Positions 1 to 64,000 of a DNA stretch of 64,000 bases are shown in pieces (positions within the stretch are counted from its first letter, which is position 1; each line of letters starts with the position of its first letter). The stretch is from a virus. The notes under the pieces were generated by a model. The model saw nothing but the letters and a program-made list of their open reading frames with translations, was not told the DNA's origin and made no database searches. Where the stretch lies: the IMG/VR virus record IMGVR_UViG_3300040758_000214, positions 79,061 to 143,060 of that record. One strand, written 5' to 3'. Made by a program: the position numbers and the translations under genes.

Positions 1-85
1 CTTTTGACCTATCAAGAATACATTCCATTACAGAGTTATCAAGAATTGTCTTTAATGTGGTTGCTACTTTCTTAGTTTTACTCAT
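1..85 (-). CDS. hypothetical protein, 5' part only (runs off window)
   Basis: ATG at 85 preceded by AGGAG; frame MSKTKKVATTLKTILDNS... open to the window edge. Confidence 0.5.
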   Translation of the reverse strand, partial: MSKTKKVATTLKTILDNSVMECILDRSK

Positions 86-120
86 TGTAATTCTCCTTTT
101 TGATTTTTGTTTGATTTGTT

Positions 121-288
121 TTATCCTGCATCATACATTCTTATATAATATCCACAATTTGAACAACATACATCTCCATCATGCATTGCCATATCATAAT
201 TTCTAACTTCTGTTTGAATAGGCGAATCTCCACATTTAGGACATTTATCAGGAATTCCCCTTGAGTTTATTCCATGGTTTATTTCCAT
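121..288 (-). CDS. small Zn-ribbon protein (55 aa, not in ORF track)
   Basis: Manual translation MEINHG...CPKCG...CSNCGYYIRMYDAG; AGAGGA upstream. Confidence 0.6.
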   Translation of the reverse strand: MEINHGINSRGIPDKCPKCGDSPIQTEVRNYDMAMHDGDVCCSNCGYYIRMYDAG

Positions 289-301
289 TAATTATCCTCT
301 T

Positions 302-583
302 TTAAAATGAATGGCCCCAACTTCTCCAACCAAGTTTGAAATACTTTAATAAAATATCTCTTACTTCCCCATTTGTAATTGATTTAAATTGAGAACAATC
401 TATATGTCTATGATTTTTATTTGTAGTTTCACACATTAGAAGTTTATTATTTAAATCTCTTAGAAAAACTATAGCTTTACTATCTTGATCCTGATCTGGA
501 TATATCCAAATTGGATTACAGACACGCTCAGAAAGTTGTTCCATAATCTCTTCTATTAATTTTTCATCTGTTGTTTCATACAT
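302..583 (-). CDS. hypothetical protein
   Basis: 93-aa ORF in a tightly packed minus-strand operon. Confidence 0.6.
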   Translation of the reverse strand: MYETTDEKLIEEIMEQLSERVCNPIWIYPDQDQDSKAIVFLRDLNNKLLMCETTNKNHRHIDCSQFKSITNGEVRDILLKYFKLGWRSWGHSF

Positions 584-585
584 AT

Positions 586-1335
586 TTATCCTTTCAATGC
601 AGCTAATCTTGATGATACATCTTTTGGTTTTTCATTTTCACCAGATGCTTCTTTTAATGCAGCAGATATATTTTCATCTTCCTTTTCTATATCTGATTTA
701 GTTAAAGATTCAACTCTTAAATTAGCAGCTGCAGCTTCATTTCTATCTTTATTTGCTTTAGATTGAAAAGAATTTAATACAACATTTAAATCATTTTTAT
801 CTGAACTTAATCCTGCTTTTATTTCAGCCGCATCACTTTTTAATTGAGACCTTTCTTTTTCAATAGATGCTCTAACCATATCTTGTTTTGCTTTATCAAT
901 GGCCTTATGTGCAGCTTCCATCTTTACTGTAAACTCTTTTAAATACGACGCAACCTCATTATAGATTTCTTCAGCTTCTTGACAATCTTGTTTTTCACTA
1001 TCAACATCAGGTTTAAGTTCTTCAAGTTTATTTAATAATTCGTTTAAACTCTTTTCAACATTTGGATCTTGTGTTTCATTAAATTTCTTTTCTAAAATTT
1101 CAGCAGCTTTAATTCTTTGTTGATATGCTTTTTCTAAGTCATTGTATTTATCTTGTTCTTTTTGAAGGTTATTCCTTGCAGTTGCAACCTTTAAACTTAA
1201 TTCATCAAATTTCTGTTTAAATACTTCCATCTGAGCTTCACTGGCAGTTTCAGGATCGAACTTAACAAGAAAACTTGTAAATTCATTTACTCCATGTTTT
1301 ACTTCTTCACCAAAAAACTTTTTAAGAAATGACAT
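586..1335 (-). CDS. PspA/IM30 (ESCRT-III-like) family protein, YjfJ-like
   Basis: Amphipathic N-terminus MSFLKKFFG, long coiled coil, C-terminal 'VSSRLAALKG' typical of PspA family; DUF2491-like neighbour. Confidence 0.75.
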   Translation of the reverse strand: MSFLKKFFGEEVKHGVNEFTSFLVKFDPETASEAQMEVFKQKFDELSLKVATARNNLQKEQDKYNDLEKAYQQRIKAAEILEKKFNETQDPNVEKSLNELLNKLEELKPDVDSEKQDCQEAEEIYNEVASYLKEFTVKMEAAHKAIDKAKQDMVRASIEKERSQLKSDAAEIKAGLSSDKNDLNVVLNSFQSKANKDRNEAAAANLRVESLTKSDIEKEDENISAALKEASGENEKPKDVSSRLAALKG

Positions 1336-1339
1336 TTAA

Positions 1340-1663
1340 TTATTCTCCTTCATATTTTATTTGAATTTGTTTTAACTTTTTGATATTAATATTAATTATA
1401 TCATCATCTCCCATATCTTCAAATACAATTAAATCTAAATCCTCAATTATTTCTAAACAAATATCTGCTAATTCATCACCAATACATCCAACTTTAAGAG
1501 TATTTGTTTTTTCATTTAATAATAAAACAAATTTATTTATTATTTCTTCAAATTGTTTATCATTGAGACCATCAGAATATTCTTCTATTTCCAATTTTTT
1601 ACTTCGTAATATATTCTCAATATCATCAGGAATATAAACAATATAATTTGAAGGATAACTCAT
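1340..1663 (-). CDS. hypothetical protein
   Basis: 107-aa acidic ORF with RBS. Confidence 0.6.
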   Translation of the reverse strand: MSYPSNYIVYIPDDIENILRSKKLEIEEYSDGLNDKQFEEIINKFVLLLNEKTNTLKVGCIGDELADICLEIIEDLDLIVFEDMGDDDIININIKKLKQIQIKYEGE

Positions 1664-1675
1664 TTATTTCTCCTT

Positions 1676-1921
1676 TTATTTTGGGGCATCTCTATTTGGA
1701 CCACCAGGAACAGATACTTGAACACTAGAAGCTAATACTCCATCGCCAATAATTTCTATACGTCCTTCATCATAATATTGTCCATCTATACTTTTACCAT
1801 CTTTATCTATTTTTGGGACTAAACAATATTGGTCACAACCATATAAGTATTGAACTCTAGCTGTGATAATCCCTTCAAAATTTGTGATTTTATCTTTACC
1901 AAGTTTGCCCAATTCAATCAT
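1676..1921 (-). CDS. conserved phage hypothetical protein (SH3-like)
   Basis: 'LG..KDKITNFEGIITAR..YLYGC.QY' pattern common in phage small proteins. Confidence 0.6.
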   Translation of the reverse strand: MIELGKLGKDKITNFEGIITARVQYLYGCDQYCLVPKIDKDGKSIDGQYYDEGRIEIIGDGVLASSVQVSVPGGPNRDAPK

Positions 1922-1922
1922 T

Positions 1923-2159
1923 TTATTTTTCCCCTTTAAATTTATATTCCCATTTATTTTTCCATTTTATTACCAAATTATGATAACTTGAATCATATTC
2001 TAAAAGTACAAGTATTTCATTTAAAAGACTTTCTAAATTCTTTACATAATTTAATTCTCTTTCTATTCTAATATTTTCTTTAGTCTTTATACATTCTTCA
2101 CAATACTCATCTTCTAAAATAAATTTATTATGATTTGAACAATAATATCCATATTCCAT
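1923..2159 (-). CDS. hypothetical protein with N-terminal CxxH/CxxC
   Basis: 78-aa ORF; CSNH...CEEC. Confidence 0.55.
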   Translation of the reverse strand: MEYGYYCSNHNKFILEDEYCEECIKTKENIRIERELNYVKNLESLLNEILVLLEYDSSYHNLVIKWKNKWEYKFKGEK

Positions 2160-2168
2160 AATATTTCC

Positions 2169-2876
2169 TCATATTACAGTAATGAAAGATGGGTCTAAAG
2201 GAATACCTATAAGAATTCTTATGTATTCACCTTCATCATCATTTTCTTGACTGACTATACAATACTCTGATACATCTTCATTTATTGCTCTACCATAAAA
2301 AACCATTTCATGATCAGTCTCCATTTCATTAGAATTAAATGGATCAATTGAAATATGTTCCTTCATGTAAATAGGATCAACTTTTTCTCCTCCATGTTCA
2401 GGTAAAGTCCTAAGATATGTAATTCCACCTGGAGTATTAAAATCTTTATATCCTAAAAGTCCATTTTCATCATTTATCCACATATCCCAATCATTAGAAT
2501 TTTCTGGATAAACTTCATCTATTACTTTTAAATATAAAATTTCAATTATATCACCATTAGCCTTATCTTGAACTAATTGAATCATTGCATCTTGGTCATT
2601 TTGATATTGTAAATAAAATCTATAAATCTTAAAATCTCCTCCTAGATTTATATCAATTTGACCAATAGACACAATCTTTCCTTCACCATTAGGAGTCATA
2701 ACTAAAAGATTATCTTCTCCAGCTAAGATAAAAGGAGTATTATCAATTAATACTCCCCTATCTAAAGCAAAATTTAAAGGAAGATTCAAATCAAATCTTT
2801 CTTTTTTCTCTACAAAGAATCCTTTTAATCTTTCCATCTTTCTTTTATTTGCAGCTTTTAATAATTGTAATATCAT
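2169..2876 (-). CDS. DUF2491 (YjfK-like) family protein
   Basis: Pattern 'IVSIGQIDI...IYRFYL...DEVYP...W..W....GLLG...F.....Y.R' and proximity to PspA. Confidence 0.65.
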   Translation of the reverse strand: MILQLLKAANKRKMERLKGFFVEKKERFDLNLPLNFALDRGVLIDNTPFILAGEDNLLVMTPNGEGKIVSIGQIDINLGGDFKIYRFYLQYQNDQDAMIQLVQDKANGDIIEILYLKVIDEVYPENSNDWDMWINDENGLLGYKDFNTPGGITYLRTLPEHGGEKVDPIYMKEHISIDPFNSNEMETDHEMVFYGRAINEDVSEYCIVSQENDDEGEYIRILIGIPLDPSFITVI

Positions 2877-3199
2877 ACAAGTCCTTTCAATCCATATAAA
2901 ATTTCAAAATTCCAATCTTTGTATTTATTAATTATACCTGTAAATTCTTCTTCTGATATATCAATAAACTTACTTTTATCATCAAAACACCAATCTATAG
3001 TAGGGTCTTCGCATATAGTCTCATATACTTGAAAATTTGAATTTTCATTATTACTATCATCATGGGCTGAATCATAAAAATTACCAGTCAAAATTATTCT
3101 TTTATTAGTATTATTAATAATATTAGTATCAGTTATAACTATTACATTTCCATGATATTTAATATTATTTTTTAATGCAGTTGCAATTATTTCACTCAT
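2873..3199 (-). CDS. hypothetical protein
   Basis: 108-aa ORF with coupled stop/start overlap. Confidence 0.55.
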   Translation of the reverse strand: MSEIIATALKNNIKYHGNVIVITDTNIINNTNKRIILTGNFYDSAHDDSNNENSNFQVYETICEDPTIDWCFDDKSKFIDISEEEFTGIINKYKDWNFEILYGLKGLV

Positions 3200-3486
3200 A
3201 ATTTATCTCCATTGTAGGATCTTTTAATATAATAAGTTCCAAAAGGTGATATTTTATATTCTTCTCTAAATTTTGGTAACTCCCAATGAGATAATCTATG
3301 AACTTGCAGAATAAGTTTATTTTTAGATTCTTCTTTTGCAACCAGAACACAGATTAAATAATCACCAGTTTTAACTTTATTATTATATAAACTTATTCCA
3401 TGAAATTTATCTACATTATTAATATTAACATCCGGTTCATCATATAAACATGGATCACTAATGTCATTAATCTTTCTATTTTTCAT
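3196..3486 (-). CDS. hypothetical protein
   Basis: 96-aa ORF with AGGAG RBS. Confidence 0.55.
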   Translation of the reverse strand: MKNRKINDISDPCLYDEPDVNINNVDKFHGISLYNNKVKTGDYLICVLVAKEESKNKLILQVHRLSHWELPKFREEYKISPFGTYYIKRSYNGDKL

Positions 3487-3701
3487 CTATTCTCCTTTTT
3501 TATTTATAATAGTTTCCATAATATAAACATACGAATATTATTATTCCTTTTATTAATTGACCTAAAATTGCACCAAATTGATTTTCTGGTTTATTATGAT
3601 ATTCATTATGTTTATCCTTAATTATTGAATAAATCCCCCCCTATTAATAACCATATTAAGTAACATGTAAGAATAATTCTAAAATTAATCATATATACTC
3701 C

Positions 3702-4682
3702 TTATTTTCCAAATCCTAATTTAGATCCATCATATGAATTTGGTATAGATTTCATCTTTTTCAATCTTTCAATAGTTTCATCATATTCTCTACCTAGACA
3801 AAATATTGCAATGACTAATTCTTTTAAATGGGCTACAGATAAATCATGTGTATCTATAACCCATTTTTCAAGATCTTCATCATTCATTTCATCTTGAGAT
3901 ACTCTTGTTCTTAAATAAAATCTTCTTGCTTCAATTGAAGGCATCCCAATTTTGATAACTTCATCAAAGCGACTGGGCCGATTTACTATCCTAGAATCCA
4001 ATCGTTCAGGGTAGTTCGTTGTCGCAAGATGAACTACATTATTAATTTGATTTTCTCCATCTAATAACGATAAAATTCCCGATTCACCATAATTATTGAT
4101 TAATTCATCAATATCTTCCTCAACAACGATCAAAGGTCGACTTGGCTCTATCAATCTGATAATTCTGAGAGCTTCAGATGCAATATTTGGATTCTTACAA
4201 ATTAAAACAATTCCTCCTCGTTTAATTATATTTTCGATTAAAAGCATCACAGTAACTGTCTTTCCGCTGCCCGGCGGCCCCCACAAAATTATCCCTCTTT
4301 TGTGTAATTGTTTTCTAGAAATAAATTTATCCCTAGCCGACCAGAATATATCAATCGAATTTAATACTTTTGCACTAGCAGAGTCAGGAAGTCTTAATAA
4401 TTCATCAGTAACCATTACAACTTTTTGAAGGTGAACTCTTCCATAATCATCTATGGCGGCACTATATGATCCAACTGGCAAATTATTAATTGTTCTCTGT
4501 GATGAAATATAAGTATCTCCAGCACTTATTAACCATTGAGAAAATCCTCCATCATTATGAGGGACTTTACCACATTTAAGAATAGATGAGCCAGCCTCAG
4601 TTTCAGGTCCATCACAATTAGAATCATCTTTTTTTATTTCAGAACCAATTTTTTCTATGAACTCATTTAGATCATCACTCAT
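3702..4682 (-). CDS. classical-clade AAA+ ATPase
   Basis: Walker A GPPGSGKT, Walker B VVEEDID, second region of homology TTNYPERLDSRIVNRPSRFD. Confidence 0.9.
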   Translation of the reverse strand: MSDDLNEFIEKIGSEIKKDDSNCDGPETEAGSSILKCGKVPHNDGGFSQWLISAGDTYISSQRTINNLPVGSYSAAIDDYGRVHLQKVVMVTDELLRLPDSASAKVLNSIDIFWSARDKFISRKQLHKRGIILWGPPGSGKTVTVMLLIENIIKRGGIVLICKNPNIASEALRIIRLIEPSRPLIVVEEDIDELINNYGESGILSLLDGENQINNVVHLATTNYPERLDSRIVNRPSRFDEVIKIGMPSIEARRFYLRTRVSQDEMNDEDLEKWVIDTHDLSVAHLKELVIAIFCLGREYDETIERLKKMKSIPNSYDGSKLGFGK

Positions 4683-4714
4683 TATTTATATCCTTTTTTT
4701 TGTTTAATTTTCAA

Positions 4715-5686
4715 TTACAATAACATCCAAACAACAACTATTGCTGCGGCAATACCAACTCCTACTCCAATATTTCTTAACAAATGACTTTCAGGTTTTG
4801 GTGTAGCCATTGGATCCATCTGAGTAGGAGGATTGGGTTGATTATTATTTGCATCTTCTACTGCTTTGGATGATAATGCAACATCTTTCATTGTTGGAGG
4901 AATATAATTAGGATCTTTTGGTTGACCACTCAATCCATTCGCTTGATTATCCATTTGATTCAATTTAGCTTTTAATTCAGCATTATCCTGTGCAAGACGA
5001 TTTGCTTCATTTCTCCATTGAATCATGTCTGGATCTTGTTGATGTGAATAATACATCATTGCATATTGACGATCATTAATGTGGTCTAACATGAACCATA
5101 ATGCCATACCATCCCACATTCCAAAATACGGATATGTATTATATGCATAATAAGGCGTTGCATAATGATATCCACCATAAAATGAATTTCTATGGACATA
5201 ATAAGTTCCAGGTGTTACATGATAAACATTTACAACTCTATATGCAGTTTGTCTTGAAGAATTTGAATAATGATAATTAGAAGGTGGAGTTTTAAATTTA
5301 CTTTGTTCTGCTTTATATGATGATAAAGCTTTTGATGATTCTGCTTTACTCACTCCAGTATTCATTCTTGATTGCATTGCAGTCTTTGGTACATTTGATG
5401 TTGGTTTAATTGCTGCTTTTGCTCCACCTGAATTTCCATACCCGGAAGGTTTGGAAGTTTGAACTGCAGATGGTTTAAATGCACTATTTGAATATGACCT
5501 TGATGGAGACGTTGGAGCAGAATATGAACGACTTGGACTGCTATTTGAATATGACCTGGATGAATATGAACTTCCTCTAGAATAAGATCTCCCGCCTCCT
5601 CCGCCACCAGAAAAACCTTTAGCGAAGGATAAATCCGAAATTGTTAAAGTTAATAAAATGGTTAAAAGTATACTAATGCGTTTCAT
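4715..5686 (-). CDS. exported Gly/Ser-rich membrane-anchored protein
   Basis: Signal peptide, low-complexity GGGGRSYS repeats, FGMWDGMALWFMLD segment, coiled coil, C-terminal TM helix. Confidence 0.7.
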   Translation of the reverse strand: MKRISILLTILLTLTISDLSFAKGFSGGGGGGRSYSRGSSYSSRSYSNSSPSRSYSAPTSPSRSYSNSAFKPSAVQTSKPSGYGNSGGAKAAIKPTSNVPKTAMQSRMNTGVSKAESSKALSSYKAEQSKFKTPPSNYHYSNSSRQTAYRVVNVYHVTPGTYYVHRNSFYGGYHYATPYYAYNTYPYFGMWDGMALWFMLDHINDRQYAMMYYSHQQDPDMIQWRNEANRLAQDNAELKAKLNQMDNQANGLSGQPKDPNYIPPTMKDVALSSKAVEDANNNQPNPPTQMDPMATPKPESHLLRNIGVGVGIAAAIVVVWMLL

Positions 5687-5707
5687 TTGTTTCTCCTTGA
5701 ATTTAAT

Positions 5708-8700
5708 TTATTTTTGTATTCCAATTACTGTAAGATAATTATGTAAAAGTTTTACAGTTTCTGGACATCCATCTATGACTTTTGTTTCTTTATGATCAGA
5801 ATCAATCATTTGTTTAATCCATTGGTTCTTCTTATCAATGCAATCAGACTTTGTAGTTAAGATCTCTCTTAAATTTTCGGTTGCATCTTGCGCTATTAAG
5901 CAGGCGAGTTCCATTTCGCCCGCGCGTTGGCCACCAGGAGGCTTTAAACCCTTATTTAAAATTCCTTTTCGTTTTGTATTTCCACCTCCAATTGGTTGTA
6001 GAGTCTTTTTCATATACAGACCAATTCCTCTTGCAGTCATTTTGCTTTCAGCAATATGAAGCATACGAAAAAAGTACATCCAACCACATGCAATCATATT
6101 CTCAGTAAAACAATCAAATTCAGGGAGATAAACTTTTTGCTCATATTTACTTCCAGTGAATTCCATTGCAATTTTAAGCATTTCTTTAGTACATGATTCA
6201 AATGGGGGTTGAATTATTGTTAACTCTTCAATAAATTCTTTAGTTACAATTAAGGGGACTCTTTCTATAAATTGACTAGAATACCACTTTCCTTTTGTAT
6301 TATCTATCATGGAAATAAATGTAATTAAATAACTCTTTATATCATCTTGAGATTTATCAGAATCTATCATTTGAATTAATTGCTTCTTTAAATTTTCTAA
6401 GGCTAATCCTAAATGTAATTCAAATATTTGTCCGATATTCATTCTAGATGGCACACCTAGAGCATTTATACAAATATCAACATGTCTTCCATCTTCTAAT
6501 CTTGGCATTTTATCATGTGGAACAATTCTTGAAATTACTCCTTTATTTCCATGACGATTTCCTATTTTATCTCCTACTGCAATACTTCTTGTATATACTC
6601 CATACATTTCTACATACATTCCATTAATTTTCTCATTTTTACTTTTATATTTTCCGGTATGAGAAAATTTATCTAAATCATGATCTCTTATAAATTGTAA
6701 AGCTTCATCCTTTGGTAATGAATCATAAATAGGTTTTTGTAATTCTTTTTCATATTCAATTTGACTTTGAATTTTCTTTTCAACCCAATCATTAAATTCT
6801 GGTATTTCTTTATTCCATTCATTTGCATAAATATTAACTTCATTTACACCAACGACTTGTTTCTTAATTGTTAATGGAATAGCTTCTTCAAAGATTGATG
6901 AAAAGTCCATTGGTCCACTTGGTATTTCTTTTAAAATTGCATAAGGAGTTCCTGCTTTAAGAACTTCAAAATTTAAAGGAGATTTACTTTTTGTTGCTTT
7001 TGGATTTGGTAAAGGTTTATAAATCTTTTTCTTTGTTCTCCTTTCTTCTTCTAATTCATCTTTAGTTCTATAAGGAAGATTAAATAAAACTTTACTCGGT
7101 GATAATGTAAATGATAAATCTATAAAATGAATAGAAGTAAAGACGTCTTTTCCATTTATTAATCTATCAGATATTAAAATTCCATCTTCAAAATTATATC
7201 CATCATATGATGTAACTGCAGTTAATAAATTTTTACCAATATTTATTTTACCATTTTTACAAAAACTAGATTCAATTAAAATATCTCCGGCTTTAAATTT
7301 ATCTCCAACTTTAAAATAAATTGAATCAATTAAATCTAAATTTTCAACATATATTTTTCTATAAAAAGTATCAAAAATATCTACGGTTTTATCATCATAT
7401 ACTACAATCATATGATTAGAATCTAAAAATATTACTTCTCCATTTTGTTTAGCTCTTCTTACAAATTGAGTTTGATCTGTATATAATCCTTCACATCCAC
7501 TTTGAATCATTGGAATATCAAAATCTGTAAGACAAATTGATTGCCTCATTTGAGAAGATGCCATTTGTAATCTTGTTTGGTCATCATGTTCTAAAAATGG
7601 AACTAATGATACAGGAATTGAAATAGGTTGTAATTCTAAATATTCATCTGTAAATTTTAAATTTGAGTCAAGAATAGTATTTGGAATTAAATTTTGTAAT
7701 ACTCCACAATTTTCTCTATCTGGAGTATCTACAGGACATACTCTACCAAACATAGAAGGGGTAATATCTCTTAAATGTTTAGGTACATTTTCTCTATCAA
7801 ATCCTCCCGGTCCAACTAAACTTGTTCTTGATAATTTTGTTAATTCATCAATAGGATTAATTGAAAAGTCAAATTGGACTATATCAGACACATTACAATC
7901 TGATAATATCTGAGTTGAATTAATATTAAATTTAGGAGATTTGGCAGTTCTATTTGACATACAAAAATCAAATATCGTTTTAGAAACCTTAGCTAAAACG
8001 ATATATTCAAAACATCTAATTCTTTTATTAATATAATTTGTATCATCTATTTTTTCAGATTGTATTACATCAATCAATTCTTCTAAAATAGATTGAGTTC
8101 TAAAGAATTTAGAAGACATAATATCACACTTTAATATAATATCTAAAGCATATATCATATCTTGACCTTTTTGTGTTGGATCATATTTAGAACTAAATTT
8201 TCCTAGTTCTTTAATAAAATCATCTTGTGAATAATCTTCTGATGTATCATAATATCCTTTTAAATCATAAACTAATTTTTCAATCAATGTGTTTGGTGAT
8301 TCATATTCCATATCTTTTAAACCAAATTTTTGATCTAAATAATCTAATCCATAATATGATAATAATAGAAGAGAAAGAGGAACTATTTTATTTAAAAAAC
8401 TCACTCTAATAAAAGGTTCCTCTTTAAATTCAATCACTGTAAGAGTTGCACAATTAGTTCTAATCTTAATTGTTTTTCCCCTTGTTACAACAGGAATATC
8501 AAACAATTGAAATAATGGAATCTTTCTCTTTCCATTAATATAAAAGTAATTCCCATCTATTAATTTTGGAATAGACATTGATAAATTTATTTCTGCAGTA
8601 AGTTTTTTAAATTTAATAACAATATTCTTTTTTAATGTCCTATCCAATTCTCCTTCCATTGAAAATCTATGATCCCTTATCCCAAAATCAACAATTTCAA

Positions 8701-8830
8701 AACCAAGTTCTTCAGCTGGAACTAATATTTGTCTAATCTTATTTTCTAAATCCTGATATTCATCTTTTCTAATTGTAAATATATTTTTGTTTAAATTGTG
8801 CAATTTGTAAAAAGGATTTATTAAGTCCAT
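5708..8830 (-). CDS. DNA-directed RNA polymerase beta subunit-like (phage set 1)
   Basis: GRVCPVDTPDRENCG, GYNFEDG, GDKIGNRHGNKG, PSRMNIGQ, GGQRAGEME motifs. Confidence 0.95.
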   Translation of the reverse strand: MDLINPFYKLHNLNKNIFTIRKDEYQDLENKIRQILVPAEELGFEIVDFGIRDHRFSMEGELDRTLKKNIVIKFKKLTAEINLSMSIPKLIDGNYFYINGKRKIPLFQLFDIPVVTRGKTIKIRTNCATLTVIEFKEEPFIRVSFLNKIVPLSLLLLSYYGLDYLDQKFGLKDMEYESPNTLIEKLVYDLKGYYDTSEDYSQDDFIKELGKFSSKYDPTQKGQDMIYALDIILKCDIMSSKFFRTQSILEELIDVIQSEKIDDTNYINKRIRCFEYIVLAKVSKTIFDFCMSNRTAKSPKFNINSTQILSDCNVSDIVQFDFSINPIDELTKLSRTSLVGPGGFDRENVPKHLRDITPSMFGRVCPVDTPDRENCGVLQNLIPNTILDSNLKFTDEYLELQPISIPVSLVPFLEHDDQTRLQMASSQMRQSICLTDFDIPMIQSGCEGLYTDQTQFVRRAKQNGEVIFLDSNHMIVVYDDKTVDIFDTFYRKIYVENLDLIDSIYFKVGDKFKAGDILIESSFCKNGKINIGKNLLTAVTSYDGYNFEDGILISDRLINGKDVFTSIHFIDLSFTLSPSKVLFNLPYRTKDELEEERRTKKKIYKPLPNPKATKSKSPLNFEVLKAGTPYAILKEIPSGPMDFSSIFEEAIPLTIKKQVVGVNEVNIYANEWNKEIPEFNDWVEKKIQSQIEYEKELQKPIYDSLPKDEALQFIRDHDLDKFSHTGKYKSKNEKINGMYVEMYGVYTRSIAVGDKIGNRHGNKGVISRIVPHDKMPRLEDGRHVDICINALGVPSRMNIGQIFELHLGLALENLKKQLIQMIDSDKSQDDIKSYLITFISMIDNTKGKWYSSQFIERVPLIVTKEFIEELTIIQPPFESCTKEMLKIAMEFTGSKYEQKVYLPEFDCFTENMIACGWMYFFRMLHIAESKMTARGIGLYMKKTLQPIGGGNTKRKGILNKGLKPPGGQRAGEMELACLIAQDATENLREILTTKSDCIDKKNQWIKQMIDSDHKETKVIDGCPETVKLLHNYLTVIGIQK

Positions 8831-8878
8831 TCATGTCTCCTTTTGGTTTAGTTAAAGTATGGATTGTATGATTTTCAA

Positions 8879-9220
8879 TTAAATATGACGTTGTGAATAA
8901 TTGTTACAATAAACCATTATTGCCTCATATAATGCTAATTTAAAATCTCTATTAGAAGTAGTAACAATCAATGTATGTTCTTTAGTATAATATAACTTAA
9001 CATCAGTTATTTTATTTCCACAACAACAAATATTCTCACTAAAATTTATAGATAATCCGATTGAATTGATTCTTTGTATAGTGCTTTCAACTAAGATTGA
9101 GCTTCCTAAATAATTTGGAAGATATCCAAAGTTTCCCCAAGGATCACACCATCTATTTGCAGAATCCTTTATCATTCCAAAAACTTTTTCAGCAATTTCT
9201 TCATTTGTAATTTTATTCAT
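8879..9220 (-). CDS. hypothetical protein between the RNAP subunit genes
   Basis: 113-aa ORF abutting the beta' stop codon. Confidence 0.55.
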   Translation of the reverse strand: MNKITNEEIAEKVFGMIKDSANRWCDPWGNFGYLPNYLGSSILVESTIQRINSIGLSINFSENICCCGNKITDVKLYYTKEHTLIVTTSNRDFKLALYEAIMVYCNNYSQRHI

Positions 9221-11920
9221 TTAAAACTCCCCTAATAATATTTTGTCAAAAATTCCCTCATAGTTTCCAGAATTTAAAAGTCCCTTAATTATTGCAGATT
9301 TGGGATTCGAAAAAGCAATAGCAAGTAACCATGACTCATTTGTTGGAGCACTTTGGATTGAAAGGAACTTCGGTGTAACTTTATCTCTATTTTTCATTAA
9401 TCTCCATTTATAATGTCCGACCCACATTAATTGCGATACAATAGATTCAAAATGAACATGAAGTATTCCTTTGCTATTATTATAAACATCGAATAAATCA
9501 GAAACTAAATCTTCAGCAGTTTGGTCTTTTTTAAATTTATGGAATAAATCAGACACAATTTTTAAATCACTAATTACATCTGATTGTTCCATATCAACAG
9601 ATCCTTCTTTAATATTTGCTACACCTGATAAGTGGAAGGTACGTAAGGTCAATTGTGTAGTGCACTCCCCCAAAGATTGCGCTCCAAGGATACCTATATA
9701 CTTACTATCATTTAATTTATGAGTATTTCCATAACATGTTAGACAAATTTCTGGTGATGTGCAATATATTGGGCTTCTCACTTTTAACATTTGACCAACT
9801 AATTCTGAGCATTTATTTAATGTAATTAATTCTAATTTATCATTATTTAAATAATATTTATTCACTAACATTTTTGCTTTATTTAAATTTTTAACATATA
9901 CATTTAAATAATCTTTAGTTTCGCAATCCTTTAAATTTTTATTTAATAAAAGATTAACTCCAGTGAATATTAATTTTCTTGATAAATATCCAGAAGTTCC
10001 AGTATTTAAAGCAACATCTAATAATCCTTTTCTACAACCATAAGTTGAATTGAAGAATTCTTCTTCTGTTAATCCATCAAGTAAATTATTTTTAATTGCT
10101 TTAGGATATATTTCTCCATTAAAATTAGATACATATCCTCTGGTTAAAATCATTTGTTTTGCCTGATCCCAATTTCCACGAGCTCCTGAGTCAATTAAGT
10201 ACGAATACTCAAAATTTTCTCTTAATGAATTTTCAATTTCAGGACTTGATAATTTATTAATTTGAGTCATTATATCATTAGACTCATAAATTGAATCTTT
10301 CAATTCTTGAACATTTGGAATTTCACAATGATTTAGAGAAATAGTAGGAGCAAAAATTGTTGCATATTTGAATCCAACTTCTTTAATTTTATCTAGAGTT
10401 TGAACTGTTATATTTTCTGGCCAATTATTTTTAATACCATTTAATATTTTTATCAGATTCTTTTTTATAACTATTTCATTTATTACCGGAAAATCTTCTG
10501 GCAAACATTCATTAAAGATTTTCATTCCTTCTGTAATTTCAATTCCTTTATATACAACTTTATTTAATAATGATGAAATTTTATTAGATGTAAGTGCATA
10601 TAATCCCAATATTATATCTTGAGAAGGAACTGTAGCTAAACTTTCATTTGCAGGACTTGTTAAATTTTTAGTAACTATTAATTTATCTAATGTTTCTTGT
10701 TTTGTCTTTTCTGTGATGGGAATATACACAGCCATCTGGTCTCCATCAAAATCTGCATTGAATCCTGAGCAAACTAATGGATGAATTTTAATAACATTAT
10801 CTAATGAAGTTTTAATTTTAAATCCACAAATACTAAGTCTATGAAGAGATGGTTGTCTATTTAACAAACATACTTCACCTTTAACAATTTCAGAGATATC
10901 ATTGAATAAATCTGGTTTTTTCAATTCGATACAATTATCTATAAAATCAATTGCATCATTTAATAATTTAAATTTACTATGTTCTATTAATCTTTTTGCT
11001 AATGGTAATTTGAATAACTCTAAAACCATAACATATGGAAGAACACATTCATCTAAATTTAATTTTGGATCAGGAATAATAACTGCTCTTCCTGAGAAAT
11101 CAATTCTTTTACCTAATATATTTCCTCTTATTAATCCTTCTTTTTTACTAAGTTTTGTAACTATATGCGCATATAATTCATTTACATCTTTTTGTAATTG
11201 CCTAAAATATTGATAATAGAATTGTTTACTATGTTCTATATCTACAATTGTATTTTGCATTGTTTCTTTTTTTGTTAAAATTTGCATATAATATCTATTT
11301 ATTTCATCTACAATTTGATTATTCTTTTCAGATCCTTTTGCAGCTGGTCTTAAATCAGGTGGTAAAACTATAATATTTCTTATTAATAATGTATCAATAT
11401 TATCTCTAATTAATTTCCATGCAGGAATATCATCTGCTAATGCTATTGAAATTCCATTAACCATTTCATAAATTGCTTCAGTTCTTTCCCATATTCTACA
11501 TCCTGCTTTTACATTTTCTAATTCCTTTACTACAACATAATCATCTCCATCTTTATATAAAATACTTTTTTCATCTTTTAATAATAAGTCTATAGAATTC
11601 ATTAAAGATGAGCCACCTAAAGTGGTAAGTAAATCATAAAATACTGGATTCATAACTTTAATTGGAATTACAATTTTGGCAAATCTTCTTCTTCTTTCAT
11701 AACTATTTACAATATCAACTTGACATACATTACATGCTCCACCATCTGCTCTAGATATACCAAAGTAAGTTCCACACTGACAAGTATAGTTTCTTAATGG
11801 TCCAAAAATCTGTTCAGAAAATAAACCATTAGGATGATAATTCTTTTTGTCCATCATTTTAATGGATGAAACTTCCTTTAAATTTTCACAGAAAGCATTG
11901 ATGTTTAGAAGAGTTGGCAT
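9221..11920 (-). CDS. DNA-directed RNA polymerase beta' subunit-like (phage set 1)
   Basis: N-terminal Zn finger (CQC...CNVC), GKRIDFSGRAVI, NRQPSLH, catalytic NADFDGD, bridge helix TSGYLSRKL, trigger loop TQLTLRTFH. Confidence 0.95.
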   Translation of the reverse strand: MPTLLNINAFCENLKEVSSIKMMDKKNYHPNGLFSEQIFGPLRNYTCQCGTYFGISRADGGACNVCQVDIVNSYERRRRFAKIVIPIKVMNPVFYDLLTTLGGSSLMNSIDLLLKDEKSILYKDGDDYVVVKELENVKAGCRIWERTEAIYEMVNGISIALADDIPAWKLIRDNIDTLLIRNIIVLPPDLRPAAKGSEKNNQIVDEINRYYMQILTKKETMQNTIVDIEHSKQFYYQYFRQLQKDVNELYAHIVTKLSKKEGLIRGNILGKRIDFSGRAVIIPDPKLNLDECVLPYVMVLELFKLPLAKRLIEHSKFKLLNDAIDFIDNCIELKKPDLFNDISEIVKGEVCLLNRQPSLHRLSICGFKIKTSLDNVIKIHPLVCSGFNADFDGDQMAVYIPITEKTKQETLDKLIVTKNLTSPANESLATVPSQDIILGLYALTSNKISSLLNKVVYKGIEITEGMKIFNECLPEDFPVINEIVIKKNLIKILNGIKNNWPENITVQTLDKIKEVGFKYATIFAPTISLNHCEIPNVQELKDSIYESNDIMTQINKLSSPEIENSLRENFEYSYLIDSGARGNWDQAKQMILTRGYVSNFNGEIYPKAIKNNLLDGLTEEEFFNSTYGCRKGLLDVALNTGTSGYLSRKLIFTGVNLLLNKNLKDCETKDYLNVYVKNLNKAKMLVNKYYLNNDKLELITLNKCSELVGQMLKVRSPIYCTSPEICLTCYGNTHKLNDSKYIGILGAQSLGECTTQLTLRTFHLSGVANIKEGSVDMEQSDVISDLKIVSDLFHKFKKDQTAEDLVSDLFDVYNNSKGILHVHFESIVSQLMWVGHYKWRLMKNRDKVTPKFLSIQSAPTNESWLLAIAFSNPKSAIIKGLLNSGNYEGIFDKILLGEF

Positions 11921-11948
11921 CTCTTAGCTCCTTTATTTAATTTTATTA

Positions 11949-12206
11949 TTAAAAATTTTCGATTATATATGTAGCTAATGCATTGAAGTGTTCTTTTACA
12001 ATTTGTGCTGTGATTTTATGTATCTCGGGAATAATTTCTTGAACTATTTCTTTTACTTCATCTCTTGTTAAAATTTCTCCTTTTTCTTCAAGAGCTATAT
12101 TTATTTTACTTTCAATTTCAGAATCTAATAATTCATAAAATGAATTTTTTGATTCTATTAATCCTTTATTTTTTTTCATCAGAAACTCCTTTAACCTGCT
12201 TTTCAA
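11949..12206 (-). CDS. hypothetical protein
   Basis: 85-aa ORF upstream of beta'. Confidence 0.55.
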   Translation of the reverse strand: MKSRLKEFLMKKNKGLIESKNSFYELLDSEIESKINIALEEKGEILTRDEVKEIVQEIIPEIHKITAQIVKEHFNALATYIIENF

Positions 12207-12348
12207 TTAATTTTTTTGTACGAATCGAAAAAACATCTACCATCATTCCGAAAGACTTATTCACAAACTTTTTTAAACTATCAGAAATATCATCAATTAA
12301 TTCATGAGCTGTTGTTTCTAATTTACTTTTTTCTTTATTATCAGGCAT
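12166..12348 (-). CDS. hypothetical protein
   Basis: 60-aa ORF overlapping neighbours. Confidence 0.5.
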   Translation of the reverse strand: MPDNKEKSKLETTAHELIDDISDSLKKFVNKSFGMMVDVFSIRTKKLIEKQVKGVSDEKK

Positions 12349-12844
12349 ATATCAATTTCTCCTTTTCTACATCATTTTCATCATAACCATTTATGTTCCA
12401 AATAAATCTTTTATTATTTTTTTGTTTTTCTTTATGAATTCTAAAACTAAAATTTTTTGGATCTGATATATTAATAAATTCAAAACAATTCCAATATGAT
12501 TTATAAAAGGTATTATAATTATAAGTTAAGAATTGATGTTCTATTATTTCTAAATCAGAATCTATTTCAAATAAATTTTGTTTAAAGAATTCTTGTATAC
12601 AAAATATATTGGTAACTGGATTTTTATTTGGGTGAGGATTTTTAAACATTATAGATTCCAAATATCCATTTTTTAATTTTATCTCATATTTATTAATAAT
12701 GAATTTATAAGGTATTTTTATTATTTCATATTTTTTTTCATTCTTAATTAATATTTTAGGAATAATGAAACAATTAACTTTTATATGAATGATATTGATC
12801 TTATTTTCAACACTTGCTTTAATCAATTCTATTTTGTTTAGCAT
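12341..12844 (-). CDS. putative E2/UBC-like protein
   Basis: PHPNKNPVTNIFCI resembles the UBC HPN-x7/8-C active-site signature; directly downstream of an E1-like gene. Confidence 0.45.
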   Translation of the reverse strand: MLNKIELIKASVENKINIIHIKVNCFIIPKILIKNEKKYEIIKIPYKFIINKYEIKLKNGYLESIMFKNPHPNKNPVTNIFCIQEFFKQNLFEIDSDLEIIEHQFLTYNYNTFYKSYWNCFEFINISDPKNFSFRIHKEKQKNNKRFIWNINGYDENDVEKEKLIYA

Positions 12845-12858
12845 AAGTATATGTCTCC

Positions 12859-13731
12859 TTATGCCGAAATAGTTTGAGTAATAATTTTTACTAAATATTT
12901 ATTCTGTCTTGCTAAAGGCATACAAACTCTATAAGTCATATTTTTATCTATTAACATTGATAAAATCTGTTCTCTAACATCATCAACATCTTTTAATTGT
13001 GTCATTCTTATTTCTTTTATATTTTCTTTTTTTTCATCTTTTAGAGAAAATAATATTGGAAACTTTTTATTTCTTTCTATAATATCGGATACATGAAGAT
13101 CTAAATCTTCTAATATTTCATCACTATCATGACTTTCAAATATAACATTGACTCCATCATTATAATTTTTAAATTCATAAAAGTCAGATTTTGTTAAATC
13201 TAAATCAATTGAATATAATTTTTTTAAATCTACTAATTCTTTAATCATTCCACTTTCAAAATATTGAGTAGCCATTAATGCAGCCATTTCAATTTTAGAT
13301 TTACTAAGTTCTACAGAATATCTTGTATTTACTAATGGCTTATATGTAATATTTTTTCTACAATCTAAAACTAAAAAATCCGAATATTGAAAATACATTT
13401 TAACATCAACTCTATTATTTCTATTATTAAAATTATCAGTGCAATCTATAATTAAATCAATATTATTCGGGATTATAGTATGATCTATAAAATTTGTTTT
13501 AGAAACAATAACTTTAATATCTTTATAATCTCTAAGTATTTTATTTCTAATTGGATAAACTTTTCCTTGCCCGATATCATTTTGATTATATAATGAATTA
13601 ATCAAATTTTTCTCATTGACAATATCTGAATCATATAATAATAATTCTTTAACACAACCAGATTTAGCTAAATGATATGAAAAGAAACTCCCCAACGATC
13701 CAACTCCAGCAATTAAAATCCTATTAAACAT
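12859..13731 (-). CDS. ThiF/E1-like adenylation-domain protein (divergent second copy)
   Basis: IAGVGSLG nucleotide-binding loop, DSDIVNEKNL, IIDCTDN. Confidence 0.8.
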   Translation of the reverse strand: MFNRILIAGVGSLGSFFSYHLAKSGCVKELLLYDSDIVNEKNLINSLYNQNDIGQGKVYPIRNKILRDYKDIKVIVSKTNFIDHTIIPNNIDLIIDCTDNFNNRNNRVDVKMYFQYSDFLVLDCRKNITYKPLVNTRYSVELSKSKIEMAALMATQYFESGMIKELVDLKKLYSIDLDLTKSDFYEFKNYNDGVNVIFESHDSDEILEDLDLHVSDIIERNKKFPILFSLKDEKKENIKEIRMTQLKDVDDVREQILSMLIDKNMTYRVCMPLARQNKYLVKIITQTISA

Positions 13732-13741
13732 AATACTCCTT

Positions 13742-13975
13742 CTACTGCTTGAAATTCTCCATCCGTTCTACAATATCATTAATTTCGCCTTGTAAAAACT
13801 TAACTTCTGACAAACTAAGTCTTCCTAGTTTTAAAAATTTTCCGTCATTTGATATTCTTGTCAATTGTAATTTAGGGGCTCCACCCTTATAAGAATAAAC
13901 TTCACCTTTAATATTAACATCATCTTCTAAAGGTTTAATTTCAAATAATAATTTGTCATCTTCTTGATTATACAT
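13742..13975 (-). CDS. small protein, possibly PC4/YdbC-like ssDNA-binding
   Basis: 'VYSYKGGAPKLQLTR...KLGRLSLSE' resembles the PC4-like pattern; weak. Confidence 0.4.
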   Translation of the reverse strand: MYNQEDDKLLFEIKPLEDDVNIKGEVYSYKGGAPKLQLTRISNDGKFLKLGRLSLSEVKFLQGEINDIVERMENFKQ

Positions 13976-13994
13976 TTATATCTCCTATGTTTAA

Positions 13995-14026
13995 TGAAAA
14001 GGGATATTTTTACATATCCCTTTTCA
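13995..14026 (-). terminator. intrinsic terminator-like hairpin
   Basis: TGAAAAGGGATAT...ATATCCCTTTTCA inverted repeat ending in a U-rich stem on the minus strand. Confidence 0.6.
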
Positions 14027-14045
14027 ATTTTATTAAACAACTTTA

Positions 14046-14507
14046 TTATTCGGAATAGATATCTATATGATCAGGCATGTATTCACTTTTGAATTGAAAA
14101 TATTTTGCTGCTACTTTTATGGGATAACTCTTTGGAACATCTATTTTTATTCCAGATTTATCATTTTTCTTTGCTGGACAAAATAATAAATTATTTTGAA
14201 TGGCTTCTTGTGCAGCTCTTTCTAATTTTTCAGAATCTGAAATAATAATTTTTTCAATCCAAAATTCAACATTCCTATCAGGGATTATTTCATATGAATT
14301 TTCTCCGCTCATTAAAGCTTTCATTGCTCTTCCAAAAGCAATATTTCTAGATTTCTTTCTAATATGATTATCTAGAATTGAACAGATAGAAATTCCCCTT
14401 GCAATTAATTTTCTATCTGCATCTTCAATTTCACATACTGTAAATGCATTATTTAGTATGTCAGTTTTTTTATATGAATATCTTATTCTTAGATTACTCA
14501 CGTCCAT
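14046..14507 (-). CDS. conserved phage hypothetical protein
   Basis: 'ARGISICSILD...SRNIAFGRA' pattern seen in phage proteins. Confidence 0.6.
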   Translation of the reverse strand: MDVSNLRIRYSYKKTDILNNAFTVCEIEDADRKLIARGISICSILDNHIRKKSRNIAFGRAMKALMSGENSYEIIPDRNVEFWIEKIIISDSEKLERAAQEAIQNNLLFCPAKKNDKSGIKIDVPKSYPIKVAAKYFQFKSEYMPDHIDIYSE

Positions 14508-14531
14508 ATCTATCTCCAGACTATGTTTTTT

Positions 14532-14563
14532 AGGGATGCATTACTTTAATATAATGCATCCCT
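14532..14563. other. stem-loop downstream of the Ubl gene (stabiliser or terminator)
   Basis: AGGGATGCATTA / TAATGCATCCCT perfect 12-bp inverted repeat; no U-tract on the minus strand. Confidence 0.55.
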
Positions 14564-14578
14564 TCCAATTAATAAAAA

Positions 14579-15223
14579 TTACCCTTTACGGCCACTAGTT
14601 TTCAGATATTCAAGATTATCATTTTCCTGAATAACATAATTCAATCCTACTTCTTTTCCACACGCAAGGGCACGAGGAATATTGCTACCAATATTCAGAA
14701 CTTCCTTAAGAAACTCTGCAACCTGTCCAACAGTTTTTCCGATTACATTAAAATTCCCAGAGGAAGCTCCACAAGAAACATGAATAGTGGATTTAATTCT
14801 ATCGGATGAAGAATTAGGATTAACAACAGTATTCTTCATTGTTATTTCCATCGTAGAAATACCACCAATTGACGGACCAGTAACTGTGGATCTTACAGGA
14901 GCACTAGCCACACCAATCTTAGAAAGAATAGCTGCAACTAATTCATCCTTAGGTTTTTTACTCATTCCAGAAATACTAAGTTCCTGACAAATTTCACGAA
15001 GATCAGAATTGGTCAACTCTAGAAGACCTTCTTTTGTATAACGAGGAGCTGTAGCAGAAGAAGTCTGATTGTTGGCGGTTGAACCAGCCTTGGATAAAAT
15101 TGCTTCCATGATAACATCTTTACGTGCTTTACTCATTCCAGTGATACCAAGACTCTGGCAAATTTCACGAAGCTCACCATTGGTTTTTTCAACTAATTCG
15201 CCATAATTATAAGTTCTTGCCAT
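14579..15223 (-). CDS. tandem Rho-N/HeH domains fused to a C-terminal ubiquitin-like (beta-grasp) domain
   Basis: Two repeats 'T..[ED]LREICQ.L.I[TS]GMSK..KD....AILSK'; C-terminal ~70 aa 'IHVSCG...KTVGQV...L...VIQENDNLEYLKTSGRKG*' ending in Gly. Confidence 0.8.
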   Translation of the reverse strand: MARTYNYGELVEKTNGELREICQSLGITGMSKARKDVIMEAILSKAGSTANNQTSSATAPRYTKEGLLELTNSDLREICQELSISGMSKKPKDELVAAILSKIGVASAPVRSTVTGPSIGGISTMEITMKNTVVNPNSSSDRIKSTIHVSCGASSGNFNVIGKTVGQVAEFLKEVLNIGSNIPRALACGKEVGLNYVIQENDNLEYLKTSGRKG

Positions 15224-15316
15224 TTGTAATTCTCCTATTCATTTTTTGGTTTTTACTACAATTAAAGTTATCCTTGTATAGAAAGGATTCTTAATTTAAA
15301 ATTGTATAATTTGGTC

Positions 15317-16006
15317 TTACTTTTTCAATTCTCTAGACTTTGAATCTACTTTCATTGTTGTAATGTCAAAATATGCTTCTGAGTTTTTATAATTTTCCTG
15401 CAATACATTATAAAACGCACAGCACATTAGTGTTGCCGCAGCTAAATTGGTAAAATATAATTGAGGTTCACCAGCTGCAGATAATTCTTGGCAACTCATT
15501 TCATCTGGTGATTTATCATCAGGTTCATCAATTTCTGGATGATAATCAGTCAAACTTGGCGTTAAATCTTCACCTCCTTTTCTTACATATATTTGAACAT
15601 TACCATCTACATAATCATTCCCCCCGGAGATTAATGTAATGTTGTTCAAACTTTTTGAATAATCTGATACAAGTTTTCTAGTTTTATGATTATCAACCGC
15701 TAAAAATACAGTATCACCATCTTCAATCAAAGTATCAATTACATCTTTATTTACATAAAATGGAAATGATTTAAATTCAATATTATTAAATTTAGATTGA
15801 AGTTCAAATGATTTCACTTGTGCCTTATTTCCCATATTGGAAAAATCTTGTCTTTCAAAATTTTTGGTTTCATATTCATCACCATCAATTAAAGTCACAT
15901 TTGCTTTGGTATTTGAATAATTAATAAACCTTGAAATTTTTTCTGATAAAATAGATCCAATTCCTCCTAATCCAATAATTTTAATCGTATGGCCAGAGTG
16001 GTACAC
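15317..16006 (-). CDS. ThiF/E1-like activating enzyme
   Basis: IGLGGIG, DGDEYETKNFERQ, AVDNHKTR, candidate catalytic Cys in EMSCQEL. Confidence 0.9.
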   Translation of the reverse strand: MYHSGHTIKIIGLGGIGSILSEKISRFINYSNTKANVTLIDGDEYETKNFERQDFSNMGNKAQVKSFELQSKFNNIEFKSFPFYVNKDVIDTLIEDGDTVFLAVDNHKTRKLVSDYSKSLNNITLISGGNDYVDGNVQIYVRKGGEDLTPSLTDYHPEIDEPDDKSPDEMSCQELSAAGEPQLYFTNLAAATLMCCAFYNVLQENYKNSEAYFDITTMKVDSKSRELKK

Positions 16007-17168
16007 TTATAAGCTCCTCTGTTTCTATAATTTTACTACGATCATCTTTTTCTTTTTTGGTTATAAATGTATCATCTTTTTTGCATTTTTTAATCATACC
16101 TAATAATTCTTTTTCATCTTTAGCAAACTTTAAATTACATTTATAACATGGATTAAAATATTTAGATTGTTGTGATTTAATGGCAGATGATGATATAGTT
16201 TGAGGTAAATTAGGTGTATGAATAGTTTTCTTTTGATTATACTCATGATCATCTACACCACCATTAACTCTATTCATATACCTATAAAACCACATATCAT
16301 TTTCAAGGTCATCATTTATATTTCCACCATATCCACCATCACTATAAAAACTATATCCATTATTATGTTGTCCATATCCTCCAAAACTATAAGCTTTTCT
16401 GAAATTATATTTCTCAACATTTATTAACCATTTTGGATCACATTCTACACTTGATAAATGTTGTGAAATTATATATCCTGTTGTAGTTTTCATTTCCTTT
16501 TGATAAACTTTTTCTTTCCCAATTACTTCATATTTTGGTCTAAACATTGACTTAAAATATTTTGTATATTCAGTTTTATAAACTCCATCAATATAATCCA
16601 ATGGATCAACTTCAACTCTATAACCATTTGACGCTATGGATGCTACAATTTTATGAGTATCAGAATCAATTTCTCCAACAGTAATATGCAAACCATCAAA
16701 ATCTTCTTCATCATGAGTATCTGTTCCAGAGTGAAAGGCGCTGAATCCTGGATGACTATGAATTGAACATACTGGTTGATAATTTTTTATAGATATCTGA
16801 TAATTATCTTCCACATTAACACTTGCTCCTGAAACTGATTGCTCTGGAATATGCACCTTAAATGCCTTTTTCTTTGGATTATAATAAATAATTGCTAATC
16901 CTTCTGCTCTATGCCCATGATATACTTTTTTGAAAAAGTCAAATATTTGTGCATATATAATTCCAGGAATTTTTGGAATATCCATTGATGCATAACATCC
17001 AATATCTTCTAGAAATGATATATTTTTTACTGGAACTAAACTATCTATTAATCCCATTTTTTTCTTTAAATATACACCACCTTTAGCGATAATATAACAT
17101 ATATCGTCTTTTGGCATTCCTTGTTCTTTATCAAATGTATATACATTAAACATACTATTATTAGACAT
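15981..17168 (-). CDS. JAB/MPN+ metallo-isopeptidase (prokaryotic JAB)
   Basis: JAMM motif E...HSHPGFSAFHSGTD (HxH-x7-S-x2-D). Confidence 0.9.
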   Translation of the reverse strand: MSNNSMFNVYTFDKEQGMPKDDICYIIAKGGVYLKKKMGLIDSLVPVKNISFLEDIGCYASMDIPKIPGIIYAQIFDFFKKVYHGHRAEGLAIIYYNPKKKAFKVHIPEQSVSGASVNVEDNYQISIKNYQPVCSIHSHPGFSAFHSGTDTHDEEDFDGLHITVGEIDSDTHKIVASIASNGYRVEVDPLDYIDGVYKTEYTKYFKSMFRPKYEVIGKEKVYQKEMKTTTGYIISQHLSSVECDPKWLINVEKYNFRKAYSFGGYGQHNNGYSFYSDGGYGGNINDDLENDMWFYRYMNRVNGGVDDHEYNQKKTIHTPNLPQTISSSAIKSQQSKYFNPCYKCNLKFAKDEKELLGMIKKCKKDDTFITKKEKDDRSKIIETEELISVPLWPYD

Positions 17169-19707
17169 TGAAAAACCTCCAGTCCTTTCTATAAATTCTT
17201 GGTAAATAATCTATGGGAATAAATCCACTTAAGAAATTTGGTAAAACATAAGTATACGTAGATGGTGCTTTGGCATTGGATTCAATAAATCTTTGTGTAC
17301 ATATACCAGACAACTTTTTGGATGAAATATTTTGTGTAGCATAGGTATAAGAATCGCATAATGCTGATTGAATATCTATAGACTCTTGTTTTGTTAATAC
17401 CAATTCTCTAATATTATTTTTATCAATGATTATATCTCCCGGTTGAAATTTAATATGATCAGTATTTTCAAAAATTGTAACTTTTAATTTCTTATAAACT
17501 GGATCCTCCCTATTTACAAATTTAAAATTCTTTAGATTTTCTTCTTCCATCCAAATTGCAGAATAATTAGAAGTTAGAATTAAAGGATATTTATCTGTAT
17601 CAACTAATATTGCCATGACTAAATGTGTATCTTTCTTTAAGAATAATGGAATTTTATTTACAGTTACAATTTTGTCTCCAACTGAAATTCCATTTAGATT
17701 AGTTACACATTTCCTAACTTTCTCTACAGAAATTATCATAGATCTAAAATCAATGTATTCAATACTTTTTATATTACCTTTACAATCTACAGTATCAATA
17801 TACATTTTAAATGTTTCTTTACAGAAATTAAATCCTGTTATATTTCTATGAATAAACATTTCTGGTGGATTATCCCAATCAACATAAATAATATTATCTC
17901 CAATTTTAAAATCAATATTAAAACATAATCCTTTTAATTGTATAGAATTATTATCTTTTAAAATTTCAGATTTTACTATATCTAATCTTTGTTCCATTAT
18001 AATCGAATCATTATTTCTAGAATTTTTAATCATTAGAATAATATTATTATTAGTTATATATAATTTATGATCATTTGTAATTTGGCAAATACTTTCTTTC
18101 AAATCATTGATTATAATTGTATTTCCATATGAGAAAATTGAAAGATTTTCTCTTTCATTCTCAACATGAGGAGCTATTCTATTATCTATATCAGAATGCT
18201 TAATATGATATAAGTTTTCTCCTAATTTAAATTGTAAATAAAATATCCCCCTAATTATTTCTGCTTTTTCAAAAGTTATTATAGCATTTCCAAATATAAT
18301 TGATGCTCTAGTTCTTGATTTACCTTTATCTACATATAAGTTTCCTTTCTTAAAATTAATATTATTTATAGTTAAATCTTCTGGATTTATTATTTCTATA
18401 TTCTTTAATGATTCTAAAATATAATAATCAGTTCCAATTAAAAATTCTATTTTTCCTCTTCTATTACTTCTAATTTTCTCAATTTTCTTAAATTCTTTAA
18501 CTTCAGAATTTTTATCAATACAAATTATATCTCCTATTTTATAAATTATTCCATTCAATTCATACTCAGTTAAAATATTTTCTTTATTATATGTATTTTT
18601 TATTGCAGATAATAAAGAACTATCACTTATTTTATATTTAACAAATTCTCCTTTTGAATTCTCTAACATTACTCCACTTATAGTACTAGAATCTATAAAT
18701 GATTGTTTAGTTGCTGGATCTATTTTTATAGTCCCTAAAAATTCATAGATATAATGTTTTTCATCATTAATTACAATTTCATCTCCAATTCCTAATGCAT
18801 GTTCATCTGTGAAATAATGACTTTGACAATGTGATGTGACAGTTTTTGGATCTAATTTAACAGAAGGAATATTACATATCATATCTATAGTATCTTTAAA
18901 TAAATATGCTCCAGCATTATCAATATTACTTCTATCCCCACCATTAAAATTTCTAGTCAAATCTTGTATTTCTGAAATGATATTAAAATTAAATGTTTTC
19001 CATTTTGTAGAAAATATAAACATAGGATCAATTGATGTATTATATTCCCAATGTAAAAATGATGAAACTTCTGGTACATCATTATACATATTATAAACAT
19101 ATGTAATATCACCATTGAATTGATTAGCCCAAAATGCATTAATTAATTCTTCTACTTTTTCTCCTAATGATAGATTAGTATTTTTGGCATTATTTGGACC
19201 TAAACATACATGACCATTAGAGTCAAGATTTGTAAAATTTGCATGTAATAAATAATCATGAAATGATGACATTGGGTGTAATCTAAAAAATACTCTAAGT
19301 TCTTTAGGGCAATCATCCAAAAATGCAAGGAAGAAAACTACATATGGAAATGATAAATTAAAATAATAAGGAGGTTTATTTTTTAGAAAGTCGGAATAAC
19401 CATACTCTTTTAATCTTCCAGTTCGTCTTAAATTTTCTATAACAGTATCGAATTGTAAATCAACACAAATATTTCTTATAGCAGGAGGTTCTTCAATAAT
19501 TAAATATGTATAATTTTCAATTTGTTTGTAAAACCTACAGTTTCTAGGTAAAATATCAGATTGAATATTGTTTGAGGCATATAATCTATCATAAAAATCT
19601 TTAGTTTTAATATGTTTTACTTCTGAAAGAACATTAAATGTATCTGAATTTTCTGTTAATGGTTTTACTAAACGAACTTCATTTTGATTAATTAAAATAT
19701 GTTCCAT
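17161..19707 (-). CDS. large protein with N-terminal prokaryotic E2-like domain
   Basis: 'SFPYVVF...LLHANFTNLDSNGHVCLG...FWANQFN' matches the prokaryotic E2 pattern; position immediately upstream of JAB, E1 and Ubl genes. Confidence 0.7.
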   Translation of the reverse strand: MEHILINQNEVRLVKPLTENSDTFNVLSEVKHIKTKDFYDRLYASNNIQSDILPRNCRFYKQIENYTYLIIEEPPAIRNICVDLQFDTVIENLRRTGRLKEYGYSDFLKNKPPYYFNLSFPYVVFFLAFLDDCPKELRVFFRLHPMSSFHDYLLHANFTNLDSNGHVCLGPNNAKNTNLSLGEKVEELINAFWANQFNGDITYVYNMYNDVPEVSSFLHWEYNTSIDPMFIFSTKWKTFNFNIISEIQDLTRNFNGGDRSNIDNAGAYLFKDTIDMICNIPSVKLDPKTVTSHCQSHYFTDEHALGIGDEIVINDEKHYIYEFLGTIKIDPATKQSFIDSSTISGVMLENSKGEFVKYKISDSSLLSAIKNTYNKENILTEYELNGIIYKIGDIICIDKNSEVKEFKKIEKIRSNRRGKIEFLIGTDYYILESLKNIEIINPEDLTINNINFKKGNLYVDKGKSRTRASIIFGNAIITFEKAEIIRGIFYLQFKLGENLYHIKHSDIDNRIAPHVENERENLSIFSYGNTIIINDLKESICQITNDHKLYITNNNIILMIKNSRNNDSIIMEQRLDIVKSEILKDNNSIQLKGLCFNIDFKIGDNIIYVDWDNPPEMFIHRNITGFNFCKETFKMYIDTVDCKGNIKSIEYIDFRSMIISVEKVRKCVTNLNGISVGDKIVTVNKIPLFLKKDTHLVMAILVDTDKYPLILTSNYSAIWMEEENLKNFKFVNREDPVYKKLKVTIFENTDHIKFQPGDIIIDKNNIRELVLTKQESIDIQSALCDSYTYATQNISSKKLSGICTQRFIESNAKAPSTYTYVLPNFLSGFIPIDYLPRIYRKDWRFFNV

Positions 19708-19743
19708 AATGTATTCACCCTTTCACGATTCAATAATTTGGTT

Positions 19744-20046
19744 TTATTTTTTAATATAGAATCTTTCTTTTGTTGGTGTTTCTAAATATTCAACTCTATC
19801 ATATGGAATACTTCTCCATTCTTTCTTTTCTAAATCAAAAACTCTAAGGATATTTTGTTTTACTAAATTTAATATTGCTGCTAAATCAACTTTTTTAGGT
19901 TGTTTTATTTTTGGAATCAAATCAAATTGTAAAGTACATTTCATCATCCTTATTGTTTTATCTTTTTTAATAAATCTAATTATCACTTCTGGTTGTGTTC
20001 TTATAATCTTTAAAAAATCAATTGCATTATTTATTGGTTCATTCAT
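19744..20046 (-). CDS. WYL-like (WYL_2 / SH3 beta-barrel) protein
   Basis: 'IRFIKKDKTIRMMKCTL...VFDLEKKEWRSI' signature. Confidence 0.8.
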   Translation of the reverse strand: MNEPINNAIDFLKIIRTQPEVIIRFIKKDKTIRMMKCTLQFDLIPKIKQPKKVDLAAILNLVKQNILRVFDLEKKEWRSIPYDRVEYLETPTKERFYIKK

Positions 20047-20052
20047 ATCATA

Positions 20053-21078
20053 TTAAACTCCTCTTTTTTCTGTATGAAGTATTTCATCTTTATTATCGGA
20101 CAAGTTCGTGTGGAGAACACAGGTCCAATTACATCTAAGACAAAGTTCTTTCTTATCCCTTTTAATTAAATCTAAGAATAAAGGATTTATTTTTCCATCG
20201 TAATCCAAGAAATTTGTAACTGAAGCAGATGTAGTATGTCTTCCACCAATCCTGAGGCATAATCTACATGCTCCATCCGCGTCAATTGTGATATTTGTTA
20301 AATTCTTTTCTAATTCACAATCATATTCACTTGGTAATATCTCAAATAATTTTGGTAATAATTTATCTGCCATATGAACATCTAATTTTTCATCTATTAT
20401 TCTTTTAAATATGTCAGATAATTCTTTTGTTGGTTTGACTAAAACATTTTCATCTGTAACATTTGCAAAATCATAATATGGAGATTTAGAAATATCTATA
20501 AATGTAATATCAGATGATATTCCATTATTTGAAAGTTCTTTAACTAATGGATAAAGATATTTAACATTGTCATTATCAACTGTTATTTCTGCAACCAAAT
20601 CTTTTATTTTTCCTTTTAAACTCTTAAGTCTATTAAACCCTGCAATGCATTTTTTGTATCTATCATTGTCTTTAGATATATTAGGATCAAATATTAAAGG
20701 ATCTACGGAACTTGATAAACCTTTCACCTCTACTTTTTCTAAAAGATCATTTAATGATTTCTGAACTGAATTTGAATTATTTGTGATAATTGTATAATAT
20801 ATATCATTTGAATTACAATATGCAATTATTTGTGGTAAATCATTTCTTAATAAGGGTTCTCCTCCATAGAAAATATGAAAGCAATCTGGGTTATGTTTTT
20901 TTAGTTTAGATAATCCCTCAAGTACTGTTTTGGTTGACATTTCATTCTTATAAAAATGCCCAATATCAGGATATTCTCTTGGTTTATTTTCATAGTCAGA
21001 TACTATTCTACAGTATGAACATTTTAAATTACAACGTCTTGTTAATAACCAATTTACTATTCTTATTTTATCTGCCAT
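20053..21078 (-). CDS. radical SAM protein with C-terminal Cys cluster (SPASM/Twitch-like)
   Basis: CNLKCSYC (CxxxCxxC), GGEP, C-terminal C...CRLC...CLRCNWTC. Confidence 0.9.
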   Translation of the reverse strand: MADKIRIVNWLLTRRCNLKCSYCRIVSDYENKPREYPDIGHFYKNEMSTKTVLEGLSKLKKHNPDCFHIFYGGEPLLRNDLPQIIAYCNSNDIYYTIITNNSNSVQKSLNDLLEKVEVKGLSSSVDPLIFDPNISKDNDRYKKCIAGFNRLKSLKGKIKDLVAEITVDNDNVKYLYPLVKELSNNGISSDITFIDISKSPYYDFANVTDENVLVKPTKELSDIFKRIIDEKLDVHMADKLLPKLFEILPSEYDCELEKNLTNITIDADGACRLCLRIGGRHTTSASVTNFLDYDGKINPLFLDLIKRDKKELCLRCNWTCVLHTNLSDNKDEILHTEKRGV

Positions 21079-21087
21079 TACACCTCC

Positions 21088-21300
21088 TTATACCATTACT
21101 AATTCTTCATTGCATGCCATACAAATAAAAGTTTGAATTGGTTGCATCTCTTCCTTACCTGTGGGTGAAATTAAAATAGAAATTTTCTTTATTCTTATTG
21201 CAGTTATAAAATAAATCCCTTCACATTTTGTACATTTAATATCCGGACATTCTGCTAAATTAATTTTTATAGACTGTTGTGGTTGCATTGCTTGCCCCAT
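21088..21300 (-). CDS. small Zn-ribbon protein
   Basis: CTKC...CMAC. Confidence 0.65.
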   Translation of the reverse strand: MGQAMQPQQSIKINLAECPDIKCTKCEGIYFITAIRIKKISILISPTGKEEMQPIQTFICMACNEELVMV

Positions 21301-21319
21301 TTTAACCTCTCTTTTATTT

Positions 21320-21547
21320 TTATGTTAATATTATTAAACTTATAACTCTAAAACAACAATATATTATTATAACCATATCCATAGCAATAATAATTCCTAA
21401 AAATATACCCGTTAAAATCATAAATTTTTTTACGAGTATATTTTCTTCATCTTTTAAATTTTTTAGTAGTGAAAATAAACATATAAATAATATCACTCCT
21501 ATTATAAAACCACCAAAACTACTTCCAACATAATCAATATTCCCCAT
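21320..21547 (-). CDS. small membrane protein
   Basis: Two hydrophobic helices. Confidence 0.6.
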   Translation of the reverse strand: MGNIDYVGSSFGGFIIGVILFICLFSLLKNLKDEENILVKKFMILTGIFLGIIIAMDMVIIIYCCFRVISLIILT

Positions 21548-21564
21548 AATTTATAAACCTCATA

Positions 21565-21828
21565 TTATTTCTCTTCCTCATCTCCACAACTATTACAAGA
21601 TATTAATTGTCTACCACATCTTGGGCATCTCTCCATATCACATCCAATATGATGAACACCACCAAATTTAATATTACAATCATGGCATCTTTGACTAGGC
21701 CCGCCATAATCCGGAGTATATGGAACTTGTGCCATTTTAACTCCATCAGGATATTCTATATCTTCAACTATACAACTTATTGTTTTTTCATCCATCATTT
21801 CTTGTTTACATGCTCCGCATATTGCCAT
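21565..21828 (-). CDS. Cys/His-rich Zn-binding protein
   Basis: CGAC...RCHDC...HHIGCDMERCPRCG.QLISC. Confidence 0.7.
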   Translation of the reverse strand: MAICGACKQEMMDEKTISCIVEDIEYPDGVKMAQVPYTPDYGGPSQRCHDCNIKFGGVHHIGCDMERCPRCGRQLISCNSCGDEEEK

Positions 21829-21840
21829 ATATTCACCTTT

Positions 21841-24039
21841 CTACTTTTTATTAAAGAAACTCAAAACTTCGTCAGCTTCTATAGAATCTATATGTCTATG
21901 ACTTATTAAAAATATAGATTTATCCTTTGCTAAATATCTTAATATCTTAGACACATAACCTATATTTTCATCATCTAATGCATCAAAGATTTCATCAAAT
22001 AACATTATGTTGAATTTAACATCTTGAACTAAACATTGTAAATCTGATAATGTTAAAATTGTTGCAATATCTACAACTCTTGTTTGCCCTCCAGATAATT
22101 TTTTTCTCATATTTGCTTTAGTTTGTGTGTCTAAAACATTTACAGAAATCTTATCTCTAAATTCTCCAGACTTAGTTTCTCTCATGGTATCGAAAGATAC
22201 AATATATCTTCCTCCACTAATTTTCTCAAGATATTCTGAAACCTTACTGTTCATAAAGGGAATAGATTCATCTATTAATATATTAGGAATACCAGAAGGA
22301 GAGAACCCAATCTTCCAAAATTCAACCATTGTGATTAATTCTGATTGTTCTATAATTGACTTTTTCAACTCTTCTAATTCTTTAGTCAATTCAACTTTTC
22401 TATGAGTTAAAGATTCTAAAATTTCTTCATCAAATTTATCACTTTCTTTACTATTTAATTGAGTTTTAATAGATTCAATTGTCAATTTAATTTTATTAAA
22501 ATTTTCTACTTTTTTTTTCTTTTCAGTATATTGAGTTAAATAATTTACTAATTCATTATTTAATTCTAAACCTTTTTGTTTTACTGAATATACATTTTGG
22601 GTATAAGTCTTTTCTATTGTTTCTTTACATTCAATTAATTTATTTGATAGTTTTCCATATGCTTCTTTTAATTTATCTCCAATCTCTTTTATTTTATTTT
22701 TAGCATCTTCTTCAATAATATTTAATTTTTCTTTTAAATCTCTTTCATGTTCTCTTATAAGAATATCTAAATCTTCAATATCATGTAATAAACATTTAAC
22801 ATCCATTGATAAATTAGATTTTTGATCTCTTAATACTTTAACTTCTTCATCTTTTTTATTAAGATGATCCTTTATATGTATTAACTTATCTTGCCCCACA
22901 ACTTGTTGGCATAATTCACAAACAACTTCATCCTTATTCAAAGTGTCTATTAAACTTTTTATCTCTTTTTCTAATTTACTAATCTCTAAATCTGTTCTTT
23001 GAATATTCCTTTTATTATTTTCTAATGATACATTCATATTACTTTTTAGTATTTTATATTTATTTACTACTTCTTGTTGAGTTGATAAATCTTTTATTTT
23101 ATTATTTGATTCTAATTCAATTTCAGATTTTTGACTTGTGGCCTGATTTTTAAATTCTGATTGTTTTAATTGAACTTTAGCTTCTATATCTTTTATTTGA
23201 TTTATTTTTTCTTGTTCAAACTTTTGTAATTGATTTTTCCAATTCTCTATCTCAATTTTTAAATTTGTAATCTTATTTTCAATATTATCTTTTTCTAAAT
23301 ATTTTAATTCTTTATCTAAATTTGAATATGTATCATTTTCCTGTTTTAATTTGATCTTTAGTTCTTCTATATCTAATTTTTTTCTTTTATTAAATTCTTC
23401 TTTTTGTGATATTACATTTTTAATTTGATTAGTAGTTTCTTGTATTAAATTATTTGTAACTTCTTGTTTAGTTTTAGATTTTTCAAATTCAATTTCTAAT
23501 CCTTTTAATTTCTTATCTGCTTTTTTATAATAATCTACATATTCTTCCAATTGAAGGATCATTCTGAATATAGCCTTTTGATCCGTATCACCTAAGTCTG
23601 TAAAAAACGTTTTGCATTTTTGTGAGAAATAAAGAACATTCATAAGTAATTTTTGAGGGAGAATTAATTTTTCAATTTCTTCTAAAAATTCTTTATGTCC
23701 ACGTTTTATATTTTCACCATTTTTTGTTAATATTACTGTATTACCAAATTTCTTATGTTCACAATATCTGTCAGCTCTATATTTATCATTTCCTTCGAAC
23801 CATGTCACCCATGTGTGACAATTACTTCCAATCTTATCATTAACACAATCACTTCCAACCAAATCTTTTGAGGTCCTATTGTATAATGTATATGGGAGAA
23901 TATCGAAAATTGTTGATTTGCCGCTTCCGTTTGGCCCCGTAATCAACGTAAGGGCCCCAGATCTTATGTCTAAAATAATAGGTGATATATAGTTACAAAA
24001 ATTTTCAGCTCCAAATTGGATAAAATTTATGCTTCGCAA
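21841..24039 (-). CDS. SbcC/Rad50-like ATPase (T4 gp46-like)
   Basis: GPNGSGKS Walker A, coiled coil with CELC Zn hook, LSGGQ signature, FDEIFDALD, SH switch. Confidence 0.93.
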   Translation of the reverse strand: MRSINFIQFGAENFCNYISPIILDIRSGALTLITGPNGSGKSTIFDILPYTLYNRTSKDLVGSDCVNDKIGSNCHTWVTWFEGNDKYRADRYCEHKKFGNTVILTKNGENIKRGHKEFLEEIEKLILPQKLLMNVLYFSQKCKTFFTDLGDTDQKAIFRMILQLEEYVDYYKKADKKLKGLEIEFEKSKTKQEVTNNLIQETTNQIKNVISQKEEFNKRKKLDIEELKIKLKQENDTYSNLDKELKYLEKDNIENKITNLKIEIENWKNQLQKFEQEKINQIKDIEAKVQLKQSEFKNQATSQKSEIELESNNKIKDLSTQQEVVNKYKILKSNMNVSLENNKRNIQRTDLEISKLEKEIKSLIDTLNKDEVVCELCQQVVGQDKLIHIKDHLNKKDEEVKVLRDQKSNLSMDVKCLLHDIEDLDILIREHERDLKEKLNIIEEDAKNKIKEIGDKLKEAYGKLSNKLIECKETIEKTYTQNVYSVKQKGLELNNELVNYLTQYTEKKKKVENFNKIKLTIESIKTQLNSKESDKFDEEILESLTHRKVELTKELEELKKSIIEQSELITMVEFWKIGFSPSGIPNILIDESIPFMNSKVSEYLEKISGGRYIVSFDTMRETKSGEFRDKISVNVLDTQTKANMRKKLSGGQTRVVDIATILTLSDLQCLVQDVKFNIMLFDEIFDALDDENIGYVSKILRYLAKDKSIFLISHRHIDSIEADEVLSFFNKK

Positions 24040-24065
24040 TAGTCCTCCTTCACCTTGAACTTAAT

Positions 24066-24815
24066 TTATTTTACTTTAATTATTTTTCGTCCAAGAATCC
24101 ATTCTTCATTTAAATAATTATATACTAATTCTCTTTTAACCATTTTTGATTTATTTGTTTTAATATTTAAAATCCAACAAAATCCTGAAGTTGAAAATTT
24201 AGATTTATCATATAATTCTTTTGCATGGGCAGAAACATGGGAACTATTGGTCATTAATTCCAAATTTTCTATTCTATTATCATCTTTAATTCCATTTATA
24301 TGATGTACCACTTCATCTTTAGTTAAATATCTCCCTATATGTTGTTCCATTATAAAACGATGCTCCAGTATAAAATTTCCTCTAGAATAAGGGTGATTCT
24401 CAATATATATTAAAATATATCCATCACCATCAACAAATCTTCCACCTTTCCAATTGGGATTTTTATTTCCTTTATTTAATCCTTTTAATGATGCTTTATA
24501 TTCTTCTGATAATTTTTTATGAGGTTTATGTTTTCCACCTTTTCTACATTTAGAACATTTTGAACCAGCTAAATGATTATTTGGAAATTGTTCAAATATA
24601 CCATGAATCTTACATATTATTTTTACTTTAATTCCTTGATTAACATACACTGTTTCAGAATAATTAAATAAATCACCATGTATTTCTTTTGCTTTTTTAA
24701 TAAACAACTCAGTATTATATAATTTACTTGATATAACTGACACATGATGATTAAATAAAAATCTATTCTTTTCATTAGTTACTTCCCCACCACAACCACA
24801 TTCACATAATTTCAT
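24066..24815 (-). mobile_element. free-standing HNH homing endonuclease
   Basis: CECGCG N-terminus, DUF723-like 'IICKIHG.F.Q....HL.G..C..C', HNH 'EHR..ME..GR.L...EVVHHING.K.DNR.ENLEL'; lies between sbcD and sbcC. Confidence 0.85.
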
Positions 24816-24838
24816 CTACATTTAAATCTCCTTATCTT

Positions 24839-25849
24839 TTAACATGCATTAATTATATCCATTCCAACTTTTTTATATTTCTCTTGTAATTCTTTAGGTA
24901 TTTCCTTTATTCCCATGTACTTTTCTAATTTATCACTCATAGTCATACTTGAATTGATCCCGCGATTTGTAATATCATGATCAGTCTTGTCAATAATTAT
25001 AAAATCATTTTCAATATCCTTTGTATCTATATTTTCAGTCTTTTTAATTTTAATCAAATGTCCTTCTTTTTGTAATTTTCTACATTCTTCTATAACTTCA
25101 GTTCGATTAGCATTAGTCATAGAGAATTCAAAATGTTTTGTATATCCTTCTATTAATTTTGATTTAATCGTATATTTTTCAGTATCCACAATTAAAAATC
25201 TTTTTTCTTCTCCACATTCATTCCATGTATCTTGAACAATTGAACCGGGAATATAAACCTCAATATCTGGTCGTATTATTTCCTGCGGTAGGTGATAATG
25301 GGAAATTATAACTTTCTTATATTTTCCAATTAAGTCAGATAGTTTTATATCACTTACAAGACTTATACCACTTGATAAAATTGATTCTGATAAACCGAAG
25401 TGAGAAATCAAATAATCAGCAGAATTACTCTTTACTTTTTCAGCAACCTTAGTTGAATAAGGCATAAATAATACATTTTCAATTTGCAATTGAGAATCAA
25501 AGGGAACTCTTATAACATTTTTTTCTGTATCTAAACATCGTAAAGCAGATACAACATTCTCAGAACTTTTTGAAGAAAGGTCATGGTTTCCATCGATGCA
25601 TATTATCTGTAAATCAGAGAAGTCTCGAATAAATGATAATAAAACATCAAGAGCGATTGAATAGATGATGTTTTTATTATGAAGCACATCACCTGCAATA
25701 ATAATAATTTTAATTCCATTTTCTCTACAATATATCCCCATACTATAAAGGATATTTTTTTTCTGATACAAACGCTCAGGTAAATTTTCAACAATATTAT
25801 CGTTTAAATTTCCAGTTAAATGAATATCTCCAGTTATTAATGCTCGCAT
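24839..25849 (-). CDS. SbcD/Mre11-like nuclease (T4 gp47-like)
   Basis: GDIH, AGD, GNHD, SHYH metallophosphoesterase motifs; SbcC partner nearby. Confidence 0.92.
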   Translation of the reverse strand: MRALITGDIHLTGNLNDNIVENLPERLYQKKNILYSMGIYCRENGIKIIIIAGDVLHNKNIIYSIALDVLLSFIRDFSDLQIICIDGNHDLSSKSSENVVSALRCLDTEKNVIRVPFDSQLQIENVLFMPYSTKVAEKVKSNSADYLISHFGLSESILSSGISLVSDIKLSDLIGKYKKVIISHYHLPQEIIRPDIEVYIPGSIVQDTWNECGEEKRFLIVDTEKYTIKSKLIEGYTKHFEFSMTNANRTEVIEECRKLQKEGHLIKIKKTENIDTKDIENDFIIIDKTDHDITNRGINSSMTMSDKLEKYMGIKEIPKELQEKYKKVGMDIINAC

Positions 25850-25852
25850 TGA

Positions 25853-26101
25853 TTATTTCTTTCCTTTCTTTCCATTTCCTTTCTTAGGTTCAACTTCTAA
25901 TTCTATTAAAAATCCTTTATGAACACATTCCATTTTGATGTCACTTTTTTCAACTTTACAAATAATTTTATATGTTGAAAAACAACTTCTACAAAATGCC
26001 TCCATATATAATATATCATCAACTATAGTAATAGTTTTAGGACCTGTCATATTAGATTTATTACATTCTGTACATATCCATGTTTTTGGTTGAATGTTCA
26101 T
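25853..26101 (-). CDS. small Zn-ribbon protein
   Basis: CTEC...CRSC. Confidence 0.6.
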   Translation of the reverse strand: MNIQPKTWICTECNKSNMTGPKTITIVDDILYMEAFCRSCFSTYKIICKVEKSDIKMECVHKGFLIELEVEPKKGNGKKGKK

Positions 26102-26112
26102 TTTTATTTTCC

Positions 26113-26550
26113 TTAAAAGTTAATATCTTCATGTTTAGGAAAATCTCTACTAATTTTGGAATCTTCAATATGAGAATTAAATAAGTTTTTCTGAATCGTT
26201 CTTACCATTTCTCCGTACGCGATATTTTTTATGAATACATCTTCATCTATACCACAAATATAAAATCCTAAAATTTCACATATTAATACTAATTCTTCTC
26301 CATCAAAATAATCAAAAGTATCATTATCTCTAATACACTCTAAGTCACTTAACAAGTAAGATTTTGCAATATGAATGTCTGTTTCATTTATTTGTAAACA
26401 TTTATCACAAGTATATCTCTCATTTAAAACTTTTTCATATATTTCATTCCATTTAGATTCAATTTTTTTCGCCATAATTTCACGTGTAATAGTTTTAGGT
26501 ATAAAAACTATAAATGAGCCACAAGATTTAATATCATTAAGTGTTAACAT
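26113..26550 (-). CDS. hypothetical protein (possible degenerate member of the upstream paralog array)
   Basis: N-terminal 'SCGSFIVFIP' resembles 'STCFIVYMP' of a neighbour. Confidence 0.55.
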   Translation of the reverse strand: MLTLNDIKSCGSFIVFIPKTITREIMAKKIESKWNEIYEKVLNERYTCDKCLQINETDIHIAKSYLLSDLECIRDNDTFDYFDGEELVLICEILGFYICGIDEDVFIKNIAYGEMVRTIQKNLFNSHIEDSKISRDFPKHEDINF

Positions 26551-26879
26551 TCTTCACCTCGATATGCCATGTTTATAATCATACCATGATATTCACAAAA
26601 GTCATAATATACTTTCAATAGAAATCCAATCTCATCTAAAAAATCCATAGCAATATAATAATTATTACATTGTTCAACTCCATTTGCATCATAAGTATGA
26701 ATTAAATTACATTGAATGGTTCTAAGAATATTTATTATTTTATCTTTATTATATATTTCATAATGAGCTGAAACATGTTCAAATATATCCTTAAATTTTT
26801 CTACAAAAAGTTCCACATCACAATTTTCAGGTAAATTTACTACAGCAATAGACCCCATTTGTCCATTCATACATTTCAC
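26544..26879 (-). CDS. hypothetical protein
   Basis: 111-aa ORF, translationally coupled. Confidence 0.55.
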   Translation of the reverse strand: MKCMNGQMGSIAVVNLPENCDVELFVEKFKDIFEHVSAHYEIYNKDKIINILRTIQCNLIHTYDANGVEQCNNYYIAMDFLDEIGFLLKVYYDFCEYHGMIINMAYRGEEC

Positions 26880-27262
26880 CTCTTTAATAAGAATAATGGA
26901 TCTGCTTTTTCTAATTCAATAAATTGTCTTAATTCTTTTGTATTTATATTAATTATTTTATCATTCCCTCCAGATCCACATTCAGTACTATTAATAACTA
27001 ATCCTAAATTTTCAAAAATTTCACGACATACTTCAAAAAGAATATGATTTTCATAACTATATATTTCATCATTTAGTTCAAATTCCGCAATTATTTTATA
27101 AATATCTGGCATATCTTCTTCGTCATAATCATTACTTACTATTTCTATAGCTTTATCTACAATATCTTTTTTACTTTCTAAAATCTGCGTAATATTTTGA
27201 GGCATGTACACAATAAAACAAGTAGAGGAAGAATTAGTCACGAAGCTTCTTCTAACCTTCAT
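26876..27262 (-). CDS. FVTNSSS-motif protein
   Basis: MKVRRSFVTNSSSTCFIV; start moved to ATG 27262 (GGAGG upstream; matches paralogs). Confidence 0.7.
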   Translation of the reverse strand: MKVRRSFVTNSSSTCFIVYMPQNITQILESKKDIVDKAIEIVSNDYDEEDMPDIYKIIAEFELNDEIYSYENHILFEVCREIFENLGLVINSTECGSGGNDKIININTKELRQFIELEKADPLFLLKR

Positions 27263-27473
27263 AACCTCCTCCATGTTCAAAGTTAATTTTGGTTATACCT
27301 TTTAATTTTGCTTCTTGTAATTCTTTAATTAGTTCATCAATATCCATAGATATACTTCCACAATGCTCACATGATTCGGGATATCCATCTATAAGAATTT
27401 CTTTATTTCCAAGTGATACAATTATAAAACTAGTGCTGGAAGAATTGGTTACAAAATCTAAACGTCTTTTCAT
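27252..27473 (-). CDS. FVTNSSS-motif protein
   Basis: MKRRLDFVTNSSSTSFII. Confidence 0.7.
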   Translation of the reverse strand: MKRRLDFVTNSSSTSFIIVSLGNKEILIDGYPESCEHCGSISMDIDELIKELQEAKLKGITKINFEHGGGYEG

Positions 27474-27485
27474 AAAATTATCTCC

Positions 27486-27851
27486 TTAATTATATTCTAT
27501 GTCTAAAACTTTAATTTTTGAATTTCCTAACATTTCTCTAAACTTATTATCATCTTGTTCGCATTCTTCATATAGTAAATAATCAATAGGATCACCATCA
27601 CTATGAAATGAAATTCTAGAAATAGTATTTCCTTTTTTAATTCCATCTAATAATAACTCTTTTGTATTATCTGAAATATCATCAGATTCAACAAAATCTA
27701 AAATATCTTCTTCTGTTTTAAATTCGTCTGAAATATGTGTTGAAAGGTCAACTTCAATCATTAATTTAATTTTTAAGTCATTTTCTTTTCTATATGCAAT
27801 TATAAAACTGGTACTTGAGCTATTCGTTACAAAACTTTGTCTTCTTTTCAT
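27486..27851 (-). CDS. FVTNSSS-motif protein
   Basis: MKRRQSFVTNSSSTSFII. Confidence 0.7.
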   Translation of the reverse strand: MKRRQSFVTNSSSTSFIIAYRKENDLKIKLMIEVDLSTHISDEFKTEEDILDFVESDDISDNTKELLLDGIKKGNTISRISFHSDGDPIDYLLYEECEQDDNKFREMLGNSKIKVLDIEYN

Positions 27852-28183
27852 AATAAATTCCTTCTTTCTAATAATTCTTTTAATAATCCTAATTCTCCAT
27901 CTGTTATTATAAAAACAGAAATTTCAGGATCTAAAATTTTATCATAACATATAGTCAATCCTAACGCTTCAAATATCTCACTTGAAGTTACTCCATTCAT
28001 TAAATATCTCAATCTAGAAAAATCATTTATCTGAATATCTTTTAAATCTTCAATTATATTTTCAATTTCATTTTCTAATCCTAATTTTATTAATTCATCT
28101 TTTCTAGATTCAACTAATTTTATTATATCTAATCCTTCTGGTACATAACATATATGACAATGTGATGACATATTATTCCTCAC
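27848..28183 (-). CDS. hypothetical protein (degenerate paralog of 26876..27262)
   Basis: 'SSHCHICYVP...ESRKD...EIFEALGL' aligns by eye with 'SSTCFIVYMP...ESKKD...EIFENLGL'. Confidence 0.6.
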   Translation of the reverse strand: MRNNMSSHCHICYVPEGLDIIKLVESRKDELIKLGLENEIENIIEDLKDIQINDFSRLRYLMNGVTSSEIFEALGLTICYDKILDPEISVFIITDGELGLLKELLERRNLL

Positions 28184-29597
28184 TTAATAATTTTATAACT
28201 TGCTCTTCTTCTAATTCATTTTTATTTCCATTAGAATCTACATATAAATATCTTATATTCCAATTTTTTAATTTATAAAATTCTAATCTTTTTAATAATG
28301 TCCTACTAATATCTACACAAGAAATATCTACAAGATCCATCACAAGTGGTTCTATTTTATCTTTAGAAATGCGCAAAATTCTGCCAGTCATTTGGTCTAC
28401 ATTATTTATCGGACTGCTCATGATCAATAAATTCTTTTCTGGACAATCAACGCCGTCTCTAAATCGACCAGGTGTAGTAAATATAATTTTTTTGCTAAGA
28501 ACTTCATTTCCCGCACCAGATATAAATTTAGTTTTATCTTCAGTATTAGTTTTATTGTATAATTCATCTATTAATTTTATTCGTTCTGCCATAAATATAA
28601 TATTTCGATCTTCTGATATAAATTTATTTAATAATCCTATTGCTATTTTCATAAAAGGTTTTGAATTTTTAATCATATTTAAATAACGTGAGCGTTGAAA
28701 TTTCCCAGCCCAATAAATATATCGTTTTCTAGATTGTACTATTTCATAATCAAAAAGTAAAACTACAACTCTTGCATCCATTGTAGATGATTTACCTTCT
28801 GGTATAATAATTGGGCCACAGTGCATTTGCATTATATCGTTCGTATTTTCATGAAAAGGTGTTGCCGACAACCCATAAACTCTTTTCACAGGTAAATGCA
28901 AACTACATTCTGAAAATGTAGGAGCGCCAACTGCAGTATGTAGTTCATCAACTATAAGTGTATGAATTCTTGCATGATTTAATTCAATTAAAAATTCTTG
29001 TCTATTTCTTTTCAATAACGATATAAATGTTTGGTCTGTGCATAATATAATCTTTTTCTTTAATACTTCTTTAAAATTAGAAGATGTAAGTTTTCCCATG
29101 TCATTTATATCTATATTAGTAAAATTCAAAAAGCCTTGTTTTTTTCCTTCAGTATTTACACCCATCCATTGGTCGATTAATGATGTTCTATGTGTAAGAA
29201 TTAATGTTTTTTTCTTTAAAGTTGCAATAATATAAATTGATAGTATCGTTTTCCCTGACCCTGGCGGGCACTGAATAATTCCCATATCATGACTTAACAT
29301 ATATTCAACAGTATTTCTTTGTAATTCATCACGTAAAATTATCGAGTGTTCTATTTCAATATCTTCACCATCATTAATTTTATCTTCAATCTTACATAAT
29401 AAATAATCATGAATAGGGAAAAATCTCGGAATCTTAAGAAATTTTTCCCCTTCAATATAGAATTTATAAACTGTATAAGTTGACGTATTATAATCCTTAA
29501 ACCTTCTTGTTAATTTCTTTTTAATAAATTGATACCATTTTTCATTTTTATATTCTGTAGGGATTATTATTCCTGATGTCCGTTTAAAAATCAACAT
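28173..29597 (-). CDS. superfamily 2 helicase (UvsW/XPB-like)
   Basis: PPGSGKT, DELH, LSATP, QMTGRILR; start moved to ATG 29597 after GAGGAG. Confidence 0.88.
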   Translation of the reverse strand: MLIFKRTSGIIIPTEYKNEKWYQFIKKKLTRRFKDYNTSTYTVYKFYIEGEKFLKIPRFFPIHDYLLCKIEDKINDGEDIEIEHSIILRDELQRNTVEYMLSHDMGIIQCPPGSGKTILSIYIIATLKKKTLILTHRTSLIDQWMGVNTEGKKQGFLNFTNIDINDMGKLTSSNFKEVLKKKIILCTDQTFISLLKRNRQEFLIELNHARIHTLIVDELHTAVGAPTFSECSLHLPVKRVYGLSATPFHENTNDIMQMHCGPIIIPEGKSSTMDARVVVLLFDYEIVQSRKRYIYWAGKFQRSRYLNMIKNSKPFMKIAIGLLNKFISEDRNIIFMAERIKLIDELYNKTNTEDKTKFISGAGNEVLSKKIIFTTPGRFRDGVDCPEKNLLIMSSPINNVDQMTGRILRISKDKIEPLVMDLVDISCVDISRTLLKRLEFYKLKNWNIRYLYVDSNGNKNELEEEQVIKLLSEE

Positions 29598-29826
29598 TGC
29601 ATATATTACTCCTCTTATTTTCATCAAAACATTCTGCCCATTCTGGCCTAGGTGAATCACATATAATATGAAATACTAATTCATCTGCTAATATACAATG
29701 AATACATCTTTGACATGTTTTAAATCTTCCATAATAATAAACTTCTATCCATAAATCAGATTCACCATCTTGCTCATATAAGAAAGGATAAGTTTTATTA
29801 TTTAAATAATCAAATGTTAATTTCAT
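29584..29826 (-). CDS. Cys-rich paralog (MKLTFD family)
   Basis: MKLTFDYL...RFKTCQRCIHCILADELVFHIIC. Confidence 0.7.
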   Translation of the reverse strand: MKLTFDYLNNKTYPFLYEQDGESDLWIEVYYYGRFKTCQRCIHCILADELVFHIICDSPRPEWAECFDENKRSNICNVDF

Positions 29827-29828
29827 AA

Positions 29829-30044
29829 TTAATCCTCAGTTCTTGGACTAAAGCATGTAGTCCACTCTGGATTTTTAGAATGACATATTATATGAAAAAT
29901 TAATTCATCTGCTAATACACAATTAATACATGTTGAACATTTTTTAAATCTATAATACCATTGATTGCCTTTCTTAAAATTAAGATCATCATATTCTATA
30001 GGCCAATCATCAGGATTATGTAAATAATCAAATGTTAATTTCAT
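29829..30044 (-). CDS. Cys-rich paralog (MKLTFD family)
   Basis: MKLTFDYL...RFKKCSTCINCVLADELIFHIIC. Confidence 0.7.
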   Translation of the reverse strand: MKLTFDYLHNPDDWPIEYDDLNFKKGNQWYYRFKKCSTCINCVLADELIFHIICHSKNPEWTTCFSPRTED

Positions 30045-30047
30045 AAG

Positions 30048-30251
30048 TTAATCCTTTATCTTTTTTTTAAAACAATCATGCCAATCTACATCATCTTTAT
30101 TGCATATTATATGAAAAATTAATTCATCTGCAAATTCACAATAAATACATTTTGAACATGTGTTAAATCTACTATAACATTCATTAACATCCATATTAAA
30201 TTCGTGTAGATATTTATCAGGAGTAATTAGAAAATCAAAAGTTATCTTCAT
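30048..30251 (-). CDS. Cys-rich paralog (MKLTFD family)
   Basis: MKITFDFL...RFNTCSKCIYCEFADELIFHIIC. Confidence 0.7.
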   Translation of the reverse strand: MKITFDFLITPDKYLHEFNMDVNECYSRFNTCSKCIYCEFADELIFHIICNKDDVDWHDCFKKKIKD

Positions 30252-30254
30252 ATA

Positions 30255-30683
30255 TTATTCCTCTGTATATGTAGCACACGAATCTTCATTTTCCCATATT
30301 TTAACTGAAACTAATCTCATATAATTATTATCATGAGATGGTTTGAATGATAATCTTAAATGCTCATAAATAAATTGTGATAAATATTCTGCAGTAGGAT
30401 CTTTAATTAATCTAAAACATCTGGATTTATCTAAAACTTCACTTGGAATAAATTCATCTTTTTCATTTATTAATAGACTATGATCTAAACTATCCATAAT
30501 TGCAGAATCAACTATTTTTTTAAGATCACCAAAATCAATCACCATATCTTGAGCATTAAGTTTTTCAGATTTTATTTTGATCTTCACGGTTAGGTTGTGG
30601 CCGTGGATGAATTGGCATCTTGCTGAATTTTTACTCAGACGATGGCCCACTGGAACTCTAAATGTCTTTTCTACATAATACAT
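30255..30683 (-). CDS. queD: 6-carboxy-5,6,7,8-tetrahydropterin synthase
   Basis: GHRL...C..IHGH, MVIDFGDLK, LDH, PTAE, VKIWEN. Confidence 0.92.
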   Translation of the reverse strand: MYYVEKTFRVPVGHRLSKNSARCQFIHGHNLTVKIKIKSEKLNAQDMVIDFGDLKKIVDSAIMDSLDHSLLINEKDEFIPSEVLDKSRCFRLIKDPTAEYLSQFIYEHLRLSFKPSHDNNYMRLVSVKIWENEDSCATYTEE

Positions 30684-30686
30684 ATT

Positions 30687-31031
30687 TTATCTCCTTTCTT
30701 TATAATATCCTGACCTATTTCCATAGATATTCATTTCATTACTATAATAAGTTCTTGGATTTTGTCTAAACTCTATTTCAATTCCAATTTTATAACACTC
30801 ATTTCTTAATAATTCAGTCAATCGTTCAATATTTAATTGAGTTGCTTTTCTATCAGCACTTTCTAAAAATGGACCAAATGGATCTGGTTTTCCACAAATT
30901 TCATTGATCCAATAAATAATTCCATTTCCTTTGCATTTATCACAACATTTTAAAAGAGTATAAGTATAATATGGAGATACCCCTTCACCATTACAATCAG
31001 GACATTTTATTTTACCTTCTTGATCTATCAT
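30687..31031 (-). CDS. DnaJ-type CxxCxGxG Zn-finger protein (paralog)
   Basis: CPDCNGEG...CDKCKGNG.IYWINE. Confidence 0.65.
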   Translation of the reverse strand: MIDQEGKIKCPDCNGEGVSPYYTYTLLKCCDKCKGNGIIYWINEICGKPDPFGPFLESADRKATQLNIERLTELLRNECYKIGIEIEFRQNPRTYYSNEMNIYGNRSGYYKERR

Positions 31032-31434
31032 ACGGATCTTTCCTTTTAACCGTCATTTCAAATTCTCCTAAATCTATTAATATAGAACTTTCACTTCTTC
31101 TATATAAAACAAATGGAGACATATATATTGAATTATAAAATAATTCCCTAGCCATTGCATATAATTCTTCTATATTTTTTTGTTTAACTTCTACATCTTT
31201 TTTAGATATTCCTCGAATATAATAATCATATTTTGATGCTATTGGATTTATACCTATATGCATAGAATCAAATTCTTCTGGATGGTGTTTTTGTTTATTC
31301 ATCAATTCATCGATCCAATACAATCGTGTGCCTTGACAACTCGGGCAAACCCTATGAATTGTATAAAGTGGAGTCATTCCTTCATTATTACAAGTATCAC
31401 ATTTAATTTCGCCATTCTCATTTATTTCAGTCAT
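31012..31434 (-). CDS. DnaJ-type CxxCxGxG Zn-finger protein (paralog)
   Basis: CDTCNNEG...CPSCQGT..YWIDELM. Confidence 0.65.
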   Translation of the reverse strand: MTEINENGEIKCDTCNNEGMTPLYTIHRVCPSCQGTRLYWIDELMNKQKHHPEEFDSMHIGINPIASKYDYYIRGISKKDVEVKQKNIEELYAMARELFYNSIYMSPFVLYRRSESSILIDLGEFEMTVKRKDPYDRSRR

Positions 31435-31781
31435 AATTCTTCACCTGATCCATAAATCTTAGTTCTTAATTTTCTTTTAATAGTATACTCATATTCTTTA
31501 CCTATAAAATTAATAGAAGTTGCTCCCCTAAAAATGGACATTATATTATCAGATTCAAAAATTCTATTAAAGAAATATTCTAACACATAAGTATTTGAAT
31601 TTTCAACTAATCTTAATATTTCTGTATTAAATGCATTAGAAGAATTACCCATTAATTTATCGATCCAAAAAGATCTTCCTGCTCCATGACACTGAGAACA
31701 TACATGAAATGTGGAAAATTTTTCTAAAACATATCCTTCACTTTTACATAAATCACATGATTCTAATCCATCTTCATTCAT
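31431..31781 (-). CDS. DnaJ-type CxxCxGxG Zn-finger protein (paralog)
   Basis: CDLCKSEG...CSQCHGAG..FWIDKLM. Confidence 0.65.
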   Translation of the reverse strand: MNEDGLESCDLCKSEGYVLEKFSTFHVCSQCHGAGRSFWIDKLMGNSSNAFNTEILRLVENSNTYVLEYFFNRIFESDNIMSIFRGATSINFIGKEYEYTIKRKLRTKIYGSGEEL

Positions 31782-31804
31782 AGAGATTCTCCTAAGTAAT
31801 TAAT

Positions 31805-32368
31805 TTAACCTAATTCTTCATCATTAATTGTCCAAACTCTATTTTCTTTAAGTAACATTTCAGGAGATAATAAAGGATCTTTTCCTTCTAATTGTCTTTT
31901 CAACAATCTATCATACAAAACAATATAAACTGCAGCTGCTAAATTTGTACAGTGATAAGTTGGAATTGAAATAAATCTATGACAATATCTTAAATAACTT
32001 GTTGAAATTTGTCCATCTTCAGGACCAAAGACATATACTGCATTATCTGGATGTTTAAATGTAGTTAATGATTCTGAACCAGGAACTAATTCTAATGCTA
32101 CGGGAACTGAATTTTCAAATTGATCGAAAGGATAATCATATTGTATTAATTCAACTTCTGAATATCCTCTCATTCTCTCTTCCCTTGGTAATCTTTGACC
32201 TTCATCTAATCTAATTCTGTTCCCAGAATACCAACATTGTTTAATTCCAAAGCATGATGCGGCTCTCACACAAGCACCCAAGTTTCTATCATACTTTGGA
32301 TTATTTAATATTATAGCTGGAGTTATTCCGTATTTCTTTCCATTTTTTCCTAGTAATTTTTTATCCAT
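31805..32368 (-). CDS. SpoU/TrmH-family (SPOUT) RNA methyltransferase
   Basis: NPKYDRNLGACVRAASCFG, VFGPEDG, IPT...NLAAAVYIVLYD. Confidence 0.88.
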   Translation of the reverse strand: MDKKLLGKNGKKYGITPAIILNNPKYDRNLGACVRAASCFGIKQCWYSGNRIRLDEGQRLPREERMRGYSEVELIQYDYPFDQFENSVPVALELVPGSESLTTFKHPDNAVYVFGPEDGQISTSYLRYCHRFISIPTYHCTNLAAAVYIVLYDRLLKRQLEGKDPLLSPEMLLKENRVWTINDEELG

Positions 32369-32498
32369 TATCGGATCCTTTATTAATTAATTCTTTAATT
32401 CTATCTCTGCATAATTTTTTATCTCTTTCATAAACTAGATATTGATACCATTTAATTCTTTTTATTATTTCAAATATTTCTTTATTCATATATTACCT

Positions 32499-33809
32499 CT
32501 ATACAATATTATGATAAGCACTTAACACAAATTCGTCAATATTTTTTAAATAATCATAGGTTTGATTTAATTTATTATTCAATTCTGTAACATCATCTTT
32601 AACAGTAAGTAATTTTCTTATATTATATTTTTGAAATAATTCTTTAATTATTTTATCATCAACTTTTAATTCTTCACTTATTTTTTTAGCTATTTCATCA
32701 ACAGGGGTATCTGTTTTTAAATATATAGATAAAATAGGTTTTATCTTACTCAATAATATATTTTCATCTATATTCTTTTTATATCTTTCAATCTCTGAAT
32801 TTAACATTATAATATTAGTGTTTTTATACATATTATAAGTATTTAATAACATTTCATCTACGGACATTATATAAGGATTTATCTTATTTTTATCTACTAC
32901 AATCATTTCAAATGGTACATTTCCAGATAAAACTTTGTCTAATTTATTTACAAAATTATTGAATATTTCGTCTCTATTTCTTTGTTTAATTACTTCAAAT
33001 ACTATTTCTGTTTTTCCTGCTGCAGATAAATTATTATATCCAATATCTTGATTATTTAATTCTTTTTCAAATTTAGATAATATGGTTTCAAATCTATTAT
33101 CAGGAGGCCATGAATTAACAGAAACTTTACACCTAATTTTATCAACTTTATATATTCCTTGAACTTTAATAGATGCTTTTCCTGTAGATAATAATGATTC
33201 TAATTCTTCATCTGACGCTAAAATTTTACATTCTGAAATTGGTTTAATTAATGGTTTTTCTTTATTTTTTCCTATTAAGAATAATAATCTTTTATTTAAA
33301 TCTTCAATTGTATAACATGGGATATATGTTTTATAACCAAAACCTATTCCTGTTGTATATCTGGTTCCTAATAAACAAAATGGGAACATTGTTGGTAAAT
33401 AATCAGGTTCTTTATCTAATTCTGATTCATTCCATGGAACATAATCAATCAATTTAAAAGCCATATCTAAAGTTCTTTTGGATAATTTACATTCAGTATA
33501 TCTCATTGCTGCTGGAGGTTTAGGTTCTATTCCCCAATATGTACCCATATTGCCTTGTTTTTCCAAAAATCCCATATGATACATTTGAACTATAGTTCCA
33601 TATACACTTGAATGAGGATGAAAATTTCCAAGTGTGAAGCCCTCAACCTTTGCACATTTTACTAAATGATCTTTTGCTATCATATAACAAGATAATAAAA
33701 CACGGCGTTCAACCGGGCGTAATCCATCATTTGATAATGGGAATTGTCTAAAATGATTTACATATTGTCCATATTCTGCATAGAATTCTGGTATTAATTT
33801 ATCCACCAA
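32499..33809 (-). CDS. type IIA topoisomerase A subunit (GyrA/gp52-like, no CTD)
   Basis: DGLRPVERR, HPH, catalytic AAMRYTE, GIGFGY; only 436 aa. Confidence 0.92.
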   Translation of the reverse strand: MVDKLIPEFYAEYGQYVNHFRQFPLSNDGLRPVERRVLLSCYMIAKDHLVKCAKVEGFTLGNFHPHSSVYGTIVQMYHMGFLEKQGNMGTYWGIEPKPPAAMRYTECKLSKRTLDMAFKLIDYVPWNESELDKEPDYLPTMFPFCLLGTRYTTGIGFGYKTYIPCYTIEDLNKRLLFLIGKNKEKPLIKPISECKILASDEELESLLSTGKASIKVQGIYKVDKIRCKVSVNSWPPDNRFETILSKFEKELNNQDIGYNNLSAAGKTEIVFEVIKQRNRDEIFNNFVNKLDKVLSGNVPFEMIVVDKNKINPYIMSVDEMLLNTYNMYKNTNIIMLNSEIERYKKNIDENILLSKIKPILSIYLKTDTPVDEIAKKISEELKVDDKIIKELFQKYNIRKLLTVKDDVTELNNKLNQTYDYLKNIDEFVLSAYHNIV

Positions 33810-34196
33810 TTACCTCCTAACTTCATCTATCTTCTTTAAATCTAATTCTATATTATAACATCCATCTCCACCCATTTTATCTAATATTATAGTTCCTTCT
33901 TCTGGATTTCTAAAATAATCTGTTTTATCTAATAATGGATGCCAATCTTTTTCACCAATAATATAACATGGATCTGGCACAACAAGTTTCCCTGACCAAA
34001 TTATTAGTATTCCTTCGCCACTAACATTTCCATTCCATGTTTTTCTAATTCTCCATTTACAATTATAAGTTCCATTTTCAACATCTAAGATTGTATGGAG
34101 ATTTTCATTTCTTCTTTCATATTTATCATAATATTTATCATCTGATAATAAAATAGTTCCAGAATCAACTCCAATATCTTTAACTTTTAGTTTCAT
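33810..34196 (-). CDS. hypothetical protein (DUF4241-like motifs)
   Basis: IGVDSG, SGKLVVPDPCY, GGDGCY. Confidence 0.55.
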   Translation of the reverse strand: MKLKVKDIGVDSGTILLSDDKYYDKYERRNENLHTILDVENGTYNCKWRIRKTWNGNVSGEGILIIWSGKLVVPDPCYIIGEKDWHPLLDKTDYFRNPEEGTIILDKMGGDGCYNIELDLKKIDEVRR

Positions 34197-34450
34197 TTTA
34201 CGTCACCATTCTCCTTCCTTTTTAGGTCCTCATATGGAGCAAGTATTCTTCTGTAAAATTCCAATTTACAACATTCTAATTCTGTAATTAAAGATGATGA
34301 AATTCTATAAGACATACCCAATTTTTTAATTAATCCTACCAATATTTTATAGATTACATAATTAAGCTCACCTGGCTCATTAATATTTTCAACTAATAAA
34401 TTTATTTCATTTTCAAACTTTTCTCTAGCTTCTTTCTTAATATACGGCAT
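34193..34450 (-). CDS. conserved phage hypothetical protein
   Basis: MPYIK...GELNY.I...LECCKLEFYRR..APYED.K..ENGDV pattern. Confidence 0.7.
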   Translation of the reverse strand: MPYIKKEAREKFENEINLLVENINEPGELNYVIYKILVGLIKKLGMSYRISSSLITELECCKLEFYRRILAPYEDLKRKENGDVK

Positions 34451-34466
34451 ATGGTTCCTTTCAATT

Positions 34467-36266
34467 TTATATTTTCCAAATTCCTTCTAATAACTCCCGT
34501 TTATGTTCAGATCCTTTAAACAACTCTAATATTTTTTCAAGATTAGATGTCCACTTTACTTGTATTAAATTTCTTGTTCCTTCATCTAATGTACATATTT
34601 TTAATTGTTCAGGATTGAATTCCCCTAGGCCTTTGTAGCGACGAAGAGTTATCCCTTTTTCTTTGGCTTTTAATACATCTTCATCTTTCCATAAAGGTAT
34701 AAAAGTATCACCTTTATGAATTGCATATAGTGGTGTTTGGGCCAAATAGAACTTTCCTTCTTTTATTATATCTGGAACTAATGTAGCTAATGTTATAGTC
34801 ATTAAACAAAATATATGATGACCATCTGCATCTGCATCTGTAGCACATATAATTTTATCATACTTTAATTTATTAATATCAAAATGTGGTCCTGTTCCTG
34901 TCCCTAATGCTTCTATTAATTCCTTAACTTCCTTATGTTCTAATATTTCTTTTTTATTTATTATTGATGGTATTTTTCCTTTAAGGGGCAATATGGCGTG
35001 TATTTTAGGATCTCTACATTCAGAAAAAGATCCTCCTGCTGAGTCACCTTCAACAATAAATAATTCTCCGTGATTAGATGAACAATCCTCTAATTTAGTA
35101 AACTTAATTGAAACTCTTCTTCCATTTAAATTATTATTTGTTTTCTTATGATTTAATTTTTTTCTATAATCATCAAAGAAATTTAAAATATTCTCTAATT
35201 GTTGAGGACTCTTATTAAATACACTTTCTAATTCTTGTTTTAATTTATTTGATAATGCAATAAAATCATCTTTTCTATTATTTAATTTTCCTTTAGATTG
35301 ACCAGAGAAATCAGGTTTCATTAACTTTAAACTTAAATAACACCTAAGCCCACAAAATACATCGCCTGGTTGGAAGTTTTTATTCAATTTTTTTGCTTTA
35401 CTAATAAAGAAGTCTCTTAATATATCATTAAATACTAATACATGAGATCCTCCTTCATCAACAGGTAAAAGATTCACAGATGATATATATTTAGGAGATA
35501 CAGATCCATTAAATGAATATGTAAATGTAGAATTAAATTCTTCTGGACCAATTTTTGAATTTAAATTAAATGTTTGTGATATTTCAGTATCAGTTTCATT
35601 TAGACATTGAAATTTAAAAAATTCATCTTTTGATGTTTTAATAATTTCTTTATTTCCGTCTACATTTAATACAAATGAACACTTAGGTAATTCTAAAGAA
35701 GCAACCAATAATCTTTTTCTTAATCTATCAATGTTTGGTATTAAACTTTGAAATATACTCTTAGCCGGCTTGAATTGTATTTTTGTTGAAAATGGGACTT
35801 GCACTGTAAAATCGTCTTCAATTTTTTGATGTAATTTTGCATTTTTGAATACTAATTTTACATGCTTTTGATCTCGATATATCTCTATTATATAAGTATC
35901 ACATAATGCATTTACCGCAACAAGTCCTATACCATGGAGGCCGCATGTAGTTTCATATGCTGTTTTCTTATGTTTAAACTTTCCGCCACTATGCAATTTA
36001 CTAGAGATGATAAATGGGACATTCCCATCAACAGGAATGCCCCGTCCATTATCGATCACGGAGTAAATATTTTCTTTCAAATCAATTAAAATAGCAATAA
36101 CATTGGCATGATTAGAAACTGCTTCATCTAATGAATTATCTAAAACTTCTTCTATAAGATGTGTGGGAGTTTCAGTCGAATCTATATACATCGACGGGTT
36201 TACCCTAATATGCTCAATTTCTTCTATTACATGAATATCCTTTGATGTATAATTATCATTAGCCAT
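34467..36266 (-). CDS. type IIA topoisomerase B subunit (GyrB/ParE-like)
   Basis: EVLDNSLDE, DNGRGIP, GLHGIG, TOPRIM VEGDSAGG, PLKGK, DADADG, RYKGLGE. Confidence 0.93.
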   Translation of the reverse strand: MANDNYTSKDIHVIEEIEHIRVNPSMYIDSTETPTHLIEEVLDNSLDEAVSNHANVIAILIDLKENIYSVIDNGRGIPVDGNVPFIISSKLHSGGKFKHKKTAYETTCGLHGIGLVAVNALCDTYIIEIYRDQKHVKLVFKNAKLHQKIEDDFTVQVPFSTKIQFKPAKSIFQSLIPNIDRLRKRLLVASLELPKCSFVLNVDGNKEIIKTSKDEFFKFQCLNETDTEISQTFNLNSKIGPEEFNSTFTYSFNGSVSPKYISSVNLLPVDEGGSHVLVFNDILRDFFISKAKKLNKNFQPGDVFCGLRCYLSLKLMKPDFSGQSKGKLNNRKDDFIALSNKLKQELESVFNKSPQQLENILNFFDDYRKKLNHKKTNNNLNGRRVSIKFTKLEDCSSNHGELFIVEGDSAGGSFSECRDPKIHAILPLKGKIPSIINKKEILEHKEVKELIEALGTGTGPHFDINKLKYDKIICATDADADGHHIFCLMTITLATLVPDIIKEGKFYLAQTPLYAIHKGDTFIPLWKDEDVLKAKEKGITLRRYKGLGEFNPEQLKICTLDEGTRNLIQVKWTSNLEKILELFKGSEHKRELLEGIWKI

Positions 36267-36269
36267 TTA

Positions 36270-36470
36270 TTACTCCGATTTAAAATCATCACATTTTTCA
36301 ATTTCATCTGAGATAGTATTTAGTAAAACATGAATTGCAGTTAAAACATAAATTTCATTATGACCGCAACCTTTAGCAATTTCTCCTGCATAGTTATATG
36401 CTTCTTGTATTGACTCTCTTTTAGAAAATAAATTATTTTTTAACTCTTTTGATAATTCTCCCATTAACAT
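36270..36470 (-). CDS. hypothetical protein
   Basis: 66-aa ORF in operon. Confidence 0.55.
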   Translation of the reverse strand: MLMGELSKELKNNLFSKRESIQEAYNYAGEIAKGCGHNEIYVLTAIHVLLNTISDEIEKCDDFKSE

Positions 36471-36473
36471 TAT

Positions 36474-37772
36474 CTATTCCTCTTTATCTATGTGGATAAC
36501 CCAGCCAGTCTTATTTACCGCATCTTCTGATCCATTATTAATGATCCAAAGTAGCTTACGAGGAAGCTTTGCTCTACTAATTTCATTAAAATTCTCACAA
36601 TATCCATCAGTGAAACAAAGAACTATATCTGATCCTAGTTCTTTAGCCCTTTCAAAAGCAGGATATAAAATAGTTCCTCCTCTCCCTAAAACTTTTGGAT
36701 CAATATCATTAACTCTTTTTACAACATATTCTTTTTGTACGATTGTATCTACTTCTAAAACTATAGTTTTACAGTGCCTATCATTCTCAATAATATTCTT
36801 TATTCCACTTAATGCTTCCATTAATTGTTTAGTATTAACTGAGCCAGATGTATCAATAATAATTGTAATTGAGAATGTAAAGTCCCTCACACGTCCAGGA
36901 AAGGGAGAAATCTCTGGCACATTCAATGTATCAATTGCAAAGACCCAAGTTCTTTTTCTATTTATTCTTGTGGATGAATTTTGAAATTTACTAACTCTTG
37001 ACCCTTTTACTAATTTCCTAATAATTTGATAATAAGGAAGCTTTGGAGGACCTAAAACTTCATCAATTAATTGTTGAATGTGAGCCGGAAGTTTTCCCCT
37101 ATTTTTATTAAAAGTTTTAGCTGATTCTTTTACTAATTCTGTAGTGAAATTTTCAATTTTTCGTGCTATGGTATTTGCATCTGCAGCACTTATTTCACTC
37201 CAAGAAGAATGATCATCAATTGTTTGGTCTCCACTTTCACCATCTCCCTGACCTTCTCCAGATCCTTGTCCATTCCCACCACTTTTACTTCTTTTTTGCA
37301 TTAATTCATCATAATAATATTCTGTAGTATGTTTCGGTGGTAATTGAAATAGTTCTGGAAATAATAATGGCCATTCTTTATTACTAATTACTACAGTTTT
37401 AGGAGCTCCCATTTGTTCATTAACTGCGCAATCTGATACTACATTAAAAACCTTCATTATATCCATTTTTTGTTTTTCAGATGTAGAAAAGTTTATTAAT
37501 CTCAATAATCTAGGAATATGTTTATTTAGAAGATGTAATCCTTCATGTTCTAAAACAACTTGTAATGCTTCATCGCCAGTTCCATCAAAAAAGTTGGGGT
37601 TATATCTTAAAGATAAAACCCCATCAGGCTCAGGAGCAACTCCCATTATAGATGGAAGATTTTTGTCCTCGATCCTCAAAACTCTAGAGAATAGATATCC
37701 CCAATAAGAGCATTTTAGAATCATTTTCGCGATCAGCTCTTTGATTCTTTTATCACAATTCTCAGTTGTCAT
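36474..37772 (-). CDS. metallopeptidase-like + VWA domain protein (DUF2201-like)
   Basis: HEGLH (HExxH), Gly-rich linker, MIDAS DTSGS, GRGGT, FTDG. Confidence 0.88.
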   Translation of the reverse strand: MTTENCDKRIKELIAKMILKCSYWGYLFSRVLRIEDKNLPSIMGVAPEPDGVLSLRYNPNFFDGTGDEALQVVLEHEGLHLLNKHIPRLLRLINFSTSEKQKMDIMKVFNVVSDCAVNEQMGAPKTVVISNKEWPLLFPELFQLPPKHTTEYYYDELMQKRSKSGGNGQGSGEGQGDGESGDQTIDDHSSWSEISAADANTIARKIENFTTELVKESAKTFNKNRGKLPAHIQQLIDEVLGPPKLPYYQIIRKLVKGSRVSKFQNSSTRINRKRTWVFAIDTLNVPEISPFPGRVRDFTFSITIIIDTSGSVNTKQLMEALSGIKNIIENDRHCKTIVLEVDTIVQKEYVVKRVNDIDPKVLGRGGTILYPAFERAKELGSDIVLCFTDGYCENFNEISRAKLPRKLLWIINNGSEDAVNKTGWVIHIDKEE

Positions 37773-38148
37773 TTTGAAGTATCCTTTTTATTCCCTCGTG
37801 AAAATCTAATATAACCTGGTATACTTTTTCATTAAAATCTTTATCTTTTAGCATTTTTATCATAAAAGATACACAATATCTAAATTCATCAGAAACTCTT
37901 GGATATCCATCAACTTTTAAAACAAATAAATATTTAATATCAAATGGAACATCTATTAAAAAATTAATCATATTTCTAACTTCTTCATCATAATGTTCTG
38001 GTTTATTATTAAATAAAAAATCTAAAAATTCGTTCATTAGTTTCTCAAGACTTATATTATCTTCTTTTGTAATCATATCTAAAACTTTATCTCTAACTTC
38101 ATCGTAATTATAAAATATATCATTTGCATTAATTTCTAAATTTTTCAT
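37762..38148 (-). CDS. stand-alone paralog of the C-terminal domain of the adjacent AAA ATPase
   Basis: 'INANDIFYNYDEVRDKVL...FLIDVP...FVL.VDG..R.SDEF.Y' vs 'INPKDIFYDYDKKVRNKIL...FLTDVP...FVL.IDG..R.SDEF.Y'. Confidence 0.8.
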   Translation of the reverse strand: MKNLEINANDIFYNYDEVRDKVLDMITKEDNISLEKLMNEFLDFLFNNKPEHYDEEVRNMINFLIDVPFDIKYLFVLKVDGYPRVSDEFRYCVSFMIKMLKDKDFNEKVYQVILDFHEGIKRILQNDN

Positions 38149-38160
38149 AATTAATTTCCT

Positions 38161-39384
38161 CTATTTTGAAGTATCCTTTTTTCTTGTTTCAATAAGAATG
38201 TTATAAAATTTCTCAGTATAATTTTTATCTTTCATAAGATCAATCTGTAATTTTGTGTAATATTTAAATTCATCTGAAGTTCTATCACAACCATCAATTT
38301 GTAATACAAATATAGAAGCTGTATCTACAGGAACATCAGTTAAGAATTTAATAATATTTTTAAGTTCATCTTCTTTAACTTGAGGTTTACTTGTAACTAA
38401 AAATGTTGAAAAAGATACCATTATATCTCCAAGACTGGCATTATCTTTTTCTTCAACCATTTGTAGTATTTTATTTCTAACTTTTTTATCATAGTCATAG
38501 AAAATATCTTTTGGATTAATTCCCTTTTTCTCTTTAATGAAATCTACTAATAATCTTGTTTTATGAATATTTAATAATCCAGATAATAATATTTCTATAT
38601 CATCTAAATTTTCTTTAACTCCTCCATTCAATTCATAATTCCATAAAATATTAGAAGCTCTTTCATAAGATGCAGGATTTGCATACACTGATCCCAATTT
38701 TTGAACTTCATAATCATAGAGATAATTAGGATGAGTTTGAATAAACTCAATTATGTATGGATGGAAATTTGCAGAAATTCCATATTTTAAAAAATCTTCA
38801 ACTGATACTTCTGTATATATATGAAGCATTCTCCTTAAGCCAGCCGCATCTTCTATAGTATCAACACTATATTCTTGATCATCAGGGTTATCAAGAGCAA
38901 CAACAAACCAACCTTTTGGAAAATCCATTAAATGCAATTTATTTTCATTTTGGACTTGCCATAATAATTGCTGCAACGAATGATCTCCCCTATTACATTC
39001 ATCAATGACAAATAAACCAAAACTATTTGGATCTTTTGGAACAAAATCTGAATACAACATTTTGAATGATGTTTTTCCATTATCAATAATTGGGAATGGA
39101 ATAATAAAATCATCTCTTGAAAGGACCGGAGATTTTATTATCTTAGTTTCAAATTTAACTTTTAAAATTTCTGATAATTCATTAGCAATTTGACTACAAA
39201 TTTGTGTCTTACCTACACCTGCTGGGCCAATAATATGAAATGCTTGTTTTTCTATATCTCTTCCTTGTTCCCAAGATTTCATTGTATTTATAATATTTGT
39301 CTTTATAAGTGATTTAATTTTAGAAATTGTTGCAACTGAAATGTTCAATCTTTCAAAGTATTTTTGTTCGTTGGCCTTGCTCAC
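38161..39384 (-). CDS. MoxR-like AAA+ ATPase
   Basis: GPAGVGKT, VIDECNR, ALDNP, LRR; paired with VWA protein. Confidence 0.85.
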   Translation of the reverse strand: MSKANEQKYFERLNISVATISKIKSLIKTNIINTMKSWEQGRDIEKQAFHIIGPAGVGKTQICSQIANELSEILKVKFETKIIKSPVLSRDDFIIPFPIIDNGKTSFKMLYSDFVPKDPNSFGLFVIDECNRGDHSLQQLLWQVQNENKLHLMDFPKGWFVVALDNPDDQEYSVDTIEDAAGLRRMLHIYTEVSVEDFLKYGISANFHPYIIEFIQTHPNYLYDYEVQKLGSVYANPASYERASNILWNYELNGGVKENLDDIEILLSGLLNIHKTRLLVDFIKEKKGINPKDIFYDYDKKVRNKILQMVEEKDNASLGDIMVSFSTFLVTSKPQVKEDELKNIIKFLTDVPVDTASIFVLQIDGCDRTSDEFKYYTKLQIDLMKDKNYTEKFYNILIETRKKDTSK

Positions 39385-39408
39385 AATTCACTCTCCCTTT
39401 ATTTAGGC

Positions 39409-39432
39409 AAGGGGAGAATTTTATCTCCCCTT
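39409..39432 (-). terminator. terminator-like hairpin
   Basis: AAGGGGAGA / TCTCCCCTT inverted repeat after the SSB-like gene. Confidence 0.55.
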
Positions 39433-39458
39433 TCGCCATTTGTTTAATTTAGTTGAAC

Positions 39459-40400
39459 TTAAAATTCTACATCTTCAAAGTTAAAGGATACCGGTGGTTC
39501 TTTGACTTCTTGTTTTAATGGTTCACTTGATGAAGTAGTTGTATCATTTCCCACTTCAAATTTATTGGATTCATCAACATGTTGATGATCTCCTTCCTCA
39601 TCACTTGTATATCCTGATGCCTGAGATGGAGCTCGTTTGCTATCATCGAATTTTTCGTTAAATTTTTCGATAGTTTTCTTTGCTAATTTTAATATAGATT
39701 GAACTTTATCTGCAGATAATTTAGTTCCTTCTTCAAGAGTAAAAACTGACTTTCTTCCATATTGTGAATCTGCTTCTCCAATTCCAATCTTTGTTACAAA
39801 TCTTTTATTATTAACAACATTCTTTTCAAATTTCTTTGTGTCTTCAGTTACTGGTGTAAAAATTGGATCTAAATCCATTTTGGAAAGTTTGTCTAAATAT
39901 CCTGAAATATTAGAATATTTCATACCTTTCCCTCTAATAAATACAAATACTGGTTTCTTATCTTCACTTAAAATAGGATTACCATTTGCATCACAATAAA
40001 TACCAGAAACAATTAATTGACTTTTACATGGGGCACAAAATTCACTATTGGATCTTTCAGATGCATTAGCTCCACATACTCTACCTTTAAAACCATACCA
40101 AGGCGGATTTCCAGTTTGATATGAAAAACATTCTGTCCTATCTTTTTGAGTCCTTGCATCTCTTATAGATTTAACTAAAACTCTTTTTACATGAGTTATA
40201 ATCATATGTACTTCATCTAAATTATATGCAACACCTCTAACTTGAAAATATCCAGGTTTTTCCTCAATTCCTATATGGTTTTTCCTTCTCTGTCCTGAAA
40301 TATATACTGAATGAAAAAATTCATCTTCAGGTGCTACAGTTTCAATTACATTATGCCCGGTTCCCATCAGTTCTGTGTATTCTTCAATCATCTTTGACAT
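39459..40400 (-). CDS. putative single-stranded DNA-binding protein
   Basis: Acidic disordered tail ending FNFEDVEF; Cys cluster; replication-gene context. Confidence 0.5.
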   Translation of the reverse strand: MSKMIEEYTELMGTGHNVIETVAPEDEFFHSVYISGQRRKNHIGIEEKPGYFQVRGVAYNLDEVHMIITHVKRVLVKSIRDARTQKDRTECFSYQTGNPPWYGFKGRVCGANASERSNSEFCAPCKSQLIVSGIYCDANGNPILSEDKKPVFVFIRGKGMKYSNISGYLDKLSKMDLDPIFTPVTEDTKKFEKNVVNNKRFVTKIGIGEADSQYGRKSVFTLEEGTKLSADKVQSILKLAKKTIEKFNEKFDDSKRAPSQASGYTSDEEGDHQHVDESNKFEVGNDTTTSSSEPLKQEVKEPPVSFNFEDVEF

Positions 40401-40422
40401 ACTCCTTATTACTTGACTAGAC

Positions 40423-40998
40423 TTAGTTGACTTGCTTTCGATTTGGTACTAAAGAATAATTTGAATAATTTCTGCCATTTGGTTGTGTTATTATTGAAAA
40501 TTCATCATTAAACCAGCATTGTAAGTGATGATTCAAAAGAAAAGTTGATAAAAATTCATGACGATTTTTAATTTCTGGAAAATCAATCTTTTCATTTACA
40601 ACTATTGTATTGAATTTTCTAATTTTTTCATCTGTTAAAGTTTCTGTTAATAGTTTCGGATGAGGACAATATATTATAGCTAATTTGTCTCCAATCATCC
40701 TAAAGATTTCATTTTTGTAGAAATAAACATTTGTATCTAAATCAAATGCTACATTATCACAATTCAAAACTCTTTGTATTGATGTATGTGCTCGGCATAA
40801 AAAACCAGATTCTTTTTTCGATTTACATGATTCACAATTCTCTATATTAATCTTAATACTTTCTCTGGTAACATCTTTTGTAGTTAAATTATTAAAATAT
40901 GTAAGAATTTTTTTCTTATTTAATAAAAATTTGATTATAGTAATTGGATAAACATCAGCTTTTAAATTTGCAATAAATCCCTCAGATGATATATTCAT
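40423..40998 (-). CDS. hypothetical Zn-binding protein
   Basis: CESC...C..H; start moved to ATG 40998 (GGGGG RBS) because the upstream in-frame segment lies in a hairpin. Confidence 0.6.
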   Translation of the reverse strand: MNISSEGFIANLKADVYPITIIKFLLNKKKILTYFNNLTTKDVTRESIKINIENCESCKSKKESGFLCRAHTSIQRVLNCDNVAFDLDTNVYFYKNEIFRMIGDKLAIIYCPHPKLLTETLTDEKIRKFNTIVVNEKIDFPEIKNRHEFLSTFLLNHHLQCWFNDEFSIITQPNGRNYSNYSLVPNRKQVN

Positions 40999-41050
40999 GA
41001 ATTCCCCCAACAATAATTTAAACCAAAAAACTGCTAATTTTTTTTCAGTT

Positions 41051-41121
41051 TGAGCACCGCTATATCTTAATAAATTAACCATTATAAAAATGATTAATTC
41101 ACTAGGATATAGCGGTGCTCA
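41051..41121. other. long hairpin (16-bp perfect inverted repeat)
   Basis: TGAGCACCGCTATATC / GATATAGCGGTGCTCA. Confidence 0.7.
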
Positions 41122-41175
41122 TAGTAATTTTTCACCATGTGCCGTGCTAATCACAATACTACGAATAACTTATAG

Positions 41176-41301
41176 TCATTCACTTGTAATTCCTAAAACT
41201 TTTGCAACCAATAAAATTTTCGATGCCGTTGTCTTGCGGAGATAATCTTCAATCTTCCTCCGTAGTTTTTTAATTTGGTCAGAATGTTTCTCTTCAGTCA
41301 T
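41176..41301 (-). CDS. small basic protein (41 aa, not in ORF track)
   Basis: MTEEKHSDQIKKLRRKIEDYLRKTTASKILLVAKVLGITSE. Confidence 0.4.
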   Translation of the reverse strand: MTEEKHSDQIKKLRRKIEDYLRKTTASKILLVAKVLGITSE

Positions 41302-41426
41302 ACGGAAAAATAATCATAAAATTGAAGACTTAATCAATCCACAATAAGTTGAATACCTTTTACCTCCTCCCTTCATTCCCTGATATTTTTTATTGAATAT
41401 TAATAATTTAATTATCACCCCCTTTT

Positions 41427-42179
41427 TTAGACCATTATTGAATTATAATGGTCATGAATTAGATTTATTGGTATTTCTAATTTGTATGTATTTCTTAGTC
41501 CTAAGACTAATTCTTTTGGAAGAGTATTCTTTTTCATAATATTTAAAAAATTATCATGGTTAAAAATAATACAACTCTTTTTAATCTCTTGATAATCATT
41601 AATTCTATGATATTGTTTCCTTCCTTTATCTATTGGATAATTGTATAAATGTTTTAATATATTGATGCAATCAATTTTTGTATGTTTTCCTATATGTTTT
41701 CTAAAAGATTTTTTATCTCCATTTAAAATATGAAAAGTATCAGTTCTTCCTAAGGAATGTGATATTAAATCTGATACTTTATTTCTATATTTTATAGATA
41801 TATTTTCTAAAGATTCTTCATCTCTTTCAAAAAGAAACTTTAAAATAATTCTTTTAGTTCTTGAGTTATTAATTCTTCTATTTTTCAAAATTAAAAGATT
41901 CTTTAAACTTTTTTCTATATCATCTTTTCTAAGAATTTCCATAATAATTCTCATCTCATATTCATCATTACTATGGTCAACTTTATTATGATTGTCTAAA
42001 AGTTTATAAATCATTATTCCCTTTAATGAACTATCTAAAGGAAGAAGCATTGATGATATAAAAGTAGATCTATTGTATAATAAAAATCGATCCAAAATAT
42101 CATCAATTTCATTGTTAATTCCAACCTCACATAATATTTTTACAAAATCAAAAGCATCACAATTCATAACCGCTCCCAT
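41427..42179 (-). CDS. hypothetical protein
   Basis: 250-aa helical ORF. Confidence 0.6.
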   Translation of the reverse strand: MGAVMNCDAFDFVKILCEVGINNEIDDILDRFLLYNRSTFISSMLLPLDSSLKGIMIYKLLDNHNKVDHSNDEYEMRIIMEILRKDDIEKSLKNLLILKNRRINNSRTKRIILKFLFERDEESLENISIKYRNKVSDLISHSLGRTDTFHILNGDKKSFRKHIGKHTKIDCINILKHLYNYPIDKGRKQYHRINDYQEIKKSCIIFNHDNFLNIMKKNTLPKELVLGLRNTYKLEIPINLIHDHYNSIMV

Positions 42180-42483
42180 TTAAATTTATTTAATTCTATA
42201 TGGGAATCGAAAAAATAAATCACTTTTCCGACGGATCAGAGGAATAACCAATTTTTTTATTAAACGAATTACTAAACTTAGTAGCATTTATTGGTTATCC
42301 TATTGGAATTTATATTTATTTGTTCTATTATTTTATGGATATTAGATTTGTAAATATCACAGTATATTACAAAAAGTATATCCATAAAATTATAATAAAG
42401 GAGTTTTGAAATGTAACTTTTATATCAATACTCTAATCTTAAAGTTCACATTTCAGTTTTCCTTTTTATCCTAAAATTTTAAG

Positions 42484-42835
42484 GTGGAGGGAAGAGATAG
42501 CCTTCTCTTCCCCCCCGTTCGAGTAAATTTTCCATTATCTTTATCATAGATAATATCCAATAACGATTAGAAATCTTTCGTTGAATGTATAATCTCAAGA
42601 TAATAAGCCAACGCACTACCACTGTGCTACACCCCGATAAAATTTTTTTTGGCCGGGGCGAATGGACTCGAACCATCGTATTTGGGCAACTTTTTTGGAT
42701 TAATACACCAGCTAATTAAAGTCTATTCTTTTCTGAATTTGTGGGTCGAAAGTCTGAATTTAAAGATAATCCCAAAGACTTATAACTACTGTATGCTGTG
42801 GGAGATTAAAGATAATGATAAGTTTGACCCAATCA
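42484..42835 (-). ncRNA. permuted tRNA-like RNA (T-arm/acceptor-CCA precedes acceptor/D-arm)
   Basis: Minus strand: GATGG-TTCGAGT-CCATT-CGCCCCG-G-CCA (42677-42650), 13-nt A/T spacer, CGGGGTG-TA-GCAC-AGTGGTA-GTGC (42636-42613); acceptor strands fully complementary; ends at hairpin 42490-42511. Confidence 0.75.
42490..42511 (-). terminator. hairpin closing the permuted RNA transcript
   Basis: GGAAGAGA / TCTCTTCC inverted repeat. Confidence 0.55.
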
Positions 42836-42839
42836 AATC

Positions 42840-43589
42840 TTAAACACCATGAATATATGAAAATATCTTGGCACCAATTTCATCTTGAACTATTTCTTGA
42901 CAATTTGCTTGTTGCCTTGCTTTCTTGATAGACATGATTAGTTTATCAAGTCTTCCAATTATCAGAGATTTCTCAGCTGGAGTTAACATTCCACTATATT
43001 TGGTAGTTTGCCATTTTCCAGTCGCCACTTGTTCTTCCCATTTTTCAACCTGCGCTGGGTGTTTATCAGTGGGAGGAACTAAAACATGATGTTTGAAGGC
43101 TTTAGCCGTCTTTATAGTTTCTTCGGGATACTTTGTTTTATAAACTCCTTTTCCAATGGTTGTATCTTCTTCCCATGAAATACCAGGAGCCAGAGTTGGA
43201 ATAGCATCATACATCACTCTGAGCTCATTAAGTCTTGATTCCATGTTAAGCAAATATGTAGCAGGAGCATTATTGACTATAGCAATTCCATCAACAACAA
43301 CATCTGCCACAGCCTGCTGGTTTGTTTTTTCTTTTTGAAGTAATGCATCAAAATATCTTCCAACTGTTTCTGATACATAGTCCAGTTTAGCATGAACTGT
43401 AGTGACTATTTCTCGATGCTCAGCTCCAATTACTCCTTGTTGATCTTCATCTTTAAACATTATGAGTAGCTTGTCATATCCACTGAAATGTTCAGGTTTC
43501 TTAAAGGTAGATGTTGCTTCTGCAACTAACTTGTCAGAAACACCTTTCAAAGATCCTTCAACTGCAAGTAATTCATGTAATTTTCCCAT
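42840..43589 (-). CDS. conserved hypothetical protein (MGKLHELLAVE family)
   Basis: Well-formed 249-aa ORF with 'PATYLL.ME..L', 'TDKHPAQV', 'SGMLT...K...R...L...IKKAR..AN'. Confidence 0.8.
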   Translation of the reverse strand: MGKLHELLAVEGSLKGVSDKLVAEATSTFKKPEHFSGYDKLLIMFKDEDQQGVIGAEHREIVTTVHAKLDYVSETVGRYFDALLQKEKTNQQAVADVVVDGIAIVNNAPATYLLNMESRLNELRVMYDAIPTLAPGISWEEDTTIGKGVYKTKYPEETIKTAKAFKHHVLVPPTDKHPAQVEKWEEQVATGKWQTTKYSGMLTPAEKSLIIGRLDKLIMSIKKARQQANCQEIVQDEIGAKIFSYIHGV

Positions 43590-43625
43590 TTCACAATTCT
43601 CCCATTTGTATTAAATTTGAAGTTC

Positions 43626-43769
43626 TTATTTTATTTCTATTATCGCAATTACTTTATCATCTACAATTTTTGTGTCAATAACTTTAATATCACGCGATGC
43701 ATCAGTATTAAAAAATAAATTCAACGCTTTAACATTTTCAGCATTTGTTATCTCACGTTCTTTAATCAT
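43626..43769 (-). CDS. small hypothetical protein (47 aa)
   Basis: AGGAGG RBS; MIKEREITNAENVKALNLFF... Confidence 0.5.
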   Translation of the reverse strand: MIKEREITNAENVKALNLFFNTDASRDIKVIDTKIVDDKVIAIIEIK

Positions 43770-43800
43770 GATTCCTCCTTCTTTATTTGTAAATCAAAAA

Positions 43801-43877
43801 TGGTCCGGGTTACTGGATTTGAACCAATGGCCCTCTGCGCCCAAGGCAGATGCGCTACCAGACTGCGCTAAACCCGG
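43801..43877 (-). tRNA. tRNA-Pro(UGG)
   Basis: Cloverleaf CCGGGTT...TCTGC-CTTGGGC-GCAGA...TTCAAAT...AACCCGG-A-CCA. Confidence 0.95.
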
Positions 43878-43894
43878 ATAAATACTTAATTTTA

Positions 43895-44250
43895 TCCCCA
43901 CCCCTACCTTGGGAATTGGATCGTTTCATCAAAGTCCATGTGGGTATTCCAAGGACGGCTCCACCGAAATTGGCATCCCGGCTTCATTGCCTCCCCACTA
44001 TCCTATAATGGATCATTCTGATGATTAGGGTATAGAATATCAACCGGTCTCAATTTCTACTTTTCGACTAAGATGGTGGAGTCGAAATATTTACTACCCC
44101 GATTTGTCAACCCTTTTAGGTCGATGGCTGCCAATACCGGTCTATTGTCAAGGGTCTGACTTAGATCGACATTTGATCATGAGCTTTGCGCCGTTGTTAC
44201 AAGGCACGCTCTGACGATGGGGTGTAATTTAATCATACCCACACAAGGAC
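43895..44250 (-). ncRNA. candidate large structured ncRNA (~350 nt)
   Basis: GC-richer ORF-free segment; terminal CACCCC/GGGGTG pairing, internal hairpins, promoter motif upstream. Confidence 0.55.
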
Positions 44251-44317
44251 AATGATATGATTATAGAAATGAATGTTGAATTCCATGATCTAAACTTTAA
44301 AACCCTTCATTCTAAAA

Positions 44318-44332
44318 ATTAATATATATAGC
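44318..44332 (-). promoter_or_regulatory. putative phage promoter GCTATATATATTAAT
   Basis: Motif recurs at 53179, 53316 and 54694, always intergenic and in the same orientation. Confidence 0.65.
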
Positions 44333-44353
44333 AACTCAAACTATAATGGATTT

Positions 44354-44641
44354 TTACATCCACTGTTTTTTCTTCTTTGTACGTTTCCATCCTTTAATTC
44401 TTCGTTTAGAAACAAGTTCATCATCCCAAGCATTAGGAAGATTAACATGTGATCTTCTCAATCTCAATTTAATTTTATATTCTTTACATTCTTCTAAAAC
44501 ATCAAACCATTTTTTTCTTTCTTGTGTAGTTTTAGGATGCCTCATGTAATGACAACAAGAATTATGATAATGACTAATTCCAGGGACTGGACCTCTTCTA
44601 AAGATAAACTTCAATCCTCTTCTTGTATAAAAAACTTTCAT
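44354..44641 (-). CDS. small basic phage protein
   Basis: RHPKTTQERK...R.RR...LPNAWDD...KGWK..K..KQW. Confidence 0.7.
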   Translation of the reverse strand: MKVFYTRRGLKFIFRRGPVPGISHYHNSCCHYMRHPKTTQERKKWFDVLEECKEYKIKLRLRRSHVNLPNAWDDELVSKRRIKGWKRTKKKKQWM

Positions 44642-44740
44642 CTTTAACCTCCATTAAGTATAATGAACTTAATGGAAGAATGTTGGTTTATACATATTCA
44701 AATCTCCTATAGTTTATATTGTTCTAAAAATTTTTATTAT

Positions 44741-44974
44741 TTACTTATATAATGGAGTTCCATCATTACATCTCCAACTTCCATTTGCAATTAAAATTAA
44801 ATCTATAATTGTCCCGATAAAAAACCATCCGCATGTCAGAAGATAGATAACACCAGACCCAAGTTTTCCGGTATATAATCTATGCAATCCTGCTATTCCA
44901 AAAAATCCAATAAAACAAAATACAAGAGCTAACCAAAAAAGTTTCTTACTTTCTATTACAGGTTGAAGTTCCAT
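44741..44974 (-). CDS. TM2-domain membrane protein
   Basis: GLHRLYTGK.GSGVIYLLT.G.F.IG.IIDLILI. Confidence 0.9.
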   Translation of the reverse strand: MELQPVIESKKLFWLALVFCFIGFFGIAGLHRLYTGKLGSGVIYLLTCGWFFIGTIIDLILIANGSWRCNDGTPLYK

Positions 44975-45001
44975 TATTTAATTTCCTTTCTGTATAAAAT
45001 A

Positions 45002-45077
45002 TGGTAGGGGATGTCTGACTCGGACAGACGTATGCCAGATTCAAAATCTGGTGCGTTAACCACTTCGCCAATCCCCA
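45002..45077 (-). tRNA. tRNA-Gln(UUG), atypical T-loop
   Basis: CCAGA-TTTTGAA-TCTGG anticodon arm; T-loop TCCGAGT; U1:U72 mismatch; CCA encoded. Confidence 0.85.
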
Positions 45078-45087
45078 ATAAAAATTT

Positions 45088-45204
45088 TGGCGTATTCTTA
45101 TGTTCAGACTGAGAGCCGTTGTTGTCTATCCAAAGTACTGGAATCTTTATAAGACAGCTTCACCGCAATCTCTAGTAATAAGTAACCTGCATGTTTATAC
45201 ACCA
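45088..45204 (-). ncRNA. candidate rod-shaped small RNA between tRNAs
   Basis: TGGTGTAT / ATACGCCA terminal stem plus inner complementary blocks. Confidence 0.45.
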
Positions 45205-45211
45205 AATCATG

Positions 45212-45283
45212 CTCCGGAGGAAAGATTCGAACTTCCGACCTGAGAGTTAACAGCTCCCGGCTCCACCACTGAGCTACTCCGGA
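45212..45283 (-). tRNA. tRNA-Asn(GUU)
   Basis: TCCGGAG acceptor, GGGAG-CTGTTAA-CTCTC, TTCGAAT; CCA not fully encoded. Confidence 0.92.
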
Positions 45284-45289
45284 ATAATC

Positions 45290-45625
45290 TTACAAATATT
45301 TCATTGCTAAAACTACGGCTTCTGATATATAACCAATAATTTTAGAAGCTAAACTTACATCTGAAATTATTACTTTAATGTTATCTTCTTCGATTTGAAG
45401 GGTTGACGCTTGTGCCTTTAAAGCAGCTGTAGCATTAACAAAATCAATATCATCTTGTATTGTCTGAGTATGTAAAAGTTGTGATAAATAGGAATCGAGT
45501 TGACTATATTCCATACTTATTTTCATTATAGCTACAGGATCTGTTGAATTTCTTCCTGCTTGAATCAATAAACTTTGAGCTGATCTTATTGGTTCAATTA
45601 TTTTTAATATATCTTGCTTTGCCAT
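45290..45625 (-). CDS. hypothetical helical protein
   Basis: 111-aa ORF coupled to the lipoprotein gene. Confidence 0.65.
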   Translation of the reverse strand: MAKQDILKIIEPIRSAQSLLIQAGRNSTDPVAIMKISMEYSQLDSYLSQLLHTQTIQDDIDFVNATAALKAQASTLQIEEDNIKVIISDVSLASKIIGYISEAVVLAMKYL

Positions 45626-45638
45626 TTATTTGTTCCTT

Positions 45639-46550
45639 TCATTTAGATGGAGTTGTGGCTTTTAATGCATTTTTAGATATTGAAATTAAATTATTTATAC
45701 TAGGAAGTATATCTGCAGTATTTGCATTAGCAATTGCTTTATTTGCAACTAAAATTGCATCTAACGTATTATTCATTTGTTCTGCTGCATTGTCTGAAGT
45801 TGTTAAATCAAAATTTGTTTGGGATATTAATCTTTCTCCAAATGGATTTATTGATTGTAAAATTTTTCTTGATTGCATTATATCAAAGAAACTCATATTA
45901 CTTTTATTTTCATGACTCTTTGATATAATCCATCTTAGATTTATTTCAACTTTATCCATTTTACTATCAATATTTTGAGCAAGACTTGAGTTTTCACTTT
46001 TTAAATCTTTTACAATTGTTTCTAAATATGGTTGCATTGCAGTTGCAGAACTTTTAACTTCTGTAAATTTTTTATGGTCTAAAATCATATCTGTAATAGC
46101 AATCATTGCCACTTTAATTCCTGTTGTAATTTCAGAATTAAGAGTTTGCGTTTTATATGTTTTAATTGTATTACTTATATCACCTACCATTTCAGAATCT
46201 AAAGCTGTATCATCATTAGTTGCAAGGACTTTCATTTTGTCTGCATATAATGTTAAAGTATCCATTAAAGTCTGACGTATTTTTATTTGGTCATCTGTTA
46301 AAAGTATAGGATTACATTTTCCTGATATATCAAAAGTAGTTCCATTTCCATTTGAATATTCAAATGCTTGTGTATAAAATCCTGTAACACAATCCATTGT
46401 TTGTACTGCCTTAAAAAAATTCATCTCAGATGTTGCTAAAGAATGTACCCCAGTACTAAATTGAGCTATAGGGGACTGAATTTGCATAAGTCCGCATCCA
46501 TTTAAAATTACTGTTAATAAAAAAACATATACTAATTTATAACTTTTCAT
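45639..46550 (-). CDS. putative lipoprotein
   Basis: Signal peptide with lipobox LNGC. Confidence 0.75.
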   Translation of the reverse strand: MKSYKLVYVFLLTVILNGCGLMQIQSPIAQFSTGVHSLATSEMNFFKAVQTMDCVTGFYTQAFEYSNGNGTTFDISGKCNPILLTDDQIKIRQTLMDTLTLYADKMKVLATNDDTALDSEMVGDISNTIKTYKTQTLNSEITTGIKVAMIAITDMILDHKKFTEVKSSATAMQPYLETIVKDLKSENSSLAQNIDSKMDKVEINLRWIISKSHENKSNMSFFDIMQSRKILQSINPFGERLISQTNFDLTTSDNAAEQMNNTLDAILVANKAIANANTADILPSINNLISISKNALKATTPSK

Positions 46551-46581
46551 TTTATTTGTCCTTTTTGTTTATTGATTCAAT

Positions 46582-46902
46582 TTACCAATAACCATTTAGA
46601 TGAGTGCGAATTTCTTTTTTTAAGTCATTCTCATCTGTTTCACGCCATTCACACCATCCCCAATCAGAAAATCTTATTGTATCTGAAAAACTACGATAGA
46701 ATTTACCATCTTTAAAAGAAAATCGGAGCATATTATGATAACCCCAATGATCATGTTTTATTTTATCTTTACAATTACAAGGTTCGTTGAAGTCAAGTAT
46801 TCCTTTTTCTTTTATCTCTTTTATAATATCTTTTACTTTAACGCCTCTAATTGCTTTTCGTTCATATGGAACTTCTTCAACCTCTTCTAATTCTTGTATC
46901 AT
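46582..46902 (-). CDS. hypothetical protein
   Basis: 106-aa ORF with AGGAG RBS. Confidence 0.55.
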   Translation of the reverse strand: MIQELEEVEEVPYERKAIRGVKVKDIIKEIKEKGILDFNEPCNCKDKIKHDHWGYHNMLRFSFKDGKFYRSFSDTIRFSDWGWCEWRETDENDLKKEIRTHLNGYW

Positions 46903-46917
46903 TTAAATACTCCTTAA

Positions 46918-47349
46918 TTATTGATAATCTTCTGTTTGAATTATACCAAACTTATGAAAATATCTTAAAGGTCTCCACTTGTGCCCCTGCACAAGAAATC
47001 CCCATTTTTGGTATGGTCTCCCACAAAATATAATTGTCCATGCACCTTCTTTAGGAATATCTAGATAATGCAATTGTGTAGCTTTCATTTTTCTTGGATG
47101 CCATGCAGTTGCTTCAAATGTTCCTTCTGGTGTTACATTTTTATATTTACCTTTTATAATTATTGAAATTAAATCACATGAGTGATCATGAAAATATCTT
47201 CTATCATCAGATTTTATCCAATGATGAAGTCGTATAGAATAACCAAATAAAATTAATGTCCATCTATAAAGATAAGGACATTCTTTATATCCTAATTTCT
47301 CTTTCCATCTTATTTGAAATATTGTTCCAAATTTATTATATGGTTTCAT
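46918..47349 (-). CDS. cupin-like phage protein
   Basis: YLYRW...IRLHH...SDD.R..HDH......SIIIKG.Y...H......WTI...G...KWGF. Confidence 0.75.
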   Translation of the reverse strand: MKPYNKFGTIFQIRWKEKLGYKECPYLYRWTLILFGYSIRLHHWIKSDDRRYFHDHSCDLISIIIKGKYKNVTPEGTFEATAWHPRKMKATQLHYLDIPKEGAWTIIFCGRPYQKWGFLVQGHKWRPLRYFHKFGIIQTEDYQ

Positions 47350-47576
47350 TTTAATTCTTTCAATTTAATTTCATAAATCATTATATCAAATTCAATTAAT
47401 TCTTTTAGTCTATAATAGCCATCACACATTCTATGAGGACAACAATCTCCTTTTTCTTCGATAATCATTAATGTTGTTTTAAGATCTTTTATTTTTTCTT
47501 TAATACTTATAAATTTTTTATCAAGTCTTTTCATATCTTCTATCTTTTCTTTTTCACTTATAAATTCTTCATTCAT
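47346..47576 (-). CDS. hypothetical protein
   Basis: 76-aa ORF. Confidence 0.5.
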   Translation of the reverse strand: MNEEFISEKEKIEDMKRLDKKFISIKEKIKDLKTTLMIIEEKGDCCPHRMCDGYYRLKELIEFDIMIYEIKLKELK

Positions 47577-47594
47577 ATATTACCTCATATGATG

Positions 47595-47774
47595 TCAGTG
47601 CCCAAGGAATCGAACCTCGTACCTCCCACATGTGTTGGATAACGTCCAGCTCATTTTCAAAATAAATTTCTATCATTGGCCTAATGATCATCCTTCAAAT
47701 TTACTCACAAATCCTTTCATACATCCTCCCCGAAATTAATCGGATGGTCGCTCTCCCATCTGAGCTAGACACTG
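47595..47774 (-). ncRNA. tRNA-like RNA with ~110-nt insertion in place of the anticodon loop
   Basis: Acceptor CAGTGTC/GGCACTG-A, D-arm GCTC-AGATGGGA-GAGC, T-arm CGAGG-TTCGATT-CCTTG. Confidence 0.75.
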
Positions 47775-47782
47775 ATAAAATA

Positions 47783-47852
47783 TTTCCTGAATGGATGTCT
47801 CCCAGGTCCTCGGGCCCCCAGTATATTTAATATACTCATCCATTCAGGAAAA
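47783..47852. ncRNA. candidate small structured RNA
   Basis: 15-bp perfect terminal inverted repeat TTTCCTGAATGGATG / CATCCATTCAGGAAA enclosing small hairpins. Confidence 0.5.
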
Positions 47853-47971
47853 CTTAATATTTTAACTTCACCCCTGCTTTAGATTCCGCTAAAGCTTTAA
47901 CGGACTGGTCGTCCGAACCATTTGTCTCGCCAGAGTTATTTGTGAATTATTGTTCACAAAACATATCACTG

Positions 47972-48046
47972 GGTACTTGAACACCAGCTCCCTTCACACC
48001 AGTCCTCGGTTAACGACCGGGAATCGAACCCGTACTATCGAATACC
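47972..48046 (-). ncRNA. YrlA-like (Y RNA-type) tRNA mimic candidate
   Basis: Closing stem GGTATTCGA/TCAAGTACC around T-arm CGGG-TTCGATT-CCCG, GTC...GAC hairpin, D-like TGGTGTGAAGGGAGC. Confidence 0.5.
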
Positions 48047-48435
48047 TATAGAGAATCTGCAAGTTTCTTAAGATCCTCAAGAGAAGATCCTGCAAGTTGT
48101 TCATTCTCCTTCTGTGCGATGATTGAAAGGATTTGTTGTTTCTTTTCTTTATTGGATCTTGCAAGAGCAGCAGCTTCATTTTCAACCAAACGAACTTCAA
48201 TGATATGTTTTACAATATCAAACTTCAATTGAATCATTGCGTCTGATTTATTTTCCTTGTTAACAAAGGATATATCATCTCCACTTTTTAATTGATGGTG
48301 AAGATCTATAGCAATTGCATCCAAATTAACTTTTCCTGTATTACTGGACAAAGGAATATCCCATAGATCTTCAATACTTAAAAGACCTTTTGGTGAATCG
48401 AAACGAACTTTAAGTCGTGAGGCTTTTTCAAACAT
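48046..48435 (-). CDS. conserved phage hypothetical protein
   Basis: MFEKASRLKVRF.S.KG.LS.EDLWD.PL pattern; partner of the upstream 674-aa gene. Confidence 0.75.
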   Translation of the reverse strand: MFEKASRLKVRFDSPKGLLSIEDLWDIPLSSNTGKVNLDAIAIDLHHQLKSGDDISFVNKENKSDAMIQLKFDIVKHIIEVRLVENEAAALARSNKEKKQQILSIIAQKENEQLAGSSLEDLKKLADSL

Positions 48436-48445
48436 GATTTTCTCC

Positions 48446-50470
48446 TTAGAAATTAATTTTTATGGTGCGGGTAAAGGCACCTTTAACTCTACATAATACA
48501 CTATTCCGTTGTGTTGATGAGAACCCGAGGCCACTTAATTGATCCTGTGATTCTTCTGTTTTCATCTTTGATCCTACTACTTCAAAAACCTTACGATGTT
48601 CATTTAGTTCCTCAGTAAGAAACTCATTGAAAAACCCTCGTGCTTTTCCATCATTTAGACACCCATTGATCATAAAAAAGTAATGTTTATTTCCCACAGC
48701 TTTTTCATCCCAATGGTTCGGAGAATTCATAATTACAGAGACTTTATTAAAGACATTCGTAGATATTCCCCATACTTCCTTTACAGCATTAGATGATGGA
48801 AGAGATTGAATAAATTCAATCCCCTTAGAATGTGAATATTTCAATTCTGCAACCACAACTATATCACCAGTCTTCATAGGTTTAGGATAAAAGAAATGAT
48901 GTATAGTACCCATAAAGTCAATCTCTACTTCGAATCCTACATCTGTAGTCTTACGTCGATTGTACTGGTGAACAAACAGTTTATATATACCTTCTTTCAT
49001 GATGTTTTTACTTGTATAGTATATATTTTCAACGGGATCTTTCATAATCCCATCCCCACCATTTGCATCTATATCCAGAATTCCTCCACATGGAGATTTC
49101 CTTCTTTTATTTCCAAATTCTATTTCGTATCTTCCTGGTTCAACCATATGGAAATCCAAGTCATCTTCATTATACCATGCCAATCTACAACAAAGATCTC
49201 CTGTTACATTCCCTCCCGCTTTTTTGACTCTCTCCTTAATAGAGTCTGTTAATTCACCATTATAAGACCAACTAAAAGAATTTGGCCACTTAAATAGTTT
49301 TTTAGCTGTTGGATCAACTGGAGCAATGAGACTCATTAAATTTCCAGTATGTTTATTTTCCATCATTATTTCAATAGAATCAGCTTTAGGTACTACATCT
49401 GAGATGAATTTATCAATAGTGATCTCTTCAATTTTATCAAGATTCTTGATTTTATCAGGAACCTGTGATACCATATCATCGAATATATCACCAGACATTC
49501 CCTTACGAGCTTCCCGATTTGCAAAAATAATATTATTGATTGTAATATCTTTAATAGTTGCAAATCTTCTCTCAAGTGCTGAAGTGAGACCAAGTTCTTC
49601 AATCTTCTTTCTGGCTTGCTCTATCATTCCCTTAGTAATCAGAGCTGTAGGTCTCTTGTAATTGGTTGGAGCAACTTTAGATTCAAATGATCCAACAGAT
49701 GGTTCCAAATCTTTACCTTCCGATAAATCAATAAGAAGGCTTCCAATTACAGTGTTTCGGATTTTAGACACTGATTCTGGCAATGTACTTATCTTTGACC
49801 AAACAAAAATATCCTTCTCTTCATTATTCTTGAATTTATCAAATTCTTTTTTCACCTTTTTGAATACTTTAACAACAAATGTGTGTTCTTCTCCACGATA
49901 TAGAGAGTTTTGACTTATCAACTCTAAAACCATATCTATAGATTCATTTGTAATCTCTACAAGACTACGAAAAAGAACATTATGTAAAGATCTTGACTCC
50001 GATAGTCTTCCGCCAATATCAATTTTACTACATACACACTCAGTTGGAATATTAACAAAAAAGTGTTCCCAAGTTTTAACACCTTCTATGAGTTGTTGAA
50101 AGTTCTTGTCTGTTCCTGCAGTTTTTTCAGTATGTAAAAAAACATTCTCTATTGGCCGAGATTTTACCAATTCTGATAATGCAGATGCTACGACTTTGTA
50201 TGCAGGATCATTGACTTGAACATCCCAGATACTTTCAATTTTTCCATCCACAATAGCAACCATATCTCCAATTGCACGAATAAATTGTTTACAACAATTA
50301 CAATCATGATTAGTTCTTTCCTTATATATTGGATTAGTCCCAGATGGAAAGCTATTTAGATATGTTTCCCATAATAGATTCTTATCAATCTGTACTCTGA
50401 AAAGCTCATATTTCTTTAGCCTATTTAATTGTTGTGCTACCGCTATTTTTAATTCTCTAAACATCATCAC
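48446..50470 (-). CDS. conserved large phage protein (HDCNCC motif; C-terminal DUF2135/YfaP-like segment)
   Basis: HDCNCCKQFI; 'LAW...DDLDFH..EP....I.F......GG.LDIDAN...PVENI'. Confidence 0.75.
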   Translation of the reverse strand: MMMFRELKIAVAQQLNRLKKYELFRVQIDKNLLWETYLNSFPSGTNPIYKERTNHDCNCCKQFIRAIGDMVAIVDGKIESIWDVQVNDPAYKVVASALSELVKSRPIENVFLHTEKTAGTDKNFQQLIEGVKTWEHFFVNIPTECVCSKIDIGGRLSESRSLHNVLFRSLVEITNESIDMVLELISQNSLYRGEEHTFVVKVFKKVKKEFDKFKNNEEKDIFVWSKISTLPESVSKIRNTVIGSLLIDLSEGKDLEPSVGSFESKVAPTNYKRPTALITKGMIEQARKKIEELGLTSALERRFATIKDITINNIIFANREARKGMSGDIFDDMVSQVPDKIKNLDKIEEITIDKFISDVVPKADSIEIMMENKHTGNLMSLIAPVDPTAKKLFKWPNSFSWSYNGELTDSIKERVKKAGGNVTGDLCCRLAWYNEDDLDFHMVEPGRYEIEFGNKRRKSPCGGILDIDANGGDGIMKDPVENIYYTSKNIMKEGIYKLFVHQYNRRKTTDVGFEVEIDFMGTIHHFFYPKPMKTGDIVVVAELKYSHSKGIEFIQSLPSSNAVKEVWGISTNVFNKVSVIMNSPNHWDEKAVGNKHYFFMINGCLNDGKARGFFNEFLTEELNEHRKVFEVVGSKMKTEESQDQLSGLGFSSTQRNSVLCRVKGAFTRTIKINF

Positions 50471-50611
50471 AATTCTCCTTTTTAAAATAATTGTACTATT
50501 TGGTAATAATACATCCCCGTCTCTATCTTATCGCTGATTGAGTCAGCCCCAAGTCTGGTGGGTTAACGAGAATAACATAATCAACCTCTCACAGTTGATC
50601 TTACTATAAAA

Positions 50612-50690
50612 TGGTTGCTGAGGAATGATTTGAACATCCGACATGCGGGATTAATGGACCCGTTGCTCTACCTGACTGAGCTACTCAGCA
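50612..50690 (-). tRNA. atypical tRNA with 9-nt anticodon loop (TCCATTAAT; Met-CAU-like, identity undetermined)
   Basis: TGCTGAG/CTCAGCA-A-CCA, D-arm GCTC-AGTCAGGTA-GAGC, CGGG-loop-CCCG, TTCAAAT. Confidence 0.75.
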
Positions 50691-50756
50691 ATAAATCTTA
50701 ATATTCTAGATCAGGCTTTATGACTTCTATTTTGAATCGATCTAGAAGGACTTTAA

Positions 50757-50832
50757 TGGCGATGGTGATGGGGATCAAACCCCCGACTTTTGGTTAGACA
50801 GACCAATACTCTATCAACTGAGTTACACCGCC
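50757..50832 (-). tRNA. tRNA-Asp(GUC), divergent
   Basis: TTGGT-CTGTCTA-ACCAA; G73-CCA; C3:A70 mismatch, T-loop TTTGATC, D-loop lacks GG. Confidence 0.8.
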
Positions 50833-50836
50833 AAAT

Positions 50837-51055
50837 TTATTTATTATAAATCATTTCTGCTATTTCTAATATACATCTAAGCTCTTTAAAAGATAAAGTA
50901 TCATCAATTACGATACATGTATCATAAAATACTATATATTTTTCAAGAAAAGGATAATCTGTGCATTCATTTGTATATGTAGCTTCTTTATCTAATTCAT
51001 ACTTTTTTATTATTTCTAAAGCTTTAATTTGAGTTTCATTATCTAATGCAAACAT
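50837..51055 (-). CDS. hypothetical protein (72 aa)
   Basis: Start moved to ATG 51055 after AGGAG; the longer call overlaps tRNA-Leu. Confidence 0.6.
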   Translation of the reverse strand: MFALDNETQIKALEIIKKYELDKEATYTNECTDYPFLEKYIVFYDTCIVIDDTLSFKELRCILEIAEMIYNK

Positions 51056-51076
51056 ATTAACTCCTTTCTTTTTTAA

Positions 51077-51155
51077 TGGTACCCGGAGAGAGAGTTGAAC
51101 TCTCAGTTGTAGAGGGCTTAAACCTCTTGCGTCTGCCAGATTCCGCCACCCGGGC
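51077..51155 (-). tRNA. tRNA-Leu(UAA) with short variable arm
   Basis: GCCCGGG...GGCGGAATCTGGCAGACGC, AGAGG-TTTAAGC-CCTCT, A73-CCA. Confidence 0.9.
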
Positions 51156-51161
51156 AAAAAT

Positions 51162-51371
51162 TTAACTATTCATTTTATTATATATTCCAACAAAACATCC
51201 TCCAGATTGTTGAAATTTAGGTCCTTCTTTTGTCATTTTCAAATTACTTCCACATCTGAAGTTTATATGATAATCACTTCTGTCTTCTTTTTCGTCATTG
51301 CCCATTGATGTTTTACATTTACACCCAATACATTCAGTGATATCATTAATTGAATTATATGATTTAGACAT
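51162..51371 (-). CDS. hypothetical Cys-containing protein
   Basis: 69-aa ORF. Confidence 0.5.
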   Translation of the reverse strand: MSKSYNSINDITECIGCKCKTSMGNDEKEDRSDYHINFRCGSNLKMTKEGPKFQQSGGCFVGIYNKMNS

Positions 51372-51381
51372 AATTTTTCCT

Positions 51382-51576
51382 TTAATAAAACCTTTCTGGA
51401 ATCCACTTTGGACAAAATGTACTTGTCATTCTAGTTCCACAAGGTGAATCCCACAAAACAGTTCTCCAACCTCTTACTTCAATTATTTTCATTGGCATAT
51501 TAGTGAATGAATCAATCATCCAATTATGCCAAACTTTACTAAAAATCCAAATTACAAATTTATTTTTAGTTCTCAT
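51382..51576 (-). CDS. hypothetical protein
   Basis: 64-aa ORF with RBS. Confidence 0.5.
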   Translation of the reverse strand: MRTKNKFVIWIFSKVWHNWMIDSFTNMPMKIIEVRGWRTVLWDSPCGTRMTSTFCPKWIPERFY

Positions 51577-51601
51577 ATTTAATTCCTTAAAAATATTTTA
51601 A

Positions 51602-51685
51602 TGGTGGGTAATCAAGGATTCGAACCTCGGTGCATTTCTGACCTGATCTACAGTCAGGCGCCTTCAACCACTCGGCCAATTACCC
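51602..51685 (-). tRNA. tRNA-Tyr(GUA)
   Basis: GGGTAAT/ATTACCC-A-CCA, CCTGA-CTGTAGA-TCAGG, long variable arm, TTCGAAT. Confidence 0.95.
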
Positions 51686-51692
51686 AAATATT

Positions 51693-51767
51693 TATAGATT
51701 GAATATCCCATTCCGTTATCCGAGTCCCGTCCGAGAACATAGATGTATATAGGTCGGTCAATCTATA
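51693..51767. ncRNA. candidate small structured RNA
   Basis: TATAGATTGA / TCAATCTATA terminal inverted repeat. Confidence 0.4.
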
Positions 51768-51772
51768 CTTTT

Positions 51773-52007
51773 AATTTATTACCATTCAAGATTTTCTGAT
51801 TTCCGACCGAAGGTGTTTTCATTCGGATTTCTCTTGCCGGAGACGGTCGATTTGTCTAGGTATCAAGAAATCATATCGAGGGAATTCAATCCCGCAAATT
51901 GACATGAGTGCGCACTCTTCTTGATACATCTATAATCCTTGGCAAAATTATAGATTTTGTCGACCCTATAATCGTAGAAATCAGAAAATCTTGAATAGTA
52001 ATAAATT
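51773..52007. ncRNA. candidate multibranched ncRNA closed by a ~31-bp stem
   Basis: AATTTATTACCATTCAAGATTTTCTGATTTC / GAAATCAGAAAATCTTGAATAGTAATAAATT plus at least five nested helices. Confidence 0.65.
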
Positions 52008-52199
52008 TTAAACTTTACTTTTCAATTCATTTAATTCTTTCATAATTAATTTATTCTTTTCTTTTTCTATTTTCAACTCAATACGATATTCATTACTAAT
52101 ATGTGCCCAATAATGAATTGCTTTAACAAGAAATTCTCTGGAAATTTTATATCCTTTTGGTCCAATAAATCTTTTCTTTCGTTTTAGAGGGTTATTCAT
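52008..52199 (-). CDS. hypothetical protein
   Basis: 63-aa ORF with GGAGG RBS. Confidence 0.55.
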   Translation of the reverse strand: MNNPLKRKKRFIGPKGYKISREFLVKAIHYWAHISNEYRIELKIEKEKNKLIMKELNELKSKV

Positions 52200-52220
52200 A
52201 ATTCCTCCAATTTTAATTAA

Positions 52221-52286
52221 TCCTTGGATTCACCTAACCTGTTATCCAGAACTATCCCACCAGATAATCAGTGATGAATCCAAGGA
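52221..52286. ncRNA. candidate small structured RNA
   Basis: TCCTTGGATTCA / TGAATCCAAGGA 12-bp inverted repeat. Confidence 0.4.
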
Positions 52287-52294
52287 CTTTCAAA

Positions 52295-52378
52295 TCATGA
52301 TTCAACATTTCTCCATTTCCAAGTCAGATCTTTACATGAAGAAATGCAAAGATATTTCCACTTACATTCTTTACACAT
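52295..52378 (-). CDS. 27-aa Cys-rich peptide (not in ORF track)
   Basis: AGGAG RBS; MCKECKWKYLCISSCKDLTWKWRNVES. Confidence 0.5.
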   Translation of the reverse strand: MCKECKWKYLCISSCKDLTWKWRNVES

Positions 52379-52423
52379 AAAATTCTCCTTTATTTAAACT
52401 GAAATTATCAGCTAACTTACTTA

Positions 52424-52460
52424 AAGAAAGGGCCGGCCCCGTGAAAAGTCGACCCTTCTT
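52424..52460 (-). terminator. intrinsic terminator
   Basis: Minus strand AAGAAGGGTCGAC...GCCGGCCCTTTCTTT. Confidence 0.6.
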
Positions 52461-52495
52461 TCCTGGGTAGAGTTCCTCGTTTTTGTGTATTTATT

Positions 52496-52504
52496 TTATC
52501 GCAT
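52496..52504 (-). other. minigene ATG-CGA-TAA behind a near-perfect Shine-Dalgarno
   Basis: AGGAGGTGAGG ATG CGA TAA. Confidence 0.5.
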
Positions 52505-52525
52505 CCTCACCTCCTAAAAATTATT

Positions 52526-52640
52526 TTGCTTTGGGTTTAGCGGTGCTTCCATCCTATTAAGACCGGCAGCGTGACCTATGGACCCATAGCCCATATCCGC
52601 AGCGCGTACAAAATAGTGCCCTTCCAAAACCCAAAGCAAA
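52526..52640 (-). ncRNA. candidate structured RNA
   Basis: TTTGCTTTGGGTTT / AAACCCAAAGCAAA terminal stem, GC-rich interior. Confidence 0.5.
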
Positions 52641-52642
52641 CT

Positions 52643-53023
52643 TTATAATTGAGAATCCCAACCATAATGACCAAATCCATCTTTCTGATCTTTATGTGCT
52701 GGGTAATCTTTTATTGCGGCAGAATATATTGTTGCAAACTTTTTTGAATCACATATTATTCCTTCATATACATCCGCTGCTATATCATCAATTTCTTTAT
52801 ATCCTTCTTCCTGTAACTTATGGATTAAGAAATTATAAACTGTATCATCTTCAAGTAATCCTTCTTGATTATTTGCTTCCGTTATAAATTTTCTTAAATC
52901 ATTTCTCCATTCAGCTGTAGTTCTTTCATGGATGAAATACATAATTCCGTAACCTTTCAAAGAAAGTACAAATATTCTAATTCCTAACTTTCCTAGAAAT
53001 TTACTTAATTCATGATAATTCAT
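52643..53023 (-). CDS. hypothetical protein
   Basis: 126-aa ORF with AGGAG RBS. Confidence 0.6.
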   Translation of the reverse strand: MNYHELSKFLGKLGIRIFVLSLKGYGIMYFIHERTTAEWRNDLRKFITEANNQEGLLEDDTVYNFLIHKLQEEGYKEIDDIAADVYEGIICDSKKFATIYSAAIKDYPAHKDQKDGFGHYGWDSQL

Positions 53024-53042
53024 ATACTCTCCTTAAAAATTA

Positions 53043-53147
53043 TTTGGGTGTGAACATTGAACAACCTCTTATTGCCGCCTATGATTTAACATACGCCGTA
53101 GGTTTATCAACATCGCGAGTTCAAGTCACACCCAAACCAAAGCAAAC
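53043..53147 (-). ncRNA. candidate structured RNA
   Basis: TTTGGGTGTGA/TCACACCCAAA and TTGAAC/GTTCAA stems; shares 5' GTTTGCTTTGG with 52526..52640; promoter motif ~30 nt upstream. Confidence 0.5.
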
Positions 53148-53178
53148 CATAAACTTTATAAATATACCACTCATGGTA

Positions 53179-53193
53179 ATTAATATATATAGC
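53179..53193 (-). promoter_or_regulatory. putative phage promoter GCTATATATATTAAT
   Basis: Repeat of the motif at 44318. Confidence 0.65.
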
Positions 53194-53220
53194 AATTAAA
53201 TTTAAAACATATTTAATTTA

Positions 53221-53265
53221 AAAAATGGGACTCATCTAAAATATTGCTATTTTAAAATGAGTCCC
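53221..53265 (-). terminator. intrinsic terminator
   Basis: GGGACTCAT/ATGAGTCCC stem followed by a U-run on the minus strand. Confidence 0.7.
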
Positions 53266-53315
53266 CAAAGGAAGGAGCTAATATGAAATGATTACAAAAC
53301 CCTTTCACATTAGTT

Positions 53316-53330
53316 ATTAATATATATGGC
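53316..53330 (-). promoter_or_regulatory. putative phage promoter (GCCATATATATTAAT variant)
   Basis: One-mismatch copy of the recurrent motif. Confidence 0.55.
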
Positions 53331-53350
53331 AGATTTAAGAATCCAATATT

Positions 53351-53611
53351 TTAGGATAACGATAATGAGGCGGGTTTTGAATAATTATTCAAATCAAAAA
53401 CTATATTCCCATTTGCAAAAGAGTCTGCATTTTTGACTAATTGTTTTGTAGTTGTAGGCATATTATTATCCACCACATTAATCATTAATCCATCTTTAAA
53501 ATTAAAAACAACACCATCATAAGTTTCTTCAACTTTGAGTAAATTTGTTCTATCAAGTTTAAATTCCATTGTCCCACGTTTAATAATTACACTAAATTGA
53601 CCATGTTCCAT
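53351..53611 (-). CDS. hypothetical protein
   Basis: 86-aa ORF. Confidence 0.6.
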   Translation of the reverse strand: MEHGQFSVIIKRGTMEFKLDRTNLLKVEETYDGVVFNFKDGLMINVVDNNMPTTTKQLVKNADSFANGNIVFDLNNYSKPASLSLS

Positions 53612-53612
53612 T

Positions 53613-54227
53613 TTATATTTCTCCTTTCAAAATTTGTACTTCTAATTCAACCAACATTTTAGATTTGTTAGTTTTCTCTATTATGAATTTAATCATATCA
53701 ACCTTTTTATTTGTTCTTAAATATTCAGTTATCATCAAAGGGTAATTATTCTCTTTTATTTTCTCATCAATTAATAAACAAAATTCATTTATATGTTCAT
53801 TACAAAATTGTTCAACATCTATTTTTCTTAAATCAATATTGAAATGTGTCCATAAATTAGATAAAAAAATAATTGGACTATCTAAAAATCTAATTAAATT
53901 ATATACTTCATTTATTTGATATTGATCATTTAATGAATGTTTTAATGGTGGAATATAATTATATATCTCTTCAATCTTATCTAAAATTTTAGTACAAAAT
54001 ACTCTTTGATTTTCAATTGTTTCATTTCTTATTTTGTTTATAACTATATTATAATGTTCTTTAAATTCTTCTGATTCAATTGAATCTAAACAATTCAATA
54101 AGTCATATTGTAATGACGCATTATCCTCCATATCACCATCATCATCTTCTTCAACTTCTAATAATGGCAAACTTGATCCTAATAAAATCTTTTCATTATC
54201 TATCATTTTATTTTCCTTTTTATTCAA
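53613..54227 (-). CDS. hypothetical protein
   Basis: 204-aa ORF with acidic N-terminus. Confidence 0.6.
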   Translation of the reverse strand: MNKKENKMIDNEKILLGSSLPLLEVEEDDDGDMEDNASLQYDLLNCLDSIESEEFKEHYNIVINKIRNETIENQRVFCTKILDKIEEIYNYIPPLKHSLNDQYQINEVYNLIRFLDSPIIFLSNLWTHFNIDLRKIDVEQFCNEHINEFCLLIDEKIKENNYPLMITEYLRTNKKVDMIKFIIEKTNKSKMLVELEVQILKGEI

Positions 54228-54693
54228 TTTACCATAGGTGTTTCATGATTTTTTAAAAATATTTTTAAAATTGGTTTATAATAATCTTTATAAGTAATTT
54301 TTATCGTCTATGTAGAGTGATAAAATGACATAGATTTTATAATTATATATCAGTTCCTTTAAAAAAATGGGATTTCTCCCATTAGTTATTTGATTGGATC
54401 AAATGCATCACAATAATAATCAACGCACATACCTTGCCCAGTACATGTTATTCTCCTGGTACAACTTTCACATTCCTCTACTCTGCTCATTCCAATTTCA
54501 TATTCTTCCATAAGTCACCCCTTCTCAATTTTGTCATATACATTTTGAACAGAATCATAATCCAGTTCGTTTGAACAACCACTCGATCCATCATATAACA
54601 CCATACTGAAATTTTAATTACCTTTAATTCTTCTTCGGTGAATTCCATAATTCACTCCTTTCAAAAATAATTAAATACAACTCCTATTTAGTA

Positions 54694-54707
54694 ATTAATA
54701 TATATAG
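54694..54707 (-). promoter_or_regulatory. putative phage promoter CTATATATATTAAT
   Basis: Copy of the recurrent motif just downstream of the set-2 beta gene. Confidence 0.6.
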
Positions 54708-54718
54708 AATATGAATCC

Positions 54719-57700
54719 TTATCTACCAGTAAGCATTAATGCAATGAAATAACTTTTTATTAAATCTTGAACTGGAGCTGATTTTGCATCTCTATATTTA
54801 GTGGATCCATGATGAATAATATCATTAATCATTTCATTTTTAGTCATATGATCATCAGATAAAGGACCTAACATTTCTGAAAGTAATATTGGAGTATTAT
54901 ATGATATTAAAGAATATGTGTCCATTTCTCCTAGTTTTTGTCCACCTTCTCTTCTTTTACCTGATGTAGGTTGTAATGTCTTTCCTGTAACTGGGCCTGT
55001 AGATCTTGAATAAATTTTCATTTCTCCAATCTGTTCCAATTTCTGTATATACATATAACCAATAGGAACATCATTAGTTGTATATATATTATACTCAGGA
55101 ATTTTTAATTTATATCCACTTTTCAATCCTAATAAATCCATAGCCTGTTTTATTTGGACATGAGTAGGAGCTTGAAATGGTGGAACTATAATTGGAAAAA
55201 ATCCAGTATTTTTAATTTGACTAACCAATTGTTGATAATTAGAATGTGGCATTTTTTCTATTGCTAAAATTAATCTTGTACTATACATTTTATTTTTAGT
55301 ATTATCTAACAATGGTAATATTTTTCTTAATCCATCTGCAACCTTTTTCTGATCATTTGTTTGTACCATTTTAACAGCTAAATTTTTAGCTATTAATCCA
55401 ATATAGATTTCATATAATTGTCCTAAGTTCATTCTTCCTATTATACCAACAGGATTCAAAATCATATCAATTGAATCACCCCAAGGTGTTTTAGGCATAT
55501 CTCCATCTTTTTCAATTAAAGAGATAATTCCTTTATTACCATGTCTATTTGCTAATTTATCTCCTAGTCCGACTCTTAATTCTTGTTGAATTTTAAATTT
55601 AACTAAAACTCCAGCTATACTTTTATGTCGAACTGTAAATTTTTCTTCACTAATTCTTTCATGTTTTTTATTAGTTCGATCTATTAATTCTTTTAACATT
55701 GGAAATTTAGAAGATGGAAGATTACTATAAACTTGTATATCTACAATTATTCCACCTGGACTTTTTAGATCAACTTGTCCACCATGTATTTCTTCATATT
55801 CATCTTCATCCCCTTCTGAGTATCCTAATAATTGCTCTAATTCTCCAGCAGTTTTTCTTAATAAAGGTTCTCCTTTATGTGTCATTGTTCCCATTCTAGA
55901 AATATATAAAAGTCTATCTTTTTCAGAAATCAACATTTCAACTTCTATTCCATGAACAGATGTTAATTTATCCTCATTGATTAATCTTTCATTTATAACA
56001 ACACCATCCTCAAAATTATACCCTTTATAAGGCATTACAGCCACACATAGAGTTCTTCCCATAGAGATGGTACCTTGGGATACAGCACTACCTTCCGCTA
56101 AAATAGACCCTTGTTTAACTACCTGACCAAATCTAACTCTTGGAATAAAAATACTTAATGTATCTTTTCCGCTTCCTGATTTAAGATATACAGGTTCTAA
56201 ACTTATTTTAACTTCTCTATCTTTTCCTTTTACAATAATTAAATCATTTGATAAGAAACTAATTTTTCCATCAAAAGGAGCTTTCTTTATAAAATTGTCA
56301 GATAATACATTTGTTAATAATGATTCATATCCTGATTGAACAACTGGTGGTTCAGGATTTTTTAAAGGTAATGCTTGTCTAGCTTGATTAACTGCCATCA
56401 TTACTCTTGCCCCATCATTATTTTCAACGAAGGGAATTAATACTGAAGATGTAGATAATAATCCAGACTTTTCATCATCATTAATTGGTTTAGTATGAAT
56501 TAATCCTCTGGATGAAGTCAATGCAGCATTAACAGATAAATGTTGAACAATACCAATATTTTCCCCTTCTGGTGTATCAAGAGGATCTATATTTCCAAAA
56601 TAAGAATCATGAACATTTCTTGCACTAACTTGAATAGCTTCTTTTCCAGGAATACCCCCCACTGATTTACCAACTGGAGATAATCTTGTCATTGTAGACA
56701 TTTCTTCGATTGGATTAGCATATTCTATATCTGTAACAATTTCTGAATTAATAAATTCACTTAATATTTTTCCTTGTGGAATATTAAATTTAGCATTTTT
56801 ATTTCCAGATAAAACTTGCCCTTTATATTCTGTATATGCAGCATGAACTTGTTTTTGAACTAAATGTATTAATACTTCTGAATTTCTTATTCTTTGATGG
56901 TCTAAACTATTTCTATCAGTTGCATATCCTTCAACAACTTTAGTTGCCATATATTTCATTATCTCATTTAACTTATGAGGTAATTGTTCATTTGCTAAAA
57001 CTTGCTCAACAATTGGATCAATTAAATTTTCTTGATTTGATAATATCATATATGTTGACTGTGTTCTTCCTGTCAATTTAATAATAAAATCATTAAAAAA
57101 TTCTCTTGTTCCAAATTTCTTTTGAATATTATATGAGTATACATTAGCATGAACAAAGGATTCACAAATTTCCTCTTTAAGGGGTGTATTTATATCTGTG
57201 AATACTATATACTGTGTTTCATTTAAACGACAGGCATATGGAGTTTTTGCTTGTATTTTGTCAACTATTTGGTGACCTATCCCATACTCTCTTAACGTTT
57301 CATCAAATCCAAATAAAAAAAATAAACATATTGAAAATGGAATTGTATAATTTCCCATATATATTTCTAGATATTTTAATTTCCTAGTTCTCTTACTCCA
57401 TATATGAAAACTAGAATAAGAACTTGTAAATCTTGAATCATATGGTTCAGGAAATGTTATAGGATTTAAAACTATTTGATTAATTAAACATTTTCTTTGC
57501 CCATTAACTTTAAATGTACCATATGCATCTATTTTAGGTAAATCAATATTGATATGATGTATATTACCAAATTCATCTTTTAATGTAGCTTTTAATACTA
57601 TTTCATCACTCTTATCAAGTTCCGTATTTTTTCCAAGTTTTTCAACCATTTCAACTTTTTCAACTTTTAATGGAATATTAGCTTTAGATAAAACATTAAA

Positions 57701-58843
57701 TGCATTCTCTGAATCCTTCTTTAAATTAACGTCAAAATCTATTTGTCTTTTCTTAAATAAATGAGTAGGAACATTATTTCCAACCATATTTTTTACATCT
57801 GAATTTTTAATAGTATCTTCTTCTGATGTACTTTGAACTGGTTCTGGATGTAATAATTCATCCTTATACTTTTTATCAATATGTAATAAAGCCTTATTTA
57901 ATTTTACAAGAGGAATTGATTTTGATGTCTTTTTAGATTTATTAAAATTTCCACTAACCTTATATAATATAGAAGCAATTGCTATTTTCTTAGCCTCATC
58001 ATTATCAGTCTCTTTAGTTTGAACTCTATCCAATTCAACTTTATCCTTTGATAAATATCTTGCAATTGCAGATTTAATTCTAGGAGTTTTTATCTCAGGA
58101 TTATCTATACTTATTTTATTAACAACTTCATCAGATGCATTTTGTACTTCCTCAGAATGTTCATCCTCAATATTTTCTATTTCATCTGGATGTCTTGAAA
58201 CTCTTACATTCTTAAGTAAATTATATAAAAGGTTAAATCTAAATACTTTATCCTTAATTAATAATCTATATCTTGTACTTCTATCCCCTACAAATGCCAA
58301 TAACATATTATCATATGGTAAAGATTCATCAGGATTTTTAATTTTTTGTATAAATGGAAATATCTTTCGATTAGCAAATACTGGAATTCCCTTATCAACA
58401 TCTATTGAATATAAAAAAATTTTCCTATAATTAGAGGGAAATTGTGAAAATATAGAGTCAATTATACTTGTTAAAAATACTCCATACCTTGACCTGAAAT
58501 TTGAAGGTTTAAATTTTAAATTTAACGCTTGAATAAAATTAGATATATCAACAATAATATTTTGTCCACTTGGAACCTTTTGTTGTGTAGAATATGCATT
58601 TAATTTAAATTTATCCCTATATAATTTCTTAATCTCGGATTTCCAAAATGTTCTCGGAACTTTAGTTATAGGAACAACCACAGTCTTAAAGTCCATATAC
58701 CTTATATTCAACTTTGGGTAGTCTTCTAAGAATGTAGAATTCTCAGAAAAATATAAAATTACAAAGGGCCTTTTAGGATCTATCTGATATCTTATTCCAT
58801 CCACTTGTTGATTATATAATCTTAATACTTCGAACTTTACCAT
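54719..58843 (-). CDS. DNA-directed RNA polymerase beta subunit-like (phage set 2), long N-terminal extension
   Basis: DTPEGENIG, GYNFEDG, GDKLANRHGNKG, RMNLGQ, RSTGP...QP..G..REGGQKLGEMD. Confidence 0.95.
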   Translation of the reverse strand: MVKFEVLRLYNQQVDGIRYQIDPKRPFVILYFSENSTFLEDYPKLNIRYMDFKTVVVPITKVPRTFWKSEIKKLYRDKFKLNAYSTQQKVPSGQNIIVDISNFIQALNLKFKPSNFRSRYGVFLTSIIDSIFSQFPSNYRKIFLYSIDVDKGIPVFANRKIFPFIQKIKNPDESLPYDNMLLAFVGDRSTRYRLLIKDKVFRFNLLYNLLKNVRVSRHPDEIENIEDEHSEEVQNASDEVVNKISIDNPEIKTPRIKSAIARYLSKDKVELDRVQTKETDNDEAKKIAIASILYKVSGNFNKSKKTSKSIPLVKLNKALLHIDKKYKDELLHPEPVQSTSEEDTIKNSDVKNMVGNNVPTHLFKKRQIDFDVNLKKDSENAFNVLSKANIPLKVEKVEMVEKLGKNTELDKSDEIVLKATLKDEFGNIHHINIDLPKIDAYGTFKVNGQRKCLINQIVLNPITFPEPYDSRFTSSYSSFHIWSKRTRKLKYLEIYMGNYTIPFSICLFFLFGFDETLREYGIGHQIVDKIQAKTPYACRLNETQYIVFTDINTPLKEEICESFVHANVYSYNIQKKFGTREFFNDFIIKLTGRTQSTYMILSNQENLIDPIVEQVLANEQLPHKLNEIMKYMATKVVEGYATDRNSLDHQRIRNSEVLIHLVQKQVHAAYTEYKGQVLSGNKNAKFNIPQGKILSEFINSEIVTDIEYANPIEEMSTMTRLSPVGKSVGGIPGKEAIQVSARNVHDSYFGNIDPLDTPEGENIGIVQHLSVNAALTSSRGLIHTKPINDDEKSGLLSTSSVLIPFVENNDGARVMMAVNQARQALPLKNPEPPVVQSGYESLLTNVLSDNFIKKAPFDGKISFLSNDLIIVKGKDREVKISLEPVYLKSGSGKDTLSIFIPRVRFGQVVKQGSILAEGSAVSQGTISMGRTLCVAVMPYKGYNFEDGVVINERLINEDKLTSVHGIEVEMLISEKDRLLYISRMGTMTHKGEPLLRKTAGELEQLLGYSEGDEDEYEEIHGGQVDLKSPGGIIVDIQVYSNLPSSKFPMLKELIDRTNKKHERISEEKFTVRHKSIAGVLVKFKIQQELRVGLGDKLANRHGNKGIISLIEKDGDMPKTPWGDSIDMILNPVGIIGRMNLGQLYEIYIGLIAKNLAVKMVQTNDQKKVADGLRKILPLLDNTKNKMYSTRLILAIEKMPHSNYQQLVSQIKNTGFFPIIVPPFQAPTHVQIKQAMDLLGLKSGYKLKIPEYNIYTTNDVPIGYMYIQKLEQIGEMKIYSRSTGPVTGKTLQPTSGKRREGGQKLGEMDTYSLISYNTPILLSEMLGPLSDDHMTKNEMINDIIHHGSTKYRDAKSAPVQDLIKSYFIALMLTGR

Positions 58844-58846
58844 AGT

Positions 58847-59530
58847 TTAATGATCCTCTTTCTTTTTAACAAGCGTGCCACTCATAATCTTTTCAATAAT
58901 TGATGGTTCAAGATCTGTCTCACTTATTAATCCGGTTTTTATTACTTCATTGACGTTCTCAAATCCAAGTCCTTGAAGGAATCCGCTTGAAAATATATTT
59001 TTCTTAATATTAACCATTATTGGGTCCCAAGGATGTCCTAACCTCGCCGGTAACGAAGGATTACTTCGATCACGTAAACATTGAGAAAGTAAAACTTCCA
59101 TATGTATTGCATCCATATTTGAAGTACCATATATTGCATATAATTTTCTAAATAAATGTTCTGGTGATTTTGAAATTTCACGTCCCCCAATTAATCTTTC
59201 TATATATGCAACTTGTTGTTTAATTTCAACAGCTTCCAATGGAGCTTCCAAAACAATTGAATCTTTTTTATAATCTAATTCTATAGATTCTTTCCCATGT
59301 TGAATTATATGAATAATATTTAATTTAATTGGATAATCCAAAATTAAATTAAATATTACATCTTCAAATTCGATTTGTGAAACAAGACTCTTACACCAAA
59401 CATCTTGATCAGTAATAATTATATTATCACCTATTTTGTAATATGAGAGATCAATAGTTATTTTACAATCTTTCAAACAAGCTAATATATTACCTTGTTG
59501 TGAGAAATAATGAGATATTTTATTAGGCAC
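58847..59530 (-). CDS. RNA polymerase beta' C-terminal fragment (set 2)
   Basis: 'IHMEVLLSQCLR' and 'SGFLQGLGFEN...IMSG' match beta' C-terminal motifs (KHIEVIVRQM; SFLSAASFQE); GTG start with GGAGG. Confidence 0.8.
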   Translation of the reverse strand: MPNKISHYFSQQGNILACLKDCKITIDLSYYKIGDNIIITDQDVWCKSLVSQIEFEDVIFNLILDYPIKLNIIHIIQHGKESIELDYKKDSIVLEAPLEAVEIKQQVAYIERLIGGREISKSPEHLFRKLYAIYGTSNMDAIHMEVLLSQCLRDRSNPSLPARLGHPWDPIMVNIKKNIFSSGFLQGLGFENVNEVIKTGLISETDLEPSIIEKIMSGTLVKKKEDH

Positions 59531-59535
59531 TTTAA

Positions 59536-61878
59536 TTATTCCTCCATTAGTGGATCATTCATTACAATATCATTAAGCATGTTTCTTACAGATAGTTTAA
59601 TGCTACCTCCGACGTGAAATTCTTTCATAATTCCCTGCGTGCTCCTCTCACCCAAGATTTGTCCTGCAATTACTCCTATATATGGTGTTTTATGCCTCAT
59701 CAATAATTTTCCATAACATATATGACAAATCTTAGGTGACTCACAATATATTGGCGAACGTAAATGAATTAATTGTCCGACTTTAAATTTTTTAGGATCA
59801 AATTCTTCAACTTCACCATTGACTACAACATACCGACCTGTTATTTTTTTCATTAAATCAGATTCTAATTTAATATCTAGAGTTCTAGAAGTTTTACAAT
59901 CTGTTAAATATGGGTCGGCTTCAACCGAATTTAAAAGATAAACAAGTTTTCTTGAGAGGTAGCCAGTATCTGCTGTCGAAAGTACTCTCGAAATGATACC
60001 TTTTCGAGCACCTGAAGAAGCCAAAAAATACTCAGTAGGTTTAAGTCCTTCAGTATAAGATCCTTTAATAGTAGGTAAAATTTTTCCAGTCGCATCTGCA
60101 ACAATTCCTTTAGATACAAGTATCTGAAAAGGCTGATCGACTCCTTTCGTGGCACCACTATCTAATAAGTCATAAAAACCACTGCCCTCTTTTTTAAGAT
60201 ATTCAACTAATATTTTTCTCATTTGTTGTAATAATTCATTATCTTTTTCAGTATCAGTTCCAGTTAATTTCTTTTTTAAATCATATATTTCTTTAGGCAA
60301 TATTAAATTTTCTAAAGTAAATGTAGGGGAAAGAATAGTTGCAAATTTAAATCCAACTTTTCCTAATTTAGATGTAGTTTTTATTGCTTCTTCATCTCCA
60401 TATTTATCTACTATATCTGAAATTAAATTATTCACCATTTTCTTATCAACTAATTCATTAATAAATATATGATCTTTTGGTAGACAATTATTAAAAATTG
60501 CCTTACCCATTGTAGTATTTCTTCCATTATATACTACTGGATTATATGGATTTTTTGCTTCTTCTAGATCTTTTTCAGTTACATGTATTGCAGGTTTATT
60601 AATCTTAATGTCTTTAGTGATCACATATAATCCCGTACATATTTCTTTAGATAATTCAAATGCTAAACTTTTAGATGAATCTCCAGAAACTGCAGTCATC
60701 ATTTTTTGTATAGCTTCTGCCTGCGCTTCCTCCGAAATTGGAAGATAAATAGCCATTTGGTCGCCATCAAAATCAGCATTCCAACCAGAACATTGGGCTC
60801 CGCATATTTGAATTGTCTCACCGTTAATTAATATTGGTTTAACAGCTCTTAGTGACTCACGATGAAGATCCGGGTCCCGCTTTGCAAGTACTACTCTTCC
60901 CATCATTGCCACTTCAGTAGCTTCAAAAAACATATCATAAAGAGCAGGCGGAATTTTATCACCATTTTTTATACTTTTGATTACACGCTCAACTGAATCT
61001 ACAGACAAATCAGACTTTGTAAATGCTTTGACTTCTCTTTCAAGTTTCTTTTGATCAACTCTTCCCGCATATAATAACTGATGTAAAACAAATGGTTTAA
61101 ATATATTTACGGCTATTTTCAATGGAAGTCCAATTTCATTAACTTTTAGATTTGGGCCTGGGGTAATGACTGCCCGTCCAGAAAAGTCTACACGTTTGGA
61201 TAATAATTGATCTCGAATGACTCCGAATTTTTTACCAATTTTAGTTCTAATAAAATCATCATGTGCAATGACAGCTTTTTGTAATCCATAATTTAATAAG
61301 TCGAATAGTGGACCTTTATGTCCTGCACTTTTAACTTGGAAAGATCTTCTTATTATAGTTACATAATAATCATTTAATGGATCTGCCATTATGGTTCCAT
61401 CTACATCTTTTGTAATAGGTCTTAAATCTGGTGGAATTACTGGAACTTTATCTAGGAATAGAGTTTTATCTTCGTATGCTTTTTGTAGAACACCAATAAA
61501 TTTATCACGATCAGAAGATCCTCCTCTAAAATTAATTTTTGGAAAGATCTTTATGAATTCATTTATGCCTGTAATTCCATTATCAACTTCAATTAGTTGA
61601 CCTTCTTTATCTAAAGAGAATTGACTTTCAGTTGAAATAAATTTAATTATTCTTCTATCTAATTGAATTAATACTTTATATGCAGAAGGATGAATTACAA
61701 ATGCATTTAGATTAATAAATGAGTATTTATTTCTTCTATCAGATGAACCTTCAATTCCAAATATTTTTTCTGAAAGTAATCCATCTTGTTGAAATTCTCC
61801 GGTTCTTGTATAAAATTCAGTGGATGTTACTGGAGTTAAACCTTTAACGAATTGCTCTAGATTTAAGAATTTAATCAT
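59536..61878 (-). CDS. RNA polymerase beta' N-terminal/catalytic part (set 2)
   Basis: KRVDFSGRAVI, RDPDLH, NADFDGD, TADTGYLSRKL, trigger helix TQGIMKEFH; no N-terminal Zn finger. Confidence 0.95.
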   Translation of the reverse strand: MIKFLNLEQFVKGLTPVTSTEFYTRTGEFQQDGLLSEKIFGIEGSSDRRNKYSFINLNAFVIHPSAYKVLIQLDRRIIKFISTESQFSLDKEGQLIEVDNGITGINEFIKIFPKINFRGGSSDRDKFIGVLQKAYEDKTLFLDKVPVIPPDLRPITKDVDGTIMADPLNDYYVTIIRRSFQVKSAGHKGPLFDLLNYGLQKAVIAHDDFIRTKIGKKFGVIRDQLLSKRVDFSGRAVITPGPNLKVNEIGLPLKIAVNIFKPFVLHQLLYAGRVDQKKLEREVKAFTKSDLSVDSVERVIKSIKNGDKIPPALYDMFFEATEVAMMGRVVLAKRDPDLHRESLRAVKPILINGETIQICGAQCSGWNADFDGDQMAIYLPISEEAQAEAIQKMMTAVSGDSSKSLAFELSKEICTGLYVITKDIKINKPAIHVTEKDLEEAKNPYNPVVYNGRNTTMGKAIFNNCLPKDHIFINELVDKKMVNNLISDIVDKYGDEEAIKTTSKLGKVGFKFATILSPTFTLENLILPKEIYDLKKKLTGTDTEKDNELLQQMRKILVEYLKKEGSGFYDLLDSGATKGVDQPFQILVSKGIVADATGKILPTIKGSYTEGLKPTEYFLASSGARKGIISRVLSTADTGYLSRKLVYLLNSVEADPYLTDCKTSRTLDIKLESDLMKKITGRYVVVNGEVEEFDPKKFKVGQLIHLRSPIYCESPKICHICYGKLLMRHKTPYIGVIAGQILGERSTQGIMKEFHVGGSIKLSVRNMLNDIVMNDPLMEE

Positions 61879-61880
61879 AG

Positions 61881-62105
61881 TTAATATCCTTTAGAATGTC
61901 TAAAATTATTACATTTTGCATTTATTGGTTTTAACTCATCAGAACAAGTAATTATATCTGGGATTAATTCATTAATAGTACATTTCAAACAATTATTACA
62001 TGGATAATATATCCATCTATTTGCACGAAATGACCAACCATGAGTAGTATAATTATATGGAGTATTTAATGTATTATTGTACAATAATGGAGAATCATCA
62101 TTCAT
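61881..62105 (-). CDS. Cys-rich Zn-finger paralog
   Basis: CNNC..TINELI...ITC...C. Confidence 0.65.
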   Translation of the reverse strand: MNDDSPLLYNNTLNTPYNYTTHGWSFRANRWIYYPCNNCLKCTINELIPDIITCSDELKPINAKCNNFRHSKGY

Positions 62106-62355
62106 AATTAAGCACCTTTAAATCTTCAATATATTTTTCACAACGTTTATCTTGATCAGGTTTAATATTATATTTACAAGTTATCATTCCAGTAATTAAT
62201 TTATTAATAATTTTATTTTCACAAAACCAACAAGTTCTATAAATAAAACATCCAAATTCAGGACTATAGTAATGCCTATCATTAAAAGCATTTAGTACAA
62301 GTCTGTTAGTTTTATATTCATCATATAAAAAGTTTATCTCATTATTCATATTCAA
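62098..62355 (-). CDS. Cys-rich Zn-finger paralog
   Basis: CWFC...INKLI..MITC...C. Confidence 0.65.
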   Translation of the reverse strand: MNMNNEINFLYDEYKTNRLVLNAFNDRHYYSPEFGCFIYRTCWFCENKIINKLITGMITCKYNIKPDQDKRCEKYIEDLKVLNYE

Positions 62356-62558
62356 TCCTTTTTATAATTATAACAAGTTATTTCCATTAATTTTCCTCTT
62401 ATATTTAATTTATAATATCTTGGTATATTTTTTATAGTTCCCCAATTTAAACATATTTTATGTTGTAATAGATCATTTATAAATAAATTTTTGCATGTAT
62501 TACAAATTTCAAAAGGCTCACCATTAAAACAATGTATTTCATCATTCATTTTTTTCAC
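62352..62558 (-). CDS. Cys-rich Zn-finger paralog
   Basis: CNTC...INDLL...IC...C. Confidence 0.6.
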   Translation of the reverse strand: MKKMNDEIHCFNGEPFEICNTCKNLFINDLLQHKICLNWGTIKNIPRYYKLNIRGKLMEITCYNYKKD

Positions 62559-62802
62559 TTATCCTTTTAAATTTTTCACAATGGCATCTAGTATTAATAT
62601 TTGGTTTTATATTATATATACAAGTAACATTTCCACTTATTAATTTATCTATTCTAATATTTTTACAAGTAGTACATTTAGTATAGATATAACATTTTCC
62701 TTCTTCAATATATCTATGTGTAGCCCAAAACTCAAAAGACCTTGCAAAATCATAAACTGAAGTCTTATATTCATCATACAAAAAATTTATCTCATCATTC
62801 AT
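62542..62802 (-). CDS. Cys-rich Zn-finger paralog
   Basis: CTTC...IDKLI..VTC...C. Confidence 0.65.
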   Translation of the reverse strand: MNDEINFLYDEYKTSVYDFARSFEFWATHRYIEEGKCYIYTKCTTCKNIRIDKLISGNVTCIYNIKPNINTRCHCEKFKRISEKNE

Positions 62803-62803
62803 A

Positions 62804-63040
62804 TTACATTCCTTTATACCAAAATGTCCATCCTTTACATAGTCCTTTAAAAGGTTTTAATTCTTTAGAACATGTAACCATCCCTTTTATTAATTCATTA
62901 TATTTTATATGTTTACAACTTTGACATGGGATATAAACTAAACAATTAGTCCTTTTGTAAAATAAATGAAAATCTGAGGTAATAAACATAAAATGTCTTT
63001 CAACATATTCATCATACAATAATGGTGATTTATCATTCAT
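62804..63040 (-). CDS. Cys-rich Zn-finger paralog
   Basis: CQSC...YNELI..MVTC...C. Confidence 0.65.
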   Translation of the reverse strand: MNDKSPLLYDEYVERHFMFITSDFHLFYKRTNCLVYIPCQSCKHIKYNELIKGMVTCSKELKPFKGLCKGWTFWYKGM

Positions 63041-63042
63041 AA

Positions 63043-63291
63043 TTATCTCGCTTTAATAAATTTTATATCTTCTGACTTTCTTAGTTTAAAATTTAATTTA
63101 TGCCCAGTACATATAATACTTCCGCTTATACTTTTAAGATGTTCTGGACATGTACAAATTGCTACATATTGTAATTCATCTATTAACAAATTTTTACAAA
63201 AGTCACAAATATTTGGAATTGACTCTACTTTAAGATCCCATATGCTTTTAAAATTCAAAAAATTATTTATTCCCCAATATTTATCGCTCAT
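63043..63291 (-). CDS. Cys-rich Zn-finger paralog
   Basis: CDFC...IDEL...IC...C. Confidence 0.6.
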   Translation of the reverse strand: MSDKYWGINNFLNFKSIWDLKVESIPNICDFCKNLLIDELQYVAICTCPEHLKSISGSIICTGHKLNFKLRKSEDIKFIKAR

Positions 63292-63470
63292 AATTCACTT
63301 CCTTTAAATTCTTTACAAATAAACATCCACTCTTTAACATTAAAATGTAAATTTTGAGTATCTTCTTTTAAACATTCTGTATAAAATAATAATTCATCTA
63401 TATGCCTATATTTACATTTTCTACATAATGGAAAAACACTTAAAGTCCTAAATATATCATATTCGTCCAT
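63288..63470 (-). CDS. Cys-rich Zn-finger paralog
   Basis: CRKC...IDELL...EC...C. Confidence 0.6.
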   Translation of the reverse strand: MDEYDIFRTLSVFPLCRKCKYRHIDELLFYTECLKEDTQNLHFNVKEWMFICKEFKGSEL

Positions 63471-63471
63471 T

Positions 63472-63849
63472 TCACTTCCTTCTAGAAATTATAAAGTCAC
63501 TTGGTTTATATTTTGAACAATGTCCTTTTTTATTTATGGTTGAATTTTCTAAACATACAACTGGACTTTCTATTAATTGATTGTAAAATCTATTTCTACA
63601 TTTTTTACATAGATTATATCTTAAATAATATTCTTGACGTTCTTCAGTTGTCATAAGCCATTTAGGATGAAGGTGTTTTATTGAATATGTTTGTGTTGCC
63701 ATAGATTGAACTGAAACTAAACTTTTAGATATTAATTTTGGATAATAATATCTATATACTGGTTCTAATAATAATGGTGACATTACAGTTTTATAAATAT
63801 CATTTTGATCCTTCTTTTTACTTTTTCTTGACATACTAAAACCTTTCAC
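63472..63849 (-). CDS. Cys-rich paralog with N-terminal segment resembling a T4 gp23 capsid motif
   Basis: 'PVYRYYYPKLISKSLVSVQSM' followed by CKKC...YNQLI...VC...C. Confidence 0.55.
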   Translation of the reverse strand: MKGFSMSRKSKKKDQNDIYKTVMSPLLLEPVYRYYYPKLISKSLVSVQSMATQTYSIKHLHPKWLMTTEERQEYYLRYNLCKKCRNRFYNQLIESPVVCLENSTINKKGHCSKYKPSDFIISRRK

Positions 63850-64000
63850 AATTTAGATCATAATTTTATTCAATGTTTTTGTTATATTTCCTTTTTTAGC
63901 GGCTATATCTTCGGGTTTAGGAATATCATTAGAAAATTTTTTACGGAGCATAGTCAATCTTATAATTACTTTTTTAATTTGATCTTGATCTGCATTTTCA

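Follow-up and report, generated by a model that had tools for sequence, protein, structure and literature searches.

The window analysed here is a 64-kb stretch of DNA that forms the last part of a 143-kb viral contig, which CheckV rated as 46% complete. The contig is probably about half of a jumbo phage genome, whose whole length would be ~310 kb. Judged from its genes, it belongs to a giant, uncultured T4-like phage of the mReC lineage (multimeric-RNAP-encoding Caudovirales, published in 2020; Weinheimer & Aylward 2020, Nat Commun 11:4506, PMC7481178). Tail sheath, baseplate wedge, large terminase and lytic tail protein are encoded in the first 79 kb of the same contig. The window itself carries two sets of genes for the β′ and β subunits of multisubunit RNA polymerase (RNAP), together with the following neighbours:

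5708..8830, minus strand: set 1 β, 1040 aa, compact (Pfam Rpb2_3/6/7)
8879..9220, minus strand: 113-aa ORF between set-1 β′ and β, without counterpart in related loci
9221..11920, minus strand: set 1 β′, 899 aa, complete and unsplit (Pfam Rpb1_2/3/4/5)
53351..53611, minus strand: d86, conserved ~86-aa gene after d204 (synteny, 29-52% identity, >20 contigs)
53613..54227, minus strand: d204, conserved ~200-aa gene after set-2 β (synteny in >20 contigs)
54719..58843, minus strand: set 2 β, 1374 aa (Pfam Rpb2 domains)
58847..59530, minus strand: set 2 β′ C-terminal piece, 227 aa (56% identical to residues 777-1002 of a 1008-aa relative, P0003)
59536..61878, minus strand: set 2 β′ N-terminal piece, 780 aa (Pfam Rpb1 domains)
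61881..63849, minus strand: six small ORFs of 74-125 aa, at least three of them Cys-rich, between u150 and set-2 β′ in this genome only
63856..64000, minus strand: C-terminal end of u150, cut by the contig end (tblastn E 4e-6 to u150 of locus L006)

The contig contains exactly two Pfam matches to Rpb2_6. Both polymerase sets are part of a single long stretch of co-directional genes, which include those for replication and nucleotide metabolism, away from the head genes. The genes adjoining them are phage genes, and a conserved ubiquitin-like conjugation cluster is located upstream of set 1. As an earlier sequence-only reading had pointed out, β′ lies upstream of β in both sets, and the same order was found in all relatives, whereas the bacterial rpoB-rpoC arrangement places β before β′, amid ribosomal-protein genes. 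The reading had also seen no α or σ genes beside the sets. Our search for α (PF01000) and σ70 region 2 (PF04542) at E ≤ 1 returned none in this record and three relatives, all incomplete (82% at best), while control genomes were positive.

The β′ of set 1 carries the catalytic NADFDGD motif at residue 388 and keeps a zinc ribbon at its N-terminus (C47, C49, C63, C66). Mapped on E. coli β′, it has no trigger-loop insertion, and its C-terminus aligns with that of set-2 β′; its orthologues are 53-73% identical. The β of set 1, with RHGNKG at residue 759 and GEME at 971, has neither the SI1 nor the SI2 insertion of E. coli β, and its flap tip is largely deleted. The 113-aa ORF separating the two genes was ruled out as a polymerase piece, as it shows no similarity to β′; it had no Pfam or PHROG match.

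The β′ of set 2 had been read as one gene, but it is split here. The 780-aa piece, in which the zinc ribbon is deleted and NADFDGD is found at residue 367, covers the N-terminal region, the bridge helix and the first of the two trigger-loop helices. The 227-aa ORF is its C-terminal part: besides the C-terminus it encodes the second trigger-loop helix and the trigger-loop insertion, and it has a GTG start and a separate GGAGG ribosome-binding site. Most set-2 β′ homologues are encoded by one gene of ~1005 aa, while those of one subclade measure 776-783 aa. The split point, whose location is new here, falls within the trigger loop, which is also the hotspot where homing endonucleases and an intein insert. 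All of the subclade shares the split, whether a homing endonuclease is present or not. The trigger loop can be uninterrupted, can carry an intein or a homing endonuclease, or can simply be split, which gives a stepwise view of how mobile elements fragment polymerase genes.

Two ORFs in place of one could be read as decay, and the second set might then be an artefact: a redundant copy being lost, a recent capture from a host, or the product of a chimeric assembly. However, the split comes with its own ribosome-binding site, recurs in the subclade and is found again in contig L191 (99-100% identical, under a different record name), and both β′ pieces remain 50-70% identical to their orthologues with all motifs intact. 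Furthermore, the loci of both sets occur on the same molecule, 25-50 kb apart, in at least seven independent contigs (G000-G006), among them a 356,681-bp record rated 100% complete, which excludes misassembly. The six of these records other than the present contig each contain two β′ loci. As neither set falls inside Bacteria (see below), we regard an artefact as hardly conceivable.

The β of set 2, with RHGNKG at residue 1100, starts with a lineage-specific N-terminal module of ~430 aa. The long extension noted in the earlier reading is real and amounts to ~300 residues beyond the bacterial N-terminus, residues 434-466 aligning with residues 131-163 of bacterial β in PDB alignments. An AlphaFold2 model of residues 1-440 (pLDDT 77) comprises an α/β domain (10-213) and a helical domain (219-325), and gave no confident fold match. 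Downstream of β, d204 is predicted to be helical in its main body, which comes after a disordered and acidic N-terminus (AlphaFold2 pLDDT 83), without a Pfam, PHROG or clear fold match (best Z 6.3), while d86 contains no cysteine; both are candidate accessory subunits. At the other end, relatives open the set-2 operon with u150 (~150 aa), a conserved gene that lies directly upstream of set-2 β′ in about 22 of them. The six small ORFs that intervene here have no counterpart in relatives. The phiKZ and AR9 enzymes have a fifth, σ-like specificity subunit (gp68 and gp226, respectively); a BLAST search with phiKZ gp68 found no match to d204, d86 or the core subunits of either set.

Comparison of the two sets bore out the initial description of strongly diverged enzymes (30% identity between the β′ subunits, 29% between the β subunits) with intact NADFDGD and RHGNKG motifs, built from near-intact, cell-like subunits with recognisable Pfam domains. 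In both sets, the lid, the clamp helices, the second zinc site, the bridge helix and the two trigger-loop helices can be aligned with E. coli. Unlike bacterial β′ with its full set of elements, both are missing the rudder as well as most of what follows the trigger loop, and only set 1 has the zinc ribbon. The best bacterial β′ matches are 27-33% identical and scattered over many phyla. At the β positions D516 and H526 (E. coli numbering), which we take to be part of the rifampicin pocket, set 1 has F and K, and set 2 has E and T.

These likenesses raise the question of whether the phage subunits assemble with host α, ω and σ into hybrid enzymes that redirect the host machinery. They are far closer to bacterial β′ and β (E 1e-65 to 1e-91 against PDB chains) than the phiKZ and AR9 pieces are, the σ-binding clamp helices align in both sets, set 1 has kept its zinc ribbon, and the four records searched yielded no phage α or σ. 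Part of the E. coli β′ C-terminal region after the trigger loop binds ω, and this ω-binding part is included in what both phage sets have lost along with the rudder. Such assemblies are also opposed by the reduced flap tip of set 1, by an identity of only about 30% to any bacterial enzyme, and by the related enzymes of phiKZ and AR9, which work without α (PMC7598289). We therefore consider hybrid enzymes improbable.

In phylogenetic trees, set 1 and set 2 formed sister clades with an SH-aLRT support of 100 for β′ and 100 for β. Bacteria (29 rows) were separate and monophyletic in the β′ tree with a support of 100, and the β tree was congruent. The position of the sister clades outside monophyletic Bacteria shows that neither set is a recent capture. 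Neither of the two outcomes that would have refuted the sequence-only reading, a set inside a bacterial clade or loci on separate molecules, was thus observed. On the evidence of these trees, both sets are paralogues that arose by duplication within the phage lineage, not by two captures from bacteria.

The lineage and the existence of contigs with two sets have already been published. The mReC phages resemble the present one in being uncultured tailed phages with T4-type structural genes and long β and β′ subunits that can be aligned to their cellular counterparts and fall outside Bacteria in trees. The supplement of that paper lists 'a' subunits of ~1362-1367 aa (β) and ~1002-1009 aa (β′) and 'b' subunits of ~999-1019 and ~899-903 aa, which correspond to the sizes of set 2 and set 1, respectively, with 'a' and 'b' together on single contigs of 149, 277 and 308 kb (PMC7481178). 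One of our related loci (L017) is the 149,482-bp contig Ga0180432_10000070 of that supplement, whose set-1 β′ and β are 59% and 57% identical to those in the window. Members of mReC are defined by β (COG0085) and β′ (COG0086) of at least 800 aa with NADxDGD, branching with phage RNAPs outside cellular clades; set 1 (1040 and 899 aa) and set-2 β (1374 aa) have these properties, and the joint clade of both sets has a support of 100, whereas the split set-2 β′ (780 + 227 aa) would fail the 800-aa filter. The paper uses RNAP as a single phylogenetic marker, and its text is silent on the duplication and its meaning, the gene order, the partner genes and any link to virion and non-virion enzymes (PMC7481178). 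The affinity to virion enzymes, the split site, the operon motif and the low cysteine content described here are new.

We then compared both sets with the virion and non-virion polymerases of jumbo phages, represented by phiKZ (phiKZ-like, Chimalliviridae) and AR9 (AR9/PBS-like). The virion β′ N-terminal pieces AR9 gp144 (exon 1) and phiKZ gp180 nested inside the set-2 clade, with a support of 99 when included together and of 99 and 100 when included singly. An AU test rejected a clade of sets 1 and 2 that excludes the two pieces (p 0.0006), and marginally rejected the grouping of all four phiKZ/AR9 pieces in one clade (p 0.036); this signal comes from ~260-400 N-terminal β′ residues in quick-search trees with very long phiKZ/AR9 branches. 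BLAST scores agreed, with 104 bits against set 2 versus 42 against set 1 for gp144, and 75.5 versus 33.5 for gp180. The β and β′ C-terminal pieces of phiKZ and AR9 did not discriminate between the sets. By this phylogenetic evidence, the N-terminal region of set-2 β′ is orthologous to the virion-RNAP pieces of phiKZ and AR9, with which it shares a zinc-ribbon-less 'IFGxxGSxDR' N-terminus.

The resemblance extends to the overall arrangement: two β/β′ sets in a large phage, no α or σ70 found, and RNAP genes into which homing endonucleases and introns have moved (PMC7598289, PMC4666361). However, the phiKZ and AR9 cores consist of 4-5 polypeptides from scattered loci and share a β′ split after the DPBB domain, whereas each set here is one compact β′-then-β operon with at most one split, located in the trigger loop instead. 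Set 2 thus looks like an uncut counterpart of the polymerase carried in phiKZ and AR9 particles, which bears on the origin of those split enzymes. It also means that an α-less β′/β core is not tied to subunit fragmentation.

Further hints come from a short motif, TAGAACA[AT][AT], which is enriched upstream of genes in this genome, with nine occurrences where 0.6 would be expected. Such sites lie before TerL and genes for structural proteins of the virion, and also before genes for a homing endonuclease and a membrane protein and before unassigned genes; the motif appears promoter-like and 'late'. It also precedes u150, and hence the set-2 operon, in nine relatives; its place upstream of the operon is known from relatives, as the corresponding region of this genome lies beyond the contig end. 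A motif of this type is located 40-100 nt upstream of d86 in relatives, and a variant, TAAGAACAAAT, is present at 53709-53719(-) in this genome. Finally, set 2 is poor in cysteine, its content being 2-2.6 times below that of set 1 across relatives. The sequence-only reading had favoured set 2 as the virion enzyme, citing the extension of its β. Set 2 does appear the likelier virion enzyme, now because of the nesting of gp144 and gp180, the structural-gene motif before the operon in relatives and, more tentatively, the low cysteine content.

We consider it somewhat probable that the two sets, which are complete catalytic cores and paralogues within an mReC phage, have a division of labour like that of phiKZ and AR9. 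A β′-β operon was duplicated in an ancestral phage, giving two cores, each presumably made of β′ and β with phage-specific factors, since neither has a recognisable α or σ70 partner. On the set-2 side, u150, both β′ pieces, β including its N-terminal module, d204 and d86 would belong to one enzyme that is expressed together with the late genes, enters the virion and transcribes the early genes when the next cell is infected. The set-1 enzyme would be synthesised once infection has begun and would serve the middle and late genes. The activity, timing and packaging of these enzymes, and the roles of u150, d204 and d86, are what we infer from sequence.

Alternatively, both enzymes could be made only after infection and neither packaged, with the early genes, one or both phage sets among them, being transcribed by the host RNAP and the phage enzymes serving different later gene classes or templates. 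The location of both sets among replication and nucleotide-metabolism genes, not head genes, fits this alternative, as does a TATAAA late-promoter-like element that adjoins the TAGAACA motif in this T4-like lineage. Nevertheless, it leaves the grouping of set-2 β′ with virion-RNAP pieces and the structural-gene motif before the set-2 operon in relatives unaccounted for, and an enzyme first made late is poorly suited to late transcription unless carried to the next infection. We thus judge the alternative unlikely and retain the division of labour with a packaged set 2.

Reviews of 2020 and 2026 regard it as an open question whether jumbo phages obtained their virion and non-virion polymerases through a duplication or in two acquisitions (PMC7598289, PMC13282480). 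The question can be addressed phylogenetically here because this lineage keeps both enzymes as compact β′-β operons that align well with bacterial RNAP. It is a serious possibility, though we stop just short of favouring it, that the duplication separating set 1 from set 2 is the very event behind the phiKZ/AR9 non-virion and virion polymerases, with both enzymes kept here in an ancestral, uncut, operon-encoded form. If so, the answer would be duplication, and far more tractable two-subunit versions of the virion enzyme would be at hand; according to the 2020 review, no virion enzyme had yet been purified (PMC7598289). The lineage is widespread and uncultured, and offers two-gene (here three-gene) constructs for expression, structural and promoter studies.

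Among cultured phages, the best matches (25-27% identity) were the non-phiKZ phages Yersinia phage YerA41 and Rhizobium phage RHph_TM30, whose GenBank annotations include bacterial-like β′ and β genes. One β′ locus was found in each of these records, compared with two here. RHph_TM30, on a long branch, was placed with weak support beside Bacteria and not within the clade of sets 1 and 2. YerA41, which was left out of the trees, has the gene order β′N, β′C, β, as in set 2 here, but its catalytic motif reads NLDYDGD instead of NADFDGD.

Two multisubunit RNA polymerases (RNAPs) are encoded on a single viral contig of 143,060 bp with a G+C content of 28%, of which the window is the final 64 kb. 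The beta' and beta genes of both sets were identified by their Pfam domains:

RNAP genes detected in the window
9221-11920, minus strand: set-1 beta', 899 aa, Rpb1 domains
5708-8830, minus strand: set-1 beta, 1040 aa, Rpb2 domains
59536-61878, minus strand: set-2 beta', N-terminal piece, 780 aa, Rpb1 domains
54719-58843, minus strand: set-2 beta, 1374 aa, Rpb2 domains

Each set places beta' upstream of beta and carries both the NADFDGD and the RHGNKG motif, bearing out the two beta/beta' sets noticed in a sequence-only reading of this DNA. Between the sets, identity is 30% for beta' and 29% for beta, and Rpb2_6 matched at just two places in the whole contig. Neither an alpha subunit nor sigma70 region 2 was found in this record or in three relatives.

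The sequence-only reading had considered that one set might lie inside a bacterial host clade, or that the two loci might belong to different molecules. On each of seven independent records (the full record of the window, G000, and six others, G001-G006), 25-50 kb separate the two sets; one of these records is 356,681 bp long and is rated 100% complete, so the loci do share a molecule. The closest bacterial beta' subunits are 27-33% identical, and the matches are scattered over many phyla. In the beta' tree (72 rows x 824 columns, LG+C20), the 11 rows of set 1 and the 12 of set 2 formed sister clades with a support of 100, while Bacteria (29 rows) were separate, also with a support of 100; the beta tree was congruent. 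Neither set thus lies within a bacterial clade, and both are carried by the same molecules; they are paralogues that arose by duplication within a phage lineage. For the virion and non-virion RNAPs of phages, the origin has been described as unknown, with either duplication or two acquisitions proposed (2020 review, PMC7598289; 2026 review, PMC13282480).

The sequence-only interpretation was largely right, but the lineage itself is not new. It was published in 2020 as the multimeric-RNAP-encoding Caudovirales (mReC), a group of 97 tailed-phage contigs from metagenomes whose long beta and beta' genes branch as sister to Bacteria (PMC7481178). The supplementary table of that study lists two-set contigs tagged 'a' and 'b', with sizes exactly those seen here, and one of them is the contig of our related locus L017; the text of the paper does not mention two-set contigs. 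What is added here is the duplication history, the mechanism of a trigger-loop split, a group of conserved partner genes and a connection between set 2 and virion RNAPs. Separately, the IMG/VR contigs L018-L044 form another viral clade that encodes beta and beta' as a single fused ORF of 2000-2900 aa. The order is the bacterial one, GNKG lying near residue 780 and NADFDGD near 1400.

CheckV estimated a completeness of 46% for the record, and contigs of relatives reach 255-357 kb, which together indicate that the contig covers roughly half the genome of a jumbo phage. Its first 79 kb encode tail sheath, baseplate, large terminase (TerL), a lytic tail protein, RtcB and a CCA-adding enzyme. All window genes lie on the minus strand; besides the RNAP genes they include six tRNAs, a ThiF/JAB cluster and genes for a split type II topoisomerase, an SbcCD-like nuclease and a helicase. 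Scanning viral contigs with a single protein returned no close relatives; an alignment query did retrieve relatives. The Moraphages (PMC12619734) were ruled out as the lineage of this phage, as they have no RNAP.

The 899-aa beta' of set 1 is complete, its final 125 residues aligning to the C-terminus of set-2 beta'. The 113-aa ORF that follows it was considered as a C-terminal piece and rejected, being unrelated to beta' and absent at related loci. The N-terminal zinc ribbon, lost from set 2, is retained in set 1, whose trigger loop carries no insertion. The rudder, SI1, SI2 and most of beta' after the trigger loop are missing from both sets, and both have substitutions at the rifampicin-pocket positions D516 and H526 (E. 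coli numbering). Directly upstream of set 1 (12341-21078) lies a cluster of radical-SAM, E2-like, JAB, ThiF/E1, Ubl and second ThiF genes. The cluster is conserved directly ahead of the set-1 RNAP in each of the seven set-1 relatives that were inspected, and this constant adjacency suggests that the two modules are functionally linked.

The beta' of set 2 is split. A 227-aa ORF (58847-59530) constitutes its C-terminal part, sharing 56% identity with residues 777-1002 of a homologue of 1008 aa, and the junction consists of a stop, a GGAGG site and a GTG start. Among the best 120 homologues, most are ~1005 aa long and a minority 776-783 aa. The split recurs under another record name in L191 (Ga0187869_10058395, 2017 bp), whose sequence matches window 58.3-60.3 kb at 99-100% identity. 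Mapped on E. coli beta', it falls ~22 residues past 'FHxGG' in the first trigger-loop helix, where an insertion of ~115 aa begins that occupies the SI3 position. At this site, some relatives are unsplit, others are split, either bare or with an insert of 0.5-1 kb, and L008 is apparently interrupted by an intein. In L007, the insert (12353-13240) encodes a homing endonuclease (phrog_3339, E 8e-52); L189, L196, L204 and L207 likewise carry inserts between the two pieces, and other relatives, like the window, keep the split without an endonuclease. The endonuclease-bearing and bare splits are a genes-in-pieces series. The deeper relative L008 (IMGVR_UViG_3300035698_017019, 7338-11585) encodes a set-2-type beta' of 1415 aa with a trigger-loop insert of ~410 aa, which begins with Cys after 'KH', finishes with 'HN' ahead of 'TGG' and holds LAGLIDADG-like blocks. 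It looks like a LAGLIDADG intein occupying the position at which other relatives are split.

In set-2 beta, ~300 residues precede the point of the bacterial N-terminus. An AF2 model (pLDDT 77) of this module combines an alpha/beta with a helical domain and had no confident fold match: Foldseek gave no match to it below E 1e-3, and VIA-align returned only P-loop-kinase or SRP-GTPase-like matches with a Z of 7.5 or less. A Walker A motif is absent. The operon order u150, beta', beta, d204, d86, in which u150, d204 and d86 are conserved flanking genes, is found in >20 contigs. The u150 gene, truncated by the contig end in the window phage, had no match in the ESM Atlas. The d204 protein, predicted to have an acidic disordered N-terminus and a helical fold, had no fold, Pfam or PHROG match. 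Between u150 and beta', the window carries six small ORFs (61881-63849) that relatives lack, at least three of them Cys-rich and zinc-ribbon-like (CxxC ... CxxC). A 491-bp stretch without an ORF (54228-54718) separates beta from d204, which directly follows beta in most relatives.

To place the phiKZ/AR9 RNAPs, trees were limited to first exons and N-terminal pieces because AR9 genes are interrupted by introns; a short query gave no match to the phiKZ/AR9 catalytic region. In the beta' N-terminal tree (37 rows x 407 columns), AR9 gp144 exon 1 and phiKZ gp180, annotated as virion or head proteins, nested within the set-2 clade with a support of 99, albeit on long branches. Each piece on its own took the same place (support 99 and 100), and BLAST scores agreed. 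The AU test rejected a set 1 plus set 2 clade excluding the virion pieces (p 0.0006) and, marginally, one that unites all four phiKZ/AR9 pieces (p 0.036). The non-virion pieces came nearest to set 1, in a placement that was not resolved, and BLAST did not tell set 1 from set 2 for the phiKZ/AR9 beta and beta' C-terminal pieces. Across relatives, cysteine content is 0.6% in set-2 versus 1.27% in set-1 beta, and 0.83% versus 2.16% in beta'.

The motif TAGAACA[AT][AT], often next to a TATAAA-like element, occurs upstream of genes here nine times against 0.6 expected, including TerL and virion structural genes. In nine relatives it lies 35-55 nt ahead of the u150 ribosome-binding site; it did not occur consistently ahead of set 1. 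Allowing two mismatches gave chance-level counts (97 found, 100 expected), so only exact TAGAACA upstream matches are informative.

Sites of the motif with its TATAAA-like element
G000 24350, 38233, 43050, 45234, 67150, 68656: TTTAGAACAAAT, then an A/T-rich TATAAA-like element
Window 42318-42328 and 44717-44727, minus strand: TTTAGAACAAAT with a TATAAA-like element

The TTTAGAACAAAT motif stands 25-60 nt upstream of the start codons of genes that include TerL and virion structural genes, and TAGAACAAAT/TATAAA is a candidate late promoter of the lineage. Taken together, the beta' orthology, the shared motif and the low cysteine content lead us to favour set 2, on sequence grounds, as the late-made, packaged enzyme. 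Under such a model, set 1 would be expressed early and set 2 together with the structural genes. Elsewhere, two intergenic regions (13976-14045 and 14508-14578) each contain a G+C-rich hairpin, then 'AAACATAG', then a ribosome-binding site, and may represent a terminator plus a second promoter class.

Follow-up and report, generated by a model that had tools for sequence, protein, structure and literature searches.

A putative ubiquitin-like conjugation cluster encoded beside the RNA polymerase genes of an uncultured peat-soil jumbo phage

Introduction

Does a jumbo phage carry its own pathway for tagging proteins with a ubiquitin-like modifier (Ubl), and what would such a pathway serve? The question was raised by a gene cluster of an uncultured peat-soil jumbo phage (IMGVR_UViG_3300040758_000214). 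A sequence-only reading of the window, that is, the whole 64,000-nucleotide stretch of DNA analyzed here, had described the cluster as a full set of Ubl, E1, E2 and JAB genes, with a second E1 and a second E2 candidate, and had put it forward as a candidate for an undescribed system, with PRTRC-type cassettes among the known bacterial operons of this kind. The closest architecture in the literature is class 6d of Iyer, Burroughs and Aravind (2006; PMC1779556), in which a Ubl is encoded with a JAB protein that has a JAB-N region, an E1-like protein, an E2-like protein and an alpha-helical protein; the class was known from replicons of Bacillus cereus and B. thuringiensis, and its E2s carry an absolutely conserved His after the Cys. 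The class 6d E2-like protein corresponds to the later Pfam family Prok-E2_D. Our literature search found no characterized member of the 6d/PRTRC class.

Results

Organization and conservation of the cluster

All ORFs of the cluster were on the minus strand (Table 1), and every ORF and motif named in the sequence-only reading was present where it had been placed. Neighboring genes overlapped (by 8 nt in the case of the JAB and E2 genes) or lay 8-36 nt apart, with the mini-E2 starting 14 nt past the stop of E1b, and the block read rSAM-WYL-E2-JAB-E1-Ubl-...-E1b-miniE2-beta'-beta. Repair genes flanked the cluster on one side and phage RNA polymerase genes on the other. The beta' and beta genes, both unsplit and separated by a 113-aa ORF, followed directly downstream. 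The hairpin lay directly 3' of the Ubl stop codon, had no T-run and received no call from a consensus terminator scan; it may mark a transcript end or act as a stabilizer.

Table 1. Features of the cluster and its neighbors, in positions of the window
Feature	Position	Strand	Evidence or remark
Radical SAM, 341 aa	20053..21078	-	SPASM/twitch-type maturase match
WYL_2 (Sm/SH3-like), 100 aa	19744..20046	-	PF10902
848-aa E2-like enzyme	17161..19707	-	Prok-E2_D-type N-terminal domain
JAB/JAMM metalloprotease, 395 aa	15981..17168	-	Prok-JAB, PRTRC_A matches
ThiF-type E1 (E1a), 229 aa	15317..16006	-	ThiF, PRTRC_ThiF matches
Ubiquitin-like modifier, 214 aa	14579..15223	-	Rho_N x2 + beta-grasp
Hairpin, 11-bp stem	14533..14562	-	sequence read directly
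153-aa ORF, no assigned function	14046..14507	-	variable insert, 21/~70 loci
77-aa ORF, no assigned function	13742..13975	-	variable insert, 14/~70 loci
Second ThiF-like (E1b), 290 aa	12859..13731	-	ThiF match, N-terminal part
Mini-E2 (HPN..C), 167 aa	12341..12844	-	modeled UBC-like fold
Two short ORFs, 60 aa + 85 aa	11949..12348	-	85-aa one conserved
RNA polymerase beta'	9221-11920	-	Rpb1 and Rpb2 domain matches (beta'/beta)
RNA polymerase beta	5708-8830	-	Rpb1 and Rpb2 domain matches (beta'/beta)

Synteny of the block, from the radical SAM gene to beta, held in about 64 of the 70 jumbo-phage contigs from IMG/VR, and because this order recurred in independent contigs whose proteins shared 25-60% identity, the arrangement was not due to chance. 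The polymerase genes adjoined the cluster in 64 loci, and E1b was present in 65, with an HPN..C ORF behind it in at least 60 of them; the 85-aa ORF between the mini-E2 and beta' was kept in 50. The WYL_2 protein (PF10902, E 1.4e-8; phrog_1086, E 1.4e-14) was the syntenic upstream neighbor in 64 loci and was not found in MAG cassettes, except in two mis-binned phage contigs (L076, L077). The radical SAM protein (Radical_SAM, E 5.5e-10; PapB family, E 6.7e-14, positions 5-307 of 330) was encoded in 63 loci. Catalytic residues of E1a, JAB, E2 and mini-E2 were retained across 40-60 orthologues.

The modifier

The Ubl combined two stretches of Rho_N similarity (E 3.4e-15), corresponding to Rho-N/HeH domains at about residues 7-50 and 64-103, with a disordered linker and a MoaD/ThiS-like beta-grasp domain at about residues 143-214 (nt 14582-14797). 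The C-terminal beta-grasp that the sequence-only reading had expected was borne out by both profiles and structure: among the 24 family members, Pfam matches were to TGS (19), ThiS (13, best 2.2e-4), Ub-Mut7C (10) and ThiS-like (5), and residues 143-213 of the AF2 model matched MoaD, Atg12, Fubi, ISG15 and SAMP1 with Z 4.7-5.7. Residues 5-51 of the model superimposed on the Rho N-domain (Z 8.7, rmsd 1.4, 47 aligned). The protein ended in a free Gly214 within S-G-R-K-G, and G211, K213 and G214 were invariant; the resulting G-x-K-G tail was also invariant in phage and MAG homologues and is the hallmark of the cassette's Ubl family. Residues beyond the Gly are a classic mark of a precursor cleaved by a partner protease, and about one-third of the Ubls in the wider phage and MAG family carried 1-46 such residues, which implies precursor processing in those members. 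The Ubl of this phage needs none, because its gene ends at the Gly.

The activating enzyme, the protease and the 848-aa E2-like protein

E1a is the probable Ubl-adenylating enzyme. It matched ThiF with E 1.5e-18 (23-224 of 238) and PRTRC_ThiF with E 4.7e-9 and contained the motifs GLGGIG, NFERQ and EMSCQEL; across 37 sequences, G12xGGxG17, D41-G-D43, N49..R52-Q53, D105 and C172 were invariant. The JAB protein carried a complete JAMM motif, HSHPGFSAFHSGTD, and matched Prok-JAB (E 2.9e-5) and TIGR03735 PRTRC_A (E 7.2e-7, model positions 29-188 of 192), with the PRTRC_A-like region at the N-terminus and a CxxC at the C-terminus. E89, H137, H139, S147, D150, C341 and C344 were conserved in at least 90% of 61 orthologues.

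The E2-like N-terminus proposed for the 848-aa protein was upheld at the level of its family, as 15 of 20 metagenomic members matched PF14460 Prok-E2_D (best E 2.2e-7) and 5 of 20 matched TIGR03737 PRTRC_B (best E 1.9e-4), although the match of the phage's own N-terminus to Prok-E2_D was weak (E 0.074, 13.2 bits). The Prok-E2_D-type domain occupied about residues 50-265 (nt 18913-19560) and included NLDSNGHVCLG (residues 160-170); C168, N160, W193, N198 and D200 were invariant, and no conserved His followed the Cys in the family. MAGs and other phages encode shorter versions of 220-380 aa, which identify the E2 domain as the conserved part of the family. The remaining C-terminal region of about 580 aa (nt 17164-18912) was beta-rich, without an assigned fold, and contained a weak internal repeat (302-361 vs 597-652, hhalign probability 57%); it is a candidate for a built-in substrate adaptor.

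The second ThiF-like protein and the mini-E2

The ORF that had been read as a second E1 proved to be only the Rossmann half of ThiF joined to an unrelated C-terminal half of 185 aa. Its ThiF match (E 1.7e-15) was restricted to residues 4-104, and its hhalign alignment with E1a (96.6%) covered no more than the first 105 residues. GxGxxG, D34xD36, N42, K57 and D96 were retained, and the R-Q motif was lacking in the conservation analysis of the orthologues; to judge from these sequence features, E1b probably does not activate a modifier by itself. With half of the ThiF fold missing, any role proposed for it is conjectural. The orthologues shared a fixed C-terminal tail, ..EL[IL]PETG[AGS]A, with G at -3 in 56/58, and the protein of this phage ended in TQTISA instead.

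For the mini-E2, a UBC fold had been anticipated, and the ORF models as a minimal UBC-like fold (AF2, pLDDT 83.6). In a search against 48,161 chains, the top 24 rows were all E2/UBC enzymes (Z 5.0-3.5, about 100 residues aligned), with Cap2, BubCD, RWD and UEV at lower ranks, and the best Foldseek matches were likewise E2s, at a weak E of about 0.2. Since the Z scores of the mini-E2 and of the Ubl domain are modest (<=5.7), the weight of both assignments rests on the uniformity of the match lists rather than on the height of the scores. Among 45 homologues, mostly of about 110 aa, H71, N73 and C82 were invariant and P72 was nearly so. The central claim of the earlier reading, that the phage encodes a full Ubl, E1, E2-like and JAB set, thus has profile or fold evidence for each component.

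Relatives and known systems

Cultured Bacillus jumbo phages and MAGs from many phyla contained a simpler E2-JAB-E1-Ubl core. In vB_BauM_KLEB27-3 the cassette spans gp194-gp199, mostly unannotated, and comprises a ThiF (gp194, E 1.7e-28 to the E1a profile), a JAB protein (gp195, marked PRTRC_A in its record), a short E2 (gp196, E 4.7e-14) and gp199, which ends in ..AGVKG plus 7 residues; related cassettes occurred in vB_BceM_WH1, Edson and a 235-kb B. thuringiensis plasmid. Compared with the cluster studied here, the Bacillus phage cassette has a short E2 instead of the 848-aa protein, lacks the E1b/mini-E2 pair and is not beside RNA polymerase genes, and its E1 is only 29-36% identical to E1a. 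The occurrence of class 6d in Bacillus replicons (PMC1779556) agrees with the plasmid-prophage match in this analysis. The cassette is therefore not wholly undescribed, given its class 6d architecture and its relatives in cultured Bacillus jumbo phages.

The likeness to class 6d extends to four tightly linked core parts, a small beta-grasp Ubl with a conserved C-terminal Gly, an E2 that lacks the classical HPN-motif His and conserves the Cys, and an additional N-terminal region on the JAB protein. Unlike 6d, the phage cluster is a syntenic core of jumbo phages, its E2 is fused to the C-terminal region of about 580 aa, the cassette Ubl carries one or two fused HeH/Rho-N domains, and a Rossmann-only ThiF and a mini-E2 are added; the phage E2 family does not conserve the His that follows the Cys in 6d, and no counterpart of the alpha-helical fifth protein was identified in the cluster.

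Homology to PRTRC systems, which are carried by plasmids and integrative elements, was remote and linked JAB to PRTRC_A, ThiF to PRTRC_ThiF and members of the E2 family to PRTRC_B. Against the NCBIfam models (TIGR03734-TIGR03742), all scores were far under the curated cut-offs (28.9 vs 101.8 bits, 35.9 vs 144.75), and so the PRTRC assignment was rejected; chromosomal MAG homologues also scored far below. The phage cassette gave no match to PRTRC_C or to the PRTRC D, E and F models, and a ParB was likewise not found.

Bil (bacterial ISG15-like, class 6e), an anti-phage system (Chambers et al., PMC10557695), likewise encodes E1, E2, Ubl and a JAB-type deubiquitinase as separate proteins. It provides the strongest experimental demonstration that bacterial operons of this type attach a Ubl to lysines. 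Bil is a host defense that tags phage tail proteins, whereas the present cluster is phage-owned; the E1, E2 and Ubl of Bil come from other families, and its Ubl is a tandem beta-grasp in place of one with DNA-binding heads. Type II CBASS shares E1, E2 and JAB chemistry through Cap2 (an E2-E1 fusion) and Cap3 (JAB), but the phage cluster has neither a CD-NTase nor an effector, keeps E1 and E2 separate and has its own beta-grasp Ubl. The ..ETG[AG]A tail of the E1b orthologues resembles, as a resemblance only, the CD-NTase tail of CBASS, which takes the place of a beta-grasp as the end that is conjugated. In the Asgard-archaeal "Nidhogg" viruses, ThiF/E1-like genes were proposed to be linked to ubiquitin-type modification (bioRxiv 10.1101/2021.07.29.454249); those viruses carry E1-like genes only, with a proposed hijack of host E2 and Ubl, whereas here the whole set is phage-encoded.

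Discussion

We consider it likely, from sequence profiles and structural models, that the cluster constitutes a phage-encoded Ubl-conjugation pathway, a divergent and elaborated relative of 6d/PRTRC-type cassettes, and that this system is probably functional. In the mechanism that we propose, E1a would adenylate Gly214 of the modifier, which would be handed as a thioester, possibly via Cys172 of E1a, to Cys168 of the 848-aa protein. The beta-rich C-terminal region of that protein may act as an E3-like adaptor that picks targets, and the modifier would be attached to target lysines. To judge only from their HeH domains, the two HeH/Rho-N heads could then anchor the tagged protein on nucleic acid. 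JAB would take the tag off and, in relatives with residues beyond the Gly, would also mature the precursor. E1b and the mini-E2 may form a clade-specific accessory branch, in which E1b would provide a scaffold or an inactive partner E1 and the mini-E2 would be a second carrier enzyme.

The same parts could be turned against the host, with JAB stripping Ubl or CD-NTase conjugates (Bil, type II CBASS) or with E1, E2 and Ubl serving as a decoy or tagger of defense proteins. Inhibitors of encountered defenses are common in phages, Ubl-type host defenses use homologous E1, E2 and JAB parts, and the phage ThiF proteins matched PADLOC CBASS "E1-E2" models in the E1 region; Bil systems were reportedly described as anti-phage by Hör et al. 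in 2024 as well. We nevertheless regard counter-defense as unlikely: about 64 of 70 loci carry the block as a fixed syntenic core and not as a patchy accessory, a deconjugase alone would suffice, the cassette includes a dedicated Ubl with a family-specific tail, and beyond the general JAB fold nothing resembling Bil or Cap3 was seen. As a syntenic core of the lineage that is placed between repair genes and the RNA polymerase, the block most likely contributes to a DNA- or transcription-centered program of the phage itself rather than to optional counter-defense.

Sulfur transfer would require ThiF to thiocarboxylate the beta-grasp protein, which would donate sulfur, for example to a nucleic-acid or cofactor modification carried out with the radical SAM enzyme. 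The Ubl domain is indeed nearest to MoaD/ThiS in sequence and fold, E1a is a compact ThiF as in ThiS-ThiF and MoaD-MoeB, the radical SAM gene is syntenic, and in CysO/Mec and QbsE/QbsD the sulfur carrier is trimmed by a JAMM protease. Such a carrier would have no use for two E2-like proteins with an invariant Cys, its tail would be GG instead of G-x-K-G, and the DNA-binding heads would be out of place. The Cys in VSCGAS showed no conservation in Ubl homologues, the radical SAM gene was a neighbor in the phage clade only and was not found beside the simpler cassettes of MAGs and Bacillus phages, and neither a ThiG/MoaE-type partner in the cluster nor a rhodanese or cysteine desulfurase in the record (46% complete) was found, all of which makes this reading very improbable. 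It is also unlikely that the enzymes only process, cyclize or self-attach a HeH-Ubl that is itself the functional product, such as a DNA-coating or nucleoid protein. Neither an E3 nor a target is identifiable, the Ubl has a functional (DNA-binding) domain of its own, and instead of substrates, the long E2 tail might have Ubl or DNA as its ligand; yet the retention of an ATP-dependent E1 and a Cys-bearing E2 through 70 lineages would be hard to explain, and a Ubl that already ends at Gly has no need of processing.

Conjugation to targets is thus the reading that we favor, and under it this phage lineage would possess a ubiquitin-style kit of its own, made up of a tag whose head is predicted to bind DNA, one activating and two carrier enzymes, and a protease for trimming.

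Genomic setting of the cluster

The window is the final 64 kb of a 143-kb IMG/VR virus record for which CheckV gave a completeness of 46%, indicating a phage of probably around 300 kb. Its G+C content is ~27%, and the minus strand carries nearly all genes. Peat and wetland metagenomes of numerous studies contained near-identical DNA, with 9 runs holding half or more of the sampled words. GenBank phages gave no match to the 8-kb cluster DNA and none to the 848-aa protein. Every ORF and motif named by the sequence-only reading was found as described. Read directly from the sequence, the cluster genes are translationally close-packed, and they are flanked by SbcCD-like repair genes and by one RNA polymerase (RNAP) set. 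A second multisubunit set with unsplit subunits lies elsewhere in the window, indicating that the phage has two RNAP sets. Phages of the phiKZ and AR9 types likewise have two, but here the subunits are undivided.

Features of the cluster and its surroundings (window positions)
Feature	Position	Strand	Remark
Radical SAM	20053-21078	minus	first in transcription order
WYL_2	19744-20046	minus	next after radical SAM
Large E2 (848 aa)	17161-19707	minus	after WYL_2
JAB	15981-17168	minus	8-nt overlap with large E2 gene
E1a (ThiF)	15317-16006	minus	after JAB
Ubl (214 aa)	14579-15223	minus	after E1a; followed by a hairpin, then two variable small ORFs
Hairpin, 11-bp stem	14533-14562		after Ubl gene
Hairpin, 13-bp stem	13995-14026		after 153-aa ORF
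E1b (ThiF-like)	12859-13731	minus	after the variable small ORFs
Mini-E2 (167-aa HPN..C ORF)	12341-12844	minus	after E1b; two short ORFs next
85-aa ORF	11949-12206	minus	conserved in 50 loci
RNAP beta'	9221-11920	minus
113-aa ORF		minus	between beta' and beta
RNAP beta	5708-8830	minus	end of listed gene order
SbcC-like ATPase	21841-24039
HNH endonuclease	24066-24815
Metallophos/SbcD-like	24839-25849
Type II topoisomerase, A subunit	32499-33809
Type II topoisomerase, B subunit	34467-36266
Six tRNA genes	43801-51685
tRNA-Asn(ATT) call	50612-50690
Second RNAP set	54719-61878	minus
beta-like (1374 aa)	54719-58843	minus	second RNAP set
beta'-like (780 aa)	59536-61878	minus	second RNAP set

Both hairpins are strong; they lack a T-run on the coding strand and may be terminators of the phage RNAP or RNA stabilisers. 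The motif AAACATAG, which follows the two hairpins, was dismissed as chance (4 seen vs. 3.9 expected), and a scan for sigma-70 promoters gave no excess over shuffles. Between the SbcC-like and the Metallophos/SbcD-like gene lies that of an HNH endonuclease (PF13392, E 9e-14), present at that spot in only 3 of ~70 related loci and hence probably a mobile homing endonuclease inserted into the SbcCD pair. The window also holds genes for both subunits of a type II topoisomerase and six clustered tRNA genes, with an unusual tRNA-Asn(ATT) call.

The modifier, its E1 and its protease

The ubiquitin-like modifier (Ubl) consisted of three modules: two Rho-N/HeH domains (Pfam E 3.4e-15), a low-confidence linker and a C-terminal domain at residues 143-213. 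Its model aligned to the Rho N-domain with a Z of 8.7 (rmsd 1.4 A over 47 residues) and also to LEM domains, and a PDB sequence search with the Ubl profile returned Rho N-domains only. The structural neighbours of residues 143-213 were all beta-grasp modifiers (MoaD, Atg12, Fubi, ISG15, SAMP1; Z 4.7-5.7), and Pfam matches among 24 family members were to TGS (19), ThiS (13), Ub-Mut7C (10) and ThiS-like (5). The proposal of a beta-grasp C-terminus was supported by Pfam within the family and by the fold search, the latter with modest Z-scores. Two HeH domains are present in this phage and one in most relatives, and the ESM Atlas clusters of the Ubl family were 98-100% viral. Cys151, in VSCGAS, was considered as the site of a radical-SAM crosslink or of redox chemistry and rejected, as clade-mates have Ser or Thr at this position and MAG homologues Tyr, His or Ser.

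The G-x-K-G tail is invariant, including the terminal G214, at which the gene of this phage stops, so that trimming is unnecessary here. In the wider family, the motif ..[FV][VI][KR]x[AS]G-x-K-G is constant, and about one third of the genes encode 1-46 residues beyond the Gly. Extensions of this kind mark out a precursor that a partner protease processes, and they connect the JAB with the Ubl in function. The JAB itself retained the full JAMM set (E89, H137, H139, S147 and D150), conserved in 61 orthologues together with a C-terminal CxxC; its N-terminal 120 residues are also conserved, and PRTRC_A was matched from model position 29 over most of the model. E1a, the 229-aa ThiF protein, is compact and complete (E 1.5e-18, nearly full length), with invariant GLGGxG, DGD, N..RQ, D105 and Cys172 (in MSC.EL).

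The E2-like proteins and the partial E1

The full 848-aa protein had no Pfam match at E <= 0.1. Its N-terminal 275 residues alone listed a single family, Prok-E2_D (PF14460), at E 0.074 and 13.2 bits vs. a cut-off of 25. The assignment to E2 came from the family, as represented by 20 metagenomic homologues of 25-39% identity, of which 15 matched PF14460 (best E 2.2e-7) and five PRTRC_B. In the alignment of these 20 members, the invariant N160 and C168 lie 8 residues from each other, a spacing that classical E2s have between Asn and Cys in their HPN..C loop. Short homologues of 220-380 aa, from other phages and MAGs, span residues 50-265, which delimits the E2 domain. An invariant His after C168 was absent both from the 20-member alignment and from 49 short forms; conserved beyond C168 instead were FW..FN.D and W..(D)P.F. 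A PDB sequence search with the family profile had no hit at E <= 1, and the remaining ~580 residues had no relatives detectable in Pfam or PDB. The C-terminal region contains a weak internal repeat (302-361 vs. 597-652, hhalign probability 57%).

The mini-E2 family comprises proteins of ~110 aa in which H71, N73 and C82 are invariant and P72 nearly so; the window protein has the HPN and the Cys 7-9 residues downstream that are expected in the UBC/E2 superfamily. In a fold search of its model (pLDDT 83.6) against 48,161 representative chains with no prefilter, the top 24 rows were all E2/UBC enzymes (Z 5.0-3.5, ~100 residues aligned), with Cap2, BubCD, RWD and UEV lower, and Foldseek placed E2s on top at a weak E of about 0.2. 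The uniform E2 list and the HPN..C motif make a minimal UBC-like fold the probable reading of the model despite the modest scores, in keeping with the fold that had been suggested for this ORF. An hhalign comparison of the two E2-like proteins was not significant (probability 0.7%), the sole aligned stretch being HPN..C with PN..N..C.

The second ThiF-like gene, E1b, had been called E1-like and does not encode a full E1. The ThiF match of this 290-aa protein is limited to residues 4-104, and its profile aligned to that of E1a over the first 105 residues only (hhalign, 96.6%). It keeps the nucleotide-binding residues GxGxxG, DxD, N42, K57 and D96, with N-S where R-Q is expected; a complete adenylation domain would also have a C-terminal half for binding the Ubl tail. 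The C-terminal half was considered as a fused beta-grasp and found no support from Pfam or hhalign. Complex prediction of E1b with mini-E2 scored 0.00, which counts neither for nor against their pairing.

E1b orthologues stop at one fixed point with the tail [YF][IV]EL[IL]-P-E-T-G-[AGS]-A, with Gly at -3 in 56 and Ala at -1 in 57 of 58 orthologues (loci L006-L069), unlike E1a, JAB, WYL and mini-E2, whose termini are not conserved. The codons of the tail vary synonymously, so the constraint acts on the protein; conservation merely as the ribosome-binding site of the next gene was rejected for the same reason and because no more than 36 of 64 have an SD-like motif. The tail resembles a conjugatable end, although no beta-grasp was detected in E1b. 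In the window, E1b ends TQTISA and in its closest relative, L028, PQTISA, the Gly being lost in both.

Distribution in viruses, MAGs and plasmids

The E2-family profile retrieved 70 viral contigs, the longest of 277 kb, and ~64 of them had an identical gene order at protein identities of 25-60%: Metallophos, SbcC-like, radical SAM, WYL_2, E2, JAB, E1a, Ubl, variable ORFs, E1b, mini-E2, 85-aa ORF, beta' and beta. Where phmmer missed mini-E2, an HPN..C ORF still followed E1b in 9 of 13 loci. The cluster therefore counts as a core block in a lineage of jumbo phages rather than as an accessory island. In a second viral group (L072-L075), the cassette consists of a short E2, JAB, E1 and Ubl alone.

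When the E1a profile was run against prokaryotes, each species being represented by one genome, 80 MAG loci were recovered. The full phage block was present in two of them, L076 (DAOVGR010000079.1, binned as "Thermoplasmatales archaeon") and L077, and a 4.9-kb contig, L078 (DXJL01000071.1, binned as "Heimdallarchaeota archaeon"), carried a long 866-aa E2 with JAB and E1a. These three are most likely phage contigs mis-binned into MAGs, and archaeal hosts are not thereby evidenced. The other MAG loci have a four-gene core in the order E2-JAB-E1-Ubl or Ubl-E2-JAB-E1, in Patescibacteria, Planctomycetota, Acidobacteriota, Methylomirabilota, Chloroflexia and others, several on megabase-size contigs. 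Four MAG loci (L094, L091, L125 and L143) have two to four short E2-like genes in tandem, placed upstream of a single JAB-E1-Ubl set, which suggests that the carrier or target-selection step was diversified.

The E1a search also led to ThiF genes in the cultured Bacillus jumbo phages vB_BauM_KLEB27-3 (OM634661.1), vB_BceM_WH1 and Edson and in large Bacillus and Clostridium plasmids. In KLEB27-3, ThiF (gp194) is accompanied by a JAB (gp195), a match to the short-E2 profile (gp196, E 4.7e-14) and a Ubl precursor (gp199) ending in ..AGVKG plus seven residues. A phage-like 235-kb B. thuringiensis plasmid carries the same set; its 526-aa protein was tried as the E2 homologue and is not one, the homologue being the 253-aa neighbour. 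Annotation in the KLEB27-3 and plasmid records is limited to ThiF and a PRTRC_A note, the latter on gp195 in KLEB27-3. These Bacillus jumbo phage relatives are a laboratory entry point to the function of such cassettes.

Comparison with known conjugation systems

The closest described arrangement is operon class 6d of Iyer, Burroughs and Aravind (2006), listed for B. cereus and B. thuringiensis among others (PMC1779556). Operons of this class encode a Ubl with a conserved Gly at its terminus, a JAB whose additional N-terminal alpha+beta domain (JAB-N) bears conserved Arg and Trp, an E1-like protein, an E2-like protein without the classical His, and a fast-diverging fifth protein that is alpha-helical with conserved charged residues. 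The phage cluster shares with it a small beta-grasp Ubl with a conserved C-terminal Gly, here fused to HeH domains; a ThiF/E1-like adenylating enzyme, here with invariant ATP-binding motifs; and a Prok-E2_D-type E2 with a conserved Cys, a likeness held at family level, the window protein being below the cut-off. It differs in that the His absolutely conserved after the Cys in 6d E2s is absent from the phage family.

Among curated families, the NCBIfam PRTRC models come nearest, but membership of the PRTRC cassettes was not borne out. PRTRC_A scored 28.9 bits vs. a cut-off of 101.8 and PRTRC_ThiF 35.9 vs. 144.75, and the 848-aa protein of the window had no match to PRTRC_B. Neither this locus nor the MAG cassettes matched PRTRC_C, ParB or PRTRC D-F. 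A search of the 143-kb record (~46% complete) gave no ParB_N (PF02195), the cluster and its 10-kb flanks included, and no PRTRC_C sequence was found in 201 genomes of one order or in two MAGs reached via L115 and L125. With all PRTRC scores far below their cut-offs, the cassette is classed as one that would work like those of the 6d/PRTRC type but is not a PRTRC member.

PADLOC gave partial "E1-E2" matches of type II CBASS confined to the ThiF region, and no match to a CBASS cyclase or effector. Bil and type II CBASS, both host defences, are experimentally proven mechanistic relatives (PMC10557695, PMC10097602), and the nearest viral precedent is that of Asgard-archaeal viruses, for which ThiF-like genes alone were reported (bioRxiv 10.1101/2021.07.29.454249). 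A complete phage-encoded E1-E2-Ubl-JAB set was not described in the literature searched, including the jumbo-phage reviews PMC7824862 and PMC13282480. The system, which the sequence-only reading had put forward as a candidate for an undescribed one, belongs to a kind of cassette that is known (PMC1779556) though uncharacterised, and is a novel and more elaborate phage form of it.

Probable chemistry and alternative roles

The proposal that the phage carries a full set for Ubl conjugation stood as to its parts and probable chemistry; the readings of E1b and of PRTRC membership were corrected. E1a, large E2, mini-E2 and JAB all retain their catalytic residues. E1a would adenylate Gly214 of the Ubl, and a thioester relay would lead to Cys168 of the large E2, possibly through Cys172 of E1a or Cys82 of mini-E2. 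The long tail of the large E2 would select targets, whose lysines would be joined to the Ubl by an isopeptide bond that the JAB could undo, and the HeH heads would bring the tagged proteins to DNA or RNA. The position of the cluster between SbcCD-like genes and RNAP fits, and does not prove, a DNA- or transcription-centred role.

That the Ubl serves as a sulfur carrier is unlikely, as such a system would have no use for two E2-like proteins, the Ubl tail is G-x-K-G and not GG, the record (~46% complete) contains no rhodanese, Aminotran_5 or other sulfur-relay enzyme, and the simpler cassettes lack a radical SAM gene. Counter-defence as the sole role is less probable and fits poorly with a fixed core block that bears its own Ubl. 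Within the conjugation reading, a fully specified version can be drawn as a eukaryote-like multi-step relay, in which an active E1a works with E1b as a degenerate E1-like scaffold, mini-E2 passes the modifier to a giant Cys-bearing E2 acting as its own E3, and the HeH tag is stapled covalently to DNA- or transcription-associated proteins of phage or host, such as one phage RNAP, controlling genome organisation or a switch of transcription programme. In this scheme, the ..ETG[AG]A tail fixed in E1b orthologues could provide a second conjugatable end, by analogy with the CD-NTase tail in CBASS. We regard this combined scheme as improbable in its entirety.

To our knowledge, Ubl conjugation in prokaryotes has been shown experimentally so far only as an anti-phage host defence, in Bil and type II CBASS. 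Ownership of a full writer/eraser set by a virus, as a fixed core across a large jumbo-phage lineage, implies that here tagging belongs to the phage infection programme. No counterpart of a tag with DNA-binding heads was found described in the literature searched, and a Ubl built in this way suggests covalent tethering of proteins to nucleic acid. We know of no function assigned to class 6d/PRTRC cassettes since 2006, and the related ones in cultured Bacillus jumbo phages offer a tractable route to finding one.

What the first reader, a model, noticed from the sequence alone, without database searches (positions are those of the whole stretch)
42484..43589. Circularly permuted, CCA-bearing tRNA-like RNA coupled to a conserved unknown protein
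Seen on the minus strand, starting right after the stop codon of the 249-aa gene: a ~150-nt domain closed by TTGGGTCAAAC/GTTGCCCAA, then a T-arm and 3' acceptor strand CGCCCCG-G-CCA, a 13-nt A/T spacer, then the matching 5' acceptor strand CGGGGTG and a canonical D-arm. A ~100-nt tail and a terminal hairpin follow. There is no anticodon arm. The heptamer ATTATCT recurs four times in the flanks (42548, 42598, 42764, 42810). Known: this 3'-half-first order occurs in two-piece tmRNA and YrlA Y RNAs, but tmRNA lacks a D-stem and has G3:U70, and YrlA is much shorter. Inference: RNase P plus 3' trimming would give a two-piece, potentially chargeable tRNA mimic whose repeat-bearing arms bind the upstream protein, i.e. 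an undescribed ribonucleoprotein.
Basis: partly seen in the sequence, partly recalled or inferred. Interest (0 to 1): 0.85.

Follow-up and report, generated by a model that had tools for sequence, protein, structure and literature searches.

The report
Phage tRNA-mimic RNA partnered with DUF7873
Right after an unstudied phage gene (DUF7873) lies a roughly 355-base folded RNA built around a back-to-front, anticodon-less tRNA look-alike; the gene and RNA travel together in about 70 other phages, so they probably form an undescribed RNA-protein particle related to bacterial Y RNAs.

Summary
On the minus strand, just after the stop of a 249-aa gene (Pfam DUF7873), lie a T-arm, a 7-nt 3' acceptor strand, G-CCA, a 13-nt spacer, the complementary 5' acceptor strand and a D-arm.

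A covariance model of this core scores at least 46 bits downstream of DUF7873 in 70 of 75 evaluable loci, and in 7 of 8 cultured phages tested. On 40 matches, 39 of them outside the model's seed, 95.8% of cells pair and all 20 pairs covary.

- The conserved 5' hairpin is TGGGTC/GACCCA, around a loop of six-base-periodic repeats.
- GCCCAA pairs with TTGGC as an anticodon-stem equivalent.

No Rfam family reaches threshold (YrlA 24 bits against 69). My model nevertheless also finds the tandem Y RNAs beside a Ro60 gene in one jumbo phage, so the tRNA-like head is of the YrlA class. Ro60 is absent from this record and from two complete carrier genomes, and the Ro-binding motif is missing.

DUF7873 has no known fold and is predicted to form a symmetric dimer.

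The two-piece idea has precedent in M. smegmatis YrlA. Aminoacylation is not supported. Binding and function are inferred only.

This scan has met the same pair before on other DNA (145 notes).

The parts
42840..43589 (-). 249-aa gene, member of Pfam DUF7873 (PF25283)
   Evidence: Pfam E 2.2e-77, 260 bits against a cut-off of 27. No PHROG, NCBIfam or PADLOC family. AF2 pLDDT 92.4 with no convincing fold match.
43651..43678 (-). Sigma-70-like promoter candidate upstream of the gene (TTGACA-16-TAAAGT with TG)
   Evidence: Consensus scan, 10 of 12 matches. A consensus match only; function not shown.
42826..42831 (-). P1 5' strand TGGGTC, 9 nt after the stop codon; AA at 42823-42824 can extend it past one A x C mismatch
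   Evidence: Pairs with 42742-42747. Across 41 loci the locus's own 6-mer finds a perfect complement upstream in 49%, against 11% for other loci's 6-mers.
42748..42825 (-). P1 loop with repeats; two copies of ATTATCTTTAA at 42806-42816 and 42760-42770
   Evidence: In 41 homologues this region shows lag-6 and lag-12 periodicity (z 7.4 and 4.7) and no lag-3 signal. The periodicity is weak in the window itself.
42733..42747 (-). P1 3' strand GACCCA followed by the conserved CAAATTCAG segment
   Evidence: An HMM of this motif finds it in 41 of 52 loci at E below 0.5.
42697..42720 (-). Linker with a conserved AAUUAGCUGGUGUA-type motif and the P3 5' strand GTATTAATC (42698-42706)
   Evidence: Alignment A4. 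P3 pairs with GATTATAC at 42587-42594, 8 bp with one bulge. P3 was read from the sequence and not tested for covariation.
42682..42687 (-). Anticodon-stem equivalent, 3'-side strand GCCCAA (one bulged C); ATAC at 42678-42681 is the variable-loop equivalent
   Evidence: Helix 1 of the model: 83.6% of cells paired and all 4 pairs change on both sides.
42661..42677 (-). T-arm GATGG / TTCGAGT / CCATT
   Evidence: helix 2, 99.5% paired.
42650..42660 (-). 3' acceptor strand CGCCCCG, discriminator G, CCA
   Evidence: Helix 3 is 100% paired in 40 matches (39 outside the seed) and all 7 pairs covary. CCA is present in 43 of 52 modules.
42637..42649 (-). A/T spacer ending in UAU; the predicted RNase P site lies between 42637 and 42636
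   Evidence: The -1 base is U in 33 of 52 and UAU is found in 26 of 52. Cleavage is inferred, not shown.
42630..42636 (-). 5' acceptor strand CGGGGTG
42613..42627 (-). D-arm GCAC / AGTGGTA / GTGC with G18 G19; U8 A9 lie at 42628-42629
   Evidence: Helix 4 is 95.6% paired.
42607..42611 (-). Anticodon-stem equivalent, 5'-side strand TTGGC
42593..42606 (-). Conserved motif UUAUUAUCUUGAGA after the D-arm
   Evidence: Identical in Rhizobium phage RHph_Y65, whose protein is 47% identical. UUAGCnnGAAA in other loci.
42534..42554 (-). Tail hairpin ATTATCT / AGATAAT
   Evidence: Read from the sequence. Conservation not tested.
42486..42516 (-). Terminal 12-bp hairpin with hexaloop AGGCUA
   Evidence: AGGNUA-type loops in 10 of 20 terminal hairpins that a crude finder recovered in other loci. 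Not scored as an intrinsic terminator, because the T-run starts 9 nt after the stem.

Best explanation
Window 42486-42839 (minus strand) encodes one structured non-coding RNA of about 355 nt, made with or just behind the DUF7873 mRNA. Its core is a YrlA-class tRNA mimic: T-arm, 7-bp acceptor helix closed by a linker that carries G-CCA, D-arm, and an anticodon-stem equivalent that opens into the rest of the RNA.

I propose that the RNA and DUF7873 form a ribonucleoprotein independent of any phage Ro60. DUF7873, probably as a symmetric dimer, would hold the family-specific parts: the P1 hairpin with its six-base repeat track, the conserved linker motifs and the AGGNUA hairpin. The intact tRNA elbow and acceptor end would be displayed to tRNA-recognising host factors.

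The 7-bp acceptor, U at -1 and the encoded RCCA make the linker a good bacterial RNase P site. In this phage the RNA is therefore probably cut there and trimmed to CCA, as M. smegmatis YrlA is. That would give two pieces held together by the acceptor, P2 and P3 helices.

The module lies in or next to the phage tRNA gene array, which suggests a role in tRNA or RNA surveillance, or in countering tRNA-directed host defence.

Shown: the RNA's conservation and structure, its linkage to the gene, and the absence of Ro60. Inferred: binding, processing and role.
For: - Linkage: R1 scores at least 46 bits on the gene's strand in 70 of 75 evaluable loci: within about 600 nt after the stop in most, up to 1.6 kb in one (L061), and in L078 upstream of the partial gene match. 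The proteins there are 39-70% identical.
- Linkage in cultured phages: found in RHph_Y65, KpLz-2_45, Vibrio D472, RSL1, Mimi, Phendrix and Fryberger, down to 30% identity. The intergenic gaps there are unannotated.
- No other protein family is conserved around the gene.
- P1 starts 1-24 nt after the stop in most loci.
- Structure: 95.8% of cells paired against 59% when shuffled and 34-49% when slid. All 20 pairs change on both sides.
- Specificity: in whole phage records the strong R1 hits lie only beside DUF7873 or beside TROVE.
- The Ro60-linked RNAs of record G001 share the head but have a different closing stem and no P1 or hexamer domain.
- Ro60 independence: no TROVE in the own record or in 4 of 5 large carrier records, two of them 100% complete.
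- The GNCGAAN0-1G motif is absent.
- Processing: precedent in PMC4201824. U at -1 in 33 of 52.
- CCA is kept in 43 of 52 modules against 82 of 127 ordinary tRNAs. It is kept in 12 of 13 loci whose ordinary tRNAs lack it.
- Dimer: complex prediction supports self-association but does not show it. Score 0.70, best of 3 controls 0.01. The mark was reached by 20 of 30 proteins solved as pairs of one chain and by 1 of 23 solved as single chains. Runs agree in at least 93% of contacts and partner pLDDT is at least 81. The counts hold only roughly, because my own alignment and four copies were used.
Against: - There is no transcript, binding or cleavage datum.
- DUF7873 has no recognisable RNA-binding domain or known fold.
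- A two-fold dimer does not obviously explain a six-base repeat track.
- The periodicity is weak in this window's own RNA.
- Five of 75 loci and the Microcoleus phage lack a strong match.
- About a third of homologues close the acceptor with a longer hairpin through the CCA position, and nine lack CCA. Cleavage therefore cannot be universal.
- Host Ro60 could still be the partner.
- An earlier check in this scan priced the 'protein binds this RNA' reading at 22 in 100. I could only partly re-test its grounds.
Confidence: 0.5

Rival explanations
1. The RNA works without binding DUF7873. It would be a free tRNA-mimic decoy or sponge for host factors that recognise the tRNA elbow and acceptor end, such as tRNA-directed nucleases or CCA-modifying toxins. 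Alternatively it is an RNase P 'punctuation' and stability element for the operon. DUF7873 would be merely co-expressed, or would act on the same host target.
For: - The intact elbow and acceptor features, with CCA kept more often than in neighbouring tRNAs.
- The location inside or beside tRNA arrays.
- DUF7873 has no RNA-binding signature.
Against: - A plain decoy or processing signal would not need about 250 nt of conserved extra structure (P1, repeat track, linker motifs, AGGNUA hairpin).
- It would not need to stay glued to one gene across phages of proteobacteria, actinobacteria and others, with no other conserved neighbour.
Confidence: 0.25
2. It is an ordinary Ro60-type Y RNA (YrlA) that uses the host's, or an unsequenced phage, Ro60/Rsr. 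DUF7873 would be an accessory factor.
For: - Best Rfam match is YrlA, with the same topology.
- My model also finds genuine Ro60-adjacent RNAs.
- The own record is only 46% complete.
Against: - YrlA scores 24 bits against a gathering score of 69.
- No Ro-binding GNCGAAN0-1G motif.
- No TROVE in two complete carrier genomes.
- In the one phage with both systems, the Ro60-linked RNAs have a different closing stem and lie about 200 kb from the DUF7873 module.
Confidence: 0.1
3. It is a two-piece tmRNA-like or otherwise aminoacylated RNA that enters the ribosome, with the repeat region read as a tag.
For: - Permuted order with CCA, as in two-piece tmRNA.
- Weak local hits to permuted tmRNA models (13-21 bits).
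Against: - ARAGORN finds no tmRNA.
- Pair 3:70 is G-U in only 1 of 52.
- The discriminator is variable.
- A full D-stem is present.
- The repeat region has no 3-nt periodicity, and the open frame I traced by hand is not conserved between loci.
Confidence: 0.03
4. It is a chance or decayed arrangement: remnants of two tRNA genes, or the T-arm of one tRNA followed by the D-arm of the next.
For: Tandem tRNAs do give false matches of up to about 49 bits with my model.
Against: - The two acceptor strands are complementary 7/7 here and in 40 of 40 matches, 39 of them outside the seed, with different sequences.
- There is no upstream D or anticodon arm.
- The window scores 86.8 bits.
Confidence: 0.01

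Closest known systems
YrlA-class bacterial and phage Y RNAs with Ro60/Rsr (Rfam RF02553; Chen et al. 2014, PMC4201824)
   Same: - The same permuted tRNA-like module: T-arm, loop-closed acceptor helix and D-arm, with the anticodon-stem position leading into a stem formed by the flanks.
- Encoded next to its presumed protein partner on the same strand.
- M. smegmatis YrlA, with a 7-bp acceptor, is cut by RNase P and carries CCA, giving two pieces.
- My model built on DUF7873-linked RNAs also detects the tandem RNAs behind a phage Ro60 gene.
   Different: - The partner gene is DUF7873, not a TROVE protein.
- Ro60 is absent from complete carrier genomes.
- There is no GNCGAAN0-1G motif.
- The RNA is about three times longer, with a P1 hairpin holding six-base repeats, conserved linker motifs and an AGGNUA hairpin.
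- CCA is genomically encoded.
- The Rfam model scores 24 bits against 69.
Two-piece (circularly permuted) tmRNA of alpha-proteobacteria, cyanobacteria and beta-proteobacteria (Rfam RF04321, RF01850, RF01851)
   Same: The gene order puts the T-arm, 3' acceptor strand and CCA before the 5' acceptor strand. The intervening segment is removed to give two base-paired pieces.
   Different: - No G3:U70.
- A true D-stem is present.
- No conserved tag reading frame or resume codon.
- No pseudoknots found.
- Not called by ARAGORN.
- Only 13-21 bit local matches to the T-arm and acceptor region.
Circularly permuted tRNA genes of Cyanidioschyzon merolae and some green algae (recalled from the literature, not tested here)
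   Same: The 3' half is encoded before the 5' half, with a linker across the acceptor ends.
   Different: Those are complete tRNAs with anticodon arms. They mature through a circular intermediate made by the eukaryotic or archaeal splicing machinery. Here there is no anticodon loop, and the flanks are large conserved domains.
Protein gene followed directly by its own guide or scaffold RNA (for example TnpB or IscB with omega RNA); an analogy only
   Same: A structured RNA starts at or just after the 3' end of the partner's gene, and the pair moves as a unit.
   Different: No nuclease domains, no guide segment and no transposon ends were seen.

Membership tests
YrlA / Ro60-associated Y RNA | tRNA-like module in the order T-arm, closed acceptor stem, D-arm | tested here: met
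   The cmscan YrlA alignment spans the full model with the same topology.
YrlA / Ro60-associated Y RNA | Reaches the Rfam RF02553 gathering score | tested here: not met
   24.1 bits in the window and 24.2 in L001, against 69. Nothing at gathering threshold in 20 further loci.
YrlA / Ro60-associated Y RNA | Encoded within about 4 kb of a Ro60/TROVE gene on the same strand (criterion of PMC4201824) | tested here: not met
   No TROVE in the 143-kb record. None in 4 of 5 large carrier records, two of them complete. In the fifth it lies about 200 kb away.
YrlA / Ro60-associated Y RNA | GNCGAAN0-1G Ro-binding motif near the 5' end | tested here: not met
   Absent from the window RNA. Present in only 6 of 52 homologous 5' parts.
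YrlA / Ro60-associated Y RNA | Bound by Ro60/Rsr | not testable with these tools
   Needs immunoprecipitation.
Two-piece tmRNA | G3:U70 alanine identity pair and a tag reading frame | tested here: not met
   Pair 3:70 is G-C here and G-U in 1 of 52. No lag-3 signal. ARAGORN is negative.
Two-piece tmRNA | Permuted order with encoded CCA | tested here: met
Canonical tRNA (RF00005 / ARAGORN) | Contiguous cloverleaf with an anticodon loop | tested here: not met
   No call at 42484-42840 by ARAGORN or by Rfam tRNA.
DUF7873-associated tRNA-mimic RNA (unpublished; defined by this scan and by model R1) | Permuted core within about 600 nt after a DUF7873 gene on the same strand | tested here: met
   86.8 bits; the T-arm begins 162 nt after the stop.
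DUF7873-associated tRNA-mimic RNA (unpublished; defined by this scan and by model R1) | Second tRNA-like head | tested here: not met
   No second T-loop or second R1 match in the window's tail. 23 of 52 relatives have a standard-order tRNA(-like) 49-69 nt (one at 93) after the D-arm. Mimi and Phendrix have two permuted heads.
Pfam DUF7873 (protein) | Full-length match above the gathering score | tested here: met
   260.5 bits against 27; residues 1-247 on profile positions 1-242 of 244.

The most novel reading that the evidence does not exclude
DUF7873 and this RNA form a new kind of phage ribonucleoprotein. A dimeric protein of unknown fold would read a six-base repeat track and present an RNase P-processed, CCA-ended tRNA mimic. 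That mimic would capture or mislead tRNA-directed host machinery, such as defence nucleases, CCA-modifying toxins or tRNA repair and turnover enzymes. It would be a Ro60-independent parallel to Y RNPs, used as a counter-defence or tRNA-protection device inside phage tRNA arrays.
Probability: 0.25. Interest if true: 0.85.

Novelty: new variant of a known kind. Interest (0 to 1): 0.72.

Why it matters
Y RNAs are so far defined by Ro60. A widespread RNA with the same tRNA-mimic head but a different, unstudied partner would show that tRNA mimicry is a reusable module for building RNPs. It would also give a function to a Pfam domain of unknown function found in phages of Rhizobium, Klebsiella, Vibrio, Ralstonia, Gordonia and Arthrobacter.

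The module lies in or beside phage tRNA arrays in this window and in several of the cultured carriers (RHph_Y65, Mimi, Phendrix), so it may bear on how large phages protect or manage their own tRNA supply against host defences.

Cultured phage-host pairs carry it, so the question can be tested directly.

Tried and rejected
- Rfam at gathering threshold, on the window and on 20 loci: only tRNAs.
- Rfam at E up to 10: sub-threshold YrlA and local tmRNA pieces. A 20-bit 'DUF2815 RNA' hit over the terminal hairpin was judged spurious, because its ATG is followed at once by TGA.
- blastn of the region against 50,697 phage records: no match.
- Fold searches with the AF2 model (Foldseek PDB and BFVD, VIA-align wide, ESM Atlas by shape and by features): only coiled-coil-type or weak ring-protein rows, no relative.
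- PDB sequence profile: nothing.
- Reading the repeats as a peptide (alternating Ser/Ile/Gly and hydrophobic residues): rejected. There is no lag-3 periodicity, and frames and stops are not conserved.
- The TRAP/HutP-like ring idea for the NAG repeats: not supported by the dimer prediction and left open.
- A naive best-stem search for P1 was too noisy. It was replaced by an HMM-anchored test.
- The 'TROVE-like' label another reader gave to the 250-aa gene at 41427-42179: no Pfam, PHROG or NCBIfam support.
- Literature searches for DUF7873, permuted tRNA plus phage, and Y RNA plus phage found no description of this pair.

Full report
**What is there**

The window is part of a 143-kb IMG/VR virus record, 46% complete by CheckV. 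On the minus strand a 249-aa gene (42840-43589) is a full-length member of Pfam DUF7873. It matches no PHROG, NCBIfam or PADLOC family.

From its stop codon to a hairpin at 42486-42516 runs about 355 nt that I do not read as coding; the mechanical ORF list shows only short frames there, which I take as spurious.
- T-arm
- CGCCCCG-G-CCA
- a 13-nt A/T spacer
- CGGGGTG
- U8-A9
- a D-arm with G18 G19

. ARAGORN calls no tRNA or tmRNA here. ATTATCT is locally enriched: five copies in 283 nt, where window density predicts about 0.25.

**Is it more than chance?**

Homologues of the protein were collected: 619 by sequence search, 73 viral loci and 5 MAG loci.

A simple detector found the same order (T-arm, 7-nt strand, N, usually CCA, spacer, complementary 7-nt strand, D-arm) downstream of the gene in 52 distinct loci. 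All had perfect stems, and the acceptor sequences differed from locus to locus.

A covariance model (R1) was built from 34 of them.
- It scores at least 46 bits downstream of the gene in 70 of 75 loci that have enough downstream sequence.
- The window scores 86.8 bits.
- On 40 matches (39 outside the seed, plus the window), 95.8% of cells pair, against 59% in shuffles and 34-49% with slid partners.
- The acceptor helix pairs in 40 of 40.
- All 20 pairs show changes on both sides.

Tandem tRNAs give false matches of up to about 49 bits. I therefore treated 46-50 bit hits as real only where acceptor complementarity was seen.

**Corrections to the drawn structure**

Comparison shows a 5' hairpin P1. 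TGGGTC at 42826-42831 pairs with GACCCA at 42742-42747 and is extended by A-U pairs past one mismatch.
- Across 41 loci, a locus's own 3' 6-mer finds a perfect upstream complement in 49%, against 11% for other loci's 6-mers.
- The partner lies 1-24 nt after the stop in most loci.
- Compensatory variants include GGACTC/GAGTCC, GGAGG/CCTCC and TAGGGC/GCCCTA.

The P1 loop carries six-base-periodic repeats. These are NAG-type in many loci and ATC-type here. Lag 6 gives z 7.4 and lag 12 gives z 4.7, with no lag-3 signal. The periodicity is weak in this window's own copy.

GCCCAA (42682-42687) pairs with TTGGC (42607-42611), as the anticodon stem would. Its four modelled pairs covary.

Further conserved pieces:
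- a linker motif
- UUAUUAUCUUGAGA after the D-arm, identical in Rhizobium phage RHph_Y65
- a terminal hairpin whose hexaloop is AGGNUA in many loci

About half of the relatives have a standard-order tRNA, or a tRNA-like element with an odd anticodon, at a constant 49-69 nt after the D-arm. Distant relatives (Arthrobacter phage Mimi, Gordonia phage Phendrix) have two permuted heads. This window has one head only.

**Relation to known RNAs**

No Rfam 15 family reaches its threshold. The best match is YrlA at 24 bits against 69, with the same topology.

R1 also detects at least four tandem RNAs directly behind a 560-aa TROVE/Ro60 gene in one 358-kb phage record that also carries DUF7873. The head is therefore of the YrlA class. 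Those Ro60-linked RNAs have a different closing stem and no P1 or repeat domain.

In whole phage records, strong R1 hits lie only next to DUF7873 or next to TROVE. TROVE is absent from the own record. It is also absent from four of five large carrier records, two of them complete. The Ro-binding motif GNCGAAN0-1G is absent here and is present in only 6 of 52 relatives.

The two-piece idea is not new in principle. M. smegmatis YrlA, with a 7-bp acceptor, is cut by RNase P in vivo and in vitro and carries CCA (PMC4201824).

**Processing and charging**

In favour of cleavage:
- a 7-bp acceptor
- U at -1 in 33 of 52, and UAU in 26 of 52
- CCA kept in 43 of 52 modules, against 82 of 127 neighbouring ordinary tRNAs
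- CCA kept in 12 of 13 loci whose ordinary tRNAs do not encode it

Against universality: 18 of 52 spacers are longer than 20 nt, and several are hairpins that continue the acceptor helix through the CCA position, where CCA is often lost.

Charging is unsupported. The discriminator is U 25, G 15, A 9, C 3. Pair 3:70 is G-U once. There is no anticodon.

**The protein**

The AF2 model is confident (pLDDT 92.4). It shows four long helices and a long beta-hairpin sheet. No fold or sequence relative was found.

A four-copy prediction supports, but does not show, a symmetric homodimer.
- Score 0.70; best of 3 controls 0.01.
- The mark was reached by 20 of 30 proteins solved as pairs of one chain and by 1 of 23 solved as single chains.
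- Runs agree in at least 93% of contacts, and partner pLDDT is at least 81.
- The counts hold only roughly, because my own alignment and four copies were used.

No other protein family is conserved around the gene.

The gene occurs in 75 deposited phage records, always annotated as a hypothetical protein. Hosts include Rhizobium, Vibrio, Klebsiella, Serratia, Ralstonia, Gordonia, Arthrobacter and cyanobacteria. In each of the eight examined, an unannotated stretch of 175-700 nt follows the gene before the next annotated feature. In several the module sits inside the tRNA array.

**Verdict**

It is a conserved, structured RNA with a YrlA-class tRNA-mimic head, coupled to DUF7873 rather than to Ro60. 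I could not find the pair in Rfam or in the searched literature.

That protein and RNA bind each other, that RNase P cuts the linker, and what the particle does are all inferences. I put the RNP reading at about 0.5.

The same pair has been noted many times in this scan on other DNA (145 notes in at least 84 genomes). A later check there priced the binding claim low. My own model-based count of linkage (70 of 75, and 7 of 8 cultured phages) is higher than the word-pattern count quoted there. However, it covers only relatives reachable from this protein.

Noticed in passing
L079:697-3279 (record G001, about 327-330 kb): A 560-aa TROVE/Ro60 gene in a 358-kb jumbo-phage record is followed by at least five tandem units of about 165 nt. 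Each starts GCAGCAGCGUAG and ends CUCUGC. Four of them contain a permuted tRNA-like head with CCA and UAU (39-70 bits with R1). The same phage also carries the DUF7873 module about 200 kb away.
   Followed up: partly
window 42486-42516 and the terminal hairpins of L006, L025, L030, L036, L038, L049, L054, L055, L057: The GC-rich hairpin that ends the RNA has a conserved hexaloop AGGNUA (AGGCUA in the window). It therefore looks like a functional element rather than only a terminator. The promoter/terminator scan does not score it as an intrinsic terminator.
   Followed up: partly
L005, L008, L012, L013, L031, L042, L049, L051, L053, L057, L060, L065 and others, 49-69 nt after the D-arm: Twenty-three of 52 relatives have a standard-order tRNA or tRNA-like element at a nearly constant distance after the permuted head. 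Several have improbable anticodons (ATA, ATG, ATT, or 2- or 4-base 'anticodons') or a truncated acceptor stem (L049). This suggests a second, non-decoding head. The window lacks it.
   Followed up: partly
L084 (Rhizobium phage RHph_Y65), L088 (Arthrobacter phage Mimi), L089 (Gordonia phage Phendrix); window 43801-45283: The DUF7873 module sits inside or at the edge of the phage tRNA gene array. In the window tRNA-Pro lies about 210 nt upstream of the gene, and tRNA-Gln and tRNA-Asn follow further up.
   Followed up: no
window 50612-50690 and 50760-50832: ARAGORN calls a tRNA-Asn with the unusual anticodon ATT at 50612-50690, which Rfam does not confirm. Rfam calls a tRNA at 50760-50832 (47 bits), which ARAGORN does not report.
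   Followed up: no
window 38161-39384 (-): A 407-aa AAA+ ATPase (phrog_1297; weak AAA_5 and clamp-loader-like matches) lies four genes downstream. It is not conserved next to DUF7873 in other loci.
   Followed up: no
window 42479-42676 (-) and 42649-42843 (+): ORFs of 65 and 64 aa from the mechanical list overlap the RNA. They are probably spurious. In Vibrio phage D472 and Gordonia phage Fryberger, small 'hypothetical protein' CDSs are annotated over the equivalent RNA region.
   Followed up: no
window 43899-44224 and 47595-48040: Other first-stage notes on this genome propose a 23S L1-stalk mimic and further tRNA-fragment RNAs here. Model R1 gives no strong hit in those stretches; the only other matches in the own record score 21-22 bits, at window 50568-50664 and 51547-51654.
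   Followed up: partly
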